Positions 1 to 64,000 of a stretch of DNA of 64,000 nt are shown here, piece after piece. The DNA lies in the IMG/VR virus record IMGVR_UViG_3300014205_000004, positions 1 to 64,000 of that record. One strand, 5' to 3'. Within the stretch, counting starts at the first letter, position 1, and every line of letters begins with the position of its first letter. The notes beneath the pieces were generated by a model, which ran no database searches, had not been told where the DNA came from, and was given only the letters and a program-made list of their open reading frames with translations. This stretch comes from a virus. Taxonomy: Duplodnaviria > Caudoviricetes. The translations under genes were made by a program, and so were the position numbers.

Positions 1-845
1 AACGTGGCTTCACGAAATGGCGCGGCAATCTTGTTCTTCTTGTTGCGGGCGCGAGACGTGATCCCAATGATTTCCTTGGTCTTGGGATCCGGAATCTTCG
101 TGACTTGCGCCACTTCCATACCGATGGTCGAGTGAAACCGAATCGGCTTCTCGGCGATCATTGCCGTCTTCTCGGCGAACGCCATCGCATCGATCTTGTC
201 CTTGTACTGGTTGACGATCACGAGAGCGATGTCGAGGTTCGAGATCTTCTTCGTGATGCGGCGAAGTCCCCTGGACATGACGCGCGCGTGCCCGCCAATG
301 CCGCCCTTGTCGTCTTCTTCGGCCTGGGTGGAGATGCCAGCGACGCTATCGAGCACAATCGTCACGAGGCAGTCGGGGTCTTCCTCGCGGACGTACTTGA
401 CGACCTCTTCGATGTACGTGATGCACTCATCCAGGGTGTCCGGCTCCAGCACAATCAAGCTGGCGCAGTCAATGCCGATCGCCGCGGCCCGGTCCGGGTC
501 GAGGGCGTACTCAGCGTCAATTAAGATAGCCACCCCGCCCAGGCGCTGCGTCTCTGCAAGGATGTGGTAGCAGATGGTCGTCTTGCCTGTGGACGAGTGG
601 CCAAAGAACGAGCACACACGGCCGCACGGAATGCCTGGGTGACCGATGGTCATGTCGATTAGCGGGTGCTGTGTGGAGATGAACCGCTTGGGCTTGCTGG
701 TGATGTCCTCACTCAGCATCTTCGCTCGACCACCCATCTTACTGACGATGCCCCGCGCCCGCGCGGCGCTTGTTCCTTTGCCGCTGCTGCTATCTGGCCT
801 AGCAACCGACCGGGACTTTCGCGTGCGGGTAACTGTAGCTGTCAA
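1..845 (-). CDS. recA: RecA/UvsX-family recombinase (3' end runs off the window)
   Basis: Manual translation gives GHSSTGKTT (Walker A), IDAEYALD, IVLDSVA, VIVNQ and KNKIAAPFR; TTG start 6 nt after AGGAGA; absent from the ORF track. Confidence 0.93.
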   Translation of the reverse strand, partial: MTATVTRTRKSRSVARPDSSSGKGTSAARARGIVSKMGGRAKMLSEDITSKPKRFISTQHPLIDMTIGHPGIPCGRVCSFFGHSSTGKTTICYHILAETQRLGGVAILIDAEYALDPDRAAAIGIDCASLIVLEPDTLDECITYIEEVVKYVREEDPDCLVTIVLDSVAGISTQAEEDDKGGIGGHARVMSRGLRRITKKISNLDIALVIVNQYKDKIDAMAFAEKTAMIAEKPIRFHSTIGMEVAQVTKIPDPKTKEIIGITSRARNKKNKIAAPFREAT

Positions 846-866
846 CACTCATCTCCTGACGGACAA

Positions 867-897
867 AGAGGGCAGCACCGGGGAGGTGCTGCCCTCT
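867..897 (-). terminator. Hairpin, probable intrinsic terminator between ssb and recA
   Basis: 13-bp stem AGAGGGCAGCACC/GGTGCTGCCCTCT followed by a short T run on the minus strand. Confidence 0.65.
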
Positions 898-927
898 CGT
901 TATTGGTTGCCTGGCGTGGGCCGCTAG

Positions 928-1977
928 TTAGCGAGCCGCGCGCTGCAGCCGGTCGTTGATGCGACCGCGGCGATCGCTCTGGCTGACGCGACGGACGCTC
1001 GGTGCCGCAGCCGCGGGAGCGGCCTTGGTCTTCGAGGAGCGGCGGGGAGCGGGCTCCTCGTCTTCCTCGTCGTCGTCATCGTCCTCATCAATGTCCTCGT
1101 CCTCATCGACGTCTTCGTCGTCATCGATGTCTTCGTCTTCATCGGCTTCGTCCTCGTCCTCGTCGTCTTCTTCCTCGACGACACGGCGTGCCTTGGCCTT
1201 GGCCTTCGTGGCCGCGGGTGCCCGGCGAGGAGCGACGACTTCATCGTCGTCATCGTCTTCGTCATCGTCGTCGAAGTCGTCGTCGTCTTCGTCGAGGAAA
1301 TCCGCGTTCCAGGCAGACTTCATGGCATCCCAGGAAGCATCCCGGAGCTCGCGCTCCACCACGTCGATGAGGGAGGGGACTTCGTTTTCCGCGGCGTAAT
1401 CCACGAGGGCGTCCGGCCACGGCTGGTTGGTGCCACCCACGGTGATCGTGTGCTTGGTACCGTTCTTGCCGGAACCAACGCGCTCGTTGATGAAGACGCG
1501 GCCTTCGGTGTAGCTCAGCACGTCGCCGTACTCGTCATCGGCTTCGATGAATCCGAGAATGGCTTCAGCCTGCTGTTTGCCGAACGAGACCAGCTGCCAG
1601 CCCTTTTCGGGCTCCTTCACCACCCAGATGTAGGCGATGTAGCCGGCGCGAGCGTAGAAGTCCGCGGATTCTTCCTTGCTCATCGAGCGCGTCACCTGGC
1701 AGATGTAGCAGCGGTCGCCGGTGGTGCGGCGCGGGCAGGCGAACACCTTGCCTTCGGGCCCGATGTTCCAGTGCTTGAACAGCGGCACGAGCGGGCTGTC
1801 CTGGCCCTTCGGCGGCGGTCCGAAATAGAACCGGACCTTGCCTTCCGGGAACTTGTAGAAGGGCGAGGCGGACTTGATCGCGGCCTTGATCTTCTCCCGG
1901 TTGACTGTCCCGAACTTGCCGGCCAGGCGGTCGATGTTGGACTTTGCTTTCGTTGCAACAGCGGTACGAGTTGCCAT
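928..1977 (-). CDS. gp32-like single-stranded DNA-binding protein with long acidic tail
   Basis: H..C..C..C zinc motif (KHWNI..ACP..RCYIC), GSGKNGTKH, D/E-rich C-terminus, located next to recA and uvsY. Confidence 0.8.
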   Translation of the reverse strand: MATRTAVATKAKSNIDRLAGKFGTVNREKIKAAIKSASPFYKFPEGKVRFYFGPPPKGQDSPLVPLFKHWNIGPEGKVFACPRRTTGDRCYICQVTRSMSKEESADFYARAGYIAYIWVVKEPEKGWQLVSFGKQQAEAILGFIEADDEYGDVLSYTEGRVFINERVGSGKNGTKHTITVGGTNQPWPDALVDYAAENEVPSLIDVVERELRDASWDAMKSAWNADFLDEDDDDFDDDDEDDDDDEVVAPRRAPAATKAKAKARRVVEEEDDEDEDEADEDEDIDDDEDVDEDEDIDEDDDDDEEDEEPAPRRSSKTKAAPAAAAPSVRRVSQSDRRGRINDRLQRAAR

Positions 1978-1989
1978 GGTTCTCCTCAA

Positions 1990-2514
1990 CTAACTTTCGC
2001 TGGGTGCGCCACCGGCTGTGAAGCTGTACTCGGTGCGCATGTTGGCGTTAACGGACTGAAGCATCTGGCCGCGGATGCGGAGTGCTTCGACGACGGCCTT
2101 GATGGTTTGACTGACGCTGATTCCCTCTTCTACCTGTGCTCTTGCCTCCTGCAAGCGTTCCTTCGCGATGTGAACTTCGCTGTCGACTGCGATAAGCGCC
2201 TTGACGCCTTCCTCAGTCGGGGTCTTACCGCCAACCGTGTAGGTGGGGTCGTTCTTGATACGCACGTAGGCACGGGCCTCGGCGTCTTTCAGGTCCTGTT
2301 CGGCGAGCTTCACGTCCTCGCGGTCGGAGCGTTCGTCGGCATCGGTCTCGGCCTGGAGCATTGCCCAGTACGCGAATGTGCTCGCGTGCTTGGCCATCGC
2401 TGCTGAGATGGATGCCGGAATGCTCGGAACACGCAGAAGACGTGCGAGCTTGTGCTCGGCTCCGTCCACTTCGACGAAGACTTCCCCGTCTCGGAAAATC
2501 CGCTTGATCTCCAC
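1990..2514 (-). CDS. UvsY-like recombination mediator
   Basis: Helical protein with AYW..L and KTPTEEGVKALI pattern; synteny with ssb and recA. Confidence 0.55.
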   Translation of the reverse strand: MEIKRIFRDGEVFVEVDGAEHKLARLLRVPSIPASISAAMAKHASTFAYWAMLQAETDADERSDREDVKLAEQDLKDAEARAYVRIKNDPTYTVGGKTPTEEGVKALIAVDSEVHIAKERLQEARAQVEEGISVSQTIKAVVEALRIRGQMLQSVNANMRTEYSFTAGGAPSES

Positions 2515-2536
2515 GAACTCAACCTCCAGTCCGTCG

Positions 2537-2565
2537 ATTATGACCTAGTGAATATTGACTGTCAA
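2537..2565 (-). promoter_or_regulatory. Sigma70-type promoter
   Basis: TTGACA-17 nt-CATAAT upstream of the GGAGG RBS of the uvsY-like gene. Confidence 0.75.
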
Positions 2566-2577
2566 CTACCGTACTGA

Positions 2578-4869
2578 CTAGCACCGACTGAAGCCACAGA
2601 GCGGGTTCATGCACTTCATGCACCCCTCCGTGACGACCATCTCGTTGCTGCAGTCAGGGCAAAATTCGCCGGAGCTGAACGTCATCCCGAACTTGTCCTG
2701 GAGAGTCGAGATGTTCTCCGCGGTCATGGGGACCTCGATCTCGACCTTGTACTGCTCCAAAGACAGCGTGACCGGTCGCTTCTCGCGGAACCGGAGGAGC
2801 AGCCACCTGCCCAGGTAGTCGAGCGGGCTCGTCGCGGTCCGGATCTCCTTGTTGCTCGTCATGCCGGCCGGCTCGAACCGCGTGCCGATGAACTTCTCGC
2901 AAATGGCACCGAGCGGGACACCGTACTGCAGTCCCTGTGACAGGATGGTCACCAAGCCGTTGGCCCAGCCAGCGGTGGATGACCCTTCCTTCGACATCGT
3001 CAGGAACACTTCGCCGGGGCTGCCGTCCTCGTACAGGCCGACAGTGATGTAGCCTTCCTGGTCGCCGATGCGGAACTTGTGCACGAGGCCAGGTCGCTCG
3101 TCCGGGAGACGCACCCGCACAGCATCCGGCGGGCCCGAGAACTCCTGCGGGGCGATCGGCTCGACGTCGATAGTGCTCGGCTCATCGGACTTTGCGTCGA
3201 CGTGGTACAGCGCCTGCTCACTCCGACTACCGTCGCGGTAGACAGACAGGCTCTTGAGGCCTTCCGTCCAGGCCAGCATGTACAAGTCATGGACGTCTTC
3301 GACCGTGGCCGAGTGCGGCATGTTCGCAGTCTTCGAGATAGACGAGTCGATGTGCTTCTGAGCCGCGGCCTGCATCAGTACGTGCTCGACCGCAGACACT
3401 TCGTTTGCGGTGATGTAGTAGTCAGGATGGTCGGGGTCAACCGCGCCGGCCCCACCGTCCAAGTAGTACGCTGCCGCGTGCTTGGTGAGCAGCAACGTCT
3501 TACCCATGCGGTTGTTGAGGAGCGTGCGGAAGTCGAAGTACGGCTCGATACCGCTCGACGCATCTGCGAGCAGCGACGTTGTGCCGGTCGGAGCCTGCGT
3601 CAGAAGGTAGCAGTTGCGTATGCCATGCGAAGCGATGTCCACCTGCAGCCAATAAGGCAGTGCCTTAATGAACGGCCGCTGCAAGTACTCTTCCCGGACG
3701 TACTCCGGGAATGCCCCTCGCTCTTTCGCCAGCTCGACGCTGCCCGTGTACGCTGCAATTTTCAGCGCCTCGTAGACGTCTTCGACGAAGGCAACGGCCT
3801 CCGGGCTTCCGTATCGCAGACGCAACGCAATCAGTGCATCCGCCAAACCCATCAGACCCAAGCCCATGCGGCGGATGCGCTTCTGCGAGTCCTCGCACTC
3901 AGGCAACGGGTAGCTGGAGAGGTCTACGACGTTATCCATGAAGCGGACAGCAGTGTGGACATCGCTGCAAAACGCGTTGCGGTTGAACAGTTCGTCGGCG
4001 TTGATGTACTTCGAGATGTCAAACGCGCCCAGGAGGCAGGCCCCGTAGGGGCCGAGGGGCTGTTCGCCGCACGGATTGGTGCTGACCAGATCCTCGAAGT
4101 ACGCGGAGTTCGCCATGTCGTTGGCGCGCTCCATGAAGTAGATGCCTGGCTCCGCACTGGCCCAGGCGGCGTGGATGATCTTGTCCCAGATCTCTTTCGC
4201 CCGGACGGTTCGAACAACTTCGTCCTGCCACACGAGGTCCCAAGGCAGGTCGTTGATGACGGCATCCATGAAGCCGTTCGAAATGCAGACGCTGATGTTG
4301 CAGCCTTCGAGCACGCCAGGCGCGCGCTTGGCGTCGATGAACGCCTCCAGGTCCGGGTGGTCGTCATTGAGCATGATCATGGCTGCGCCGCGGCGAGACC
4401 CGCCCTGCTGGATCACCTTGTGAGTGATGTGGCTAAACGGCTCCGCCCAGTTGACCGGACCGGAACTCACACCATTGACGCTCCGAACTATGGCTCCACT
4501 CGGGCGGAGCGTGCTGAGGTTGATACCAACACCGCCGCCGGCCTTCTGGATGCGTGCCCAGTCCAGTAACGACTTCCCGAGGATGCCTTCGACGCTGTCC
4601 TCTGGGCTCGGGATGACGTAGCAGTTCATCGTCGTGACCGCATCTGCCCCGCCCATGCCGCTAAGGATCCGGCCAGCCGGCACGAACTTGAAGTCATCGA
4701 GCAAGTGGTAGTACTTGGCTGCCCAGGATGCGTCGCGATCGCCCTTGGCGACTGCCTGAGATACTCGTCGCCACATCTGTTCTGGCGTTTCTTCGACGAC
4801 GTCTCCGCTGAGGGAGCGCAAGGCATAACGGTCCTTGAAGACCGCGAGCTGATGGTCGGTGTAAGGCAA
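2578..4869 (-). CDS. nrdJ: Class II (B12-dependent) ribonucleotide reductase with C-terminal TSCPD-like and Zn-ribbon domains
   Basis: PAGRIL, NCYV, GGGVG, RRGA, TNPCGEQ, APTGT and SISKT motifs; no beta subunit gene nearby; TTG start after an RBS. Confidence 0.93.
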   Translation of the reverse strand: MPYTDHQLAVFKDRYALRSLSGDVVEETPEQMWRRVSQAVAKGDRDASWAAKYYHLLDDFKFVPAGRILSGMGGADAVTTMNCYVIPSPEDSVEGILGKSLLDWARIQKAGGGVGINLSTLRPSGAIVRSVNGVSSGPVNWAEPFSHITHKVIQQGGSRRGAAMIMLNDDHPDLEAFIDAKRAPGVLEGCNISVCISNGFMDAVINDLPWDLVWQDEVVRTVRAKEIWDKIIHAAWASAEPGIYFMERANDMANSAYFEDLVSTNPCGEQPLGPYGACLLGAFDISKYINADELFNRNAFCSDVHTAVRFMDNVVDLSSYPLPECEDSQKRIRRMGLGLMGLADALIALRLRYGSPEAVAFVEDVYEALKIAAYTGSVELAKERGAFPEYVREEYLQRPFIKALPYWLQVDIASHGIRNCYLLTQAPTGTTSLLADASSGIEPYFDFRTLLNNRMGKTLLLTKHAAAYYLDGGAGAVDPDHPDYYITANEVSAVEHVLMQAAAQKHIDSSISKTANMPHSATVEDVHDLYMLAWTEGLKSLSVYRDGSRSEQALYHVDAKSDEPSTIDVEPIAPQEFSGPPDAVRVRLPDERPGLVHKFRIGDQEGYITVGLYEDGSPGEVFLTMSKEGSSTAGWANGLVTILSQGLQYGVPLGAICEKFIGTRFEPAGMTSNKEIRTATSPLDYLGRWLLLRFREKRPVTLSLEQYKVEIEVPMTAENISTLQDKFGMTFSSGEFCPDCSNEMVVTEGCMKCMNPLCGFSRC

Positions 4870-4879
4870 GACTTCCTCT

Positions 4880-6217
4880 TTACGCAGCGAGTTTTCCGCC
4901 AGGATGGGAGACGCTGTTGTCCCCCCAGTACCTGCCGAGCTTGACGTCTGACTCCAGGGCCCAGTCGGACCCAAGGCAGAATCTCGGGACTCTCTTCATG
5001 ACTTCTTGAACACGCGCCCCGGCTTCAACCGCGTGACGCTCAGGAACTTCAAAGAAGAGTGCATCGTGGAGAGTCATTGTAAACCTCACACCCATCTTCA
5101 GTAAAGCGTCATCCGGATACAGGAGGAGCTTGATAGTTGACATCGACAAGCTGTCGCTGCCGGCACTCTGGATGGGGAAGTTGACGGACACGCGCTTCAG
5201 GTGAGAGTGGCGCTTCTTCCACTGCGGGTCTGCCCGGTTCGGGGTCTTCAGTTCCGGGAGATGCCGGCGACGCATCCAGACGGAGTCGACGTAGCCGCGC
5301 TTCTGGGCTTCCCACTGGGTCTTCCTGATCCATTGGTAGACCTTCTTGTACGCTTTGAACCATGCAGCCAGGTACTTCTCGGCTTCCTCGATCGTGATGT
5401 CGAGCCGGAAGGCCAGGGTGTACGCACCGCCGCCGTAGAGGACCAAGAAATTGATCGTCTTGGCCTTGTTCCGCATGTCATACGTGACCTTCTCGACAGG
5501 CACGTTGAACATGAACGCAGCGGTTTGCTCGTGCATGCCGAGCGCGATGGCCATGGCCATCTTCTCGTCGCCCGACAGCCGCGCGGCGATATTCAGCTCA
5601 AGCTGGCTGTAGTCCACTTCCCCGAACACCATGCCCGGAGGTGGCACGAACATGGAACGAATCTCTTCGACCTTGGCGATGTTCTGCGTGTTCGGGTCTC
5701 CGGTGCTGAGACGCCCGGACTCGGTGCCGTCCACGCGGTAGTTGGTGTGGATGCGGCCATCGTCCTGGACCCACTGGATAAGACCGCGGGACTTGCCCCA
5801 CCCACCCAGGAAGTCCTTCTTGATCTTGACCAGCTTCTTGAGGTCGTAGAGCGTCTCAACGACAGGATGTTCGCTTTTCAACTTCGCCAGGGCAGGTAGC
5901 GCAGTACTCGGAGCGCCCTTCTTCGTGGTGAGGACGACAGGCAGCTGAAGGTCTGTGTACAGGAACTTCTGCAGCTGCTGTGCTGAGGTGTAGGAGACCT
6001 CGGAGCCGGCCACGTTCCAGAACTCCTGCTCGGCCGCGGCGATCTTGTCGCGGTACTGCTCGTCCAGGAATGAGAGTTTGTCCTGGTCAATCAAAACACC
6101 GTTGTGCTCGATCTCCTGGAGGGCGTGGACCATCGGCATCGTGATGTTGCGGTAGATGGCCTCTCCGCCTTCGAGGCCCCAGTCCACCCACGGCATGTAC
6201 TGGCGTGCAGTCGTCAT
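4880..6217 (-). CDS. polA: Family A DNA polymerase, polymerase domain only
   Basis: TESGRLS, motif A DYSQLE, motif B RNKAKTINFLVLYGG, motif C LHDAL. Confidence 0.93.
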   Translation of the reverse strand: MTTARQYMPWVDWGLEGGEAIYRNITMPMVHALQEIEHNGVLIDQDKLSFLDEQYRDKIAAAEQEFWNVAGSEVSYTSAQQLQKFLYTDLQLPVVLTTKKGAPSTALPALAKLKSEHPVVETLYDLKKLVKIKKDFLGGWGKSRGLIQWVQDDGRIHTNYRVDGTESGRLSTGDPNTQNIAKVEEIRSMFVPPPGMVFGEVDYSQLELNIAARLSGDEKMAMAIALGMHEQTAAFMFNVPVEKVTYDMRNKAKTINFLVLYGGGAYTLAFRLDITIEEAEKYLAAWFKAYKKVYQWIRKTQWEAQKRGYVDSVWMRRRHLPELKTPNRADPQWKKRHSHLKRVSVNFPIQSAGSDSLSMSTIKLLLYPDDALLKMGVRFTMTLHDALFFEVPERHAVEAGARVQEVMKRVPRFCLGSDWALESDVKLGRYWGDNSVSHPGGKLAA

Positions 6218-7458
6218 CGGCGCGCCGGCCTGTAGAACGGGCCACCCACGCCGTGGCTGTCCGAAGATAGCTTCTGCATGTTGACTTCGTGCACACGGAG
6301 GACACAGTCGACGTCCGCAGCGGCGTAGTTCCAGAGGTAGTCTGTGGGGATCCCGGCGTAGCCCCAGGCAACCCCGTGCGGACTCAATTCCTTCATCATC
6401 TCGCGGATAGCGGGGTCATCCTTGAACGACTCGTAGCGAGGCATGTTCGTGAACATGATTCGCTGGTGTTCGAGCGAGTGCGGTCGTTCCTCGTGGTGTA
6501 TCGCGTAGCCGTACTGGCTGTCGTCGTAGTAGTTCGTGACACGGCAGTTGAGGGCGTACCTTGCCCAGGCCAGGTCGAACTTCCCGTTCGCGGCAACCTT
6601 GTCCGCGCTGGAAGTCAAGATGTCCCTGATGCAGTCTTCGACGAAGCGTTTCTCTTTCGTCGTCCAGATCTCTTCCAGGTGCCACCCGACCAGTGGGATG
6701 GTGAACCCTTCTGCGGCCTGGCAGGCGAAGCTCGCGCAAAGTATCTGCGCCATCGGGGCCCGAGGATTCAAGCCACCGCGACGGTTGTCCCATGTCTCGA
6801 AGTCGAACGCGACCAGCGGTTCTTCGACGAGAATGTCTCGAACACACTCGACTTCATCCACATCGAGCGCGACGGAATATTCGCCAAGCTCAGGAGTCTC
6901 CACGCCTTCGGCCACGCGCGCCGCTTTGGCAATGTCAGCGATGATGTACTCGATGTTGCCAGCGTTGTGGAACAGCGACGCCGGGGAGAAGGTAGCTACG
7001 GCCGGAATGCCCCACTCGGTATCGAACACCGAACCGTGCTGAGCCGTGATGCCTTCCTTGCGGAGGATGGACCAGAGTGCACCGGTCCCCATAGGAACGA
7101 TGACCGCGGGCTTGGTCGCAGCGATGTCCTGCTCCAGGTACGGCCGGCAGGCTTCCTGCTCCTTCCGGTTCGTTGCACGTCCCGGCAGGTGGCAACGATT
7201 GGCCCCAACGATGAAGACGTCGTCGGTGTTCACCCCGGCACGCCGGACGGCTTCCATCAGCTGCGTGCCGATGTCTCCGGTGGCGTACTCACCCATGTTG
7301 TCGTCGTCACGCGATGGTGCGTCGACGACGATCATCATCAACGGCTGTTGGGGTTCGCCTACGCCGTTGACGATGCGCTTGCGCGTATCTGCTCGCGTCG
7401 GCGCACCCTTCTTGGAGGCAGGGCAGAGGTTGCAACTGGTGACCTTGCAGGCTTTCAT
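6214..7458 (-). CDS. UDG family-4-like domain fused to 3'-5' exonuclease (N-terminal half of an SPO1-type DNA polymerase)
   Basis: CNLC plus two further Fe-S-type cysteines; ExoI AFDFET, ExoII NGKFDL, ExoIII YAAAD. Confidence 0.85.
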   Translation of the reverse strand: MKACKVTSCNLCPASKKGAPTRADTRKRIVNGVGEPQQPLMMIVVDAPSRDDDNMGEYATGDIGTQLMEAVRRAGVNTDDVFIVGANRCHLPGRATNRKEQEACRPYLEQDIAATKPAVIVPMGTGALWSILRKEGITAQHGSVFDTEWGIPAVATFSPASLFHNAGNIEYIIADIAKAARVAEGVETPELGEYSVALDVDEVECVRDILVEEPLVAFDFETWDNRRGGLNPRAPMAQILCASFACQAAEGFTIPLVGWHLEEIWTTKEKRFVEDCIRDILTSSADKVAANGKFDLAWARYALNCRVTNYYDDSQYGYAIHHEERPHSLEHQRIMFTNMPRYESFKDDPAIREMMKELSPHGVAWGYAGIPTDYLWNYAAADVDCVLRVHEVNMQKLSSDSHGVGGPFYRPARR

Positions 7459-8411
7459 GCTGCAGCTCCTTCCCTGAACCTGAAATACGCTGAAGGCGAG
7501 TACGGAATGGCTTCTTTGAGGAGCTGACGTGTTGTGAGCTCCGGAAGACTTCCAGGGTCTTCGCCATCAGGCAAAGTAACGACACCTACGTCGAATCGTT
7601 TACTGAGTATGCGCGCAGTTGCCCATGTCGCGTCAAGTGCATCGTTGTCGTACGCGATGAGTACTCGCTTGACGTTCGCATGAGTGAGTAGCGACACCTG
7701 CTTCCGGCTGATCTTCTTGCCGAAGCTTGCGACAGCAACATCAGGCAGCTTGAGTGCGTCGAAGGGCCCCTCGACCAGGACGATCTCGTCACGACCCCAC
7801 AACCGGTCCAGGTTCAGCAGGTAGTTCGACTGCTTGTTCCCGAACGGAGTCAGCTTGGTGCGCTCGACATCGTCAGACAGCGACCGGGCTACCCAGGTTA
7901 CCAGGGTGTCAAACCAGTAGACCGGAACGACCACGCGGTTGCGGTACCTGCCTGTAGCGCAGTAGCCGAGCTTGTAGTCCAACGCAACGGACGGAAGAAT
8001 CCCGCGCTTTGTGGACCGCAGGTACTTCCAGAAGCGTTTGTTTTCCCTGGTTTCGGGGAAGGATAAGAACTTGAACCCTTCCGGATAGTCGATCTCCGGG
8101 CCGATCTCCGAGTCAGCGTTCAGCCGTCCCCGGCGCAGGACGGTCGTCTTGTTTCTGTCGTCGAGAATGAGGCGGACAGCCTCATGCAGCGAGAGACCCG
8201 CGACCGACTCAATGAGGTCAGTCAACCCGCCGCGCTCACCACACTTGTGGCAGAGCCAACGCTTTGAGTTCTTGTTCACGTACATCTTCTGCTTGCCGCC
8301 GCAGAGCAAGCAGTCGAGGTTGAGTTCGTACGGAAGTTCGCTAATGCTGGCGCGGTTGCGCAGGAACCCGGCGACATCGAAGCGCCTGATGGCGATGTCC
8401 AGCGCGCTCAC
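7455..8411 (-). CDS. DNA primase (Zn finger + TOPRIM)
   Basis: CLLC..CHKC, LVEGPFDA, YDND, DPG; GTG start overlapping the helicase stop. Confidence 0.88.
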   Translation of the reverse strand: MSALDIAIRRFDVAGFLRNRASISELPYELNLDCLLCGGKQKMYVNKNSKRWLCHKCGERGGLTDLIESVAGLSLHEAVRLILDDRNKTTVLRRGRLNADSEIGPEIDYPEGFKFLSFPETRENKRFWKYLRSTKRGILPSVALDYKLGYCATGRYRNRVVVPVYWFDTLVTWVARSLSDDVERTKLTPFGNKQSNYLLNLDRLWGRDEIVLVEGPFDALKLPDVAVASFGKKISRKQVSLLTHANVKRVLIAYDNDALDATWATARILSKRFDVGVVTLPDGEDPGSLPELTTRQLLKEAIPYSPSAYFRFREGAAA

Positions 8412-9748
8412 TCGCCACCGCCTCCTTCGGCGTCTTCGCCGACGCGAGAGCCGGTGGTGTTCTCGACAAACCGTGCGTAGGCGAAATCGGTGTTGACCAG
8501 GATCTGCTCGCCCTGGCCGTTGTTTCGGCACTTGGCCATGTAGAGGCGCGCTTCGCCGACCTCTTTCTCAGCATCGGTCTGCGCCTGGGCGATGATGTAG
8601 TCGGCCGTCATGGCCTTCGAGAAGTCCTCGGACAGGTGCTCGATCGTGATGATCTTCTTCCGGAGCGCGAGCCGGTTGGTTTGGGATGCGGTCCAGAGCC
8701 GGACGTTTCTCGTCACGGCGAGGTTGCGCAGTTCCTTGTAGACGGCGTTCGTGTCATCGCGCCGATTTCCGGTCCGCTTCAAGGGCGCGACGATGTCCGC
8801 GTAGTCCACGACCACCAGGTCGAAAACCACGCCGCGTTCCTCGAAGTGGTCCAGAACCGCGGTAAGGTCGTGGACGTTCGCGCCGCTGTCCGGGTAGCGC
8901 TTCACCACGAACCGTGCATCCACGCCGTTAACCTTCTGATACCTCTGGACCCTCCTGGTGAAGACGTCCGGTTTCATGAACGGGATTTCGGTGACAGGCG
9001 TCTTCACGATCGGTGCGTAGAAGCGCTGGAGAATGCGCGGCTCTGCCATCTCGAAGCTGAAGTAGATGACGTTGCGATTGCGCGTCCACGCTACGCGGGA
9101 GGCGTGGGTCAGCCACTGCGACTTGCCGTGGCCCGGCGGTGCAAGGTAGACGCACATCTCTCCCGGCCGCGACCCGCCCATGAGGATGTCGTCCAGCCCG
9201 CCGATGCCTGTCGGCAGTGCGAGCCCATCGTCCAGGAACTGAGCAGCGATGAGCTCGAAGGTCGCGGCCAGGTCCTTGCTGGAGTCAATCGCGGTCTCAG
9301 CGTCACCGGTCGTGCTGGTGGTGAGGTCCGTAAGGCCCGACGTGAGGACGTCGCGGATCTCTTCGAAGTCCCCATCGTCCAGGGCGTCTGCGTAGTTCTG
9401 CATGACGACCTCGGACTGCCTGCGGCGGAGGTAGTCCTCGCCGAAGTCAACCAGGAACGGGAGCGTGCCCTCGTCCGGGGCCGGCGTGAAGTACAGGTCC
9501 TGGCAGATGTCCTTGTCGAAACTGTTGGACTCTTTGCGGGCCGCAAGCATGAGCTTGAAGGCCGCTTCGGTGAGCGGGACTTCGTACTTGGCGTAGTACT
9601 CGACGCATTGCTCCAGGAACCACGCCTCTTCGGGGTTCTCGTAGGTGCCGGGGTTGATGATCCGGCCGTACCGCTTGATGAACTCCGAGTTGTGAGAGGC
9701 GAGCCAGTAGAAGTGCTTCTCGAACAGCTTGTCCTGTTGTCTAGCCAT
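8408..9748 (-). CDS. dnaB: DnaB-like replicative helicase
   Basis: APPGHGKS, FSFEM, VVVDYAD, TASQTNR and AKCRN motifs. Confidence 0.9.
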   Translation of the reverse strand: MARQQDKLFEKHFYWLASHNSEFIKRYGRIINPGTYENPEEAWFLEQCVEYYAKYEVPLTEAAFKLMLAARKESNSFDKDICQDLYFTPAPDEGTLPFLVDFGEDYLRRRQSEVVMQNYADALDDGDFEEIRDVLTSGLTDLTTSTTGDAETAIDSSKDLAATFELIAAQFLDDGLALPTGIGGLDDILMGGSRPGEMCVYLAPPGHGKSQWLTHASRVAWTRNRNVIYFSFEMAEPRILQRFYAPIVKTPVTEIPFMKPDVFTRRVQRYQKVNGVDARFVVKRYPDSGANVHDLTAVLDHFEERGVVFDLVVVDYADIVAPLKRTGNRRDDTNAVYKELRNLAVTRNVRLWTASQTNRLALRKKIITIEHLSEDFSKAMTADYIIAQAQTDAEKEVGEARLYMAKCRNNGQGEQILVNTDFAYARFVENTTGSRVGEDAEGGGGE

Positions 9749-11015
9749 ACGACATGGCCTTCGCGAACGCTGCTTGCTTCGCGCGCAGCGCCTTCCGCTC
9801 TTCGGGCGTCAGCACCTTGACCGGGTAAGGCCGCTTGATGTCGGTGATGTCTTCGTCCTCCCAACCTTCGATGTCCTTCATGTCCTCCTCGGTCAGCTCC
9901 CGTACTCGCTGGACGGGCTGCTTGACCTCCGGGACCGGGAAGTGGGCATCGAGGCCCATGCGCTTCATCAGCCGCTGGATGTAGGTGCGGTCGGTGGAGT
10001 TGTCCGCGTACTCCTCCAGGATGGCCGGGAGGTTCTTCTGGAAGGTCACGAGCGTTCGGCCGTAGTTGTCGACGGCCTCACCGGCCCAGTCGACGACGAA
10101 GAAGAGCAACGGCCCCATCAGTTGCTTGAAGGTGGCGTCGCGCACGAGGTTGCGCGCGGCGCGCTCGTTTGCGACCTTCGCGCCGGCATGGGCCATTCCG
10201 ATGTCCGTCTTGCTGCCCTTGGCCGCGGTGGCTTTGTAGAAGAAGTCGAGCACGAGGCTGGCCTGGCTGCCGATGGTCTTCTTTGCGAGCAGCGCGGCAA
10301 CGTTTGAAGCCGGCACGGGGACCAGGGCGGGGTCTCGCAGCCACAGGGTCAGCTCGTTTTCATCCACAGGTTGGTCCTCCACGCAGGTGACGAAGTGCAA
10401 CTTGATTACGGCGTTTGTCTGGTCGAGCTCGACAAGCCCGAAATGCACGAGCCGCGTCATCCGGCGGCGTACGGTCGCTTCAAGACAGCCGAGCCGACGC
10501 GCGAGGTCTGTATAGGCGACGAAGGGGCCGTCTTCCTGCCCGCCTGCCCAGGTACGCCTGAGCTCCAGGTAGAGGCCGGCGGTAGGCTTCTCTTCACGGA
10601 ACGCCAGGAAGAGCTGGCGCTCCTCGTCTCGCGTAAGCTCTGGCCGAAGCGTCGAGAAAGCGGCCTGGAGGAGGATGTCTCCCTTGCCGCGAAAGGTCTC
10701 GACGGTTAGATGGCTGCGGGTGGCTTGGTTGACCTTCCAGACGAAGTCCTTGCCGTTGGCTTCTTGCTGCTTGGTCAACCACCCGGCCCGTTCCAGGGCT
10801 GCGAGTGCACGCTTGTACGTCTCACGAGGAAGTCCAAGGCTGGCCGCTTCAGCTGAGATAGACAGAAGCCTCATCCCTCGCTGGGCGCGTAGGCTGGCGT
10901 AGACCTTCTTCGCGTTGACCTGACTCTTGTCGAAACCTGGGTTGGTTTCGTTGAGGCGCTCGTGGTTCAACTCTCCTAGACGATTGACCACGTAATGTGC
11001 TGGGCGATGAGACAC
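9741..11015 (-). CDS. Putative replication initiator/helicase loader with tandem winged-HTH domains
   Basis: Two HTH-like segments (AEAASLGLPRETYKRAL; DLARRLGCLEATVRRRM); first gene of the helicase-primase-polymerase operon. Confidence 0.5.
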   Translation of the reverse strand: MSHRPAHYVVNRLGELNHERLNETNPGFDKSQVNAKKVYASLRAQRGMRLLSISAEAASLGLPRETYKRALAALERAGWLTKQQEANGKDFVWKVNQATRSHLTVETFRGKGDILLQAAFSTLRPELTRDEERQLFLAFREEKPTAGLYLELRRTWAGGQEDGPFVAYTDLARRLGCLEATVRRRMTRLVHFGLVELDQTNAVIKLHFVTCVEDQPVDENELTLWLRDPALVPVPASNVAALLAKKTIGSQASLVLDFFYKATAAKGSKTDIGMAHAGAKVANERAARNLVRDATFKQLMGPLLFFVVDWAGEAVDNYGRTLVTFQKNLPAILEEYADNSTDRTYIQRLMKRMGLDAHFPVPEVKQPVQRVRELTEEDMKDIEGWEDEDITDIKRPYPVKVLTPEERKALRAKQAAFAKAMSYG

Positions 11016-11104
11016 GTCTTCGGTTCCCTCCTCCTCCGAGTTGACAGAGAAATACTCAGTCAGGATCGTCAGAGTACACAGACGTCTGGGCGGTAGTCAA
11101 CTGG

Positions 11105-11195
11105 GACTGACCACGACTGACCGGTTTTCCAAAGTAGAAGATCTTCGATCTTCTCTATATAGATCTTAGGAAAACCGGTCAGTACCCGGTCAGTC
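11105..11195. repeat. Nested inverted repeat around an AT-rich core, candidate replication origin
   Basis: ACTGACCGGTTTTCC (11116-11130) / GGAAAACCGGTCAGT (11169-11183); outer GACTGACC/GGTCAGTC; three GATCTT in the core. Confidence 0.6.
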
Positions 11196-11244
11196 AAAAC
11201 GATTGTTTTCGGCCCAGAATGAGACCTCTCGGAGCCAGTCAGAG

Positions 11245-11273
11245 TTGACAGTCAGAGTACGGTACGGTAACGT
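11245..11273 (+). promoter_or_regulatory. Sigma70-type promoter
   Basis: TTGACA-17 nt-TAACGT upstream of a three-gene plus-strand unit. Confidence 0.6.
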
Positions 11274-11465
11274 TTGAGATGACAGAAGCAAACAGTCTGC
11301 CGCCCAGACGGGGCCCAGACTGGCTGCTCAGTGGGTCGTAGTACCTCGTGAAGGAGTCTTTGCTTACCTTTCCCCTCCTTCCCCTCCTTTCTCCCTCCTC
11401 TGTCGCTCCGATCGAAGTACTACGACCCACTGAGCAGCCAAATCACCCAGAAGACAGAGGTTGGA

Positions 11466-11792
11466 ATGGCTAAGAAGAAGAAGGGTCAGCGAACTCTCGA
11501 ACCAATCTCCCAGAACTACTCAGGCCCGTTCAGCGAGACGGAGCTCCAGTACCTCCAGCGGAAGATCAGCTGCGCAGGTGAGATGAAGAGCAAGGTCCGG
11601 CGGTTCCTCGATTGGTGGGATTGGCAGAGCGAAGACGACACCACCGGGCAGGGAGTCATCCTGGTAGAGGACCTGCGTAAGGCAATGGAGGACTACCTCA
11701 ACTGCGTGCCAGCGACACCACCGCACCGCATCGGCCTGGTCATCTGGCCGTGGAAGTGGTCTCGACTGCTCGGCAAAGGGTGGTTCGCGTGA
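11466..11792 (+). CDS. Hypothetical protein
   Basis: ATG after GAGGT; stop overlaps the next start (GTGA). Confidence 0.6.
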   Translation: MAKKKKGQRTLEPISQNYSGPFSETELQYLQRKISCAGEMKSKVRRFLDWWDWQSEDDTTGQGVILVEDLRKAMEDYLNCVPATPPHRIGLVIWPWKWSRLLGKGWFA

Positions 11793-12277
11793 GCCGCTAC
11801 GCGCAGGACACGTCTGTCCCCATCGAACGCTCGCGCGTCGAGATCGAGAAGCTCCTGGACCGCTACGGTGCTGACCAGACCATGCAGGGCCGTGACGGGC
11901 TTACGTCGTTCCTGGCGTTCCGAATCAATGGCCGGCAGGTACGGATGAAACTGGAGATGCTCCAGCCAGACGACCGTGAGTTCACCCACACCCCAACCGG
12001 CCAGCGGCGTACAGCCATCCAGGCCAAGGCGGCGTGGGACCAGTCCTGCAAGGCGCGCTGGCGCTCGCTCGCCCTGGTAATCAAGGCGAAGCTCGAAGCG
12101 ATTGAGTGCGGTATTTCCACGATCGAGGACGAGTTCTTGAGCTTCATCATGCTGCCTGATGGGTCGTCTGTTGGAGACTACATGGTTCCTCAAATCCAGG
12201 AGACCTACGAGACCGGGCGAATGCCGGCTGGGCTTCCTGGGTTCAACCAACTTCAACTCGCTGCGGCCAGCCAGTAG
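11789..12277 (+). CDS. Conserved phage hypothetical protein
   Basis: YAQDTSVPIERSRVEIEKLL ... WRSLALVIKAKLEA ... EDEFL pattern, which I recognise from phage proteins. Confidence 0.7.
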   Translation: MSRYAQDTSVPIERSRVEIEKLLDRYGADQTMQGRDGLTSFLAFRINGRQVRMKLEMLQPDDREFTHTPTGQRRTAIQAKAAWDQSCKARWRSLALVIKAKLEAIECGISTIEDEFLSFIMLPDGSSVGDYMVPQIQETYETGRMPAGLPGFNQLQLAAASQ

Positions 12278-12658
12278 TTGGCCAAGAGGCGGAAGCGCAA
12301 AGGACCACAGTCACCGGCGCGTAAGGCGTACTTGCGTAATCGCCGGGCGAAGAAAGCGGCGCGCTATCAGGACTGTGCGGTCAACGACTTCAACAACAAA
12401 GCCTGGTACAGAGTGCTCGCGCGATTCAACTACGAGTGCGCCTACTGCCTGAAATCCTCGACCCCACGCTACCGACCAGATGGCACGCGAATCGCTCCGT
12501 CGTGGATCAGCAGGGACCACGTGGTGCCTGTGTCGAGGGGCGGCGACAACACCGAGTTGAATGTCGTGCCAGCCTGTCGGCGGTGCAATGAGTCGAAAGG
12601 TTCGAGGCTCGTGAACGAGTGGACAAAGGACTGGCCCGCCCTAGCGGACGCCGCTTAG
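12278..12658 (+). CDS. HNH endonuclease
   Basis: CAYC ... DHVVPVSRGG ... NVVPACRRCNESKG. Confidence 0.9.
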   Translation: MAKRRKRKGPQSPARKAYLRNRRAKKAARYQDCAVNDFNNKAWYRVLARFNYECAYCLKSSTPRYRPDGTRIAPSWISRDHVVPVSRGGDNTELNVVPACRRCNESKGSRLVNEWTKDWPALADAA

Positions 12659-13257
12659 AGCGCGTCTACGGACCGTGCGAGCGCACAGTCCAGGTGCTCG
12701 CAGCCATCGCAAGGCGTCTCTGTGAAGTGGAGCTTGCGCCAGGCCGTTGCTGACTCCACGAGCGCTGCTGCCGCTTCCTGCCGCTTTCGCGTAGCCAGAC
12801 GCTCAGCGTCATGCGCGGCCCACTTGGCGCGCATGACGGCATCTTGTTCGGCCTGGCGGGAAGCTTTCTTCTCCCAGTCGTGCTTGCCGCACCAGTACCG
12901 CTGCTCTTTATCGGCGTGCCCGTGCAGGCCATCCCCGACCTGGTGCCCGTAGATGTCCCAACCAGACAGCTCGACGGTTGCTGGCAGTCCGCAGACAGAG
13001 TCCCACACGCCGTGCCACACACGCGCGCGGCAGTACTTCGCGAAGTCGTACCCATAGCAGCGATTGCAGAAGCGGGAGGCCCCGCGTTTTCGGAACTCTT
13101 CGAATACGGGGCCCTCGTTGTTTCCTGTTAGCGGTATGAGATAGTGCCTCGGCCGCTTCTCGTCGGCTGTACGCGAGAATGTGCAGAGACCCTTGGGGTT
13201 CGTGATCTCTTGCAGCAGCGGGTTGCTTTCGTTGTGTACCCGTTCGAGCTTCGTCAC
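12655..13257 (-). CDS. Hypothetical Cys-rich protein
   Basis: ORF tiles with neighbours; several CxxC motifs. Confidence 0.6.
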   Translation of the reverse strand: MTKLERVHNESNPLLQEITNPKGLCTFSRTADEKRPRHYLIPLTGNNEGPVFEEFRKRGASRFCNRCYGYDFAKYCRARVWHGVWDSVCGLPATVELSGWDIYGHQVGDGLHGHADKEQRYWCGKHDWEKKASRQAEQDAVMRAKWAAHDAERLATRKRQEAAAALVESATAWRKLHFTETPCDGCEHLDCALARSVDAL

Positions 13258-13441
13258 TGGTTGACCCTCTTAGCTGCGATGCGCTCGCACTTGCGGCAGC
13301 GGATGTCGCTACCAAGAGGGAGGTGCTGAGCCACGGGCGGGATGAGCGCCCCGCAATACGTCCGCGTCTTCCCTTCGTCGTAACTGTGCACGGTCGAGCA
13401 GATGTAGGTGCGTTTGTTCCACCATTCGATATTGGTCGGCA

Positions 13442-13696
13442 TCAGTCAGGCATCCCCATGATGAGTCCGTGCTGCTGCAGCTTGTAGAGTGCCATTTTGG
13501 TGGCGTTCATCGACAGGCCGGCCATCCGGGCCAGATCACCGAAAGAGAGGGGCACAGCAGTGCTGTGCGCTGTTTCAAGGGCACTCCACACGGCCTGCTC
13601 GTTTTGAGTCAAGCTCATGCGCCAAGCTGTCGTGAGCTTAGCGGATCCGTCAACCACGAGGTTGACTCGAACATCTCGCAAAGACAAAAGACTCAT
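13442..13696 (-). CDS. Small winged-HTH DNA-binding protein
   Basis: LTQNEQAVW ... DLARMAGLSMNATKMALYKLQQHGLI. Confidence 0.65.
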   Translation of the reverse strand: MSLLSLRDVRVNLVVDGSAKLTTAWRMSLTQNEQAVWSALETAHSTAVPLSFGDLARMAGLSMNATKMALYKLQQHGLIMGMPD

Positions 13697-15261
13697 GCTG
13701 CCTCCAGTGCGACGCCGGCGAGCTTACGCATCGCGACGCTGTCGCCAATGTCCGGGACCGAGTTCGAAACGATGTAGTCGACCTGCTCGCTCTTCAGTGC
13801 CTTCATGCGTGCGCGGGTATGCGCCGTGAGGTTCCTGTTCTGCAGGTCGTTGAAGTCGAAGTACAGGCAGTACGGGTGGATGCCCTGGCGAACGCCACGG
13901 CCGATGGTCTGGATGACGTTGTGCGGCGCTTTGCCTCCACCAGCGTTGATGATGCAGGTGAGGTTGGGGATGTCGAGACCCTCTTTCGACACGGTTGAGA
14001 TGAAGCCAGGAATCTTCCCTGAGTTCACCCGGTTCTGGACAGAGCGCCGCTTCGCCGACGTAACCGACCCGCGCAGGAACGGCCATCCAAGCATCTCGGA
14101 GAGCAACTCCCCGTGCTCGATGCGCGTGACTGTGATGAGCGTGGGCAGCTTCGCTGCCTTGGCCGCGGTAGCGATCTCGCGTATAGCCTCGTTGCGGTAC
14201 TCGTTGACGATGACCGCGGAGTTGTAGACGTCCTGGTACTTCTCAAGCCCCTGCAGTTTGCCGGGGATCTTCGGTTCGTCCTTGTTGCCTGGGTAGTTCA
14301 GGAACCAAGCGAGCGGCTTGACGGAGATGCCCGCTTCGACCGCATCGACCAGCGAGAAGTCGTAGATGATCTCTCCGGTCGCCCCGATGAGGACCAGTTC
14401 ACTGCCAGGCGGGTTGGTGAACGGAGTCGCATCAAAACCAAACCGGAAGTACGCAGGACATGCCTCGACCACGCTGAGCCACGAGCTCGCCTTGGCGTGC
14501 TTGGCTTCGTCGATGATGAGCATGTCGAAGGTCGCGAGCAGGTCGAGCGTCTCTTGACGGATCTGGTCCTTCTCTTCGCCCAGGAGGATTACATCCTCGT
14601 ACGCGTCTTCGGTCAGGTCGCCGGTGAGAAGCTGTTCCTTGATGTCCTGCATCTGTGCCTTGGTCCAGCCGCCTTCAAGCCGGCGAAGCAGGGTCTGGAA
14701 GGTTGCGACGACCACATCGTCGGGTTCCCACACACCGTCACCGATGACACCGATCGGAAGGTTCGGGAGACGTTCGTTCAGGCGCTTCACCGCTTGGTTC
14801 AGGAGGTCTTTCGACGGAACCAGGACCAGTGTCGGGACACCGAAAGCGTAGCTGAGCCCCCCCAGCACTTCCGTCTTCCCGAAGCCTGTCGATGCCTTGC
14901 AGATCCCGCGGTGCTTCTCGGTGGCGATTTTGATCGCTTCGATTTGCTGCTCGCGCAACTCGATACCAGACAGTGCCACGTCAGGGATGATCTCGTCGGC
15001 GGGCATCTCCCGTTCATCCACAACGACCACATCGTACTTGAGCTTCCGCAGCCGTTCGACGACGCGCGGGACCAGGCCGGTCGGCAACTGCTTGCGCCGG
15101 GTGTTGTACACCTTGTTGTAGCCGTCCCACATGTGGCGCTTGAAGAGTCTGCTGAACTGGTAGCCCTCGGGGCGGAACCGAGTCATCTCAGTGATGACGT
15201 CCGTGGGGATGTCTCCGCTGAGCTTGGTGTTGACGTTTCCTAGCGTGAACGTGATGGGCAT
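13693..15261 (-). CDS. SF2 DExH helicase (UvsW/XPB-like)
   Basis: LREQQ, STGFGKT, IIDEAKH, DATP, EGLDIP and QTIGRG motifs. Confidence 0.9.
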   Translation of the reverse strand: MPITFTLGNVNTKLSGDIPTDVITEMTRFRPEGYQFSRLFKRHMWDGYNKVYNTRRKQLPTGLVPRVVERLRKLKYDVVVVDEREMPADEIIPDVALSGIELREQQIEAIKIATEKHRGICKASTGFGKTEVLGGLSYAFGVPTLVLVPSKDLLNQAVKRLNERLPNLPIGVIGDGVWEPDDVVVATFQTLLRRLEGGWTKAQMQDIKEQLLTGDLTEDAYEDVILLGEEKDQIRQETLDLLATFDMLIIDEAKHAKASSWLSVVEACPAYFRFGFDATPFTNPPGSELVLIGATGEIIYDFSLVDAVEAGISVKPLAWFLNYPGNKDEPKIPGKLQGLEKYQDVYNSAVIVNEYRNEAIREIATAAKAAKLPTLITVTRIEHGELLSEMLGWPFLRGSVTSAKRRSVQNRVNSGKIPGFISTVSKEGLDIPNLTCIINAGGGKAPHNVIQTIGRGVRQGIHPYCLYFDFNDLQNRNLTAHTRARMKALKSEQVDYIVSNSVPDIGDSVAMRKLAGVALEAA

Positions 15262-15376
15262 GTTGGCTCCTTGATATGGAGAGAGCCCCGTCCCATATGC
15301 GCATTCAACGCGCACTGGGTGCGGGGCTCTCAAGCGCTCCAAGAGCTAGTGTCAACTAGCTTGGGCAGACTGTCAA

Positions 15377-15721
15377 CTAGGAAGACGCCGGTTCTGGCAA
15401 CTTCACGGCCGATCCGGTGATGGCGTTGACGTTCTCCAGGATGGACCCGAGAAGGCCGAGGCACATTGCACTGCCGGCAGCCCAGAACGCACCGGTGATG
15501 ATGGTGTCGTAGGCGGTCCCTGCCGCGGCTGCGGACATCGCCGCGAGAACGAGGAAGGTGATGCCGAAGGGCATGGTTTTCGTGATGAAGATGTCAGCGA
15601 CGCGCTGCGGGCGGAAGGTGCCCATCTTGAGGGCACGAGCCGCACCCATCAGAAGGTCACCAAAGACGAGCGCCAGGAAGGCGAGCATGAGCGGGAGAGG
15701 GAACTGGTTCAGGATTTCCAA
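15377..15721 (-). CDS. Putative holin (phage holin 4-like)
   Basis: Three hydrophobic segments, D.L.G motif and C-terminal SILEN motif; TTG start after AAAGGA. Confidence 0.7.
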   Translation of the reverse strand: MEILNQFPLPLMLAFLALVFGDLLMGAARALKMGTFRPQRVADIFITKTMPFGITFLVLAAMSAAAAGTAYDTIITGAFWAAGSAMCLGLLGSILENVNAITGSAVKLPEPASS

Positions 15722-15752
15722 CGTATGTCCTTTGTCGTTCTGTCGGGCCCTG

Positions 15753-16037
15753 TTAGGCCCTTTGCGACGCAGCTGCAGCTGCAGCAGCTTTGTCTTTGGC
15801 GTCGAGGCGGGCGATGGTTCGAGCCAATTCGCTCTTGTAGATGTCGGAGTCCTTGGGTACGCCCTTGAACCTGCGGCTGACCGACATCTTGGCACGCCAC
15901 TCCAGTGAGAAGGGTTCGCGTTTCTTACCCCTCTGCCGGTCCTGGTGATAGGTCCGGGCCTTTTCGCTGGTGCGGAGTGACTCGCTGATGGCTTCCTTGT
16001 GTTTTTCCGTGAGGGTGGAACCCTTCGGCCTGGCCAT
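15753..16037 (-). CDS. NUMOD3-motif DNA-binding protein without a nuclease domain
   Basis: GSTLTEKHKEAISES and FSLEWRAKMS repeats. Confidence 0.6.
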   Translation of the reverse strand: MARPKGSTLTEKHKEAISESLRTSEKARTYHQDRQRGKKREPFSLEWRAKMSVSRRFKGVPKDSDIYKSELARTIARLDAKDKAAAAAAASQRA

Positions 16038-16456
16038 TACTGGCCGGCGATCTGGGCTGCGTCCTCCAGGGACTGTGCGTCGGTGGGCTTGGCACCCTTC
16101 GGCTTGTTGCCGCGGAGCGGCGTGATGGCTTCGACAGCCGTGTCATATACGGCCTCGCCGTCATCGGCGGGGCCGGCTTCGGCTACGACTTCGGCTACGA
16201 CTTCGACTTCGGCTTCGGCCGGTTCGTCCAAGTCAGTGACGGGCAGGTCATCGAGGTTGATCTCGTCCGTGAAGTCGTAGCGCCGGAGAGCGTCTCCCGT
16301 TTCTTCGACCTCGCCCAGGTACCAGCTCGTGAACGAGCCGTTCTCCAGGCGCACGATGGCGCGATCCTGGATCCCGGTCGGGTCCGCGCCGGCGACGAAC
16401 TGCTCAATGAGACCGCGTTCGTTGGTCTGTTTGTTTCTTGCGGGACTGTAACTCAA
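16037..16456 (-). CDS. Hypothetical acidic protein
   Basis: TTG after AAAGGA; phage-like codon usage. Confidence 0.65.
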   Translation of the reverse strand: MSYSPARNKQTNERGLIEQFVAGADPTGIQDRAIVRLENGSFTSWYLGEVEETGDALRRYDFTDEINLDDLPVTDLDEPAEAEVEVVAEVVAEAGPADDGEAVYDTAVEAITPLRGNKPKGAKPTDAQSLEDAAQIAGQ

Positions 16457-16542
16457 GTTGAGTGTTCCTTTCAGGTTACATTGACTATCTGAAGATTAAC
16501 ACAACTGAGCACTCAAGGTGACCTAAACCGTATACTGTCGAA

Positions 16543-17112
16543 GTGACAGATGAATCGCAGAGCACGTCAACTGTAGTGCAGGTAGGGCGCGGGTCCAGTA
16601 ACCGGATCGCGCACATGGCTATCCTGAAGTCTGAATACAAGGACGAGATCGACTCGATGCTTTTCGTTGAGAAGCTCGCAGTCGCCAAGGTGCATCAGCA
16701 CCTCACTGACCTTGGAGAAAAGGACATCAATTACATGGCGCTGCTGCGGTACAAGCAGAGCGCTGAAAAGGGCAACGTCCCGCGCGTCGTATTGGAGACG
16801 AGCCAGGAAGAAGCTAAGCGAACGTGGGACGTGCTGAGCAAGATCATCCGAGGCGCGGAAGACTTCATCGCTGCCGGCGGTGTCCCAAACATCCAGGACG
16901 CGCTCCGTGCTGCGAAGCTGCAGGCGGACCTCATGGCGCGGTGGGGTATCGACTTCAACATCCAGGCCACGGACACGGCCAAGCGGATGCTGACGCATCT
17001 CGTCGAAGACATCATTCTTCCAATCGTTACCGAGGACCAGAAGGTACTGATCGCTGAAGCGATCGCGGCCGACTACGAGCTCTCGGAATGGGTGATGCTG
17101 GAGTCAAGCTAG
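16543..17112 (+). CDS. Putative terminase small subunit
   Basis: Helical 189-aa ORF directly upstream of and overlapping terL. Confidence 0.5.
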   Translation: MTDESQSTSTVVQVGRGSSNRIAHMAILKSEYKDEIDSMLFVEKLAVAKVHQHLTDLGEKDINYMALLRYKQSAEKGNVPRVVLETSQEEAKRTWDVLSKIIRGAEDFIAAGGVPNIQDALRAAKLQADLMARWGIDFNIQATDTAKRMLTHLVEDIILPIVTEDQKVLIAEAIAADYELSEWVMLESS

Positions 17113-18908
17113 CCTTGGCCACGCCTCGACCGAAGAAGGAAGACAAGGAGTGGCGACCGCATACCGGGCTGGTCAGTCTCTTCGCGACGCAGGAGCAGTC
17201 TGACCTCGTAGCTGGCTTGCAAGACGACTACATCCACGAGCTTCCGTCGTTCGAAGATTTCGTGACGTCACCCAAGTACCTCGGCCAGCCGCCACCCTCG
17301 TCCAGGCAGCGCGCAGCTGTCCTCGCAGTCATCGGTGAAGACCCGTACAAGCTCTTCTTCGACACTACCCTGCCGAACGAAGGCGTCCTAGCGTACGGGA
17401 AGGGCTCGGGGAAGGACTTCATCGTGAGTGAGGTCCTCGCCTATCTCGTGTACATCGTGCTGTGCATGCGTGACCCGTGGACCATGCTGGGCCAGGCCCA
17501 GGACGAGCCTCTCGATATCTGCAACGTGGCCACGAACGCTGAGCAGGCGCACTCCGTGTTCTTCGCCAAGCTGAAGGCGCGTCTTGAGCGCCCGTGCTTC
17601 TCGGAGTTCGAGCCGCAGTTCACGAAGGGCAAGATCGAGTTCGCGGCCAAGCCGAAAATCACTCTCTGGTCTCTTCACAGCCAAGCTGAAGGGTGGGAAG
17701 GCAAGAACGTCCTCGCCTGGGTCATGGACGAGGCGAGCGCTTTCCGCACGGTCGGGGGCAAGGACAACGCCGCCGAGGTCTACAAGTCGCTCAGGTCGTC
17801 CGCGATGTCACGCTTCGGCTGGATGCACTGGCTGGGCATGATTATCTCGTTCCCGCGCAAGCAGCAGGGCGACTTCACCCTGAGCAAGTACGAGGCGTCG
17901 CTCACGAACCCGAACATCTTCGGCGACCGCGGTGCGACCTGGGAGGTCAACCCGCGCTGGGAGAAGGGCCACCCGCTCTATCAGCCGACCTCCGACGTCT
18001 GGGTCACCATCGAGGACCTCAACATCCAGGTGCCCCAGGAGTTCGAGGAGGACTTCCTGGCGGACGGCATCGACGCCCTGACGCGCTACAAGGCCGAGCC
18101 GCCGCTGACCGAGGGCGGCTTCTTCGAGAACCCGCACACCATCACCGAGGCCATCGACAAGAACCTCCAGCCCATCATCGCGAGCGTCGGCGAACGCATG
18201 GAGATCATCGAGCACGCCGTCGACAACCCCGTGCGCAGGTACGTCACGCGCGAACTGGAGTACCTGCCGCCCGTCGTCGAGGGCCGGCCCTACTTCATGC
18301 ACGCCGACCCCGGCGTGGTGAAGGACTCGTTCACCATCGCGGTCGCGCACACGATGCCCGAGACGAAGGTCGTCACCCAGGCGAAGGGCGACGCGCTGGA
18401 GATCCCGCGGGTGGTCGTGGACTTCGTCCTCAGCTGGGACCCGCGGCCGAACCGGCCGGTGGACTACCTCAACGTGGACGAGGTCATCAAGCAGATCGTG
18501 AAGTTCTACGGCATCAAGCGGTTCACCGCGGACCGCTGGAACTCGGTCCACACCATCCAGACGCTGGTCGAGCTCGGGGTCGACGCGTCGGACATGAACT
18601 TCTCGAACCCCGACCAGCTGGCGATGTACCGCTACCTCCGGCTCTGCTTCTACAACGACATGATCTCGCTCGCGCCAGGGGACGAGCCCACCCAGAACGA
18701 GTTGAAGTTCATCAAGCAGAAGGACGGGAAGATCATCCACGACATCTACGGCAAGGACCGCGCCGACGCGGTTGCCGCGGTCGTCTGGAACGCGGCCGGC
18801 AGGCAGTACTCGAAGGTGAAGGACCTGGTGCGAAAGACCGTTCAGGGTGGACGTTTGGGTGCTGCCCCACCGAAGTCGTGGGGAATTGTACGCACGAAGC
18901 TGGTATAG
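17088..18908 (+). CDS. terL: Terminase large subunit
   Basis: GKGSGKD Walker A, VMDEAS Walker B, nuclease motifs HADPG..DSF, ADRWNS and KDRADAVA. Confidence 0.88.
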   Translation: MGDAGVKLALATPRPKKEDKEWRPHTGLVSLFATQEQSDLVAGLQDDYIHELPSFEDFVTSPKYLGQPPPSSRQRAAVLAVIGEDPYKLFFDTTLPNEGVLAYGKGSGKDFIVSEVLAYLVYIVLCMRDPWTMLGQAQDEPLDICNVATNAEQAHSVFFAKLKARLERPCFSEFEPQFTKGKIEFAAKPKITLWSLHSQAEGWEGKNVLAWVMDEASAFRTVGGKDNAAEVYKSLRSSAMSRFGWMHWLGMIISFPRKQQGDFTLSKYEASLTNPNIFGDRGATWEVNPRWEKGHPLYQPTSDVWVTIEDLNIQVPQEFEEDFLADGIDALTRYKAEPPLTEGGFFENPHTITEAIDKNLQPIIASVGERMEIIEHAVDNPVRRYVTRELEYLPPVVEGRPYFMHADPGVVKDSFTIAVAHTMPETKVVTQAKGDALEIPRVVVDFVLSWDPRPNRPVDYLNVDEVIKQIVKFYGIKRFTADRWNSVHTIQTLVELGVDASDMNFSNPDQLAMYRYLRLCFYNDMISLAPGDEPTQNELKFIKQKDGKIIHDIYGKDRADAVAAVVWNAAGRQYSKVKDLVRKTVQGGRLGAAPPKSWGIVRTKLV

Positions 18909-18939
18909 TAGTCTAACTGAAGTAAGGTATGGTGCCTAA

Positions 18940-19467
18940 TTGAATACAACGATCCTCACTGACCGTCTGATGCTCGACGGGTACATCCAGGAGTCTGACT
19001 ACTTTCCCGGTCACTTCTACGTCGGCGACACTGGCCGCAACACGGCGCACGCGCTCGAAGAGATGCGCAAGAAAGTCCTCGCCTACGTCTCCGACGACGC
19101 CCGCCCGTACACCGTGGAGTTCACGGTGAAGGTGGGTTTCACCGAAGGCGCTCCTGCCACGGACCAGACGGTCATACGTACCGGTGAGGTCGGCATTCAG
19201 CCGGCATGGATGAACATCGCGTCGTCGCCCGACCTTCCCGAGGTTCCGGAATCGAACGTAACCATGGAAGCCAAGGGCCTCATCTTCTCGCGCAGCGGCG
19301 ACTTCTTCATGACGAAGCCCGACAACTCGGAGATCGACCTCATTGGTCGGATGAACGCGACGCTCGTGCGGTCTCTGCAGCCGTTCATGCCGTACAAGCG
19401 CTCGCTCTACGTTGAACTGAGCCTGGCCGTCGGCCAGTCGAAGAAGCAGGTCGCGGCCGACGCCTGA
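18940..19467 (+). CDS. Hypothetical protein
   Basis: ORF with strong codon bias, coupled to the methyltransferase gene. Confidence 0.65.
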   Translation: MNTTILTDRLMLDGYIQESDYFPGHFYVGDTGRNTAHALEEMRKKVLAYVSDDARPYTVEFTVKVGFTEGAPATDQTVIRTGEVGIQPAWMNIASSPDLPEVPESNVTMEAKGLIFSRSGDFFMTKPDNSEIDLIGRMNATLVRSLQPFMPYKRSLYVELSLAVGQSKKQVAADA

Positions 19468-20030
19468 TGCTGTTCGAGAACCTTCCTGAAGGCAAGTTTC
19501 GTTGCGTGGAGGTAGACCCTCCCTGGCAGTACCAGGACAACCTTCCTGGGAAGGGCCGCGGTGCGACTAAGCACTACCGCACGCTGACTGTCGCGGAAGT
19601 GGCGATGCTCCCGATCCCGGACCTGGCTGAAGACGATGCTCACCTCTGGGTGTGGACCACCAACCAGTTCATGCGCGAGACGTTCTCGCTCATCGAGCAC
19701 TGGGGGTTCACGTTCAAGGCTCCGCTCACGTGGGGAAAGACGACGGACGATGGCCTGCGGCCGCGCATCGGGATGGGCCACTACCTGCGGAACAATACAG
19801 AGCACTGCTTCATGGCCGTGCGCGGGAAGCTGCCGGCCCTTTCGCCCAGGAACGTTCCGTCGTACTTCCTGGCCCCGCGGGGCCGGCACTCCCACAAGCC
19901 TGACGAAGCGTACCGCATCATCAGGCGAGTGAGTCCGGGCCCTTACCTGTCTCTCTTCCAGCGAACGCCGCGGGAAGAGTTTGTGATTTGGGGCGACCAA
20001 GCACCGGAAGGCCAGGCGGACGCCGCGTGA
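19467..20030 (+). CDS. MT-A70 family adenine methyltransferase
   Basis: DPPW, LWVWTTN, WGF, GMGHYLRNNTEHC and HSHKP motifs. Confidence 0.92.
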   Translation: MLFENLPEGKFRCVEVDPPWQYQDNLPGKGRGATKHYRTLTVAEVAMLPIPDLAEDDAHLWVWTTNQFMRETFSLIEHWGFTFKAPLTWGKTTDDGLRPRIGMGHYLRNNTEHCFMAVRGKLPALSPRNVPSYFLAPRGRHSHKPDEAYRIIRRVSPGPYLSLFQRTPREEFVIWGDQAPEGQADAA

Positions 20031-20299
20031 ACCGAGCGGTGCGTTGTGCCCATTGCTTTCAGACCGGTGGCACGTTTCGGAGTGCCACTATGGATGTCCT
20101 TGTTCACGATCGCTGTTACGCAATCTACGAGATGGGTCACGGCCTTGAAGAGAGTGACCTGGAGAGTAGTCCGAGCCTCGGCTCTGCAAGAGTGGCCGAA
20201 GCCACTCAAGTGCTTTCTCGTAAGAGTGCGGATCGGCGTCGGGCTGCAGGGTTGAGCCCTCGACCAGGTCGCCGTTGAGTCGGACTACTATCCGTCTTC

Positions 20300-21073
20300 T
20301 CACGCAATCGCCAGCTTTCTTGTTCCCCAGTTCTCCCATTGTCTCTGTGGAACGATGACGTACGCCAGCGCGAAGCCGGCATCTGCCAGCGTGAACTTAG
20401 CGATGACGTAAACTGGTCGGCCCCAACGATCCCGAAACGACAGCGGACGGGTGTGCTCCACCAACTTCCCACAGGCAAGGCCGAAGAGGACCTCCGACAT
20501 TTCTTCGTCCTCGTACCACGGTGCGTCCGTGATGTTCTTCAGTGACGCGTCCATGAGCTGGTCGCTGTCGTAGCCGAGGAGTCTGACCAGGTCCATGTCG
20601 ATGGCGACGACGCGCCCGGCAGGGCTGATTTCGACGACACCCTGGGTGCTTTTCGGCCGGCTCCGCTTGGGAGGCTCGACAGCCATGATGTTGGTCGTGC
20701 CGTCGGCTCGATGGATCTGAGCCCCCGTACTTATGAAGTGGCCTCGCCCGGCGAACTCGGATAGCTCGCCTGCGCGCTTCTGGAAGGCTTGCTCTGTCGC
20801 GTAGGTTGCGCGCCTGCCAGGGAAAATGGCTTCGAGCCGCTCCCGCACCAGGCGTCCGCCGTACAATGTGGCGCAGTTTGTGTGGTCGTCCGTACTCTCA
20901 GACGGCTGACTGAAAGGGTCAGCTATCCCTTCTTCCTCGGCGTTGGCAATACCGAAGAGCAAGTCGTGCACTCCATACTCCGCTGCGCTCGTCCAGTCAA
21001 CGACTGGGTCTTCATTTCTGAAGAGCAAAGTGAAGGATAGCTCTATACCATATGCTGTATGGCTGCTGTGCAA
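20300..21073 (-). CDS. Protein with a C-terminal PAS-like domain
   Basis: GVVEISPAGRVVAID..LVRLLGYDSDQLM ... FRDRWGRPVYV matches the PAS/PAC pattern; TTG after AAGGGGG. Confidence 0.6.
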   Translation of the reverse strand: MHSSHTAYGIELSFTLLFRNEDPVVDWTSAAEYGVHDLLFGIANAEEEGIADPFSQPSESTDDHTNCATLYGGRLVRERLEAIFPGRRATYATEQAFQKRAGELSEFAGRGHFISTGAQIHRADGTTNIMAVEPPKRSRPKSTQGVVEISPAGRVVAIDMDLVRLLGYDSDQLMDASLKNITDAPWYEDEEMSEVLFGLACGKLVEHTRPLSFRDRWGRPVYVIAKFTLADAGFALAYVIVPQRQWENWGTRKLAIA

Positions 21074-21136
21074 TATCTTCCCCCCTTGAGGATCCCCTGA
21101 AGTTCTGTTGTATTACGTACCGTTTAGTCGTTGTTT

Positions 21137-21165
21137 AGACTACTCACGCGTACAAGCAATTGCAA
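21137..21165 (-). promoter_or_regulatory. Sigma70-type promoter of the PAS gene
   Basis: TTGCAA-17 nt-TAGTCT. Confidence 0.6.
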
Positions 21166-21210
21166 CGGTCTAGCGTCCCAACGACAGTAGCTGACGTCGG
21201 AGAAAAGCAA

Positions 21211-21240
21211 AGGGAGGGTCCGTTTGCTGGACCCTCCCTC
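21211..21240 (-). terminator. Intrinsic terminator
   Basis: GGGAGGGTCC/GGACCCTCCC stem followed by TTTGCTTTT on the minus strand. Confidence 0.75.
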
Positions 21241-21277
21241 GTTGAGCGCGGAAGTGGCTTGATTGTGACCTGCGGCG

Positions 21278-21610
21278 TTATGTAGTCGCCGCAGGTGACT
21301 TGGCTCGGCGTGTCCGTTGTGTGGGTGGACCCTCGGTGCCTTCCTTGTGGACCTGGATGACGATCCGGTCGAGGTTCCGCTTGACCACGACAGGTGTCTC
21401 CTTGTGCCTGTTTTTCCATTGCACCATTGAGCGGTAGAACTTGTCGACCGCCTTCTTGTCCTCTGGCGCATCTGTCTCCGGGCTGACCTCGATGATGCCG
21501 CTCTTCGCGTTCTTGGCGGCGACGTACGCCTGAAGACAGCGGCTCTCTCTGGGGCCGCGCCGCGAAATTTCTTCAGGCATGGCTTCTAGTTCTCTGAATT
21601 TGAGATTCAT
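21278..21610 (-). CDS. Small basic hypothetical protein in its own transcription unit
   Basis: ATG after AGGAG; upstream TTGACA near 21704-21709; downstream terminator. Confidence 0.65.
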   Translation of the reverse strand: MNLKFRELEAMPEEISRRGPRESRCLQAYVAAKNAKSGIIEVSPETDAPEDKKAVDKFYRSMVQWKNRHKETPVVVKRNLDRIVIQVHKEGTEGPPTQRTRRAKSPAATT

Positions 21611-21735
21611 GTGAGTCTCGACTCCTCTTTCGGTATCCTTTTGGCTTGGTGCGTTGGCTGCCCCAAACCTCCCAGGACAACCGTATTCCGAACACGTCCG
21701 GACTGTCAACACATATTAGTGTGAGAGACGCTAAC

Positions 21736-22998
21736 TCATGTGATTTTAATGACTCCCCTTTCCTCCAACCCCAGCATTCGTTCCTGAAGATGGTTCGGTA
21801 GCCGGATGATGGACTCAAGCGACACAAATATATCGACTTTGGGTTGCTCAGGTACGAGTTTTTCAGCAAAGAGCGAAGCCTCAGGGAACGTGCCCTGGGC
21901 CTGCCACCAGTCGACTACTGGCTTCACCTCGCTGTGGTCGACGAAGCAAGCAGTGACGCGCTGGTCATCGAAGCCAGGCACCTTGATGATGGCGTCGCCG
22001 CGGCCCAACAGTAGCTCTGCTCCGGACTGGTCCATGACAACTCGGCTGTCGATCGCTGTCGACACACGAAAGGCCGCTCGGGCAGGGAAGTTGGCCTTGA
22101 GTCGGCCGCTGATGATGTCGTGTGAAGGCCGTTGAGTAGCCAACACCATGTGAATGCCGGCCGCACGGCCAAGCTGACCGAGCCTGATGATCAGTTCCTG
22201 CGCCGCCGGAGAGTTACCGAAAAGGTCAGCCAGTTCGTCGATAATGAGTACCACGTACGGGAGAGTGTGGCCGCTCCGCAGCAAGTACTCGCTGATATTC
22301 CGATCTGAGTGCGTACTAAGCAACTCGTAGCGGTCACGCATCAGCTGCTCCAGGTCGGTGAGCATCTGGACGGTCTCGTCGGAGTCGTAGATGACCTTCC
22401 CGTAGCCAAGATGCGGGAGCCCCTCGAACACATTGAACTCGACACGCTTGGGGTCGACCAGGATGAGCTGGACTTCCGCCGGCGTGTACTGCGCGGCCAG
22501 GCTGGCGATGACCGCGTTGAGGAACACGCTCTTGCCCGAGCCCGTTGCACCAGCCACCAGAAGGTGAGGCATCGTGGCGAGCGAGTACCAGACAGGGGTG
22601 TTCGTGACGGACACGCCCGCGGGAATCATCAGCGGCTCGTTGGACCTGGGCGACGCGAGGAGGGACGCGAGACTGACGCGCCCTCTCTCCAGGTTGGGTA
22701 CCTCCAGGCAGATGAGCCCGGTCCGGTTGTCGTAGGTGATGCGCACTGTGGGGCTGCGAAGGTAGAACGCGATGTCGCGTTCGCGCGCCTTGAGCTTGCT
22801 GACTGCGGTGTACGTGTCTGGCTTGAAACGGACGACGGTCACTGTTGGACCATGCTCCATGCCGACGACGTCACCTGACACGCTGAAGTGGCCGAGGACT
22901 CGTTTGACTACCTCTTCAGAGATCTCTGAGGGAACGCCCCGAGTGCTAGGGCCAGAGCTCTGTACGAACGAGGCTATTGGTGAGGACAAAGCCGACAT
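21736..22998 (-). CDS. ftsK: FtsK/SpoIIIE DNA translocase, motor domains only
   Basis: GPTVT (alpha domain), PHLLVAGATGSGKS, DPKRVE, IIDELAD, GRAAGIH, ATQRPS, GAELLLGRGD. Confidence 0.92.
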   Translation of the reverse strand: MSALSSPIASFVQSSGPSTRGVPSEISEEVVKRVLGHFSVSGDVVGMEHGPTVTVVRFKPDTYTAVSKLKARERDIAFYLRSPTVRITYDNRTGLICLEVPNLERGRVSLASLLASPRSNEPLMIPAGVSVTNTPVWYSLATMPHLLVAGATGSGKSVFLNAVIASLAAQYTPAEVQLILVDPKRVEFNVFEGLPHLGYGKVIYDSDETVQMLTDLEQLMRDRYELLSTHSDRNISEYLLRSGHTLPYVVLIIDELADLFGNSPAAQELIIRLGQLGRAAGIHMVLATQRPSHDIISGRLKANFPARAAFRVSTAIDSRVVMDQSGAELLLGRGDAIIKVPGFDDQRVTACFVDHSEVKPVVDWWQAQGTFPEASLFAEKLVPEQPKVDIFVSLESIIRLPNHLQERMLGLEERGVIKIT

Positions 22999-23230
22999 GA
23001 GGGAACTCCTTGGTTAGGATCTCGATGGCCTTCTCAGGGCTGAATTCTCCGACCCGGTAGTGTGTGTAGACCGCACGCGAGATGTCGTGCCGCAACCACA
23101 CAGGCCCGTACCAGCAAAGGTCAGCCAGCCTGCTCCAGATGACTTCCCGCTGCCAATCGTCGATGTTCGGGGAGAAGGAGATGAGCAATTTGCGGTGCTC
23201 AGTCTCGAAGACGTCGATCTGCGCGGCGAT
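22946..23230 (-). CDS. Hypothetical protein, possible ATC start
   Basis: Frame is open from an ATC 1 nt after the upstream stop; GGAG 10 nt upstream. Confidence 0.4.
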   Translation of the reverse strand: MAAQIDVFETEHRKLLISFSPNIDDWQREVIWSRLADLCWYGPVWLRHDISRAVYTHYRVGEFSPEKAIEILTKEFPHVGFVLTNSLVRTELWP

Positions 23231-23231
23231 G

Positions 23232-23618
23232 CTAAACGTACTCCACAGGTGTTTCCATGGTTCGGGTCAGCGCGACGCGGAGGCCGATCGCATCGTAGAG
23301 GTCTCGCGCCGCGGCACGGAACTCGACGATGGATGTGGGATGCTCACGGTGGTGGGCGTCGATCTCGTCAATCACCTGGAACAGGTACGCTTCAGCTGAC
23401 CGTTCCGGGTTCTGCCGGATCCAGGTACGGATCTTGGCCCAGAACTCGATGACCTGGGGTGTGATGTCCCACTCAGCCAGGGTGACGGTACGCGCAGTTT
23501 CCGAGAAGAACGACTGCGCGTGCAGGTGGGCGACGAACTCAGCGAGGAAGTACTTGTGGACCTGCACGCGGAACCGCTTTAGGTTCCGGCAGTAGTCCCA
23601 GTCAGAGAGAATGTACAC
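23232..23618 (-). CDS. Hypothetical protein
   Basis: GTG after AGGAGG. Confidence 0.65.
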   Translation of the reverse strand: MYILSDWDYCRNLKRFRVQVHKYFLAEFVAHLHAQSFFSETARTVTLAEWDITPQVIEFWAKIRTWIRQNPERSAEAYLFQVIDEIDAHHREHPTSIVEFRAAARDLYDAIGLRVALTRTMETPVEYV

Positions 23619-23877
23619 GCTTGTCCTCCTGTTGAGGGTGCATCCGTTTGTGCTCCGCTATGGTTGCGACCAGGTCCAGGTCGCTGTCTGAAAGGGTGTA
23701 GTGCCTGAAGGCCAGGACGATGACTCCTGCGCTGTTGCGGTGAGTGCCTTCGTACAGTCCTTGTAGCCGGCGAGCGCACGAGCGGGCGTCCGGGCGTTTC
23801 TCGTCCTTCACGTGGTCAAGCACCTGCGCTACGCACAGGTCAATCAGTGTCTTGTGTGTCTGCATGCGCTTTGGCAC
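23602..23877 (-). CDS. Hypothetical protein
   Basis: Tiles with neighbouring genes. Confidence 0.55.
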   Translation of the reverse strand: MPKRMQTHKTLIDLCVAQVLDHVKDEKRPDARSCARRLQGLYEGTHRNSAGVIVLAFRHYTLSDSDLDLVATIAEHKRMHPQQEDKRVHSL

Positions 23878-24103
23878 CTCGTAGCAGGAAGATGCAGAGG
23901 GACGCTATCGCGACTCCCCACAGGACCCAGGCCGGCGCTGCCATAACCATGGCAACAGCCAGCCAGAGGATGATGAGAATGATAGCGGACCCCAGGCAGC
24001 CGCAGCACGCGAGGTTCTGGACAAAGACTCGGAGTAGCCCTAAGGCTACTCCGATGAGGATTCCTCCGAAGAACCAACGGAGGAGCTTCGGTTTGTCGTT
24101 CAG
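23840..24103 (-). CDS. Small membrane protein, probable CTG start
   Basis: Three hydrophobic helices; CTGA overlap with the upstream stop. Confidence 0.55.
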   Translation of the reverse strand: MNDKPKLLRWFFGGILIGVALGLLRVFVQNLACCGCLGSAIILIILWLAVAMVMAAPAWVLWGVAIASLCIFLLRGAKAHADTQDTD

Positions 24104-24381
24104 GAAGCGACGCGCTCCATCTTGATCGCCGCCTCGATCGTGAACCCCAGACCGCCCTGCTCGCAGAGGATGCTGCAGTAGGTGAACTTGAGTGCGCTCC
24201 CAGAGCGCTTCCACTCATACCTGACATGGCAGTTGCTGCACGTGCGCACGTTTGGACAGAGCGGCTGAATAGGCGAGGTTGGCACTGGTTTGCTCCTGTC
24301 TGACGTGGAATCTGAAGAGTCTCTGAAGTCCAGAGTACCGGTAACAGAGGTCAGTGGGCGCTCCGTGATGAGGTTTTGCAT
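24100..24381 (-). CDS. Zn-binding hypothetical protein
   Basis: CSNC ... YCSILCE. Confidence 0.6.
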   Translation of the reverse strand: MQNLITERPLTSVTGTLDFRDSSDSTSDRSKPVPTSPIQPLCPNVRTCSNCHVRYEWKRSGSALKFTYCSILCEQGGLGFTIEAAIKMERVAS

Positions 24382-24451
24382 AATGTTCGTTCGACTACCT
24401 TTCGAGTCACCGGTGGACCAGAGTGTCGTCTGCAGCACGTCACTGGCGTGT

Positions 24452-24474
24452 ACGGGTGTTGTAGAGTGTTCTAG
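24452..24474 (+). repeat. 23-bp exact direct repeat, copy 1
   Basis: ACGGGTGTTGTAGAGTGTTCTAG, identical to 59538-59560. Confidence 0.9.
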
Positions 24475-25192
24475 AGCAGGTCTGGCTCATGCTACGCCGG
24501 GGTCAGGAAGTAGCCTTTGGCACCTGCGCGGTCGAGCAGCCGTCCGACCTCCTGGTATGAGGTGAACTCCACCGGCCGGACGATGACTGCCTGCCCTGGC
24601 CCACTGAAGTATGGATCCATCAGAACGTCCACGAGATGCTCGCCGCAGGCCGGTTCGCCTCGAAGTCCCGCACCATTGTTGATTGTCGCTACGGGTGCGG
24701 AGTCGCAGAACGCTTTGATACATGTCAAAGGACACCTCCTTCACTGACGATGGCTGCGATGAGTTGCCGGGCCCGCTCCTGGTACTCCAGGAATGCGTCC
24801 GACTGAGACGCCCCGCTTTCCGCGCAGCGCCGGCAGCGACCTTTGTGGTCCACGTCCTCGACAGGGTCGCTGTCCTGGCCGCAGTCCGTGCAGTAGTCCA
24901 GTTCACCGCACGGGATGAAGGCGACGTGTGTTGCGAGGCTCTCCACGAAAGAGAGGACGGCTTCGCGGGTCGTTGGCTTAGGCATGGCACGCACGCGCAG
25001 GTCGCGCGCGGTCTCCCTCATCGTCATCACGGATGGTTCCCCACGCAGAAAGGAGCGGATCATCTCCGCCCGTTCCAGGCAGGCGCTACGGGATATGCCG
25101 TCACCGGCCGCACCGTCATCGAAGCGTTCAGCGAGGTTGTTGAGGACTGCGACTGCTTGGTCCAGGGTTACGTGATTCACTGGCATTCTCCT

Positions 25193-25852
25193 TTACGAGA
25201 GCTGGTTGAGTGCTTTCTTCCATCGCGCGCCGTGTGCGACGAACCCGATGGTGATGCTGTGTTCCTTGAGCTTGTCGGTCTTGCTGCAAAGCAAGCAGGA
25301 AGCGCACTGGACGCCGCGGGTCTGCTCCGGGCACGGCATAACTTTGATGCCGTCGCGCTCGAAGACCTTGGGCCCGTCCGGAAACTCAGGAACAACGATG
25401 GCGGTTGCGAAGCCAGCTGCTCGGGCCTGCTTCACATCCTCTGCGGATTCACACGACGCGAGGACGTTCGCCCCACGCCAGTCGTCCACGTCGACGTCCC
25501 GCCAGGCGTGGGTGTACGTCCAGGCCGGTGAAGGGTAGTCAGCCATGGCTTGGCCGACGATGCGCGCCGCTTCGGGTGTCGCCGAGTCGCCGACGACGTG
25601 GACGCGAAGAGGGAGGTTGCCTTTGAGTGCGCGGATCTTGTTCGCCTCTTCCTGGGCGATAGCCACTGGGTCGGTCGTCTCGCTCTTGTTGACGCGACGC
25701 GTAGCGAATGCCATGTTTCCGACTTCCGCGTAGCAACCGTTGTCGCGGAACCGGCACGAGGTCGGGCAGGATGCCTGCGACGCGTACGTCGCGGCCACCT
25801 TACCGAGCTTCGAGTTGTTTGACCTCGCGGCCACACTGACCGCGCCAGCGAT
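25193..25852 (-). CDS. Cys-rich phage protein (gp88/DUF7227-like), GTG 25834 or ATC 25852 start
   Basis: SNNSKLG..SCP..C....CYA, LRVHVVGD, WTYTH, CP....CASCLLC, GFVAHG. Confidence 0.6.
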   Translation of the reverse strand: MAGAVSVAARSNNSKLGKVAATYASQASCPTSCRFRDNGCYAEVGNMAFATRRVNKSETTDPVAIAQEEANKIRALKGNLPLRVHVVGDSATPEAARIVGQAMADYPSPAWTYTHAWRDVDVDDWRGANVLASCESAEDVKQARAAGFATAIVVPEFPDGPKVFERDGIKVMPCPEQTRGVQCASCLLCSKTDKLKEHSITIGFVAHGARWKKALNQLS

Positions 25853-26206
25853 CTAGTTGAGACCCCAGGCTTCACGGTCGTCGGCCCTGTCCTGCTCGTC
25901 GTCCCCGTCGTAGAACTCTTCGAAGGACGCACAGAGGCTAAGGTCCGCGCGCATCAACGCGACGGACATGTCGTCGCACTCCACCACCCAGTCGTTGATG
26001 CGGTTGTGGAGGCGGTTGCGGTCGTTAACAGAGAGGGAGTCCAACGTCTGGTTGGAGAGGTTCTCGATGAGCACGCCTTCAAGCGTGTCGACCAGTTCTT
26101 TGACCTGGGTTGTCGTCTTGCCGTTGGCTTCGCACCAACGTTCGAAGGCGATGGATTCGAGCGCCGCCTTTTCGTAAGGGCGTTCGAGGTAGGACTGATG
26201 GGTTAT
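25853..26206 (-). CDS. Acidic hypothetical protein, ATA start
   Basis: AAGGAG-6 nt-ATA extends the tracked ORF by 44 codons and fills the intergenic gap. Confidence 0.65.
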   Translation of the reverse strand: MTHQSYLERPYEKAALESIAFERWCEANGKTTTQVKELVDTLEGVLIENLSNQTLDSLSVNDRNRLHNRINDWVVECDDMSVALMRADLSLCASFEEFYDGDDEQDRADDREAWGLN

Positions 26207-26694
26207 GAGTTACTCCTTGTTGGATGGTCGCGGTTTGGTGCCAAGGGGTGCGCCGACCTGTTCGAGCATGCTGCGGGACATCATCGAGATGATGTCCCGG
26301 CTGGCACAGTCGTAGGCGAGGTTCTCATCGACCTTCGTGACGACGTACTCGTAGTCAACGTCGTAGCCGAAATCGATGAGCGCACGATGGATAGACGGGC
26401 TGACGCGGTCGACCAGGAATTTGAGATTGCCGAGTGGAGTGGTTTCTGTGCGTATCTCACCCAAGGGAGGCACGCTCCCCGCAGTTTCCACACTCGCGAC
26501 CGGGGACGACGTAAAAGTCCTTGCACGAGGGACAGATGATGCAGCGATCGCAGTGTTGTGGTTTCACCATGAAGGTGAACAGATCACCAGGCTTGAAACC
26601 TGGAAGTTCATTTATTGGCAGCTCAGCCACCTTGTACCTCCTGTGTGTGCAGCGAAAATTTCGCGCGGCCAAATTTTGGTCCTAAAATAACGTC

Positions 26695-28233
26695 TTAGGC
26701 CGCTTGGATTGCTTCGGCTTCAATGAAGTTCAGGTTGTGGCGTGCCCGCGTGTACGCCACGTAGATCAGGTTGTTCTCTTGCTCGATCTGCCAGGGAACC
26801 TTGGCTGCCTTGCTCGGCATCCCCGTCCAGCGGTTGAGGATGTAGACGTTGTCCCATTCGAGACCCTTGGCCTTGTGTACCGTTGAGAGCGTGACACCCC
26901 TTTCCTTGTCACTGAAGACGCGGTCGATGAAGTTGATGAGGTCCTGGACGGTGGTCCCGCCCTCGGTAATCATCGCCTTCACGACGGCATAGATGCTGTC
27001 TACCTTGTCGGCAACGGACTGAATCCGAGCATCCTGCTTGCGCGCCTTGTAGAACTCGATTTCGCGGTCTCGGAGCTCCTCCAACCGCGGTACGAACTCG
27101 TTGATTGCCATGGAAGTGTCCTTCCGTGAGGCTTTCTTGATGTACTCAGCCAGGTCGGCTCCGAAGTCCGAACCGAGGATGGTGCACGGGATGCCCGAGG
27201 CGAGCATCTGGATGGCGAGGCCCACGAGCGGAGCGTTCGTGCGGCAGAGAATCGCGTCTGTCAGCTGCACGTCGTCCAACTTGAGGTTGATGAGTGTGTT
27301 GACGGATCCCTCAGGAGCGTTGTCCCAGGCCTCGATCTCCGGGCAGAACTCCCTGGCGTACTGGATAACAGCGCGCGAGCACCGGTAGTTGACCGAGAGA
27401 GGAAAGCGGACGGACCTGAAGTCCCGAGCGATGTTGTCCATTGCCCGAGCGTCAGCGCCCCGCCAACCGTAGATAGCCTGGCGGGGGTCTCCCACCGCAA
27501 TCAGCCGGCCGCTACTTCCGACCATTTCGTGGAGAATCGCCTGCTGAATGGGGTTGGTGTCCTGGGCCTCGTCCACGCAGACGATGTCTTGCCGCCAGAA
27601 CCGCGCCTTCGTGAGGATTGGCGCGTAGACCATGTCGTCAAAGTCGATCCAGTTGTCGACACAGTCGTTGCTCTCGCGGAGAAGCGTGTTTGCGACTCGA
27701 ACAGCCCAGTTTTCGAGGTCATCGACCGTGCGCTTGTCTCCGTCTTCCGGGTCGAAGCGCATGTCGTGGTAGCGAAGGAGATTCTTCCAGTTCTGCTCAT
27801 TAGCGTCGTAGAGCGCGCCGATGCCGCTGCCGCGGCCAATCCCGACGAGCTTCCGGATGCGCCCGCCGTAGATCTTCACGTCCCGCTCGCTCAGCCCGTC
27901 CTCCACCAGGATTTCCATGATCTCCCACAGCTTGTTCTCACGGATCTGGGTCTTCGGGTACTTGCTTCGAAGAGCGGAGAGGCCAGCCGAGTGAAACGTG
28001 GACGCCTTGATGTTCGGAGGCATACGCTGATCAGCCTCATCACGGTTGCGCTTGTTAAAGACCAGGTACTGGCCTTTCGTAGACGAGGGGAGACGCTTTG
28101 CGAACTCCTCGATCGAGGTCGTCTTGCCGGACCCTGCCACGGCGCGGACGTCGCCGTTGTCCTTGGCCTTCGCGAATGCGAAGAGCGACTCCTGGTAGGG
28201 TGACCACTTCTTTGTGGCGGTTGCTGTTGCCAT
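26695..28233 (-). CDS. UvrD/Rep-like SF1 helicase
   Basis: AVAGSGKTT, VDEAQD, VGDPRQAIYGWRGA, NYRCS, STVHKAKGLEW, YVAYTRA. Confidence 0.93.
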   Translation of the reverse strand: MATATATKKWSPYQESLFAFAKAKDNGDVRAVAGSGKTTSIEEFAKRLPSSTKGQYLVFNKRNRDEADQRMPPNIKASTFHSAGLSALRSKYPKTQIRENKLWEIMEILVEDGLSERDVKIYGGRIRKLVGIGRGSGIGALYDANEQNWKNLLRYHDMRFDPEDGDKRTVDDLENWAVRVANTLLRESNDCVDNWIDFDDMVYAPILTKARFWRQDIVCVDEAQDTNPIQQAILHEMVGSSGRLIAVGDPRQAIYGWRGADARAMDNIARDFRSVRFPLSVNYRCSRAVIQYAREFCPEIEAWDNAPEGSVNTLINLKLDDVQLTDAILCRTNAPLVGLAIQMLASGIPCTILGSDFGADLAEYIKKASRKDTSMAINEFVPRLEELRDREIEFYKARKQDARIQSVADKVDSIYAVVKAMITEGGTTVQDLINFIDRVFSDKERGVTLSTVHKAKGLEWDNVYILNRWTGMPSKAAKVPWQIEQENNLIYVAYTRARHNLNFIEAEAIQAA

Positions 28234-28901
28234 TTCCTGCGCATCCTCCTTGGGACAACAAAGTCCCCCGGACGGGTCGTTCCTTGAGAGCACGACTGTA
28301 CGGGGGACCCTGCCTTACATCACACAAAAGCGGAGTTTACGGCTCGCTACACCATCAACATGCTTCTTCGTCAGAGCCGGCCGGAGAGATATTCTCCGGG
28401 CGTCAGCACCAACGCCTTTCTCTCAAGGCTGAAAGGTTTTCGAAAGGACCCAACTGCGGGAGCGCCATTTGCGCCCCCGGAGTCGACAATGGGAGGCATC
28501 CGAACGATGGCGATGTCGAAATACCCGAACAACCAGTTCACGCGTCGACAATCTCCGTCAGTTCGAAAGTTTCCTCAGCTTCGCCGATCTGCTTCCAACC
28601 GTCAATACCTTCACACAGGAGTTGACGAGCAGCTTCAACGGCGGTGGCTTCGCTGTCCGCATGAACGGTCAACTCCGTGACTTCAGGCCAGACGCGAAGT
28701 ATGGATACCAGGAAAGTCCTCACACGAAGTGTGTTCTTCGGTAACGGACTACACTCTTCGCGACGTCCTCCGGGGTCTTGCCGAAGAGGTCGGCGACCAG
28801 GACAACGGTGAGCATCAACGCCACGCTGTCCACGCCGTACCACGTGGGTTCGTCGTTTTCAGCAATCCACTGAACTGCTGCCTTGTAGGTTGGGACAGCC
28901 A

Positions 28902-29555
28902 TCACAGCACCGCCTTCAAGCGCCCGGCATCCACTGCCAGCAAGTCCAGTGCAACACGACCTAGCGCCAGGCGCTCATCAAGCGTGCCCTCAGTCACTGC
29001 CAGGACGAACTGGATGCATGCTGACTCGGACAAGCTGGGCACGGGCTCCTTGGACCCCTGGTAGGGCGCGAAGAAGCGGGCGTACAGCGTGTTCGCGAGT
29101 TCGCGGTCTTTGGGCTCGATCAGTGCTCCGAATAGCCGGAACTGGCGGAATGTGTCCTCTTCCAGTTCCTTGGCCTCCGCCACATACTCAGCGATGCTGC
29201 GAGGGACGTCATCCAGGAGCTCTTGAACGACCACCTCGAACTCAGCGAAGCGCACTCGCTCACTTCGGTCCTCGAATGTCTCCACGGTGAGGTTCTGGTA
29301 GTTGCCGTAGTACGGTGCGCACCAGCCGCCGCTGCGGCCTTCGGACGAAGCTCCGGCGTAGCCGAGTTCCTCGGCCGCGGTGTGGATCTGGCTCCAGAAT
29401 TCCTCGGCCGCGGCGTCCCAGGCGTAGGAGCGCTGGCTTTCGGACGCATCGCCGTACGCTGCCTCAACCGCGGCTTGGTCGAGGTCCCAGAGCTTGACAC
29501 GCACAGCTGCGTGCCCGGTTTCCCCGTGAAAGGGGATGGTTTGGGTGTCGGTCAG
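28902..29555 (-). CDS. Acidic hypothetical protein, probable CTG start
   Basis: AAGGAG-6 nt-CTG; contains EGRSGGW motif. Confidence 0.6.
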   Translation of the reverse strand: MTDTQTIPFHGETGHAAVRVKLWDLDQAAVEAAYGDASESQRSYAWDAAAEEFWSQIHTAAEELGYAGASSEGRSGGWCAPYYGNYQNLTVETFEDRSERVRFAEFEVVVQELLDDVPRSIAEYVAEAKELEEDTFRQFRLFGALIEPKDRELANTLYARFFAPYQGSKEPVPSLSESACIQFVLAVTEGTLDERLALGRVALDLLAVDAGRLKAVL

Positions 29556-29606
29556 CCTGTTCTCCTTCTCATGTTGCAAAGTTACCTTGACAGCCAGCAA
29601 GCAATG

Positions 29607-30083
29607 TCAGACAGCAACCCAGCTGGGGGCGATGAGGTAGGTGCTGCAGGTGCTGCATTCGTCACTGAACAACATGCAGCAGTCTCCGCAGAACGTGCCT
29701 GGCCCGTTGTTGATTGGGTAGTGGACACCTTCGTCGTCGAGACACCGGTTGCAGGTGTCGCAGTGCGGGATGTCGCACCCCTCGGATGGGTGCGTTGCGG
29801 CAACTTCCGCGCAGTAGTGGTCATGGAGGTGCTGCATGCACACGAAGTGGCCGCAGTCTTGCGTTATCCCGTCGTCAGAGCATTCCGGGCAACGTTGTTC
29901 CTGCCGCTCTTCGTCCGTGGGCGTAGCTTCGAGTGCAGCGTAGGCGCTCTCGTACTTCGCACCAAAGTCGGCGATGTCTTCGTCGGTGTATTCTCCTGGA
30001 AAGCGAGTGGAGTACTCCTCAAAGTCGTCTCGCCGGTCCATGAGGCATTGTTTGAGGAAAGCTTTGTCAACCTCGTTTATCAG
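29607..30083 (-). CDS. Multi-Zn-finger hypothetical protein, probable CTG start
   Basis: AAGGAG-7 nt-CTGA overlap; several CxxC motifs. Confidence 0.6.
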   Translation of the reverse strand: MINEVDKAFLKQCLMDRRDDFEEYSTRFPGEYTDEDIADFGAKYESAYAALEATPTDEERQEQRCPECSDDGITQDCGHFVCMQHLHDHYCAEVAATHPSEGCDIPHCDTCNRCLDDEGVHYPINNGPGTFCGDCCMLFSDECSTCSTYLIAPSWVAV

Positions 30084-31030
30084 TGCGGTTCTCCTTGCGA
30101 GAAGCAGGCTCTCCGCGGAGCAAGCTTCACCCAGACGTGGTGGAACCCGTCCTGGTGCCCGTTGATGACAGCCACGACATGGATCCCGTGCGGGTCAGCG
30201 GCGCTGATGAAGTCCTGGTCGGCCACATGCAGTGCGGCCTGCCAGTCGCTGTCGAAGCGCTCGCACATGTCGCAGCGCTCGATACCGATGTAGCCGCTGT
30301 AGTGGTACTGGTCTGTGAACCACCAGCCTGCGCACGGGTCAGGCCAGAAGCCACAGTGCTCCGGGTTCTTGTAGTCCTTGTAGGCGGGAGAGGCTTCGTA
30401 GAGCCTCATCCACCCCGCCGCGAGGGCCTCTTGAACCGTCGCAACCTTAGCTCTCACTTTTGGCTCCCTCTTCCATTCCGCGTTGGATTTATCCCACTCG
30501 ATTTCGGACCGGATGTACCCCCTGAGGATTTCGTCGATCGGGTGGTCTCCACTGAAGTACATCCCGGCCCACCCGCCCTCCTCAATACCGAGCCGCTGCT
30601 GGATGACGAGGCAGGCGGCGTTTAGTGCTTCATCGGCGAGGTCTTCGATTTCCTGGTCGGAAAGCTCAGGCATCAGTCACCTCACGCCGTCTGGGGTCTT
30701 CGTACTTCAGGCGCTCCCAGAGCACCCTGGCCGCGGCGCGCGGGATTTCGTCCCACACCCTGCTCCAGTGAGGTTCAGCCATCTCAGCTCCTCTGAGCCC
30801 AGCATTAGTCAACACATCAGCGAGAAGCACGTTGGCATCGCAGTTGTCATGCATGACCGTGGGGGCTATCACGGCTAGGGCGAGCCAATCCTCAAGGGCA
30901 GCGGGCCGGTGCAGACGAAAGGGCCAGCCCCCGAACGGCTCGCGACCGTTGATCGGGTCCCAGTGCTTCTCAAGCAACATCAGGTTTACCCAGGCCCTGA
31001 CAGTCCGCGTAGCCAGCAATCTGTAGTCCA

Positions 31031-32374
31031 TTAGGCACCTCCTGCTGCAGCGTATGCGTAGTCCACCATCAGGTGGGCTGCGTTCGCTTGAACGAGCGCC
31101 CTGGCTACCGGCGGGCAGACGCTGTTGCCGGCCATGCGCACCTGGGCGGTCTTGGTCATCGGCTTCCCGTTGACGAGTGGCTCGATGACGTAGTCCCTGG
31201 GGAACCCCTGGGCTGCGTAGAGTTCTTTTGGTTCGAGCATCCGCATCCCGATATCCGAGATGGCGTACTGCTCGCCGTGAACGGTGACGAGAGCGATGCG
31301 CGCTTTCGAGGTGACGACGTGCATCGGTTCTCGCATGTTCTGCGCCTGTCCCCCACCGCTGTAGTAGTGCGTGAGAAAGGCGTAGACGAGTCCGAGCTTC
31401 TTGCCGCCCGCGGTCACGGTCGGCATCGGCTGCTCCAGGTCGGCACCAATCGCGGTCCCGTAGAACTTGGTGAGGAACGCACTGACGAGCGCGTGCTTCA
31501 CCCCTCCGCCCATGGCAGTGCCGAGGGGTTTGAATAGTCCAGGCACGCGTGGAGCCTGCCCAGGACGTTCCCCCCAGCTGGTCTGGATGAGGGTCGGGAC
31601 GCTGATCTGGTCGTTGCCGACGATGAAGGGGTCAGGGTCGTTGATGACGTAGCGGTAGGTGCCGTAGGCAATCCGCTTCAGGGTCGCGTCGGAGAGCGGC
31701 TTGGGTCGGCCGAAGATGCTCCTGGTTGGAATGGAGAAGTCGATGCATTCGTGTGCCGGCCGCTCAGGCAGCCGTCCTGGACCGTGCGTAGGCTCCGGCC
31801 AGATGATCGGCTTCCCATCGCGCCTGGCGATGATGAAGAGTCGCTTCCGAATGGTTGGCGCGCCGAAGTAGCTGGCTCGCAGCTCTTTCCACTGGACGCG
31901 GTAACCGAGCTCTTGAAGCGAAGCAACCCATTCGTCGAAGGTCTCACCCTGACGGAGCTTGTCAGGCTTGTTGTTCGCGTCGAGCGGGCCCCACGTACGG
32001 AACTCCTCGACGTTCTCGACCATGATGATTTCGGGATGCACTTCCCGCGCCCAATTCACCACCACCCAGGCGAGGTCGCGAATCTTCTTCTCGACCGGCC
32101 TGCCGCCCTTGGCCTTGCTGAAGTGCTTGCAGTCCGGGGAGAACCAAGCCAGACCTACGGGGAGGCCGCTGGTCACTTCCTTCGGGTCAACGCTCCAGAT
32201 GTCCTGCACGTAGTGCGTAGCGTCCGGATGGTTGGCCGTGTGCATGATGATGGCTTCGGGGTCGTGGTTGATGGCGATATCGACCTGGCGGTTGAGGGCC
32301 ATCTCGATACCGGTGGATGCTCCACCGCCGCCTGCAAAGTTGTCGGCGATGAGCTTCTGGGTGGTCAGGGTCAG
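31031..32374 (-). CDS. DNA (cytosine-5) methyltransferase, CTG start
   Basis: Motif I DNFAGGGG, motif IV SPDCKHFS, ENV, RKRLF, GNSV; AGGAGG-7 nt-CTG directly after an in-frame TAG. Confidence 0.92.
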   Translation of the reverse strand: MTLTTQKLIADNFAGGGGASTGIEMALNRQVDIAINHDPEAIIMHTANHPDATHYVQDIWSVDPKEVTSGLPVGLAWFSPDCKHFSKAKGGRPVEKKIRDLAWVVVNWAREVHPEIIMVENVEEFRTWGPLDANNKPDKLRQGETFDEWVASLQELGYRVQWKELRASYFGAPTIRKRLFIIARRDGKPIIWPEPTHGPGRLPERPAHECIDFSIPTRSIFGRPKPLSDATLKRIAYGTYRYVINDPDPFIVGNDQISVPTLIQTSWGERPGQAPRVPGLFKPLGTAMGGGVKHALVSAFLTKFYGTAIGADLEQPMPTVTAGGKKLGLVYAFLTHYYSGGGQAQNMREPMHVVTSKARIALVTVHGEQYAISDIGMRMLEPKELYAAQGFPRDYVIEPLVNGKPMTKTAQVRMAGNSVCPPVARALVQANAAHLMVDYAYAAAGGA

Positions 32375-33191
32375 CTAGTTTCCTCCTGCAAAAAGTTGGT
32401 GGCCTCTGAGACGGCCTCTTCTTTTGCGCCCTCCAGGTCGTCGCGAGCAATCGCCAAGGCTTGGAAAAGCAGCAAGTTGTTCTCCAGTTTTGCCTCGATG
32501 GAGGCGCACACGTAGCGCAGCGTGGTGGGTCTCAGGACCTTCAGATCCTTTCCGTCGGCAGAGGCATAAAGGATCTTCACGTTCCCGTACGCATCTGGCG
32601 AGACTCTCCACGAACCATCGAATGACTGTTCGAAGAATGTGTAATCATCCTCCACTTCCTTGACTTTGTTCTTCAGCTGTTTGTACGTTTCAAGACTGTT
32701 CACTTTTGGCGTTACTCCTTTAAGCGGCTTCGGCTTCGGGGTAGGGGTAGCAGGCGCAACAGAACCGTTGCGTGCTCTTCCCTTTCAGCAAGTACACACG
32801 CCCGCCCATCGCGATGCGGCTGGAGCACGCAGAGCAATGTCGGTCGGTGGTGGTCTTGGCGCGAATCAGCCGGACACCCGTTGGCCAAAATGTCTGAGCC
32901 TTCCGACTGCTTATCGTGCAGCGACGGCTTGGTCCGGTTATGAGGTTGTGCTCGACTTTGCCTTGGCTCAGTCGGCGACGGATTGCGTCGTGACCGTCTT
33001 TTTCCGTCGTCGGAAATTCAGGAAATTCTCTCTCGAAGAGGGCACCGTACTCCCTGGGCGTTCGGCCGGGCCACATGTCGACCAGCGTCAGGGCGATTTC
33101 CAGGAGGGCGTTGATGGGCGCGCTGTCTTCAGCGTCATGAGAGCTTTCAGGATCACTGTTACGAGAGTTGCGACTCATGTTTGTCTTCTAG

Positions 33192-33485
33192 CTACTCACA
33201 GATGCAGATGGTTTTGTGGACGAGACTGCCGGCTCGTCGTAGTTGTTCGATGCAGAGGCGACCAGCAGCCATCGCCTCGTCTTTGGTTGGAAGGTCAGCG
33301 ACGCACTCGACGCCACCGATCTTGAGATGGAGGTACACGGACCAGAACTCGGCCTCTCCTGCGCCGCAGCGTTCGATGTGCTTGCGTTCGTTGCCTTCGT
33401 AGCGGACGGCGGAGACTTCTACTCCGTCGTAGTGGTCCAGAGCGAGGCTGGGTGCGCCCAGCCAAGCGTTTCGCAGTGGGGTTAT
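33192..33485 (-). CDS. Hypothetical protein, possible ATA start
   Basis: ATAA overlap with the upstream stop; contains FWSVYLH...GG..CVAD motif. Confidence 0.5.
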   Translation of the reverse strand: MTPLRNAWLGAPSLALDHYDGVEVSAVRYEGNERKHIERCGAGEAEFWSVYLHLKIGGVECVADLPTKDEAMAAGRLCIEQLRRAGSLVHKTICICE

Positions 33486-34147
33486 TCGACCCAACCCTTC
33501 GCTTTCGCAACGGCTTCGATCATGGCGAGACGGGCGCGGCATTCAGCCCCTACGATCTCCCCATGAGGATGTTCGCCATCCCAGTGTGCGTGGGCTTCGG
33601 CCAGTGTGAAGCGGCGGCATCCAGCCTGTACCAGCAATCCGCCATCGGGCGAATACGTGGCGTACCAGAGATAGCCCCGCGTGTCCGTCCCGGCAAGGAT
33701 GAGGTTCGCACCCCAGAGGTCCGCATTCCGGAGGTCCGCGCCCCGGAGGTTCGCGTCCCGGAGGTTCGCGCCCCAGAGGTCCGCGCCCCGGAGGTTCGCG
33801 TCCCGGAGGTCCGCACCCCGGAGGTTCGCTTCCCGGAGGTCCGCGCCCCGGAGGTCCGCGCCCCGGAGGTTCGCGTCCCGGAGGTTCGCGCCCCAGAGGT
33901 CCGCGCCCCGGAGGTTCGCGTCCCGGAGGTCCGCACCCCGGAGGTTCGCACCCCAGAGGTCCGCATCCCGGAGGTCCGCATCCCAGAGGTCCGCACCCCA
34001 GAGGTCCGCGTCCCGGAGGTCCGCGCCCCGGAGGTCCGCCCGGCTTTCACCGGCGGCCTCCGCGACTGTGGTGGCGGTTTCCGAGTGGAACGCGACCGTC
34101 CCGTCCCGTCGATAGATTGTAATTCCTTCGCTAGTCATTTGCCTCAC
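33482..34147 (-). CDS. Pentapeptide-repeat protein
   Basis: About 22 A(D/N)L(R/W)(G/D) repeats followed by a C-terminal AGCR.FT domain. Confidence 0.92.
   Translation of the reverse strand: MRQMTSEGITIYRRDGTVAFHSETATTVAEAAGESRADLRGADLRDADLWGADLWDADLRDADLWGANLRGADLRDANLRGADLWGANLRDANLRGADLRGADLREANLRGADLRDANLRGADLWGANLRDANLRGADLRNADLWGANLILAGTDTRGYLWYATYSPDGGLLVQAGCRRFTLAEAHAHWDGEHPHGEIVGAECRARLAMIEAVAKAKGWVE
33701..34040 (-). repeat. 15-bp tandem repeat encoding the pentapeptides
   Basis: GAGGT(C/T)CGCNNCCC(G/A) units. Confidence 0.9.
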
Positions 34148-35655
34148 GAGCGTTCAGCGAAGAAGAGGCGCGCTTCGGTGAGCGTCCTGCAGTAGTCGCC
34201 GATGAAGGTGTTGCCTTCCTTGTCGCAGCGCCAGACGGCGTACGGGTGGTAGGCGTTTGCCAGGGAGATGTCCACCAGGACGATGAAGCCCTCGCGGGTT
34301 CGGTCCTGCTTCCAGTCAATGACCGGATGTCCGTTCTTGAGGTAGGGTTTCTCGATGACTCGGGGGTTGTTCATTCCCACTCCTTGTACCCGGTTCCTGG
34401 CCGGCGTCCTTCGGTCCACCTGAAGCCGCAGTCAACGCATTTCCATTGACGTCGGCCATCGCCAGGTGAGTTGGATGTCAGTTCGATGTTGCGGCTGCCG
34501 CAGGGGCACCAACGTCGCAGGCTCCTTCGAGACTGCATCTGGTTAGCCACGGCTACTCAGGAAGGTCAGGGCAGTCGTCACCGTTTTCCTCCTGACACAG
34601 GTACGGCTCAGCGCAGTCCTTGTTGGAATGGTACGAGATGTCTGGAGGAGTAAAGGAGTCAGCGCAATCGCACCCGAAGGAGCCAACGCACTCCTCCACG
34701 CACAGGTCAAACGACACGGCTTCTCCTGCGGTTGACAGCTGCTGGACGATGAACTCTCGAATCTCGTCCAGGTCCTTGACTCTAGCGAGTTTTGGAAGCT
34801 CGACGTAGACACCGATCGACACAGCGACCGGACAAAAGTCCTGCATCGTTTCGTTGTCACCGGGCATTTCGGTGAGTCTCACGTCTGCCATAGTGCTAGT
34901 CCTCCGTTTGTGGGGGATGGTCCCCGTAGGCGTGCTTGTCGGAGTAATCATGGATGCACCAGCCACGGCCGAGTCGCAGTTCGCCGGCGATGTCCTTGCC
35001 GTATTCCTGCAAGAACTCCGGCGTCAGCGGGTCCATGCCCAGGCTGACGCGGTACATGAACGCTTGTGCTGCCTTGCGGGATGCCTCTGGGTACTCCAGA
35101 GCCTCGCCGTCCGGGTCTCGGTAGCCGCCCCACCAACCGATCCTGAGCATTTCGGTGATGTTGTTGATGAGCCGCGGCTTCTCGGCTTCGGTTGGGGGGT
35201 GGTCCCGAAGGTAGGCGTCGTTTTCGGCCTTGACCAAGGCCTGGGTTGCAGGGGCGATGCTGCCGATGTCCCAGTAGGAGCCCCACATCGCCTCGCGGCT
35301 GTCGAATTCCTCGGGCGTCGGGCAGTCTTGCTTGATGCAGAATGTCATTGCGGTAGACCCTCCTTCTTCAAGGCGATGCGTTTCACTGAGCCTCCTGCAC
35401 GTCGATGACTTCCCCGCAGCCCATCTGCTCCAGCTGAGGCAGGTACTCGCTGCTGAACATGTCGATCTCTTCCGGTGCGCCGATGCGCAGCCGGCTCTCC
35501 ACCTGGGCCGCGGCTTCGTCTTCAGAGTCAGCGGCGACGAGCACGGTCAGCTGGACGGTCTCTTCGATGGTGACGGCGTAGATGCTGTCAACGTCCTTAC
35601 GCTTGAATGCATTGGGCATACCGTTGTGTCTCCTTGACTGCTCGGGCGGTGCCAG

Positions 35656-35685
35656 AGCTTACATTGCCGTAGACGACTCTGTCAA
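35656..35685 (-). promoter_or_regulatory. Sigma70-type internal promoter
   Basis: TTGACA-18 nt-TAAGCT upstream of the AAGGAG RBS of ORF 35383-35619. Confidence 0.6.
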
Positions 35686-35921
35686 CGCAAGTACGTGAGT
35701 TGCTCGCCACTGACGCTGTCGTAGTTGATCTGACGCCCGCGAGTGACGCCATCGATGGCGCGCTGAAGCCTCGCAATGTCCGACACTGGTAAGCCTGCGT
35801 GACTCATTTGTCGGACGGCGAGCTTCGCCTCCCACACGAGGCGGAGGACGTCTTGCTTTGTTGATTGGGTCTCGGGGGACGGGGTTCGCTTTCGAAAGCG
35901 CTGTGAAGGGCTAGCCGCCGT
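35682..35921 (-). CDS. 79-aa ORF missing from the track, probable ACG start
   Basis: GGAG-7 nt-ACG; the frame fills an otherwise empty gap. Confidence 0.45.
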   Translation of the reverse strand, partial: TAASPSQRFRKRTPSPETQSTKQDVLRLVWEAKLAVRQMSHAGLPVSDIARLQRAIDGVTRGRQINYDSVSGEQLTYLR

Positions 35922-37369
35922 TGCGCGGCTCCGGCAGGTGATGCATGTTGGGGGCGAACTTAGCCTTCAACGCGTCGGACTCGTACCAATCCCCGTAAAC
36001 ACCGGGGTGCTCCAGGAACGTCGGGTGTTCGCCGGCTAGCTTTCCGAGCACGTCAAAGAGTGCGTTAGCCCATCCACGCGTGTATTCGCTGTAGTAAGCA
36101 GCAGCTTCAGCGCGCCTGGCGAGTTCCCGCAGCAAGGCCCACTGGTCTTCTTCACCTTCCGGCGAAGGGTCCAACCAGACGCAGTGGTCCTTGCACTTCC
36201 TGTGGGCTTTCTCGTCGTGCTTGGCTCTCATTCGCCGTACTCAATGTCCGCTCGGGAGAGAGCCGGCTCACCAATACTGACGCGCCTGTGCCAGTCCTCG
36301 ACGCTGTTGTAGAGGCAGGCTTGACCGTAGCCGATGACGATGACGCCCTCACGCTCGACGGTGTAGCTGTCCCAGGGAGTTCTCTCTTCCGTCAGGTATG
36401 CGACGTGGAGAATGGTGATGATCTCACCACCTCCTCCAACGTCATCCGTACATTTGAGGATCCTCACTCGACTTCCTTCATCTTCTCGTTCGACCTCGCT
36501 AGGCGAGGTCGATTCCTACGCTCTCTAATAGTTCTGCGAAGATAGCGATGTCCTGTTCTTCCCAAATCGGATCCGCATTGGTTTTGGCAACGCGGAAAGT
36601 GAAGCCGTCAGGGCCGGTCAGTTCCCAAACCGAGATGTGGTTCTCGCCTTCACCACCTTCGGTGAGGAAACGAGCGGCGGAGATGCCAAGCGCCTTGGCT
36701 TCAGCCTCGATGCCAGCAGAGTTGAGTTCCTCGATTGGGGTGAGGTTCTCACTGTCCTGCTCCAGCGCCTCAAAGCACGCCGAGACGCGCCCACTCCGAG
36801 TGTGGTACATCTTGTGGCCCATCTCGATTCGGGCCGGGTTGCCGGTCGCCGTACGCGGCTGGCCGTCCAGCGAGCGGCACTGCGGGCAGGATGCCGCTGC
36901 GGTGTGATATGTGGAGTTCGTTGCCATTGTTCTGCCTTTCAGTCTGATTTGGGTCTTGCGGTATGGGTTCACTCGACCTCCTCCCACGTCCACGAGTACA
37001 TGCCGAGGGCCCACACTTCCTTCGGGCCTTCAGGGGTGCTGATGGTCAGTGCCTCGTAGTGAATGTCCTGAAGACCTTCAGCCTCTTCTACAGACCCCTC
37101 CTCGTAGTCACCCCTTTCGCAGATAACACCAGGGTAAGGGTAGTCAGACCACATGATGTCCACCCATTCAGGTGCCACATGCTGCTCTGCTCGGAGCTTG
37201 TTGTGCAGTTCGACGTAGCGATTGGCTTCGTCGCGCTCGAAGAGCGGACAGGCCCACCCGTTCCAGAGCTTTCCGTCCGTCCAGCCTTCGAACGAGACGT
37301 CGTCTGGTAGCCACTCCGCGGTGAAGCGGGTCTTCCGGAATTGCTTAGGCATCATCTGGCTTGGCTCCA

Positions 37370-38068
37370 TCAGTCCTTCCTGAAGACGTAGATACCGTAT
37401 GCGTTGTCGTCGTACGGGTGGGCTTCGACGGACGAGTAGTCACCGCCCCGGAACAGATCCTTCGCCCAAGCGTCGACCGCGTGGCTCATGTAGCCTGCGA
37501 GCGGGTGGCGTACCTTCTTATGGCCGTAGCCGTTTGGGTCTTCCATCTCGTCCGGGTCGCCGTAGCAGTCTTCATACAAGTGCGCGCCGAAGGCTTCCTC
37601 GTCGTCCCACTCGCCCTGGTACTCGTCGGTGAACGATTCGAGGAAGGAAAGGTCTGGGCTGTCGTCGTAGCAAGCGTCGCTCCAGTTGTACCACGCTGCG
37701 AAGGCTGCGCCGTGCTCCTCAAGCTTCTCGGCGATGGCTGCGACCTTGGCGAAGCTTTCGTTCTCACCCAGGCCCATGTGGGCGAAGCCGTCGTAGTCGT
37801 GGATGGCCCACTCCTCGGCGCTCTCCACCTGGCCGGAGCCGTTGCAGTGGCCGCAATCTACGCGGCCACCCATGTCGCTTGAGAAGCTTCCGTCGCCGAA
37901 GCACTCAGGGCATTCAACCGTGGTGTTCGGGAACGTGGAATCACGGAGCAGTGCCGCGACTTCTTCCTGGATGTGGTCCTCACCGAGTGTCGCGTCGATC
38001 CACTTACCGTGGTGGACGCCGTTGTTGTAGCTTGCCAGGCAAGCTACATAGATCCGGTAATCAGAAAT
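37370..38068 (-). CDS. ardA: ArdA antirestriction protein with inserted Zn finger, ATT start
   Basis: RIYVACLASYNNGVHHGKWIDA, EEWAIHDYDGF, YQGEWDDEEAF; highly acidic. Confidence 0.88.
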   Translation of the reverse strand: MSDYRIYVACLASYNNGVHHGKWIDATLGEDHIQEEVAALLRDSTFPNTTVECPECFGDGSFSSDMGGRVDCGHCNGSGQVESAEEWAIHDYDGFAHMGLGENESFAKVAAIAEKLEEHGAAFAAWYNWSDACYDDSPDLSFLESFTDEYQGEWDDEEAFGAHLYEDCYGDPDEMEDPNGYGHKKVRHPLAGYMSHAVDAWAKDLFRGGDYSSVEAHPYDDNAYGIYVFRKD

Positions 38069-38083
38069 GCGCGTACTCCTTCT

Positions 38084-38392
38084 CTACCAGTCGTAAGTTG
38101 GGATCGGCTCGTGGAAAGCCCCGTCCCGGTCGAAGCGGAGGATGTCGACGTCCTCGACCATTGCGGCTTCGATGATGTCGATGAATGTGGTTGAGAATCC
38201 GAAGCCCAGGGCATCGGTTCTCTCCTCGGGCCCCCACTCGCTAGGGACCACGACGAAGAATCCCTCCGGGTAGATCATCACCCGGAATGGGTCTTCCGGT
38301 TGATAGCGGGCGAGTAGTCGTTCGTCCCCGGTCGTGAGATGCCCGGTGGACAAATCCGCGTAGTTGTAGATGTACTGGTTGTCGAGGTTCAC
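38084..38392 (-). CDS. Hypothetical protein (DUF5983-like)
   Basis: DLSTGHLT ... YPEGFFV ... LRFDRDG ... YDW. Confidence 0.55.
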   Translation of the reverse strand: MNLDNQYIYNYADLSTGHLTTGDERLLARYQPEDPFRVMIYPEGFFVVVPSEWGPEERTDALGFGFSTTFIDIIEAAMVEDVDILRFDRDGAFHEPIPTYDW

Positions 38393-38605
38393 GTCATCAC
38401 CAAGAAGGTCTGACCGCCTTCGCCGGACCAAATGCCAGCGCGTTCGTGGCCGGCTATCCGGGCTGGTGGACAGAACTCGTAGAACGTGACCTTGACGCAA
38501 GTGCCAGGGGCTTGCATCCCAAGGTCCACAAGGCGGGCACGGACGAGTGCGACCGCCTCAACCAAGTCGTTGGCCGATACCATGCCGAAGTCGCCGTCGG
38601 CTTCT

Positions 38606-39040
38606 TCTTCGCGGTAGAAGTAGTAGCTGTGGTCCATACGATTCTAGCCGTTGGTTTCCCGCTGGTGCAGGGCATCCTGAATCGCCTCGATGGCCTTGAT
38701 GACTGCTTCTGGCGTGATTGAGTCGTCACCCTTGTTGTGGCTGATGTGATCGTAGATTTCCCTTGCGTCGCAAGTCCACGGCAGGTTTGTGTTCCAGTCC
38801 TCTTCGACCTGAAATCCAATACCAATGGTGCCGAACTTGGGGAAGGCGACGATAGCCTGCGCTTCGCTGAGACGAATGCGGTAGAGCCAATAATCCTCGC
38901 CGATTGGCGGGGTTACCATCACGATTCCCCCTTGCGGCATGCTCAGCGTGTCGTTGGTCATTGTGAATTTCTCGTTGATTTCAATTCTCATGGTTTCGAG
39001 CTCCTGATCTCTCTTCGCGGTAGAAGTAGTAGCTGTGGTC
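38606..39040 (-). repeat. 29-bp direct repeat flanking ORF 38644-38991
   Basis: TCTTCGCGGTAGAAGTAGTAGCTGTGGTC at 38606-38634 and 39012-39040. Confidence 0.9.
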
Positions 39041-41126
39041 GTCCATTAGTGTCACTCCTTACACTCTCCTTCGTGTTCCTTCTCTCCGCATCCGTCGCAG
39101 GTAGGCTGGGACCCCCAGATCCATCCCATGACGTAGGCTCCAGCACTTTCCCCGCACGAGAAGATTGGGCCAAACCCACTGTCGTCGATCTCGACTCCCC
39201 CATCGCGACACAGCTTCGACGCGTCTTCCAGGATGGCGTCGTGGTCGTGGTCGAAACCACACTCTTCACCAGGCGCGTCACCGATGACGTGCGGGATTTC
39301 GGCGAGTCGAAGCATGTCGATGGCAAGCTGTCTCACTTCGGCCAGTGGGATGCTTATCTCCGAGGCTCCTCCTCCAAAGACTTTGATTTCCTTGTTGGTC
39401 CTGCCGACACCGACTTTCATTCCATCTCCTTCTGTTGCCTGATGAAGTAGGTCAGGTCGTCCATCGTGGTCGAGTGCAGACGAGCCATGTCGGGGAGGTT
39501 ACCGTCCAACTCTTCCCAACCAGCTATTGGTTCGTAGTAGATGTCGCCGTGCGATTCGACGAGCGAATCGATGTAGCGCGCGAGCACAGCGGCGTGCTCG
39601 CGCACAAACTTAGCTGTGACAGGCACTAGGGCGCTCCGAAGGAGAGGTCCTGAACGTTCCGCTTCCGGGTAGCGTTGACCATCTCATCCAGGTCGTAGGT
39701 GGACCAGCGATTCGCCTCGTCGGCTGAGAGGAATACGGCTGCCGCCACGATGTCGTCAACCGTACGGTCGCACTCAACCACCTGACCCGGGTCGGCGTAC
39801 TCGATCGTGGTGAAATGGTCGTTCTCACGTACAGCGGTAATGGCGTTGATGGAGATGGCAACCCTGTGCTTTTGCCGGTCTGTAAACGTGATGAACTTGT
39901 TCATGGTTAGTTCTCGTCCTCCCATATCCCTGTGCCTTCGCCGATCGGTGCGCCGGCATCGGCCATTTCAAGCGCGTTGACGAAGAGCTTGGCGTACTTC
40001 TCCTCGAAGAACTCAGCCAGGTACTCGTATTCCGGGAACTCGCTCGTGTCTGCGAAGTGCCGGTCAGATGCTTCCTTGCTTGGGAACACGAGGAACCCGT
40101 CGCACGTTGCAGTGATGGTGTAGGTTGGTTCAGGCAACGTCGGACCCATCAGCCAGCATCTTCGCTGCCTCAACCACCCAGGTGCTGGTGTTCATGAACT
40201 TGGCGAAGCCGTTGAGGACTACGGCTGCCCCTCCCCCGAACGCGTCAAGTCGTGGCTTCGAGCAGGTGTTTGCCCATTCGAAGCCGATAGGCTTGTCCCG
40301 GTGGTGCTCGTAGGTCCAGCGTTTCAGTACCTCAATGAGTCCGTCGATGTCCCCGCTCTCCTCTTCGTGGAACCAGATGCTGCCGTCGTCTTCTCCTCCT
40401 CCCTGCCAGTCAGCGCGGGAGTACCTCATGTCCTCACCGTAACGGTCGGTTAAGGCGACGAGTTCTTCATCGTCTACGTCACCCCAAGCGCCTTCGTAGA
40501 TGGCATTGGCGGCATCAAGAAGCTTCTTGAGTTCCTTGATAGCATCCGGGTTGTCTTCGACGATGAAGCTGTAGCTGGTGTAGTAGTTAGCCACCCGTTG
40601 TCTCCGTATGGTAGTGTTGTCGCGCCCGGTCGAGTGCATCATCAAACGACTCGAACTCCGCCCGAAGATCCGACCAGTGCATTAGGTCGGCCAGCAAGTC
40701 AGTCAGGGCGTGTTCTGGGTCATCCTTCGTCGTCTTGAGGTAGGTGATGATGGCTTCGTCAGCGAAAGTTGCTCTGTCTTCGTTCGTCGGTACGTTCCAG
40801 TCCGGGAGCGCCATCAGACCGGCCCCACACCGTGGTTGCAGTAGCGCCCTACTGCCACGCAGTAGCTTGTCCTCGCTTGCAGCATGTGGAGCACGGCATC
40901 GATGTCGGTGAGGTTCTGCTCAGAGTCCTTCGAAGGGTTAATGAAGACGCGCGTGCCGTTGCTGAGGATGATGAGCGCCCACGTGTGGTCGCCGTAGTAC
41001 GCTACCTGCGCGTCGTCCTCGCCTTCGATCGCGATGACGTCCACGCAGTCGCGCTCCCACTTGTCGTAGCCACCGTCCGGGTCATCGATGGTGCGTGGGA
41101 ATGCTTCGAGGTTAACCGGTACGAAC

Positions 41127-42485
41127 TTAATCAACGCGACCTCCCATGGTCCAGCCCCGGACAGTCCGGGTTCCGCTGTTGGCGTCGAAGGAGCGGAAGC
41201 GAGCGCGCTCGGTCTCCTGCGTCGGTTCAGTGGCGTAGGGCACCGTGTTCTTGACGATGTAGTGCCACGTCTTCCCGTCGCCGAGCTTGCGCCGGGCGTG
41301 GTCACGCTCGCGGCCTTCGGGGTCGTGGTACATCGTCCCGCGAGCGTATGTCCCGCGAGGTGCGAACTTCGCGAGGGTGTTGTTGTTGAGAGGCAGCGCC
41401 ATGTCGGAGACGAAGCTCTCGGTTGCGGTGTGGTTGGTCCCGAGAAGGGATACCCGCTTGCTGCGGGTACGGATGTCCTTGGTGTTGATGCCGGCCATAG
41501 GGATGGCGAAGATGTCCCCCTGGCGCACAACTTCGAGGCCTTCGGCTTCGGCGACCTTGACTTCATGCGGCTTGAGGGATTCGTACGCCTCTTCGATGGT
41601 GTTCGCGTCCGTGTCGGGCAGCTGGCAGAGGAAGTAGAGCGGGCGGCGTTCTTGCTCGTCGAAGGAGCTGAGGAACTTGGCCTTCGCGAAGCGGTCGGGA
41701 ACCCAGGTCAGTTCCTCACTCATCTTGGTGCGCTCGTTGTACCGTTCTTCCCACGTCTTCGAGTCATCGTTGTTCAGGGCGGCGAGGCGTCGCTGGTAGT
41801 CAGCCATGTCGGGGTGCGTGTTGTGGCCGGGCTCAATCAGGTACTCGGCCTCGAACAGCGATCCACCCATCCAGTGCCGCCAACGCTTGTACGCCCAGCG
41901 ACCGTTGTGCCAGAAGAGCGTATGGTCGCCCAGCTTACGGTAGGCGACTTCGTACTCGTCGGCGGGGGTTACTGTTCCATCGTCATTCCACTCGAACAGC
42001 CAGCCGTCCTTGCTGTACGGGTACTCGATACCGTCCTGGAGCTTGCGGCGGAGAGTCATCGTGACTGTCCGAACGTCAGCCAGCTCCTCGTTGGAGACGT
42101 AGACGATCTCCTCCTCGGACCGGTCACTTTCGACCTGCAGCGGCTTGATTCTCTCGTGCGGGATGCCTGCCGCGTCCAGGGCGCTGAAGGGGAGGAGGAT
42201 GGACTTGATGCCGCTCCTCGTGATAGCGCCCCGAACAAACCCCTGATGGGAAGTCGTCGTGCTCGAATAGCGGTCGCTGTTGACGAGGAAGAACCCGTCC
42301 TTCCGCGTCCCTACGAGTTGGGCCAGGGGGAAGTGCGATCCGTAACTGAACACGGTGTCGACGTCCTGGCTTTGCCGCGAGCTGCCGCCGATCTTTGCGT
42401 TGACTGAGGCCGGCCGAAGGAACCGTGGCTTCTCCTTGCCGACTTCCTGGATGAATCGTTCGATAACCTGTTGTGCGCTTGTCAT
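41127..42485 (-). CDS. Large hypothetical protein
   Basis: 452-aa ORF with AGGAG RBS; FSYGSHFPLA, YSSTT.SHQ and RQGDIF motifs. Confidence 0.75.
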   Translation of the reverse strand: MTSAQQVIERFIQEVGKEKPRFLRPASVNAKIGGSSRQSQDVDTVFSYGSHFPLAQLVGTRKDGFFLVNSDRYSSTTTSHQGFVRGAITRSGIKSILLPFSALDAAGIPHERIKPLQVESDRSEEEIVYVSNEELADVRTVTMTLRRKLQDGIEYPYSKDGWLFEWNDDGTVTPADEYEVAYRKLGDHTLFWHNGRWAYKRWRHWMGGSLFEAEYLIEPGHNTHPDMADYQRRLAALNNDDSKTWEERYNERTKMSEELTWVPDRFAKAKFLSSFDEQERRPLYFLCQLPDTDANTIEEAYESLKPHEVKVAEAEGLEVVRQGDIFAIPMAGINTKDIRTRSKRVSLLGTNHTATESFVSDMALPLNNNTLAKFAPRGTYARGTMYHDPEGRERDHARRKLGDGKTWHYIVKNTVPYATEPTQETERARFRSFDANSGTRTVRGWTMGGRVD

Positions 42486-45400
42486 AGTGTCTCCTCTGTG
42501 TGTGTTGGGTGTAGCTGTCGAGTGTTTGACGGACTAGATGTGCTCGATACCGTTGGCGTCGTCGCATTGCAGGCAGAGCGCTTGCCTGTTCGTGAACTTG
42601 TGGCACGGGCAGCTTTGCTCGCCCTGGCGGTTGATGTCGGTGTTGTCTCCGAAGACCCCGGTGTATGCGAACCCGACACCGAAGAGCTTGGCCATGGTGC
42701 TGATGAACTCGATGAAGGCCGCGTCATCGTCGACGTTTGCCGGCGTGGTCATGTACGCGACGACGGCCCTGCGTATGTCGCTGGTGAGCACTTTGCGCCC
42801 ATTGACGTGAACGTTGTCACCGACGATGCGCTTAGTCATAGGCGTCGTTCCAGTCAGTGATTTCGATGGTTGCGCTACAGTGCGGGCAGACAGTGAAGTT
42901 CCCCGAGTAAGGTGCTACGCGCTGGACGTTCATCTTCTCCTCAGGGTCCTTGTGCATGTGCGAGAGATGGTCGCGGTCGTAGGTCAGTTCGATGACCTTG
43001 CCCTCGTCAGTCCATCGCGGTACGGAGTTGAGCAGGTTGTACCAGCCACACCTCGGGCAGTTGTGTTCGTAGGCCGCAACAACCAGTTCTGTGGTGAAGA
43101 CTTTCGGGGTGGTGTTAGGCATTGTTGTCCTCCTGAGGGCGAATCGACTTGTACCAGTCCTCCCAGGCCATGAGGGTGTAGTGTTTGATGCTGTCTTCCT
43201 CGATGCCGTAGTTGATGGCGTCCTCTTCGCAGGCTTCGGTGATAGTGACGATGTGCGGCCATTCGAAGCCGAGCATGTAGTTGATGTTGTTGGAGATCCG
43301 TTCCATCGCCTCGTCTTCCGACATGGCGACGGTGTTCATGGTGATCGTGATGCTGTAGTGCTTGGGCAGGTCGGGCTTTGCTGGCATTACTGGCGCTCCG
43401 TTTCCCAGAGAAGGCGGTCGTAAATGTCCTGCCCACCGAGAAAGTGGCGCAGTTCCTTCGCTTGCTCGGCTATGGTGTGGTAGATCCGTTCGGCGGTCCG
43501 GGAATCGTCGTCGTACCCGTATTCAGCGCACCAGTCCGCGAAGTTCCGGGAGTTCTCATATCCGCTCGCATCGGACGCGAGGCAATCCAGCACATCGGCC
43601 GCGGTAGGGGGCTTTTTGTGGCCGTTCCCCTGGGAAAACCAGACCGTGATGTAGGGCCCCATCTTTTCCCATTGTCCGTTGCACTGAATACTCTCCCGAG
43701 GGTAGACCCCCTCCATCTGGTGCTTTGTGCCCCGTAGCGGCCCTTCCGTGCGCTGTAGGCACGCGGCGCATATCTCATCGGCGGAATTGCGCCGCCACTT
43801 GCGCAGCGTGCACTTGAAGTGCCGCATTGAGTCGGACATGAAGCCATCGGGCCGCATGGGGAACGGCTCCGCCTTCATGTCGATCCCTATGCTTTCAATG
43901 AAATTCGCGATGGTTGGCGCGGGTATCTTGCGGTCACCGCCGCAAGTCTGGCACGGCCCGTAGGCTGTCCCCTTGTTGAGTGTCGTTCCCTGGAAGGCAT
44001 AAACGCCGTCCTCGCAGTCTGGACAAGGGATTGTTTCAGGCATCGAACACCTCCCTAACTGTGTCGGCTATGGCTCCGATGAAGCCCCTGACTGCCTGCA
44101 CCAAGCAGACAACAGCGCCCGCTAATAGGGCGCAGATAATTACAGGCACCATACGTATGCCATACCTCTGCGTTGTGTTAATTCTCGTGTTGTGCGACTG
44201 TTGTGCCTTTGTTAAATCAGGGGTTTACCCATAGCTCCTGTTGTTTTTCAATGTTGTAACAACACGGCTTTTCGAATCTGAAAGCCCCTGAAGGCGTGTT
44301 GTTTTACGCGATGTGTAGCTCGCGAGCCTTTTGGTACCACTTTGGTGGGTTGCCGTGAGCCCACGACACGCTCTCGTACTGCCTCGTCGGCCCGTCCAGC
44401 GCTATCACGCGAAGGTAGGTTTTCCAGCGGTCGCAGAAGTAGAGCCACCCGCCCTCGTGAGGGCCCAGCACTATGCAGTCATCGCACAGGTCTTCGAGCT
44501 TCTGAGGCCACGCCAGGTAGGCGTAGTACGCGCGGACCTCGTCGTTATCCCAGAAGTTCTCGACGGTGTACTTCTGGCCTTCTTCGGTGAGTGACCCACC
44601 CAGGAAGGCGTGACAGCTGCCACACACGTGCGGACTGTCTGTCTCGCACCAGGAGAAGCACGCCGACATGTCGTTGGTGTTGATGCTGCCGTAGCGTGCT
44701 ACTGCGCAATCCTCGCAGAGGACGCTAGCGGCCTCGTCTACGTAAGCGATTGGTTCAAGACTCATGCTGCGCCCTCCGATGTGCGTTCGACCTTTCCGTC
44801 CTTGTCCACGGTCAACCCGAGCCGGTGAGCACTTGCAACGGCGTCTTCGCGGCGCTCGAAGAAGTGAGGCTCACCGGCCAGGGAGATCGTGCTGGCCGTA
44901 GCAATGGTGTTGCCGAAGATGAACACCCATGCTTGGTTGACTGGCAGGTAGACGAGATGCATCAAGCGGACACGGCCTTTGCCCGGTACCGTTTGACCGC
45001 GGCATCGATGTCGTGAGTCAGGTATCCGTAGTCGTCACCTACGACTTCGTATTCGCTGTCACCGATGGCTTCAGCAACAGCCTCAGCCAGGCCGGACGTC
45101 GCCGGGTCACCGAGGAAACCACCGCACGAGTCGACCCACTCGCCGTCCTCGTCCTCGACGGCGAACCAGAACCCGTAGCCGTTCGCCCAGTCGGTGTATG
45201 CCTGGCAGAAGTTCTCAGCGTCCTTGAAGCGAGCCTCGTAGGTCTTCGCCCCGAGGTTCGCAACCGGCTGCGCCCACACCAGGAGGCCAGCGTTGAGCGT
45301 CCCGTCCCACTGGAACTCGACGCCGGCAGGTACGTGGCCGTTCTTGACCATCCAGATGCAGCCACTGTGTTCGTAGTAGCTGAGGAGGAAGGCGGTGCCC

Positions 45401-45952
45401 TTGGTCAGCTTGCGGCGCAACCCGATGGACATATCTCCGAAGCTGCCCTCGAAGCCGAGGTCACTGGGGTGCTTGTAGCTGCCGTGCCGGGTACTGAACG
45501 AGTAGAGCTTCCACCCACCCCAATCGCTCGGGCATTCGAGTTCTTCGTCCGGCTGAACGCTAACCCTGAGCAACTGCGGCCTCTTTTCGTGCACGGCTCC
45601 ATGCGTAGGTGCGCTCCTTGAGCACCCGCCAGTGCTCGGCCATGGCTTCCGCTACTGGTTCATGAAGGTAGGGCAGGAAGTACTCGGTCGAGCGCCACGT
45701 GGTTGGGTCGATGGTTTCGGGGGTGGCACCATCGAGGTAGCCGACGAGGTGCTCGGCCAGCTCCCGCATCCTGAAGACCATGCACTGCTTGTAGGCAGTG
45801 TCATCGTCGTTGCGGTCCCAAAGAACCGCGATGAACGGTTCAGCCTGCCCGAAGGAGGTATCAGTCAGCCGGCCCATCGCGAGGACTGACCCATCACCAC
45901 CAGAACCGTTGCGGTGATAGGTAGCGGTTACGTCTTCGACAATCATGTGTTC

Positions 45953-46243
45953 TTACCCTTTCGTGAAGAGGACTACTTGGCCGAGATCGAAGTGCGCCTC
46001 GTACACCTCGCAGGTTTTGAGGGCGTCGAGCGCGACGAGCAGGGTCTGACCGACCATCTGGCTCACAGTCAGGTCGCAGTCGGGTGGTGTGTTGGACTGG
46101 ATGATGGCGCGCAGATCCGCCAGGGCGTCGTTGGACACCTGGTGGTCTTTGCTGATTGCGATGTGGGTCGTCGCCTTGCCTTCACGGATGTGTTGCTCGA
46201 CGACTTGAAGGACGTATGGGTGCGTCCGTGCCCCGACGCTCAG
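45953..46243 (-). CDS. Hypothetical protein, probable CTG start
   Basis: CTGA overlap with AAGG 7 nt upstream; extends the tracked ORF by 35 codons. Confidence 0.5.
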   Translation of the reverse strand: MSVGARTHPYVLQVVEQHIREGKATTHIAISKDHQVSNDALADLRAIIQSNTPPDCDLTVSQMVGQTLLVALDALKTCEVYEAHFDLGQVVLFTKG

Positions 46244-46431
46244 TCGGTCGCCTTCTGTTTGAGGCGGTCGAGACAGTCGCGCACATCTGCGAGGCAGGTG
46301 TAGAAGATCACCTGGTCCAGTTCTCCCAGCTGACGAAGTACGGACCGTGCTTGGTCACTTGTTCGTAAGCGTGCTTGGCGATCGCCTCGAACTCAGCGAT
46401 GGTGAGTGCAGGTTCCATGTGTGTCCTTTCT

Positions 46432-47001
46432 TTACGCTGCCGTGAAGTCCGGGTAGTCAGCCGCGAGCACATCCCGCCAACGTGCACGCGTCTGCACTGC
46501 GTAGCTGGGAAACTTGGAGTGCCGCTTGGCTACCTCCTCCAACGATTCACCCCGGATGCTTGACAGCAGGCAGTCACGCTCAAACGTGGGCAGGCGCATG
46601 ATGCTTTGCAGCAACTCGCGCGTTTCGACGAGAGACGGGACGCTCGAAGGCTCTTGCGGCTCGAAGTCAAGGTCACCCAGGCCCGCCTCCGCGGTTTCCC
46701 GCATCTGGTCGAGTGACCGCGCGCTGATCTTCTGCTGGCCTTTGGTCGTGCGACCGCCCCACATGCGCATCTGGTCTATGACTTCGGCGTTCATGCGGCG
46801 AGCAGCGTAGGAGCCGAAGCCCCCACCCTTCTCCGGATCCCAGCCCCGCCCAGCCCTGACCAGTCCGGTCAGGGTGGCGGAGCGGAACTCATCGCGGGTG
46901 AAGTAGCTGTTCTTGTTGGCCCACTGCGTGGCCACCCTCCCAGCCAGGGGGATGTAGTCGACGATGATGCGCTGCTGCTCTTCGAAGGGGAGAGTGCTCA
47001 C
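46432..47001 (-). CDS. Sigma70-family (FliA/WhiG-like) sigma factor
   Basis: Region 2 YIPLA..VA, GLVRA..WDPEKG..FGSYA..R....VID.MR; region 4 LPTFER ... SLEEVA. Confidence 0.82.
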   Translation of the reverse strand: MSTLPFEEQQRIIVDYIPLAGRVATQWANKNSYFTRDEFRSATLTGLVRAGRGWDPEKGGGFGSYAARRMNAEVIDQMRMWGGRTTKGQQKISARSLDQMRETAEAGLGDLDFEPQEPSSVPSLVETRELLQSIMRLPTFERDCLLSSIRGESLEEVAKRHSKFPSYAVQTRARWRDVLAADYPDFTAA

Positions 47002-50000
47002 GCCACGTAGTCGAGTACGGCGTCGAAGTAGCCCTGATGCTTGACGACGAGCATGCGCTTGCCCGCTTCGCGGCCGCGCTGGATGTGCGGCAGCAGTTCC
47101 CGGTCGTAGCTGTAGTAAGCGAACGGCATGGCCGGCGCGATCCCGTCTTCGCTGATGTGGGCAATCTGACGCTTGGTGAGGTAGTAACTCATGCTGCTCC
47201 AGCCTCCTGAAGGGTGGGTTCCTTGATGGGTTTCGGTCGTGATTTCTTGGCTGCGGGGTTGATTTGCAGCAAGCATTCGTCGAGGTTGCTGCCTGTGAAG
47301 CAGCCATGGTGCCGTGCGAGCTCACCTGGCGGGTAGTGGTTGGGGAAGATGGGAATCCTCACCTGCCAGAAGTTGAACGGATATGACGCGTTACCGCGTT
47401 CGTAGTCGCGCACGATGGTGAACACGAGGTGTTCGGTGCGCATGGTGTTTCCGTCGAAGCCATCGAACACTGCACAGTAGTTCCCGCCATATGAAGCGGA
47501 GAACCGTTTGGCCATGTTTCTTGCGGTGGCCCGATAGAGACGTCGTGTTCGCGTCGTCGCAAGCAGAGTCACGCTCATGCGATAGCCTTGAGGTGGTCTC
47601 TGAGGGCGGCTATGAAGCCGAGACGCGTTGGGTTGGGTAGCAACCGTAGGCTGAGCTCCGTTGCATCAATCGGCTCTCCTGCGTTGCCGGCGTGCCATGC
47701 CTCGCAGTCGCCGTTGCTGCATGCGTACCAGTCGTGCTCATTGTCCGGGATGACGAACGCATCGAGCTTGTTGTTGTCGACCGCTTCGTCGAAGGCGTCC
47801 TGCTCGTTGGATGCGAAGACGATGGCGATAGGTGTGTCCCGGTTGCAGATGACCCAGGGGCTCACCCTGTGTGGGTTGTACTCATCGTTTGGTATCCAGC
47901 CATCGAGGCCGACGACGATGTCGTCGCTGAGGTCCATGCCGCGGAATCTGATGGTCACCATGAACCACGTGTCCGACGCGCATGGCGGCATGGAGAAGTG
48001 CAGAGGCAGTTGAGGGGTGGCTTACGCTTGCGTTCCACTGGAGGTCACCTGGCCCTTTCCGTTGGTAGTCCCTTGCGCGACATGCTAGTGCTGCCTCTCG
48101 TCATCGGCGGCAGAACTTGCAGATAGCGCCGCGGTTGGTGACGCGCAGGCTGGGACGGACGGTGAGGTCGATGTTGCCGCACTTCTGGCAGGTGTGGCGT
48201 TCGTTCTTGCTAAGGGTGTTCCTGGCCATGTTGTGTACCTCCGTGTACTAGGTGACGTTGAGGATGTTGTTGGGCTACCAGTCGATCACTGCCGCGATGG
48301 CGTCGAGCGTGTCGGCATTCCACTGGTGATCGCGGTCGCCGGCTGGGTAGAGGATGTTGCGGATGGCGTCGAGGCGGTCGTGGGCAGTCCAGGGCCGGGT
48401 TTCCGTGATGGCCTCGAAGCAGCGCATGTGGAAGGCACCAACGCCGCACTCAACCGCTGGCATGCCAGGGCCAATGATGTCCCAGCAGCCACGGCAGCCG
48501 AGGTCATACCACGAAGGGCTGAGGCCCACCCATTGCACGAGCTCTTTGAGGTCAGGCCAGCGTTCACGCGCCTCCGCGATTTCACCGCACGTGATGTGCT
48601 CGTGCTTGGCATGAGTCCAGCAGTAGCTCATCGGTTGGCCTCACGTTTCGCCCTGCGCTCATCGCACCATTCACAGCCATCCCAGCAATAGCCGTTCTCG
48701 TCTTCGATGAACCTCAGCTGCATGTCCTGGACGGCATCGCTGAAGGCTTGGAGCATGGAGCGCACCATGTCTTCAGCGTCCTCGTCGTTGGCGTCGAAGA
48801 GCGCGTCAGCGATGCAGTCGTAGATGGCGCGGTACTCGGACGATCCCACATCGTCCGGGCTGTTGAAGCGGTCGAGGAGTCTCATGCGGTCGGCCATCAG
48901 TCAGCACACATCCCGCGCAGGTGGGTGAAGAAGAACGGGCCGAAGGAGAGGAGGAGACACTCGCCGCCAATGCAGTGGCTCTTCGTGCCGAGGCACCAGC
49001 TAAGGGGTGTGACGCCGAATTCGCAGTTGTGGATGCGTACGTACGCCTGGGTGAATTTGTGCCTGCGCAGTGTCTCGCGCATCACTACCAGCCCATCTCA
49101 GCGAGGTCGGCGCAGGCGTCGCACTGGTAACCGCGTCGAACGTCGGCAGGGGTGAGCCGGTCAGGTCGCTTGCAGGTAGGGCAGGGAAGGTTGCGAGGGT
49201 TCCTCCGGCTTGAAGCACGGAGTGCGCTGTTGCCGCCAGGGTGTGCGAACTGCATGCGGTGTTCGAGCTCGTCCATGTGGTTGCTCTCGTGGATGGTCAT
49301 CGGGTGTAGCCCCTGGCGCGGGCTTCGCGCCGGCCTTCACGGGTGTGGTTGAGCAGTTCCCGGAAGGTCATCGGGGTGTAGCAGGTCGGACAGGTGATTT
49401 TGTGTGCCACGGGTTGAACTCCTTACGTGTGCGGGTTACTCGCCCCCATGTCCCTTTCCCCGAAGGACCATGTAGCCGAGGACGATGAGTGCCACCCAGA
49501 GGGTGCCTTGAAGGACGTGGCCGAAGGTGTCCAGGTCCATGCTTACCTCCGCGCCTTGATGCGCATGTCGTCGTGCAGGTGGTAGCCCTTGCGTTGAAGG
49601 GCCGCGGTCAGTTCCTTCTTGCTGGCGAAGTACAGGGGACAGCCGTCCAGCTGTGCGATTGAAGCGGCGCGGATGACCACGTATTGCTTTTCGGAGAGCA
49701 GGTAGTGAGCACGAAGGGACAAGGTGACTCCTTAGGCTGTGGTTGCGGTACGGGCGTTGAGGCGCATCCACGCGCCGATGGGGTCGTTTCGCAGGGAGAT
49801 GTGGTTGAAGCGGTCGCGGAGGACATCGAGGATGTCCAGCCAGAGCATTACGTCGGCGTCACTGCCGTATTGCGCTGCTTGCCGGCCTTCGGTGTGTGCC
49901 TGTTGCATGGCTCGCAGCAAGACGGTCTCGTTGACTGCCTTGTCCGCGATCTCGATCAGCTGGTCGACCGAGTAGGGGATGAACGGTGCCTCACCCATTG

Positions 50001-51127
50001 AACAAACCTCCCAGGTGTCAGGACTCACAACGCGGGCAGAAGATGCCGTGCGCGTGGTTGAAGTGGTTCATGTTCACCGTGGCCAGGCCGCACCGCGTAT
50101 ACGCGTTGAAGCCACGGACGGTGCGAACACGGTGTATGACTCCGGTGTGGCCATATGCGGCGTAGCGGAAGGGCACGGTTGAACCTCAGTCCTCTACGAA
50201 GCGAACGAAGGCGTGGATGGCGTCCATCTGGAAGCCCGGTTCGTCAGTCGCGGATGTGCGTTGAAGGACGGCATCGGTGAGACGCCAGTGTGCGGTGACG
50301 GAAGGGACAGCCGGGGGCCAGTCGACTCCGACCAGCTGGTAACCCCAGCGCTTGAGCCAATCGTCGCAACAGGCAACGCACACGTCCTCGAAGAGCGTGC
50401 GCCCGGTGGAAGAGGAGACGCGGAACATGTGGCCTAGAAGCCGAGCATCTGCCGTTGAACGGCCCGGTGACGCATGATCAGGCCGCGGTCACGGGGGACT
50501 TCGGGGAGCGCGTGGAGGCACATGGCGCACACGTCCGGTTGAAGGGTCTGGCGGTTGCAGGCCGGGCAGCGAAGGGACACGGGGGGCAGGACAGCCATTG
50601 AAGAAACTCCTCGGAAGGAAACACGGGTTGAAGGGGGTAGGCGTCGAAAGCCCGTGGAAGCAGGATGCAGACGCCGCATGCAGCTGCCAGGCCAAGTCCC
50701 TCACGGGGACGGCGCAGGGTGAAATGCGCCAGGGGAAAGTGAGTCGGCCAGCTAACGCGTGGCCAGACGTGGGGGTCACGACTCCCCATACCGCACGGAC
50801 GCCGTGGAAGGGCGTATCTAGGTGCCCAGCGTCAGTCGGCTGCGTGGAAGGTTATGTGCGCTCGTTAGCGCTGTCCCGCGTCTGAACACAGTGTCACCTC
50901 CATATGTGACCGAAAGCGAAGACGGGTGGAAGACGGGTTGAAGGGTAGGCTTTGTGGGTGTGAAGTCAGGTAAGCGGGCCATGTGTGCGCATGTGAAGCC
51001 GAGCACACCCTACGCCCCCATTGAACAAACCTCCAAAGTCGTTGAACGGACGCTACGGTACACAGGTGACTACGGAAGCGTCAACTCCCTGTAGTCACAC
51101 GTGTGTATCCGCGTTGAAGGGCTGTGG

Positions 51128-51490
51128 TTAGGCCTTCAGAGGGATGTAGGGCGTGATGGTGACCTTGACCAGCTCGTTGCCGGTGAGGCCCGCAGCCTTG
51201 AGAGCTTCTCCCGAGAACACGTCCCGCGCAGGGATGGACGCGTAGACGGTCCCGAGGGTGACGTTGCCGGCCTGGCTCACACCAGCCGCGCTCAGGTTCT
51301 CGTCGCTCAGCCGGAAGGTGAAGGTCTTGCCCGTGCCTTCACCCTTCCCGCCGATGTTGATGCCGGTAGCTTTCGCCTTCGGCATCGCGACGCCCTTCGC
51401 CTTCGCCTTGATTTCACGTGCGGCCGCTACGCGGTCTGCCACGCTCATGTTGGCCATCTGGTCGCGAAGGGTAATCGTGTGGGTTGCCAT
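51128..51490 (-). CDS. Hypothetical protein with strong codon bias
   Basis: ATG after GGAG; flanked by related hairpins. Confidence 0.65.
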   Translation of the reverse strand: MATHTITLRDQMANMSVADRVAAAREIKAKAKGVAMPKAKATGINIGGKGEGTGKTFTFRLSDENLSAAGVSQAGNVTLGTVYASIPARDVFSGEALKAAGLTGNELVKVTITPYIPLKA

Positions 51491-52030
51491 GGTAGGTAGT
51501 GACTCCGTTGGGTAGTCACGCCAGACTGTGCGCCTAGCGTGCTGGCCAGCCCATAACGCGTCCCGCACGTGTGTACGTACGTTTCGAGTTATCACGCAGT
51601 AGTCGACCACCAGACTTCAGGGAAGATCCTATAGCCCGGTGATTTACTACAAACGCGCCGCGCCCGGACGCGCCCCGAGCTTCGCTACGTGTGTAGCTCC
51701 ACCCGGTGGCGCATCCTGGCGCATATGGGGACTGGCCAGCGCGCGGGAAGTGCGCCCCTGGCCACCATGTGTAACCCCTATTCGGCAAGCGCGTACGTAT
51801 AGCGCTTACCCGTTGACTGCTGGAGCAACTCCAGGTGTGTCCGGGTAACTGCGAGGATCACGCAATCACCCAAATCGGGATGGTGGACGTGCTGCCAGAT
51901 TGTCACCGGCGCTTAGTCCTGGAGACGTAGCACGCCATTTCATGCTGTCGCCATATCGTCCACGGGACGCGCGTGCGGCAATGCGGACATTTCCACAAGT
52001 CTTCTGCCATTGGCTTTCCCTGGCGCTAGT

Positions 52031-52137
52031 GTGCGCCTATCCGCCAGTCCCTCCAGGGACGTTCGGATAGGCGCACGTAACCCGCCAGGGTGATTGCCCC
52101 TGGCGGGTTACGTGCGGGTAGGGGTAGGGGTTAGGGG
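52031..52137. repeat. Overlapping hairpins plus G-run repeat
   Basis: 13-bp IR 52031-52043/52064-52076; 19-bp IR 52072-52090/52098-52116; GGGTAGGGGTAGGGGTTAGGGG. Confidence 0.85.
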
Positions 52138-53091
52138 TTAATCGTTTGCGTAGTCTTGCGTGCTAGTGCCCGCTACCGTGCGGGCACGTTCCGCGCGTTC
52201 GAATTCCGCAAGCGCCTTACGTTCACGCGCAACGGCAGGCGAGTCTGCCCGCTTCGCGCGTGCGGCGCGCGCTTCACGTTCGGCTTGCCGCTTCAGGGTT
52301 TCCGCCCATCGGACAACATGCCAAAACATATGGCGTTTCGCGACCGCTTCCGCGCTTTCACCCTCAGGTGACATCCATGCATTATCAGCCGAAAACTGCC
52401 GTTTACAGCCGACAATCGGGCATGGCGCAACGGTCGTGAGACGTTCGCGCACTAGCACCCGAGACGTTTCGCGGGCAGGTGTGCCATGCGGGCAGACCTT
52501 GACGCGATGTGAGCGAAACACTCCGTCGGCATCCTGAGACACGCGATCCGTTTCCGGGCAGGTGCACGCATCGTCAACGGTTACCCGTTGACCGTCGTGC
52601 ACTAGCACCTGAGACGCTTCAGTCTGAAGTACCGCTACCCGCCATCGGGCATCGATCAAGTCCCATAGTGCCTGGACTTCGGGCAAGGGTGCCGTTTCCA
52701 ACGTGTCCAGGCGCATGTAATGCCCGTCAACGCGAGTAACCGTCGCACTTGATGGGTAGTGCGGAAACGGCATATCGTACCCGTAGCGGGTAACACAACG
52801 AGTACAAACGCATACAGCCGACACGTCGTGATCCCGATCGGAACGATCGGGACAAGTGAGCGTGTCCATTGCCGCATAGTCGACCCATTGCGTAGGCGCT
52901 TTCGGCCCGAACGCGGGTTTGGGGTGAGCAACGGAAACCGTTGTTCCGTTCCTACCGTCTCGCGCTTTCGGGGCGGGTACTTCGGGCAGGTGCACGGCGG
53001 GTACGTTGGCTTGCGCGTCACGTTCCACCTTGCGCCACGCCTTAAGGCTAGCGCCTTGCGTCGGGGTGCCCGTCGGGGCAGGTGCTTTCAT
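52138..53091 (-). CDS. Hypothetical Cys/His-rich protein, first gene of the minus-strand array
   Basis: ATG after TAGGAG; upstream TAGAAT -10; atypical codon usage. Confidence 0.6.
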   Translation of the reverse strand: MKAPAPTGTPTQGASLKAWRKVERDAQANVPAVHLPEVPAPKARDGRNGTTVSVAHPKPAFGPKAPTQWVDYAAMDTLTCPDRSDRDHDVSAVCVCTRCVTRYGYDMPFPHYPSSATVTRVDGHYMRLDTLETAPLPEVQALWDLIDARWRVAVLQTEASQVLVHDGQRVTVDDACTCPETDRVSQDADGVFRSHRVKVCPHGTPARETSRVLVRERLTTVAPCPIVGCKRQFSADNAWMSPEGESAEAVAKRHMFWHVVRWAETLKRQAEREARAARAKRADSPAVARERKALAEFERAERARTVAGTSTQDYAND

Positions 53092-53296
53092 TGGCTTTGG
53101 ACTCCTATCGACTGGGATACCCCTATTCTAGGCGGGCAGACGACGCCTGGCCCTATGTGAGACACCACCGGCCACTCGCAACAAACTGTGAACCTAAAGT
53201 AACCCACACTGACTACCACGCCCTCGCCTGGCACAACATTTCGCGCACCTGAAGTAACCCTCAACCCCTTGTCATCCCAACCCAGATGCTGTCTAC

Positions 53297-56200
53297 TTGA
53301 CTGAGTACTTTCTGAGGAGGGATCGAGTCACGGACACTCACCCGCAACCGACACGCCAACAAATCCTCGATGACTACACCGCCGCGGTCGCCGTGCTCCA
53401 AGCAGAGCGCGACCAGGAACTCATCGAGCTCAAGGACAGCCTCTTCGCCGGCCTGGTCCGGACAGCCGTGAACTACCGAAAGTTCATCCCCAGCCACGGT
53501 GGCAATGCCAACCCCCATCACGTGTCCGACGCCGACTACCGGCTCGACTGTGCGGAGTGCGTCGCCCTCACCCAATTCCTGGAAGCGGCATCCGCCGCGG
53601 ACGACTACCTCACGGGAGATGCCTCATGACCGGCGAACGCATGACCGGCGTTTACCCTGCCTACGGGGCCGGCAAGTACTGGTGCGTCGAAAGCGAATGC
53701 AGCTGCAACCCACCCCGGCACTCCTACGTCATCGCCAGGGTCGGCGACGAACGGGTGGTCTACGGCGAGTACTCGGATGGGGGCACCTACGGGATCGGCC
53801 ACTACGAAATCAACCTCGCCCACGCGCGCTTCATCGCGCTCATGCCGACACTCCTCGACGCGGCGATGGATGCGGTCCTCCAGGGCCGGGTGGGCAGTGC
53901 TACCGGCACTTTGTGCCGGACGTGCATCGCCCAGGCGAAGGGACGCGCCATCACGGAGTGCTTCCCCTGGTGCGCGCTCCTCGACCTCGAACGCCTCATC
54001 AACCAAGCGCTCGGGGAGGCGTGGCACGAATGAAACACACCCCCGAACAGTGGGCCGTCTACGAGGCCCTCCTTGCGGACGTCGACGAGACGCAGTTCCT
54101 CATCCAGGCCCACACCTCGGCCGGCCCGGACGACTTCGACGACATCATCGCCGAGATCCCCTGGGTGTTCTTCGATTACCAGACCCGCGAGCGCCACGCC
54201 TACATGATCGCCGCCGTCCCCACGCTGCTCGCCGCAGCCGAGGCCCTCATGGACGAGCACCTGTGGGTGTACGGGCGTGAGTTGCGCACTCGGTCGTGCC
54301 GGCTTTGCCGCGCCATCGCGACCGGCAGAGATGTCGAGCACTACCCGAAGTGCCCCATCCCTGCCCTCGCATCCGCCATCGCCCTGACACGGCCCACCCC
54401 GTGATGGGGGTGTGCGACGACTGCGGCACAGCCATCGGCGAGGCGTGGGTCACCTCCCGCGGCGTAGTCCTCTGCCTGCCCTGCAACCGCCAGCGCATCA
54501 CCAGGTACGCCGTGGACCAGGCCTGGGCTGAGGCGGATGAAACCACCAACGACCAGTACATGGAGTACATCCACCGGGTCCGCCGGACACAGGAGCGCAA
54601 ACAGTGAAAGACCTCATCCACACCCCGAACGGGTACGTCAAGGTCAGCGAGATCGAGACCTTCCACGTCAAGTACTCGCCCGGCTACTACGACCACCTGC
54701 AGGTCGTCGTCACCCTCCGCAGCGGCCGCGAGTTCCCCACCCGCATGTTCGAGGACACCTTCCTCCGCGCGTACGAGCACGCCACCGGGGCCGGCCGCTG
54801 ATGTCAGTCGTCAAAAGCATGCGCCGCCATCGACACGACTGGACCTTCGACAGGTTCGCGGGGACCGGTGACCTCTACTGCGCCGCCTTCAACTGGGTCC
54901 CGCCCTGCCAAGCAGAGCTGACCTTCCAGGACGTGCTCGACCTTTTCGCACTGCTCTACAGGCGCAGCGACGCCATCGAGGACACCCTCGTCAGAAAAGG
55001 CTACCAATATGTCTAAACGAGCAAGCACAGCCACGACCCCGAACGAAATCGCGATCGAGTACGACCGCATGATTCGGGAGGCGAACAAAGCACGGGCCCG
55101 AGCCAAGGCCGAGGCCAAAGCCTGGCGCGAAGCCGCTATCTCCGCCACACGTGACCCGCTCCAGCGCGTCCTCATCGCGGCCTTGCCGCTTGCTGGCGTC
55201 CCCGAGCTCCGTCACAGCCCCAGGTGCTACGACATGGTCGGCGGTTGCCCTTTGTGCGACGCACGCGACACCCTCTGGGACGCCATCGATTACGCCGAGG
55301 ACGCCACTTACGACAGCGCCGCAGCTATCTGCGGCTACTGCCGCGCCGGCTTCCACGACAACTGCCTCATGGACCGCTTGGTCGAAGCGACCAGGGTGTA
55401 CCGCGAGTGCCGCTGCGACGTGCCGGCGCACAAGAAGAGGAAACAAGCATGAACGAGATGCCGTACAACCCCGAGGAGACGAAAGCCATTCTGCGGGAGG
55501 TAAACGAGATTCGACTGCACGCACTCGATGGCATGGACTACACCGTTCCTCGCATTCCACCCGCACCCACCCGGGCGATGTTGACCCCTGGTGGGTTGAC
55601 TCGTCGCCAGCGCCAACGCCGGAGGGCGCAGAGTGCCACAGGCGGCGCGGAACAGTGAGCACCGACAATCGTTCACGCTCGTGGGGAGTCACCTGCCCTA
55701 TCTGTGGGCGCTCGTACGTCCTCACCAACTTCATGTCGTTGCGCTGGCCCGAGTACGGGCACGATGTCTACTTCGGTGGCGGGCGACACATCCGCCGCGG
55801 GTACGCCTACACGAGCAGCGACGGCATCCCCATTACTGACACCCATCTCCGCGCCTGCGACCGGGATCGCACCAAAGCACAGGAAGCGAGGAGGACCAGG
55901 TGAAGCCTGAACCGAAACTCACCTGGTGCGACTGCATTCAGGCGCTCCACCACCGCTGGAAGGGCAAGCCCTGGAACGGCACGGACGAGTGGCACCGATG
56001 CTGCCAGCACCAATGCCCCTGGGGAGGTCTGCAATGACTATTGATGTTGCATTGCTTCGTCAATTGGCCGCGCAGCCAAACACGAAGGTGCGCGAGGATT
56101 TCACCGAGCTTGCCCTGAAATCTATTGGCACGGTGCTACTCAAACCAACAACTGTCGCTGAACTCCTGGACGCCTACGAGGAGCGCGAGCGGCTGCGGGC

Positions 56201-56744
56201 GGCGCTGGCGGAGCAAGGGCTTCTCCAGAAGAAGCCGGGCGGGGGGATGCTATGGCACGCCCACGGCTGCCCTGCATCGTTCGATTTCGCGCAATGCAAC
56301 TACCGCTGTCGAGTGGCCCGCGCCGCACTGGAGGGACGGGAATGACTTTCGATGTTGCGAAGTTGCGGCAGTTACATCGCCCCTATCAGCCGGTGCCCCC
56401 TTACGGCGAGCTGTACTGCCAAGGGTGCTATCTGGACTGGCCCTGCGCCACATCCGAACTTCTCGACGCCTACGACGACCTGCTCGCGGCGGCAGAGGCG
56501 GTGCTGAATGACGCCTACATGATCTCCCCAACCAACGGGGATCGTGTTTGTGCGCATTGTGATGCTTACCTCGACCCTGATCCCAGACTGTATGAGGTGC
56601 ACCACGCTGGGTGCCCCATCCAGTCTCTTGCCGCCGCCATCAAGAAAACGAAGGAGCACCAATGAAAACGCGCGAAGAGATCATGGCGGAACACGAGCAG
56701 CGAGTACGCGCCGCAGCCTCGGCGAAGACGTGCTTGTCAACTGA
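53297..56744 (+). other. Cluster of small Zn-binding hypothetical genes
   Basis: ORFs at about 53626, 54030, 54401, 54604, 54801, 55009, 55449, 56034, 56342 and 56662, mostly joined by ATGA/GTGA overlaps. Confidence 0.7.
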
Positions 56745-56792
56745 TGCATAACTGAGTACTGTGTACTTCTGACTACTCTCAGAGGTACGCCT

Positions 56793-57287
56793 ATGACTCT
56801 CTTCCCAAGACGCATCCCGGCAAGTCTCATCCAGTGCATCGCTGCCCCTGTGGTCCTGGTGACCACCATGGCCATGGCCTGTGGCGGGCAGGTCGACTAC
56901 GCGGCCGCGGGGACCCCGATGGCCCAATGCACAGACCACGTCGAGCTCACCCAGGAGATCGTGCCTGGCCCGGTCAGCCACGATGACTTTCGCCTCTACG
57001 CCCTCGCCGCCGGCTGGCCTTGTTCTCTCCTGGACGAGGTCGAAGCCGTCGCCTTCTGCGAGTCGCGCCACAACTCCGACTCGGCCAACACGGCCGGCCT
57101 CGAAGACAAGCCGTCGCATCAGCAGTTCGGCCTGCTCCAGCTGGTGCCTCTCTGGTTCAGCTACGCCGGCACGAACATCGACTTCTGGGCGGACCCGCAG
57201 GTGAACCTGTACACCGCGCGTCAGGCTTACCTCTACGACGTCGAACGCGGCAACGAGCCCTGGACGCAGTGGAGCTGCAAGCCATGA
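56793..57287 (+). CDS. Exported lysozyme-fold protein (SLT/Rpf-like transglycosylase)
   Basis: Hydrophobic N-terminus with MAC; catalytic CES, GLLQL, DPQVNL..A, W..WSC. Confidence 0.75.
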   Translation: MTLFPRRIPASLIQCIAAPVVLVTTMAMACGGQVDYAAAGTPMAQCTDHVELTQEIVPGPVSHDDFRLYALAAGWPCSLLDEVEAVAFCESRHNSDSANTAGLEDKPSHQQFGLLQLVPLWFSYAGTNIDFWADPQVNLYTARQAYLYDVERGNEPWTQWSCKP

Positions 57288-58334
57288 GACCCGCAGGACA
57301 GGCGTCTGCTGACGAACTCACGTGCGGGGCCCGCTACACGCCGCGGTTCGACTACACCGTGGGCGACCACTGCCTTCACCGGCGGTTCCTTCGGTCTCCG
57401 AAGTGCTGCTGGTGCAAGCAAACGAAGGCGACGATCGAGCGCGAGTTCGATGAGTACCTGGAGCGCACGGACCCGAAGGTCCACGCGCCGAAGGATTAGG
57501 AGGGGAACGTGAAGAAGCACTACATCGCCTGGTACGGCTACGTCGGCTGGTTGGTCGCCATTGCGTGGCTGCTCAGCATCCTGGCCGGAGTCGGGCACGA
57601 GGCCCTTGTGCGCACACTGTGTCCCGGCATCGCAGTCACCAGCATTGTCTGGCTGAGCGTCGCCGTCGCATGGACGCCGAGCGGCAGGCACCACGACTGC
57701 AAAAGCAGCTGCTGGTGCAAAACCTACGGCGACGGCTGGTAGAGGAGGTTACTCATGTCTAACACAACTACAGCGTTCACTTCGTTCCCTGTTCCCCTGA
57801 AGGTCCGGCACATCAGCGACTCCGGCCAAACCCTGACCGTGCACGGGTACCGTGGCAACGACCACGGCCACCTCCTCTTCGCCCACAACTCAGACGGTAG
57901 ATTCGTGACCGTCTGGGCCAGTGAATGGGCTGTCGTCGAAGAACCGACGTGCGACGAAGAGGCACGCAACATCGTAGGCGACTGCACTTGCACCGCATGC
58001 ACAGTCCTGCGCTCCAGCGTCGCGCAGGAGCTTGCTTCGTGCCCGCACGGCATCCGGAACGCAGCGTGACTATGACCCACAAAAATCGGGCGGGGGATCC
58101 TGTGATCTCCCCGCTGTCGGAGGACGAACTCTGCGGGCTCCAACACCACATCATGCACCGGTGCGCGTGCAATCGATGGGATGACCCGTGCTTGATAGCG
58201 CGCCTGTTGGTGACCATCGACCACCTGCAGAAACCGTCCCTGCTCTGCCTCGTCGACCGCATGAAGCCCAATCACTGAGTCGATCCCGTATACTGTGGTG
58301 GAATCAAACTACAACGGAGTACTCAGCAAGCCTT

Positions 58335-59009
58335 ATGGCAGACTTCAACACGACCAACGTTCCGGTCACTGCGCTGTACCTTGCTGCAGACGCCGACGAA
58401 TCCGACATCCGAACCTTCGCGACCAATGACGGTGTCGACATCGTCGACATCTACGGTCAGGCCCTTCCGGGCATCTCGTACGTCTCGGGCCCCGAGGGCC
58501 GGCGCTATCCCCTGGAGCGCGGCCAGTACGTCGTCACGTATGCCGACGGCACTCGCAAGGCGTTCTGGCCTTCCGAAATGCAGGCCCTGTACGACCAGGC
58601 CGTCACCTGCGCTGTCACCGGTTCGTTCCTGACCACGCCGACCGAGGCCGAAGTCGTCACCGGGGGCCAGCAGGTTATCCTCACCCTCACCGGTGCGAAG
58701 TGGGCCCCGGCCGACGACCCGGTGGCCGCTCCCACCGTGTTCCCGACCGCGGTAGCCACGGCCATCCGCAACGGCATGGACTCCGACGGTGCTGCGGCCG
58801 GCGGATGGGACGCCAAGGTCAAGGCCGTCATGGCTGTCGGCAACGTCGTCCGCACCAATGACACCGTCGTGACGATCACGCTCCCGGCCACCGCCGATTA
58901 CGTGATTGCCGCGAACGAAACCATCACCGTGACCGTCCCGGCCTTGGCCATTGACGGCGGTATCGACGCTGTTGTCGCCGCGCCGACGTTCACCATCGTC
59001 AACGCCTAA
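58335..59009 (+). CDS. Thr/Val/Ala-rich beta-type protein, possible virion structural or decoration protein
   Basis: Ig-like composition, strong codon bias, own terminator, shares an upstream motif with terS. Confidence 0.5.
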   Translation: MADFNTTNVPVTALYLAADADESDIRTFATNDGVDIVDIYGQALPGISYVSGPEGRRYPLERGQYVVTYADGTRKAFWPSEMQALYDQAVTCAVTGSFLTTPTEAEVVTGGQQVILTLTGAKWAPADDPVAAPTVFPTAVATAIRNGMDSDGAAAGGWDAKVKAVMAVGNVVRTNDTVVTITLPATADYVIAANETITVTVPALAIDGGIDAVVAAPTFTIVNA

Positions 59010-59030
59010 AGCCACCCTCCTGGCCCAAAC

Positions 59031-59063
59031 CAAAGCCCCGATCGCACTGCGGTCGGGGCTTTG
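59031..59063 (+). terminator. Intrinsic terminator
   Basis: CAAAGCCCCGA...TCGGGGCTTTG followed by CTATTT. Confidence 0.8.
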
Positions 59064-59537
59064 CTATTTGTAGACTTGTCGCCTAGACTGAGTACTGAAC
59101 TGAAGCATTCGCGTTAAGCGAACTGGAGCTACCATGTTGACCACCAGCGATCTCAAGAACGCAACAATCGCGCTCTGGCTCGGATACGAGCTGGCGCACA
59201 CCCCAACCTTTGACTGCAGCGGTTGGGTGGACTCCCGCGGCAAGGACTGTGGCGTGCCCGTCGGGTTCGGCCACGACCCTGTCGCCTTCCAGACCCTTGT
59301 GGACCGCGCCGCGGCCGACGGGCGGAGCATCGAGATCTCGTTTGACCCGCTCGTAGAGGCGTCCGACAGCCCCTGGTCCTGCATCATCTCTGACCCAGAC
59401 CCGGACGAACCCACCCTTCTCGGGTACGGGATTTCCGAGACGATGATGGCTGCGTTTCGCGACAGCTTCCTCAGCATGATTGGCTGAAAAGGGCCGCGGA
59501 TGACCGCTGGGCCCACAATGCGCGTTTAGGCGGGCTG

Positions 59538-59560
59538 ACGGGTGTTGTAGAGTGTTCTAG
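59538..59560 (+). repeat. 23-bp exact direct repeat, copy 2
   Basis: Identical to 24452-24474. Confidence 0.9.
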
Positions 59561-59894
59561 CGCATGCTTCGAAGCTCTTGACAGCCTACTAACTGAAGGA
59601 CAAACTGAGTACAGATGATCACCTTCTCCATCAACTCCGTCATCGTCAACTCCGACTTTGCAACCGTCGACCCGATCAGCTACCACCTGGCGATGATCGA
59701 GTCCTGGTTGGATTCGGTGGAGACCATTGCTCCGAGCCTCGTCCAGGAGCTCGCGGACCGGTTGCGTAAGGCCGAGCACAAGTTGCTCGACCTCGGTTCG
59801 CATGTTGCTCCGGAGGAGGTGGTTGCCGCGGCCTGATCGTTCACAGGCCGACGCGCCGGCAACCACCTGAGTCCCCGCTCTTCGGGGACGAGCT

Positions 59895-59929
59895 GAAAGG
59901 CCCCGTGTGACTCCTTCACGGGGCCTTTC
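59895..59929 (+). terminator. Intrinsic terminator
   Basis: GAAAGGCCCCGTG/CACGGGGCCTTTC stem. Confidence 0.75.
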
Positions 59930-60143
59930 GCTTGCCCGCGAATAGGTGAGAGTAGTCACTAAATGTAACGTGATGCGCGTCAATGCTTGTTAGGTGTGAG
60001 CGTATAGGCTACAGTTGAGTCATCTTAGAAGTACTCAAGGAGTCATATGCTTCACTTTGCGGTCGGTTTCGTCATTGGAGTAGCCCTGGTGTGGGTCCTC
60101 AAGGACGAGATCCTCTACGAAATCAACCTCTGGAAGGTCCGAC

Positions 60144-60590
60144 ATGACGAAAACTGACCCGATTACAGCGCTTTGGGGCCCGGATCCGGTCCTTTTCGTC
60201 GATTGCGACGACACCCTCATCCAGTGGCGTGGAGACCCAAATACGCCCCATCCGTTCGGTACCGGGGCCCTCGTAGACCCCCAAACCGAGCGCCCCATGT
60301 GGGATTGGAACCATCACGTCGTCAAGCTCGTCAACGAATGGCCAGGCCATGTCGTGGTCTGGTCCGGTGGCGGGACAACCTACGCGACCGGGTGGACCCA
60401 GGGGCTCATCGAGTCGCAGGTAGTGACACCGCGGCCAAGCACCGAGGGTTCGTGGCTCCACGTCCTCGACAAGATCCCGTCCATCCCCCGCGCCCAGGAC
60501 ACCGTTATCGAAGACGACAACGGCCACTGGGGCTTCGAGGTCGGGAACGTCATCCATCCTCGCAACCTCCCGGAGGTCGAAGTTGTCTGA
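60144..60590 (+). CDS. HAD-superfamily phosphatase-like protein
   Basis: FVDCDDTL, VVWSGGG and IEDD motifs. Confidence 0.7.
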   Translation: MTKTDPITALWGPDPVLFVDCDDTLIQWRGDPNTPHPFGTGALVDPQTERPMWDWNHHVVKLVNEWPGHVVVWSGGGTTYATGWTQGLIESQVVTPRPSTEGSWLHVLDKIPSIPRAQDTVIEDDNGHWGFEVGNVIHPRNLPEVEVV

Positions 60591-60851
60591 ACTCTTCATC
60601 TTCGTCATGGGGTGCTGGTTCATGGTCAACATCCTGGTTTGGTTCCGGGCGTTCTTCCCGGACCAGTTCGCCAAGCTGTTTGGTCTCGGTACGGCACGCT
60701 GCTGCCTCGCACCCGAGTACCGCGGTGACCAGCGTCCCATCGCCATGCATTCGAATTACGCCGCGATGTCCAGGGAGTGTATTGCCCCTTGCTGCGACCC
60801 CGACGGGTCAGCAGCGCGCAAAGCAATCGCAGCCGGGAAGGCAGAGTAGCG

Positions 60852-61307
60852 ATGCTCTTCAAATACCGTGTCCCCGGCGTTGCCGGCGATAACACTGCCG
60901 ACTACTGGGCGAATGCCATATGGGCGGAGCACAACCGGGAGCGTCGCGCTCTCGGCATCCCTCCTCTCACCCGCAGCCCGCTCCTGGACCAGGTAGCGGC
61001 CATTCGTGACGACGACCTCGTCAACGAGGGCTACTTCTCCCACAACGACCCAAACAACAACCCCGGCAACTACCAGTCGGTCGCGGTCCAGCAGGGCCTC
61101 GCGGTCTGGGGTTGGCTCGGGGAAAACCTTGCCATGAACAACTACAAGAACCCTCTGGCAGAGGCGTGGCGTGGACTCATGGCAAGCCCGACTCACCGCG
61201 ACAACATCCTCACTCGTGACTTCACTCACCTGGGTGTGGCCGCGCGTATCCGCCCGGACGGGCTCTATGTCTTCGTCCTCATCTACGCGTCGAGTGACCA
61301 GCTGTGA
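60852..61307 (+). CDS. CAP/SCP domain protein
   Basis: NRERRALGIPPL, YFSH, GENLA, MASPTHRDNIL. Confidence 0.88.
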   Translation: MLFKYRVPGVAGDNTADYWANAIWAEHNRERRALGIPPLTRSPLLDQVAAIRDDDLVNEGYFSHNDPNNNPGNYQSVAVQQGLAVWGWLGENLAMNNYKNPLAEAWRGLMASPTHRDNILTRDFTHLGVAARIRPDGLYVFVLIYASSDQL

Positions 61308-61787
61308 CCCTGATAGACGCCAGGAAGCTGGTCATCGAAGCCCTTGTCGAGGAGCGGCAGCTGCTCGAAGAGGCCGGCATACCGCCCTCCTACAGGGAGG
61401 ATGTCTCACTCATGCAAGAACTCTGTCTGGATGACGAGGAAATCCTGGAGGCAGTCGTGAAGCTCGTGCTCGCAGACCTGGGGGTACGTCCGGACTGATG
61501 GAACGCTACAGCAAAAACAACGCCTGCCCGAAGTGCTCATACGGACCCAGCCCGCGCCTGCCAATCACAACAACCTACCACTTCAATCGGTGCCAGCTGG
61601 TGCCAGACGACGACATCGTGGAGCACTTCGACCGGCAGTGCCCACGGTGTAGCTACCTGTGGGCGGAACAAACGTTGAGTACGCCGAGGAACTGGCTCGA
61701 ACGGCACGTCGTGGTCACGACAGAGCTGGCGTTCGCGCTCGGTGGGGTTGCCGGAGGCGTCGTCTTCTTTCTTACGGAGGGATCATT

Positions 61788-62714
61788 GTGAAACGCATCC
61801 TCGCTCTCTCGCCCGACCTCAGCATCAAGGGCTTCGTCAACATCCGGCCGGACGCGCAGTTCACCTTCCCTGGTGGCGAGCGCCACGTGGACATCAGCAG
61901 CTACCTGCCGTCCGGGTCACCCGCGCGGCTGAAAGCGTACGTGTCCTCTCGCCTGGAGACGTCTGACGACCTCATGGACCTGCTCCTGGCTGTCGACGCC
62001 CTCCAGCGCCGGTACGTCGGTATCCGGATCGCTGCGTACCTTCCGTACATCCCCTACGGAAGGCAGGACCGCTACCAGGAAATAGGTACGCCGTTCAGCC
62101 TCGCCGTAGCGGCCCAACTCATCAACTCCTGCAACTTCGCGTCGGTGCACACCCTTGACCCGCACTCCAGGGTCACAAGGGAACTCATCAAGAACCTGCG
62201 CGTAATGCCGATCGATCCCTTCTACATGTTGGCGATCGACAACCTCAGCTATGAGTGGGACGAGAGCAAGGGCATCTACATCTTCAACGAAGATGTCCCG
62301 GTTTTCGTCGCTCCGGATGAAGGCGCTGCAACGAAGCTGCCACCAAGGTACCTCGTTGACGACGGCGAGGACTGCTCGGTCATCTACGCCAAGAAGACGC
62401 GTGACCCGCTATCCGGAATGGTAACGCCTCGCCTCGACGACCTGGTCTGGACGTACGGCAGCACCCGGCCAGCACTCATCATCGACGACATCTGCGACGG
62501 TGGGGCGAGCTTCACCACACTCGCCAGGGCACTCAAAGCCGCGGGCGCACCCAGGGTGTACCTGTTTGTCACCCACGGGATCTTCTCGAAGGGGCTCCAG
62601 CCTCTGCGTGACGCCGGTATTGACCGCGTCTTCACGACCAACTCCCGGAGCTTCGTGCCTTCGACAGACGAAGACCAAAAGTTCCTCAGCATCTACCGAA
62701 TAGCGAAGGGGTAA
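61788..62714 (+). CDS. PRPP-synthetase-like protein (candidate Adps of NARP1)
   Basis: FPGGE, PYIPYGRQDR, DPHS, APDEGA, IIDDICDGGASF, THGIFS. Confidence 0.9.
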   Translation: MKRILALSPDLSIKGFVNIRPDAQFTFPGGERHVDISSYLPSGSPARLKAYVSSRLETSDDLMDLLLAVDALQRRYVGIRIAAYLPYIPYGRQDRYQEIGTPFSLAVAAQLINSCNFASVHTLDPHSRVTRELIKNLRVMPIDPFYMLAIDNLSYEWDESKGIYIFNEDVPVFVAPDEGAATKLPPRYLVDDGEDCSVIYAKKTRDPLSGMVTPRLDDLVWTYGSTRPALIIDDICDGGASFTTLARALKAAGAPRVYLFVTHGIFSKGLQPLRDAGIDRVFTTNSRSFVPSTDEDQKFLSIYRIAKG

Positions 62715-62716
62715 CA

Positions 62717-64000
62717 GTGACCACCCAACGAAACGTCCTGGAGTGTACCGACGTCTACAAGCTCGGACACCTCCTGCAGTACCCGGAAGGTACCGACTAC
62801 ATCTACTCCTACCTGCAGGCGCGTACGGACAAGAAGTTGCCCGAGACCGTCTTCTTCGGGCTTCAGTACTACCTCACGGAGTACCTCGCGAAGCGGATCA
62901 GCCACTTCGACGTGGACAAGCTCGTGCAGATCCATGAAGTCATCCTCGGCCCGGTGCGCCCGGCGATGCTCGACAAGCTCTACGCTCTGGCGAACCTCGG
63001 GTACTGGCCGATCTCCATCAAGGCCGTACCTGAAGGCACCGTCGTGCCCGTCCAGAACGTCCTCATGACCATCACCAACACCGTCCCTGGCTTCGGCTGG
63101 TGCGTCGGGTTCCTCGAAAGCCTTCTCCTGAAGGTCTGGAACACGATCACCGTGGCCTCGTACTCGCTCCGGCTCCGCCGGCTCGTCAACGCCTTTGCCG
63201 AAGCAACGTGCGACGACTTCAGCCACCTTCCCTTCCAGGTCCATGACTTCGGCTACCGCGGCGTGTCCTCCGAGGAGACCGCCGAGTTGGCCGGCGCTGC
63301 GCACCTGCTCAACTTCTACGGCAGTGATACGGTCCCGGCCGTGCGCATGCTGATGAAGTACTACGACGCGCACTTCCCGATTGCGCTGAGCGTGCCGGCC
63401 ACCGAGCACTCGGTCATGTGCTCGACCGGGCCCGGCGGCGAGTTCGACGCATTCGAACGCCTCATGTTCCGCACGTACCCGGACGGCATCGTCTCGATCG
63501 TATCGGACACCTACGACCTCTGGCGCGTCCTCACCCAGTACGTGCCGCGGCTCGGGCGCAGGATTCTCCAGCGCAACGGCAAGGTCGTGTTCCGGCCCGA
63601 CAGCGGTGACCCGGTGAAGGTGATCTGCGGTGACCCGACCGCGGCACCGGGAACGCCGCAACATCGTGGCGCACTGAACATCCTCTGGGACACGTTTGGT
63701 GGGACCGTCAACAGCAAAGGCTACCGTGTCCTCGATCCGCACGTCGGCCTCATCTACGGCGACGGCTTCTTCTTCGAACGGTTCGAAGAGGTCCTGGGCC
63801 AGATGAAGGCGAACGGCTTCGCCAGTTCGAACCTGGTGGTCGGTATCGGCGGTCTCCTGCTCCAGGCGCACACGCGCGACGAGCTCGGGTTCGCCATCAA
63901 GGCTACGTTCGCTGTCATCGACGGCGAGCCGGTCGAACTCTTCAAGGACCCGGTCACCGACTCCAAGAAGCGGTCTCACAAGGGCCGGCTGGCGCTTCAC
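62717..64000 (+). CDS. Nicotinamide phosphoribosyltransferase-like protein (candidate Namat of NARP1), 3' truncated
   Basis: Manual translation gives TDVYKLGH..QYP, HDFGYRG, PATEHSVM, VSDTYD, RPDSGDP, IYGDG, KDPVTD. Confidence 0.92.
   Translation, partial: MTTQRNVLECTDVYKLGHLLQYPEGTDYIYSYLQARTDKKLPETVFFGLQYYLTEYLAKRISHFDVDKLVQIHEVILGPVRPAMLDKLYALANLGYWPISIKAVPEGTVVPVQNVLMTITNTVPGFGWCVGFLESLLLKVWNTITVASYSLRLRRLVNAFAEATCDDFSHLPFQVHDFGYRGVSSEETAELAGAAHLLNFYGSDTVPAVRMLMKYYDAHFPIALSVPATEHSVMCSTGPGGEFDAFERLMFRTYPDGIVSIVSDTYDLWRVLTQYVPRLGRRILQRNGKVVFRPDSGDPVKVICGDPTAAPGTPQHRGALNILWDTFGGTVNSKGYRVLDPHVGLIYGDGFFFERFEEVLGQMKANGFASSNLVVGIGGLLLQAHTRDELGFAIKATFAVIDGEPVELFKDPVTDSKKRSHKGRLALH

Follow-up and report, generated by a model that had tools for sequence, protein, structure and literature searches.

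Near-Cognate Start Codons in Known Systems and Predicted Ones in the Phage Genome

Two genes of Escherichia coli, infC (IF3) and pcnB, are confirmed to be AUU-initiated, and in both a near-cognate start behind a Shine-Dalgarno (SD) sequence limits translation. The infC gene follows thrS in the order stop codon, 3 nt, AUU (PMC3592434). Near-cognate codons yield about 1–3% of AUG in E. coli reporters, where CUG, AUU, AUC and AUA were the four strongest non-canonical starts measured (bioRxiv 10.1101/063800). A second comparable system is termination-reinitiation at ATGA and TGATG junctions (PMC6728339, PMC12548453). Near-cognate initiation is a known but rare way to begin translation, and it is overlooked by gene callers.

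The genome analysed here belongs to an uncultured phage and comprises 124 kb, of which 64 kb form the window (the whole stretch of DNA under study). At least two intact genes, predicted to encode ArdA and a cytosine DNA methylase, appear to begin at near-cognate codons behind strong ribosome-binding sites, and three to seven more starts at weak codons (ATT, CTG, ATA or ATC) probably occur in the same phage. The likeness to infC and pcnB lies in the near-cognate start placed behind an SD, and the layout at ATA 26206 (upstream stop TAA, 3 nt, ATA) is the same as that of infC. In contrast to these housekeeping genes, the genes concerned here are phage accessory genes, several of them within a single small genome and mostly with CTG; autoregulation by IF3 is a feature of infC. 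The junction census of the phage genome gave 14 ATGA, 11 GTGA, 6 TGATG and 6 TAATG junctions, so that stop-start coupling is the norm, and CTGA is a one-base variant of the ATGA and GTGA overlaps that dominate this genome, with a start half (CTG) that is not among the described overlap types.

Eleven codons had been listed in the preliminary description as starts differing from ATG by a single base, and all of them were found on the minus strand at the positions given there, with different degrees of support, as shown in Table 1. Two of the 11, ATT 38068 and CTG 32374, are proven by homology as the predicted starts; ATA 26206 and CTG 30083 are probable, with SD and coding potential in their favour and 14–44 codons free of canonical codons; five (CTG 29555, ATC 23230, CTG 24103, CTG 46243 and ATC 25852) are possible; and two (ATA 33485 and ACG 35921) are unsupported. 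This analysis added CTG 98213, a probable start outside the window, and ATC 36422, a possible one. The claim that single-base variants of ATG serve as starts of several real genes holds for the core set, fails for two of the 11 codons and may hold for about five. The need for a non-canonical start is borne out by homology at 38068 and 32374 and is unsupported at 33485, which has an upstream TTG, and at 35921, which has a non-coding extension.

Table 1. Coordinates and start codons of the genes and Shine-Dalgarno sequences considered in the window.
Feature	Position	Strand	Start codon or remark
94-aa gene	22946..23230	-	possibly ATC 23230, 1 nt after upstream TAG
87-aa membrane protein gene	23840..24103	-	possibly CTG 24103, CTGA overlap with upstream gene
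DUF7227 gene	25193..25852	-	ATC 25852 (directly after TAG) or GTG 25834
Acidic 117-aa gene	25853..26206	-	probably ATA 26206
Acidic 217-aa gene	28902..29555	-	possibly CTG 29555
Acidic, Cys-rich 158-aa gene	29607..30083	-	probably CTG 30083 (or next codon, ATA 30080)
C5 cytosine DNA methyltransferase gene	31031..32374	-	CTG 32374; Pfam and homologues
Shine-Dalgarno AGGAGG	32382..32387	-	7 nt before CTG 32374
Gene with proposed ATA 33485	33192..33494	-	canonical TTG 33494 three codons upstream
Stretch with proposed ACG 35921	35682..35921	-	not supported
64-aa gene	36228..36422	-	possibly ATC 36422; alternative GTG 36467
ArdA anti-restriction gene	37370..38068	-	ATT 38068; Pfam and homologues
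Shine-Dalgarno AAGGAG	38076..38081	-	7 nt before ATT 38068
96-aa gene	45953..46243	-	CTG 46243 one candidate; exact codon uncertain

Starts Proven by Homology

Residues 6–215 of the ArdA translation match positions 1–150 of the 155-position Pfam profile (PF07275), scoring 98.1 bits where the gathering score is 27. The phage protein shares with this family the domain over its full length and the motif conserved at the N-terminus, whereas the phage gene differs in having ATT in place of ATG and, at residues 35–86, an insertion that is Cys-rich and zinc-ribbon-like with weak Pfam hits. The conserved RIYVACLASYNNG motif is located close to the N-terminus in 80 IMG/VR ArdA homologues, many of which carry a Met 1–10 residues before it, and in homologues L007 and L060 the Met is aligned exactly with the ATT. 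The first ATG (37873) lies 65 codons downstream, and a protein begun there would drop about 60 residues including the most conserved motif; an in-frame TAG (38086–38084) stands five codons upstream of the ATT. The Pfam domain and the 80 homologues place the N-terminus of ArdA at or beside ATT 38068. The region of this ATT exhibits no differences in contigs from groundwater and wastewater runs, which represent nearly identical strains. Contigs from other, independent samples carry ATT 38068 and CTG 29555 unchanged, which excludes an assembly error at these two codons.

The gene at 31031..32374 is predicted to encode a C5 cytosine DNA methyltransferase by its Pfam match (DNA_methylase, PF00145, residues 10–189 against profile positions 4–166, 107.5 bits with the cut-off at 22) and by its motifs, with FAGGGG, SPDCKHFS, ENV and GNSV all present in the translation. 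Motif I (FAGGGG) occupies residues 13–18, and the first Met is residue 25 (ATG 32302), so that a protein begun at the first ATG would drop this SAM-binding motif, whereas a canonical start was observed 8–30 codons before motif I in 15 of the 15 homologues examined. An in-frame TAG directly precedes CTG 32374, which overlaps the TGA stop of the preceding gene (CTGA), and the frame scores non-coding upstream of the CTG, indicating that the gene is not a fusion. For both proteins, the conserved N-termini precede every in-frame ATG, GTG or TTG.

Probable, Possible and Unsupported Starts

At ATA 26206, AAGGAG (26213–26218) stands 6 nt before the codon, the first canonical codon (GTG 26074) lies 44 codons downstream, and the 44-codon extension scores coding at a level reached by only 0.3% of off-frame windows; the homologue search returned no relatives for this gene, and its AF2 model is of low confidence. 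CTG 30083 overlaps the upstream TGA and has AAGGAG (30091–30096) 7 nt before it, whereas the first ATG (30041) has no SD. The first 14 codons score weakly positive for coding, and a helix at residues 4–27 of the AF2 single-sequence model (pLDDT 81–92) spans the ATG at codon 15; the homologue search likewise returned none. CTG 98213 belongs to a late tail-fibre-like gene and stands 0 nt from the upstream stop.

Among the possible starts, CTG 29555 has GAAGGAG 6 nt before it, with an SD energy of −9.3 against −3.9 for TTG 29579, and a mini-ORF of six codons (ATG...TGA) terminates on it in CTGA. The canonical alternatives are TTG 29579 and TTG 29600, 8 and 15 codons upstream, and GTG 29504, of which the public gene calls choose the TTGs; the codon is identical in the groundwater contig, and the homologue search returned no relatives. 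ATC 36422 is preceded at 5–8 nt by GGAGGAGGTG (36428–36437), which is among the strongest SDs scored, with an energy of −13.0 against −6.1 for GTG 36467, and the 15 codons between this GTG and the ATC score non-coding. ATC 23230 has GGAG 10 nt upstream and its first canonical codon, TTG 23188, 14 codons downstream, and the extension scores coding at a level that only 0.2% of off-frame windows reach; in the wastewater strain ATC 23218 is changed to GTC, with no listed change at 23228–23230. CTG 24103 has GGAG 11 nt upstream and its first ATG 51 codons downstream, the coding frame switches near 24110, and its extension has an intermediate coding score. In the 96-aa gene, coding signal is present 17 codons before the first canonical codon, GTG 46138. 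For the DUF7227 gene, GTG 25834, six codons later, possibly serves as the start and fits almost as well as ATC 25852; neither codon has an SD, the Pfam match begins at residue 6, and the homologues align from residues 4–5 with an invariant Val5 in a three-sequence alignment.

ATA 33485 is unsupported as a start since TTG 33494 suffices, and ACG 35921 is unsupported as the stretch of 28 codons that precedes GTG 35837 scores non-coding. For recA, which the preliminary description had starting at TTG, the first in-frame canonical codon is GTG 848.

Shine-Dalgarno Enrichment and Gene Junctions

Strong SDs were observed before near-cognate codons 3–6 times more commonly than expected by chance. Among the 164 in-frame CTG, ATT, ATC, ATA and ACG codons before the first canonical start of called genes, seven have AGGAG or GGAGG 5–9 nt upstream, against a chance expectation of 1.1–1.7 (binomial P 2e-4 to 2e-3) and of about 2.4 under the strictest local control (P about 0.01, estimated by hand). 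AAGGAG, AGGAGG or GAGGAG stands 6–8 nt before 26206, 29555, 30083, 32374, 38068 and 98213, and the AAGGAG or AGGAGG described 6–7 nt before the five of these within the window was verified. The base following the start codon is A in six of seven candidate cases, compared with 44% of the canonical starts in the genome and 24% of internal codons (P 0.001), and the candidates resemble starts in this respect. Coding potential was scored with a home-made model trained on the same genome.

The CTGA overlaps described at 24103, 29555, 30083, 32374 and 46243 were likewise present, and the codons at 25852, 32374 and 23230 do follow the upstream stop immediately or after 1 nt. In the homology-proven and probable cases stop and start are close together: 32374 and 30083 overlap the stop in CTGA, and the distance is 3 nt at 26206, 0 nt at 98213 and 15 nt at 38068. 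The candidates cluster modestly in the 22.9–46.4 kb array (Fisher P 0.002–0.02, depending on the candidates counted), and the phenomenon is not strictly one of early genes, as CTG 98213 belongs to the late tail module.

Interpretation of the Weak Starts

Ordinary near-cognate initiation, aided by a strong SD and by stop-start coupling and giving a steady low-level output of accessory proteins, is probably the explanation. CUG, AUU, AUC and AUA are readable by the initiator fMet-tRNA with one mismatch. A strong SD 5–8 nt upstream would keep the ribosome in place at the weak codon, and as most weak starts lie within 0–15 nt of an upstream stop, often in CTGA, ribosomes ending the upstream gene would be delivered straight to the weak start; the hold by the SD and the delivery of ribosomes would jointly render the weak codon usable. 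The outcome would be a steady, low translation of ArdA, of the cytosine methylase and of a number of strongly acidic proteins without known relatives. We infer that translation truly begins at the near-cognate codons with a low yield, and that the low yield is its purpose. ArdA is usually required fast and early, which is an odd fit with a weak start. The preliminary description had offered a regulatory layer, damping of expression or a permissive host, and damping of expression appears to best fit the known properties of such codons.

It is unlikely that the weak starts represent a host trait with neutral drift, where a tolerant host would let changes from ATG to CTG or ATT persist without purpose in dispensable accessory genes. 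The affected genes are mostly accessory or without known relatives, the strong SDs retained in all of them could compensate, and one start codon differs between strains at 23618 (GTG to ATG), all of which is in line with drift; however, outside the array only about one in about 100 genes is affected, indicating that the phage overall prefers canonical starts.

Quite unlikely is a layer in which the weak-start group senses initiation fidelity, that is, the ratio of IF3 to ribosomes or a phage protein acting on IF3 or the 30S subunit, and the genes rise when IF3 is limiting or blocked, giving timed expression. Near-cognate starts are exactly the codons that IF3 discriminates against, the autoregulation of infC is a precedent for timed expression, and the clustering in the array also speaks for such a layer, as does the finding that IF3 overexpression reduces re-initiation at coupled genes as well (PMC2268962). 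On the other side, homologues of IF3, IF1, S1, S21 and deformylase were sought in the phage and none is encoded, nor is any tRNA, one candidate (CTG 98213) lies outside the array, and the clustering is modest and varies with the candidates counted. No sign of a phage system that relaxes the checking of start codons was seen. If fidelity were sensed, anti-restriction and counter-defence proteins would be made only in a particular infection window or host state.

Very unlikely is the reading that translation starts at downstream canonical codons as in the public gene calls, or that the genes are decaying, with the SD pairings coincidental. Gene callers gave products of 73, 144 and 225–232 aa from canonical codons, and this reading is adequate for 33485 and 35921 and perhaps for 25852 and 29555; however, motif I of the methylase and the most conserved motif of ArdA would then be missing although both genes are otherwise intact, the SD enrichment and coding potential oppose coincidence, and ATT 38068 and CTG 29555 are identical in other samples. 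Programmed read-through or stop reassignment, by which the ORFs would be made as C-terminal extensions of upstream genes without initiation, is extremely improbable: in-frame single-stop junctions exist at 38068 (TAG), 26206 (TAA), 29555 (TGA) and 98213 (TAA), but read-through would have to act on all three kinds of stop codon, each of them terminates dozens of genes, ARAGORN found no suppressor or other tRNA, nor did Rfam within the window and at 64.3–65.5 kb, neither the methylase nor the gene at 30083 shares the frame of its upstream gene, a strong SD stands at start-like spacing at every junction, and the ArdA homologues are stand-alone proteins.

Significance for Phage Gene Expression

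Public gene calls shorten or shift these genes (73 versus 117 aa, 144 versus 158 aa), and a call from the first ATG would strip ArdA or the methylase of essential motifs; pipelines restricted to ATG, GTG and TTG therefore miscall anti-defence genes. With two weak starts proven by homology and several probable ones, this single 124-kb genome far exceeds the whole of E. coli, where two cases are confirmed. This number suggests that phages set protein levels by the choice of start codon in combination with stop-start coupling and strong SDs, and if the weak starts should prove responsive to IF3 or a phage factor, they would represent a new layer of infection timing.

Start Codons of the ArdA and C5 Methyltransferase Genes

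All 11 near-cognate codons (CTG, ATT, ATC, ATA or ACG in place of ATG, GTG or TTG) that the preliminary description had proposed as gene starts were found at their positions, and for two of them, ATT 38068 and CTG 32374, homology settles that an anti-restriction gene (ArdA) and a C5 cytosine DNA methyltransferase gene, respectively, open there. Residues 6–215 of ArdA align to positions 1–150 of the 155 in the Pfam profile, and the motif RIYVACLASYNNG is highly conserved near the N-terminus in 80 IMG/VR homologues, with a methionine 1–10 residues ahead of it in many of these and aligned exactly to ATT 38068 in two (L007 and L060). The ArdA frame is closed by TAG 5 codons before the ATT, and its first ATG is 65 codons downstream. 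The Pfam match of the methyltransferase begins at residue 10, counted from CTG 32374; its SAM-binding motif FAGGGG occupies residues 13–18, its first methionine is residue 25, and a canonical start was observed 8–30 codons before the equivalent motif in 15 of the 15 homologues examined (phage pAN and 14 bacterial loci). TAG stands directly upstream and in frame with CTG 32374, and the gene truly upstream occupies a different frame, its stop being the TGA within CTGA; as the TAG-closed frame scores non-coding further up and TAG ends 38 genes, a reading of TAG as an amino-acid codon was ruled out. ArdA also carries, at residues ~35–86, a Cys-rich insertion to which zinc-ribbon and DnaJ-CXXCXGXG-like Pfam profiles match weakly, and a sub-threshold S21 match, antisense to ArdA, was considered spurious.

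Coordinates of candidate starts and other features (window positions unless marked genome)
Feature	Position	Context
ArdA gene, ATT start	37370–38068	AAGGAG 7 nt ahead
ArdA Cys-rich insertion	37800–37970
Spurious S21 match	37886–37957
Methyltransferase gene, CTG start	31031–32374	AGGAGG 7 nt ahead
Additional candidate ATC	36422	behind GGAGGAGGTG
Additional candidate CTG, tail-fibre-like late gene	genome 98213	GAGGAG, 6 nt, CTG directly after TAA
Six-codon mini-ORF	29552–29572	ATG AGA AGG AGA ACA GGC TGA; contains the SD of CTG 29555, stop overlapping as CTGA
In-frame ACG 45606 and canonical GTG 45594	45594–45620	AAGGAG 7 nt ahead of ACG and 19 nt from GTG, which has only GGAG at 2 nt
Variable start of gene 23232–23618	23616–23618	GTG; ATG in wastewater strains (plus-strand C>T at 23618)
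Repeat-length difference	42496	extra TGTGTGTGTG in wastewater strains
FtsK/SpoIIIE-family ATPase	21736–22998	Pfam 158 bits; adjoins small-gene array
RecA-like gene	3–848; genome 124064–124495	part matches again at genome 124355–124486
Late gene with putative intein	genome 98833–101382 (L082:14833–17382)	Pfam LAGLIDADG, Hint, intein-splicing
Same-frame ORF chains	25193–26563; 28902–30194; 37370–38557; genome 93740–98818

Remaining Candidate Starts

For each candidate, the in-frame upstream stop and every nearby in-frame ATG, GTG and TTG were tabulated, and extensions were judged against coding and off-frame windows with a Markov coding model trained on this genome. The extensions of 26206 (44 codons), 29555 (17 codons) and 23230 (14 codons) scored as coding, and weaker scores were obtained for 30083, 24103 and 46243. 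A screen of every gene for coding signal before its first canonical codon flagged 26209, 32374, 38083, 23266 and 46354, together with a few genes whose signal is merely a purine-rich Shine-Dalgarno site (SD) before a normal start, and gene 98213 fell just under the threshold. Two proposed starts were not upheld, namely ACG 35921, as the stretch after it scores non-coding, and ATA 33485, where the canonical TTG 33494 sits three codons upstream and the gene thus requires no exotic start; the stretch from ATG 33542 to ATA 33485 also scores non-coding. ATC 25852 and GTG 25834 were inseparable by Pfam and homologue comparison. AF2 in single-sequence mode placed a confident helix at residues 4–27 of the 30083 protein, spanning the ATG at codon 15, and ATA 30080, the codon after CTG 30083, is an equally non-canonical alternative (TGATA for TGATG); the model of the 26206 protein was of low confidence. 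Nothing was found in IMG/VR scans for the 26206, 29555 and 30083 proteins, whose searches gave back only this genome's own products, with cluster members from another assembly identical save for the way the first residue is written, and the ESM Atlas held no usable match for the 29555 protein. Two further candidates, ATC 36422 and CTG 98213, were absent from the original list; the homologues of the 98213 protein have in common only a central tail-fibre motif and are therefore uninformative on its N-terminus. The mini-ORF at CTG 29555 may represent chance or a small coupling device, and ACG 45606 may be another weak start, or the AAGGAG ahead of it a long-spaced SD.

Enrichment over Chance and Occurrence in Other Samples

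In a census of the 164 in-frame CTG, ATT, ATC, ATA and ACG codons located before a first canonical start, seven carry AGGAG or GGAGG 5–9 nt upstream, against 1.1–1.7 expected (P 2e-4 to 2e-3); the strictest local rate raises the expectation to about 2.4. Five of the seven sit at least 14 codons ahead of any canonical start, and the base following the start is A in six, compared with 44% of canonical SD-led starts and 24% of internal codons. By strict count, a weak start occurs in 4 of the 39 genes called at 22.9–46.4 kb and in one of the 105 genes in the rest of the genome (Fisher P 0.02, or 0.002 once two more candidates are included).

The phage record originates from a landfill metagenome, whose source-run contigs agree with it throughout, and groundwater and wastewater runs contain near-identical DNA; wastewater strains of 90–95% identity also occur. 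Runs that carry an RNA-Seq label probably consist of DNA. CTG 29555 is covered with zero differences by one groundwater contig and ATT 38068 by one groundwater and one wastewater contig, identity across samples being claimed solely for zero-difference contigs (29017–29936, 38056–38421 and 37939–38368). As these contigs represent near-identical strains, they exclude assembly error for both codons rather than show long-term conservation. At 23618, near-identical phages differ in which start codon they use (GTG exchanged for ATG), and a short-repeat length difference between strains was observed at 42496.

Genome Organization

The window has a G+C content of ~60% and covers the opening 64 kb of an IMG/VR record of 124,496 bp, which carries direct terminal repeats and has a completeness rating of 100%. 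Gene calling with a home-made, three-periodic Markov model, for which this genome served as training set, yielded 144 genes. They occupy the minus strand to ~52 kb, the plus strand at 53–101 kb and, over the remainder of the genome, the minus strand once more; chains of consecutive same-frame ORFs split by a single stop (TAA, TAG or TGA) account for ~17 of ~140 junctions. The repeated match of the RecA-like gene at the genome ends is what would be expected if the gene were cut by the direct terminal repeat, the combined Pfam matches at 98833–101382 point to an intein with a homing endonuclease inside a late gene, and an FtsK/SpoIIIE-family ATPase is also phage-encoded. In the window, ARAGORN detected no tRNA and no Rfam family matched; at genome ~64300–65500 (L081:300–1500, a stretch past the window), a putative tRNA-like element near 64.5 kb was recognised neither by ARAGORN nor by any Rfam model (E ≤ 1), and no phage initiator or suppressor tRNA was found by these searches. 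The phage collection contained no near genome, nor any match to a 404-aa late protein guessed to be a capsid candidate.

Mode of Initiation

Genes in this phage are as a rule joined by stop–start overlaps (ATGA 14, GTGA 11, TGATG 6, TAATG 6). Among the weak starts, 32374 and 30083 show CTGA geometry, as 24103 and 46243 possibly do, and ATA 26206 has the same layout, stop, 3 nt and ATA, as E. coli thrS–infC (PMC3592434). Since the weak codons carry an SD within this usual geometry, the candidates are read from the sequence as SD-anchored, coupling-assisted near-cognate starts. CUG, AUU, AUC and AUA are the four best codons after AUG, GUG and UUG in E. coli, at ~1–3% of AUG, and IF3 screens against them (bioRxiv 10.1101/063800); reinitiation at non-canonical codons in eukaryotic oocytes (PMC4648390) was not used for the phage case.

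A group of weak-start genes sensing initiation fidelity, one of the explanations offered in the preliminary description, is conceivable but unsupported; no IF3, IF1, S1, S21 or deformylase homologue was found in the phage. A permissive host tolerating near-cognate starts is a further rival; in the host search, the RecA-like protein had no match among genome contigs and the methyltransferase scan matched unrelated lineages. Stop-codon read-through, by which these ORFs would be made without a start of their own, is unlikely, as three different stops would be involved, an SD is present at each junction, and ARAGORN and Rfam searches revealed no suppressor tRNA. Truncation or decay of the genes is excluded for ArdA and the methyltransferase.

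Very acidic (pI 4.2–4.5), DNA-mimic-like products are encoded by five of the seven weak-start genes, yet also make up 28% of all phage proteins. With SD-anchored, coupling-assisted initiation, the SD would hold the ribosome in place at the weak codon and coupling to the stop of the upstream gene would assist initiation, giving a low, steady output from the weak-start genes, and we infer that this low output may be the purpose of the weak starts.
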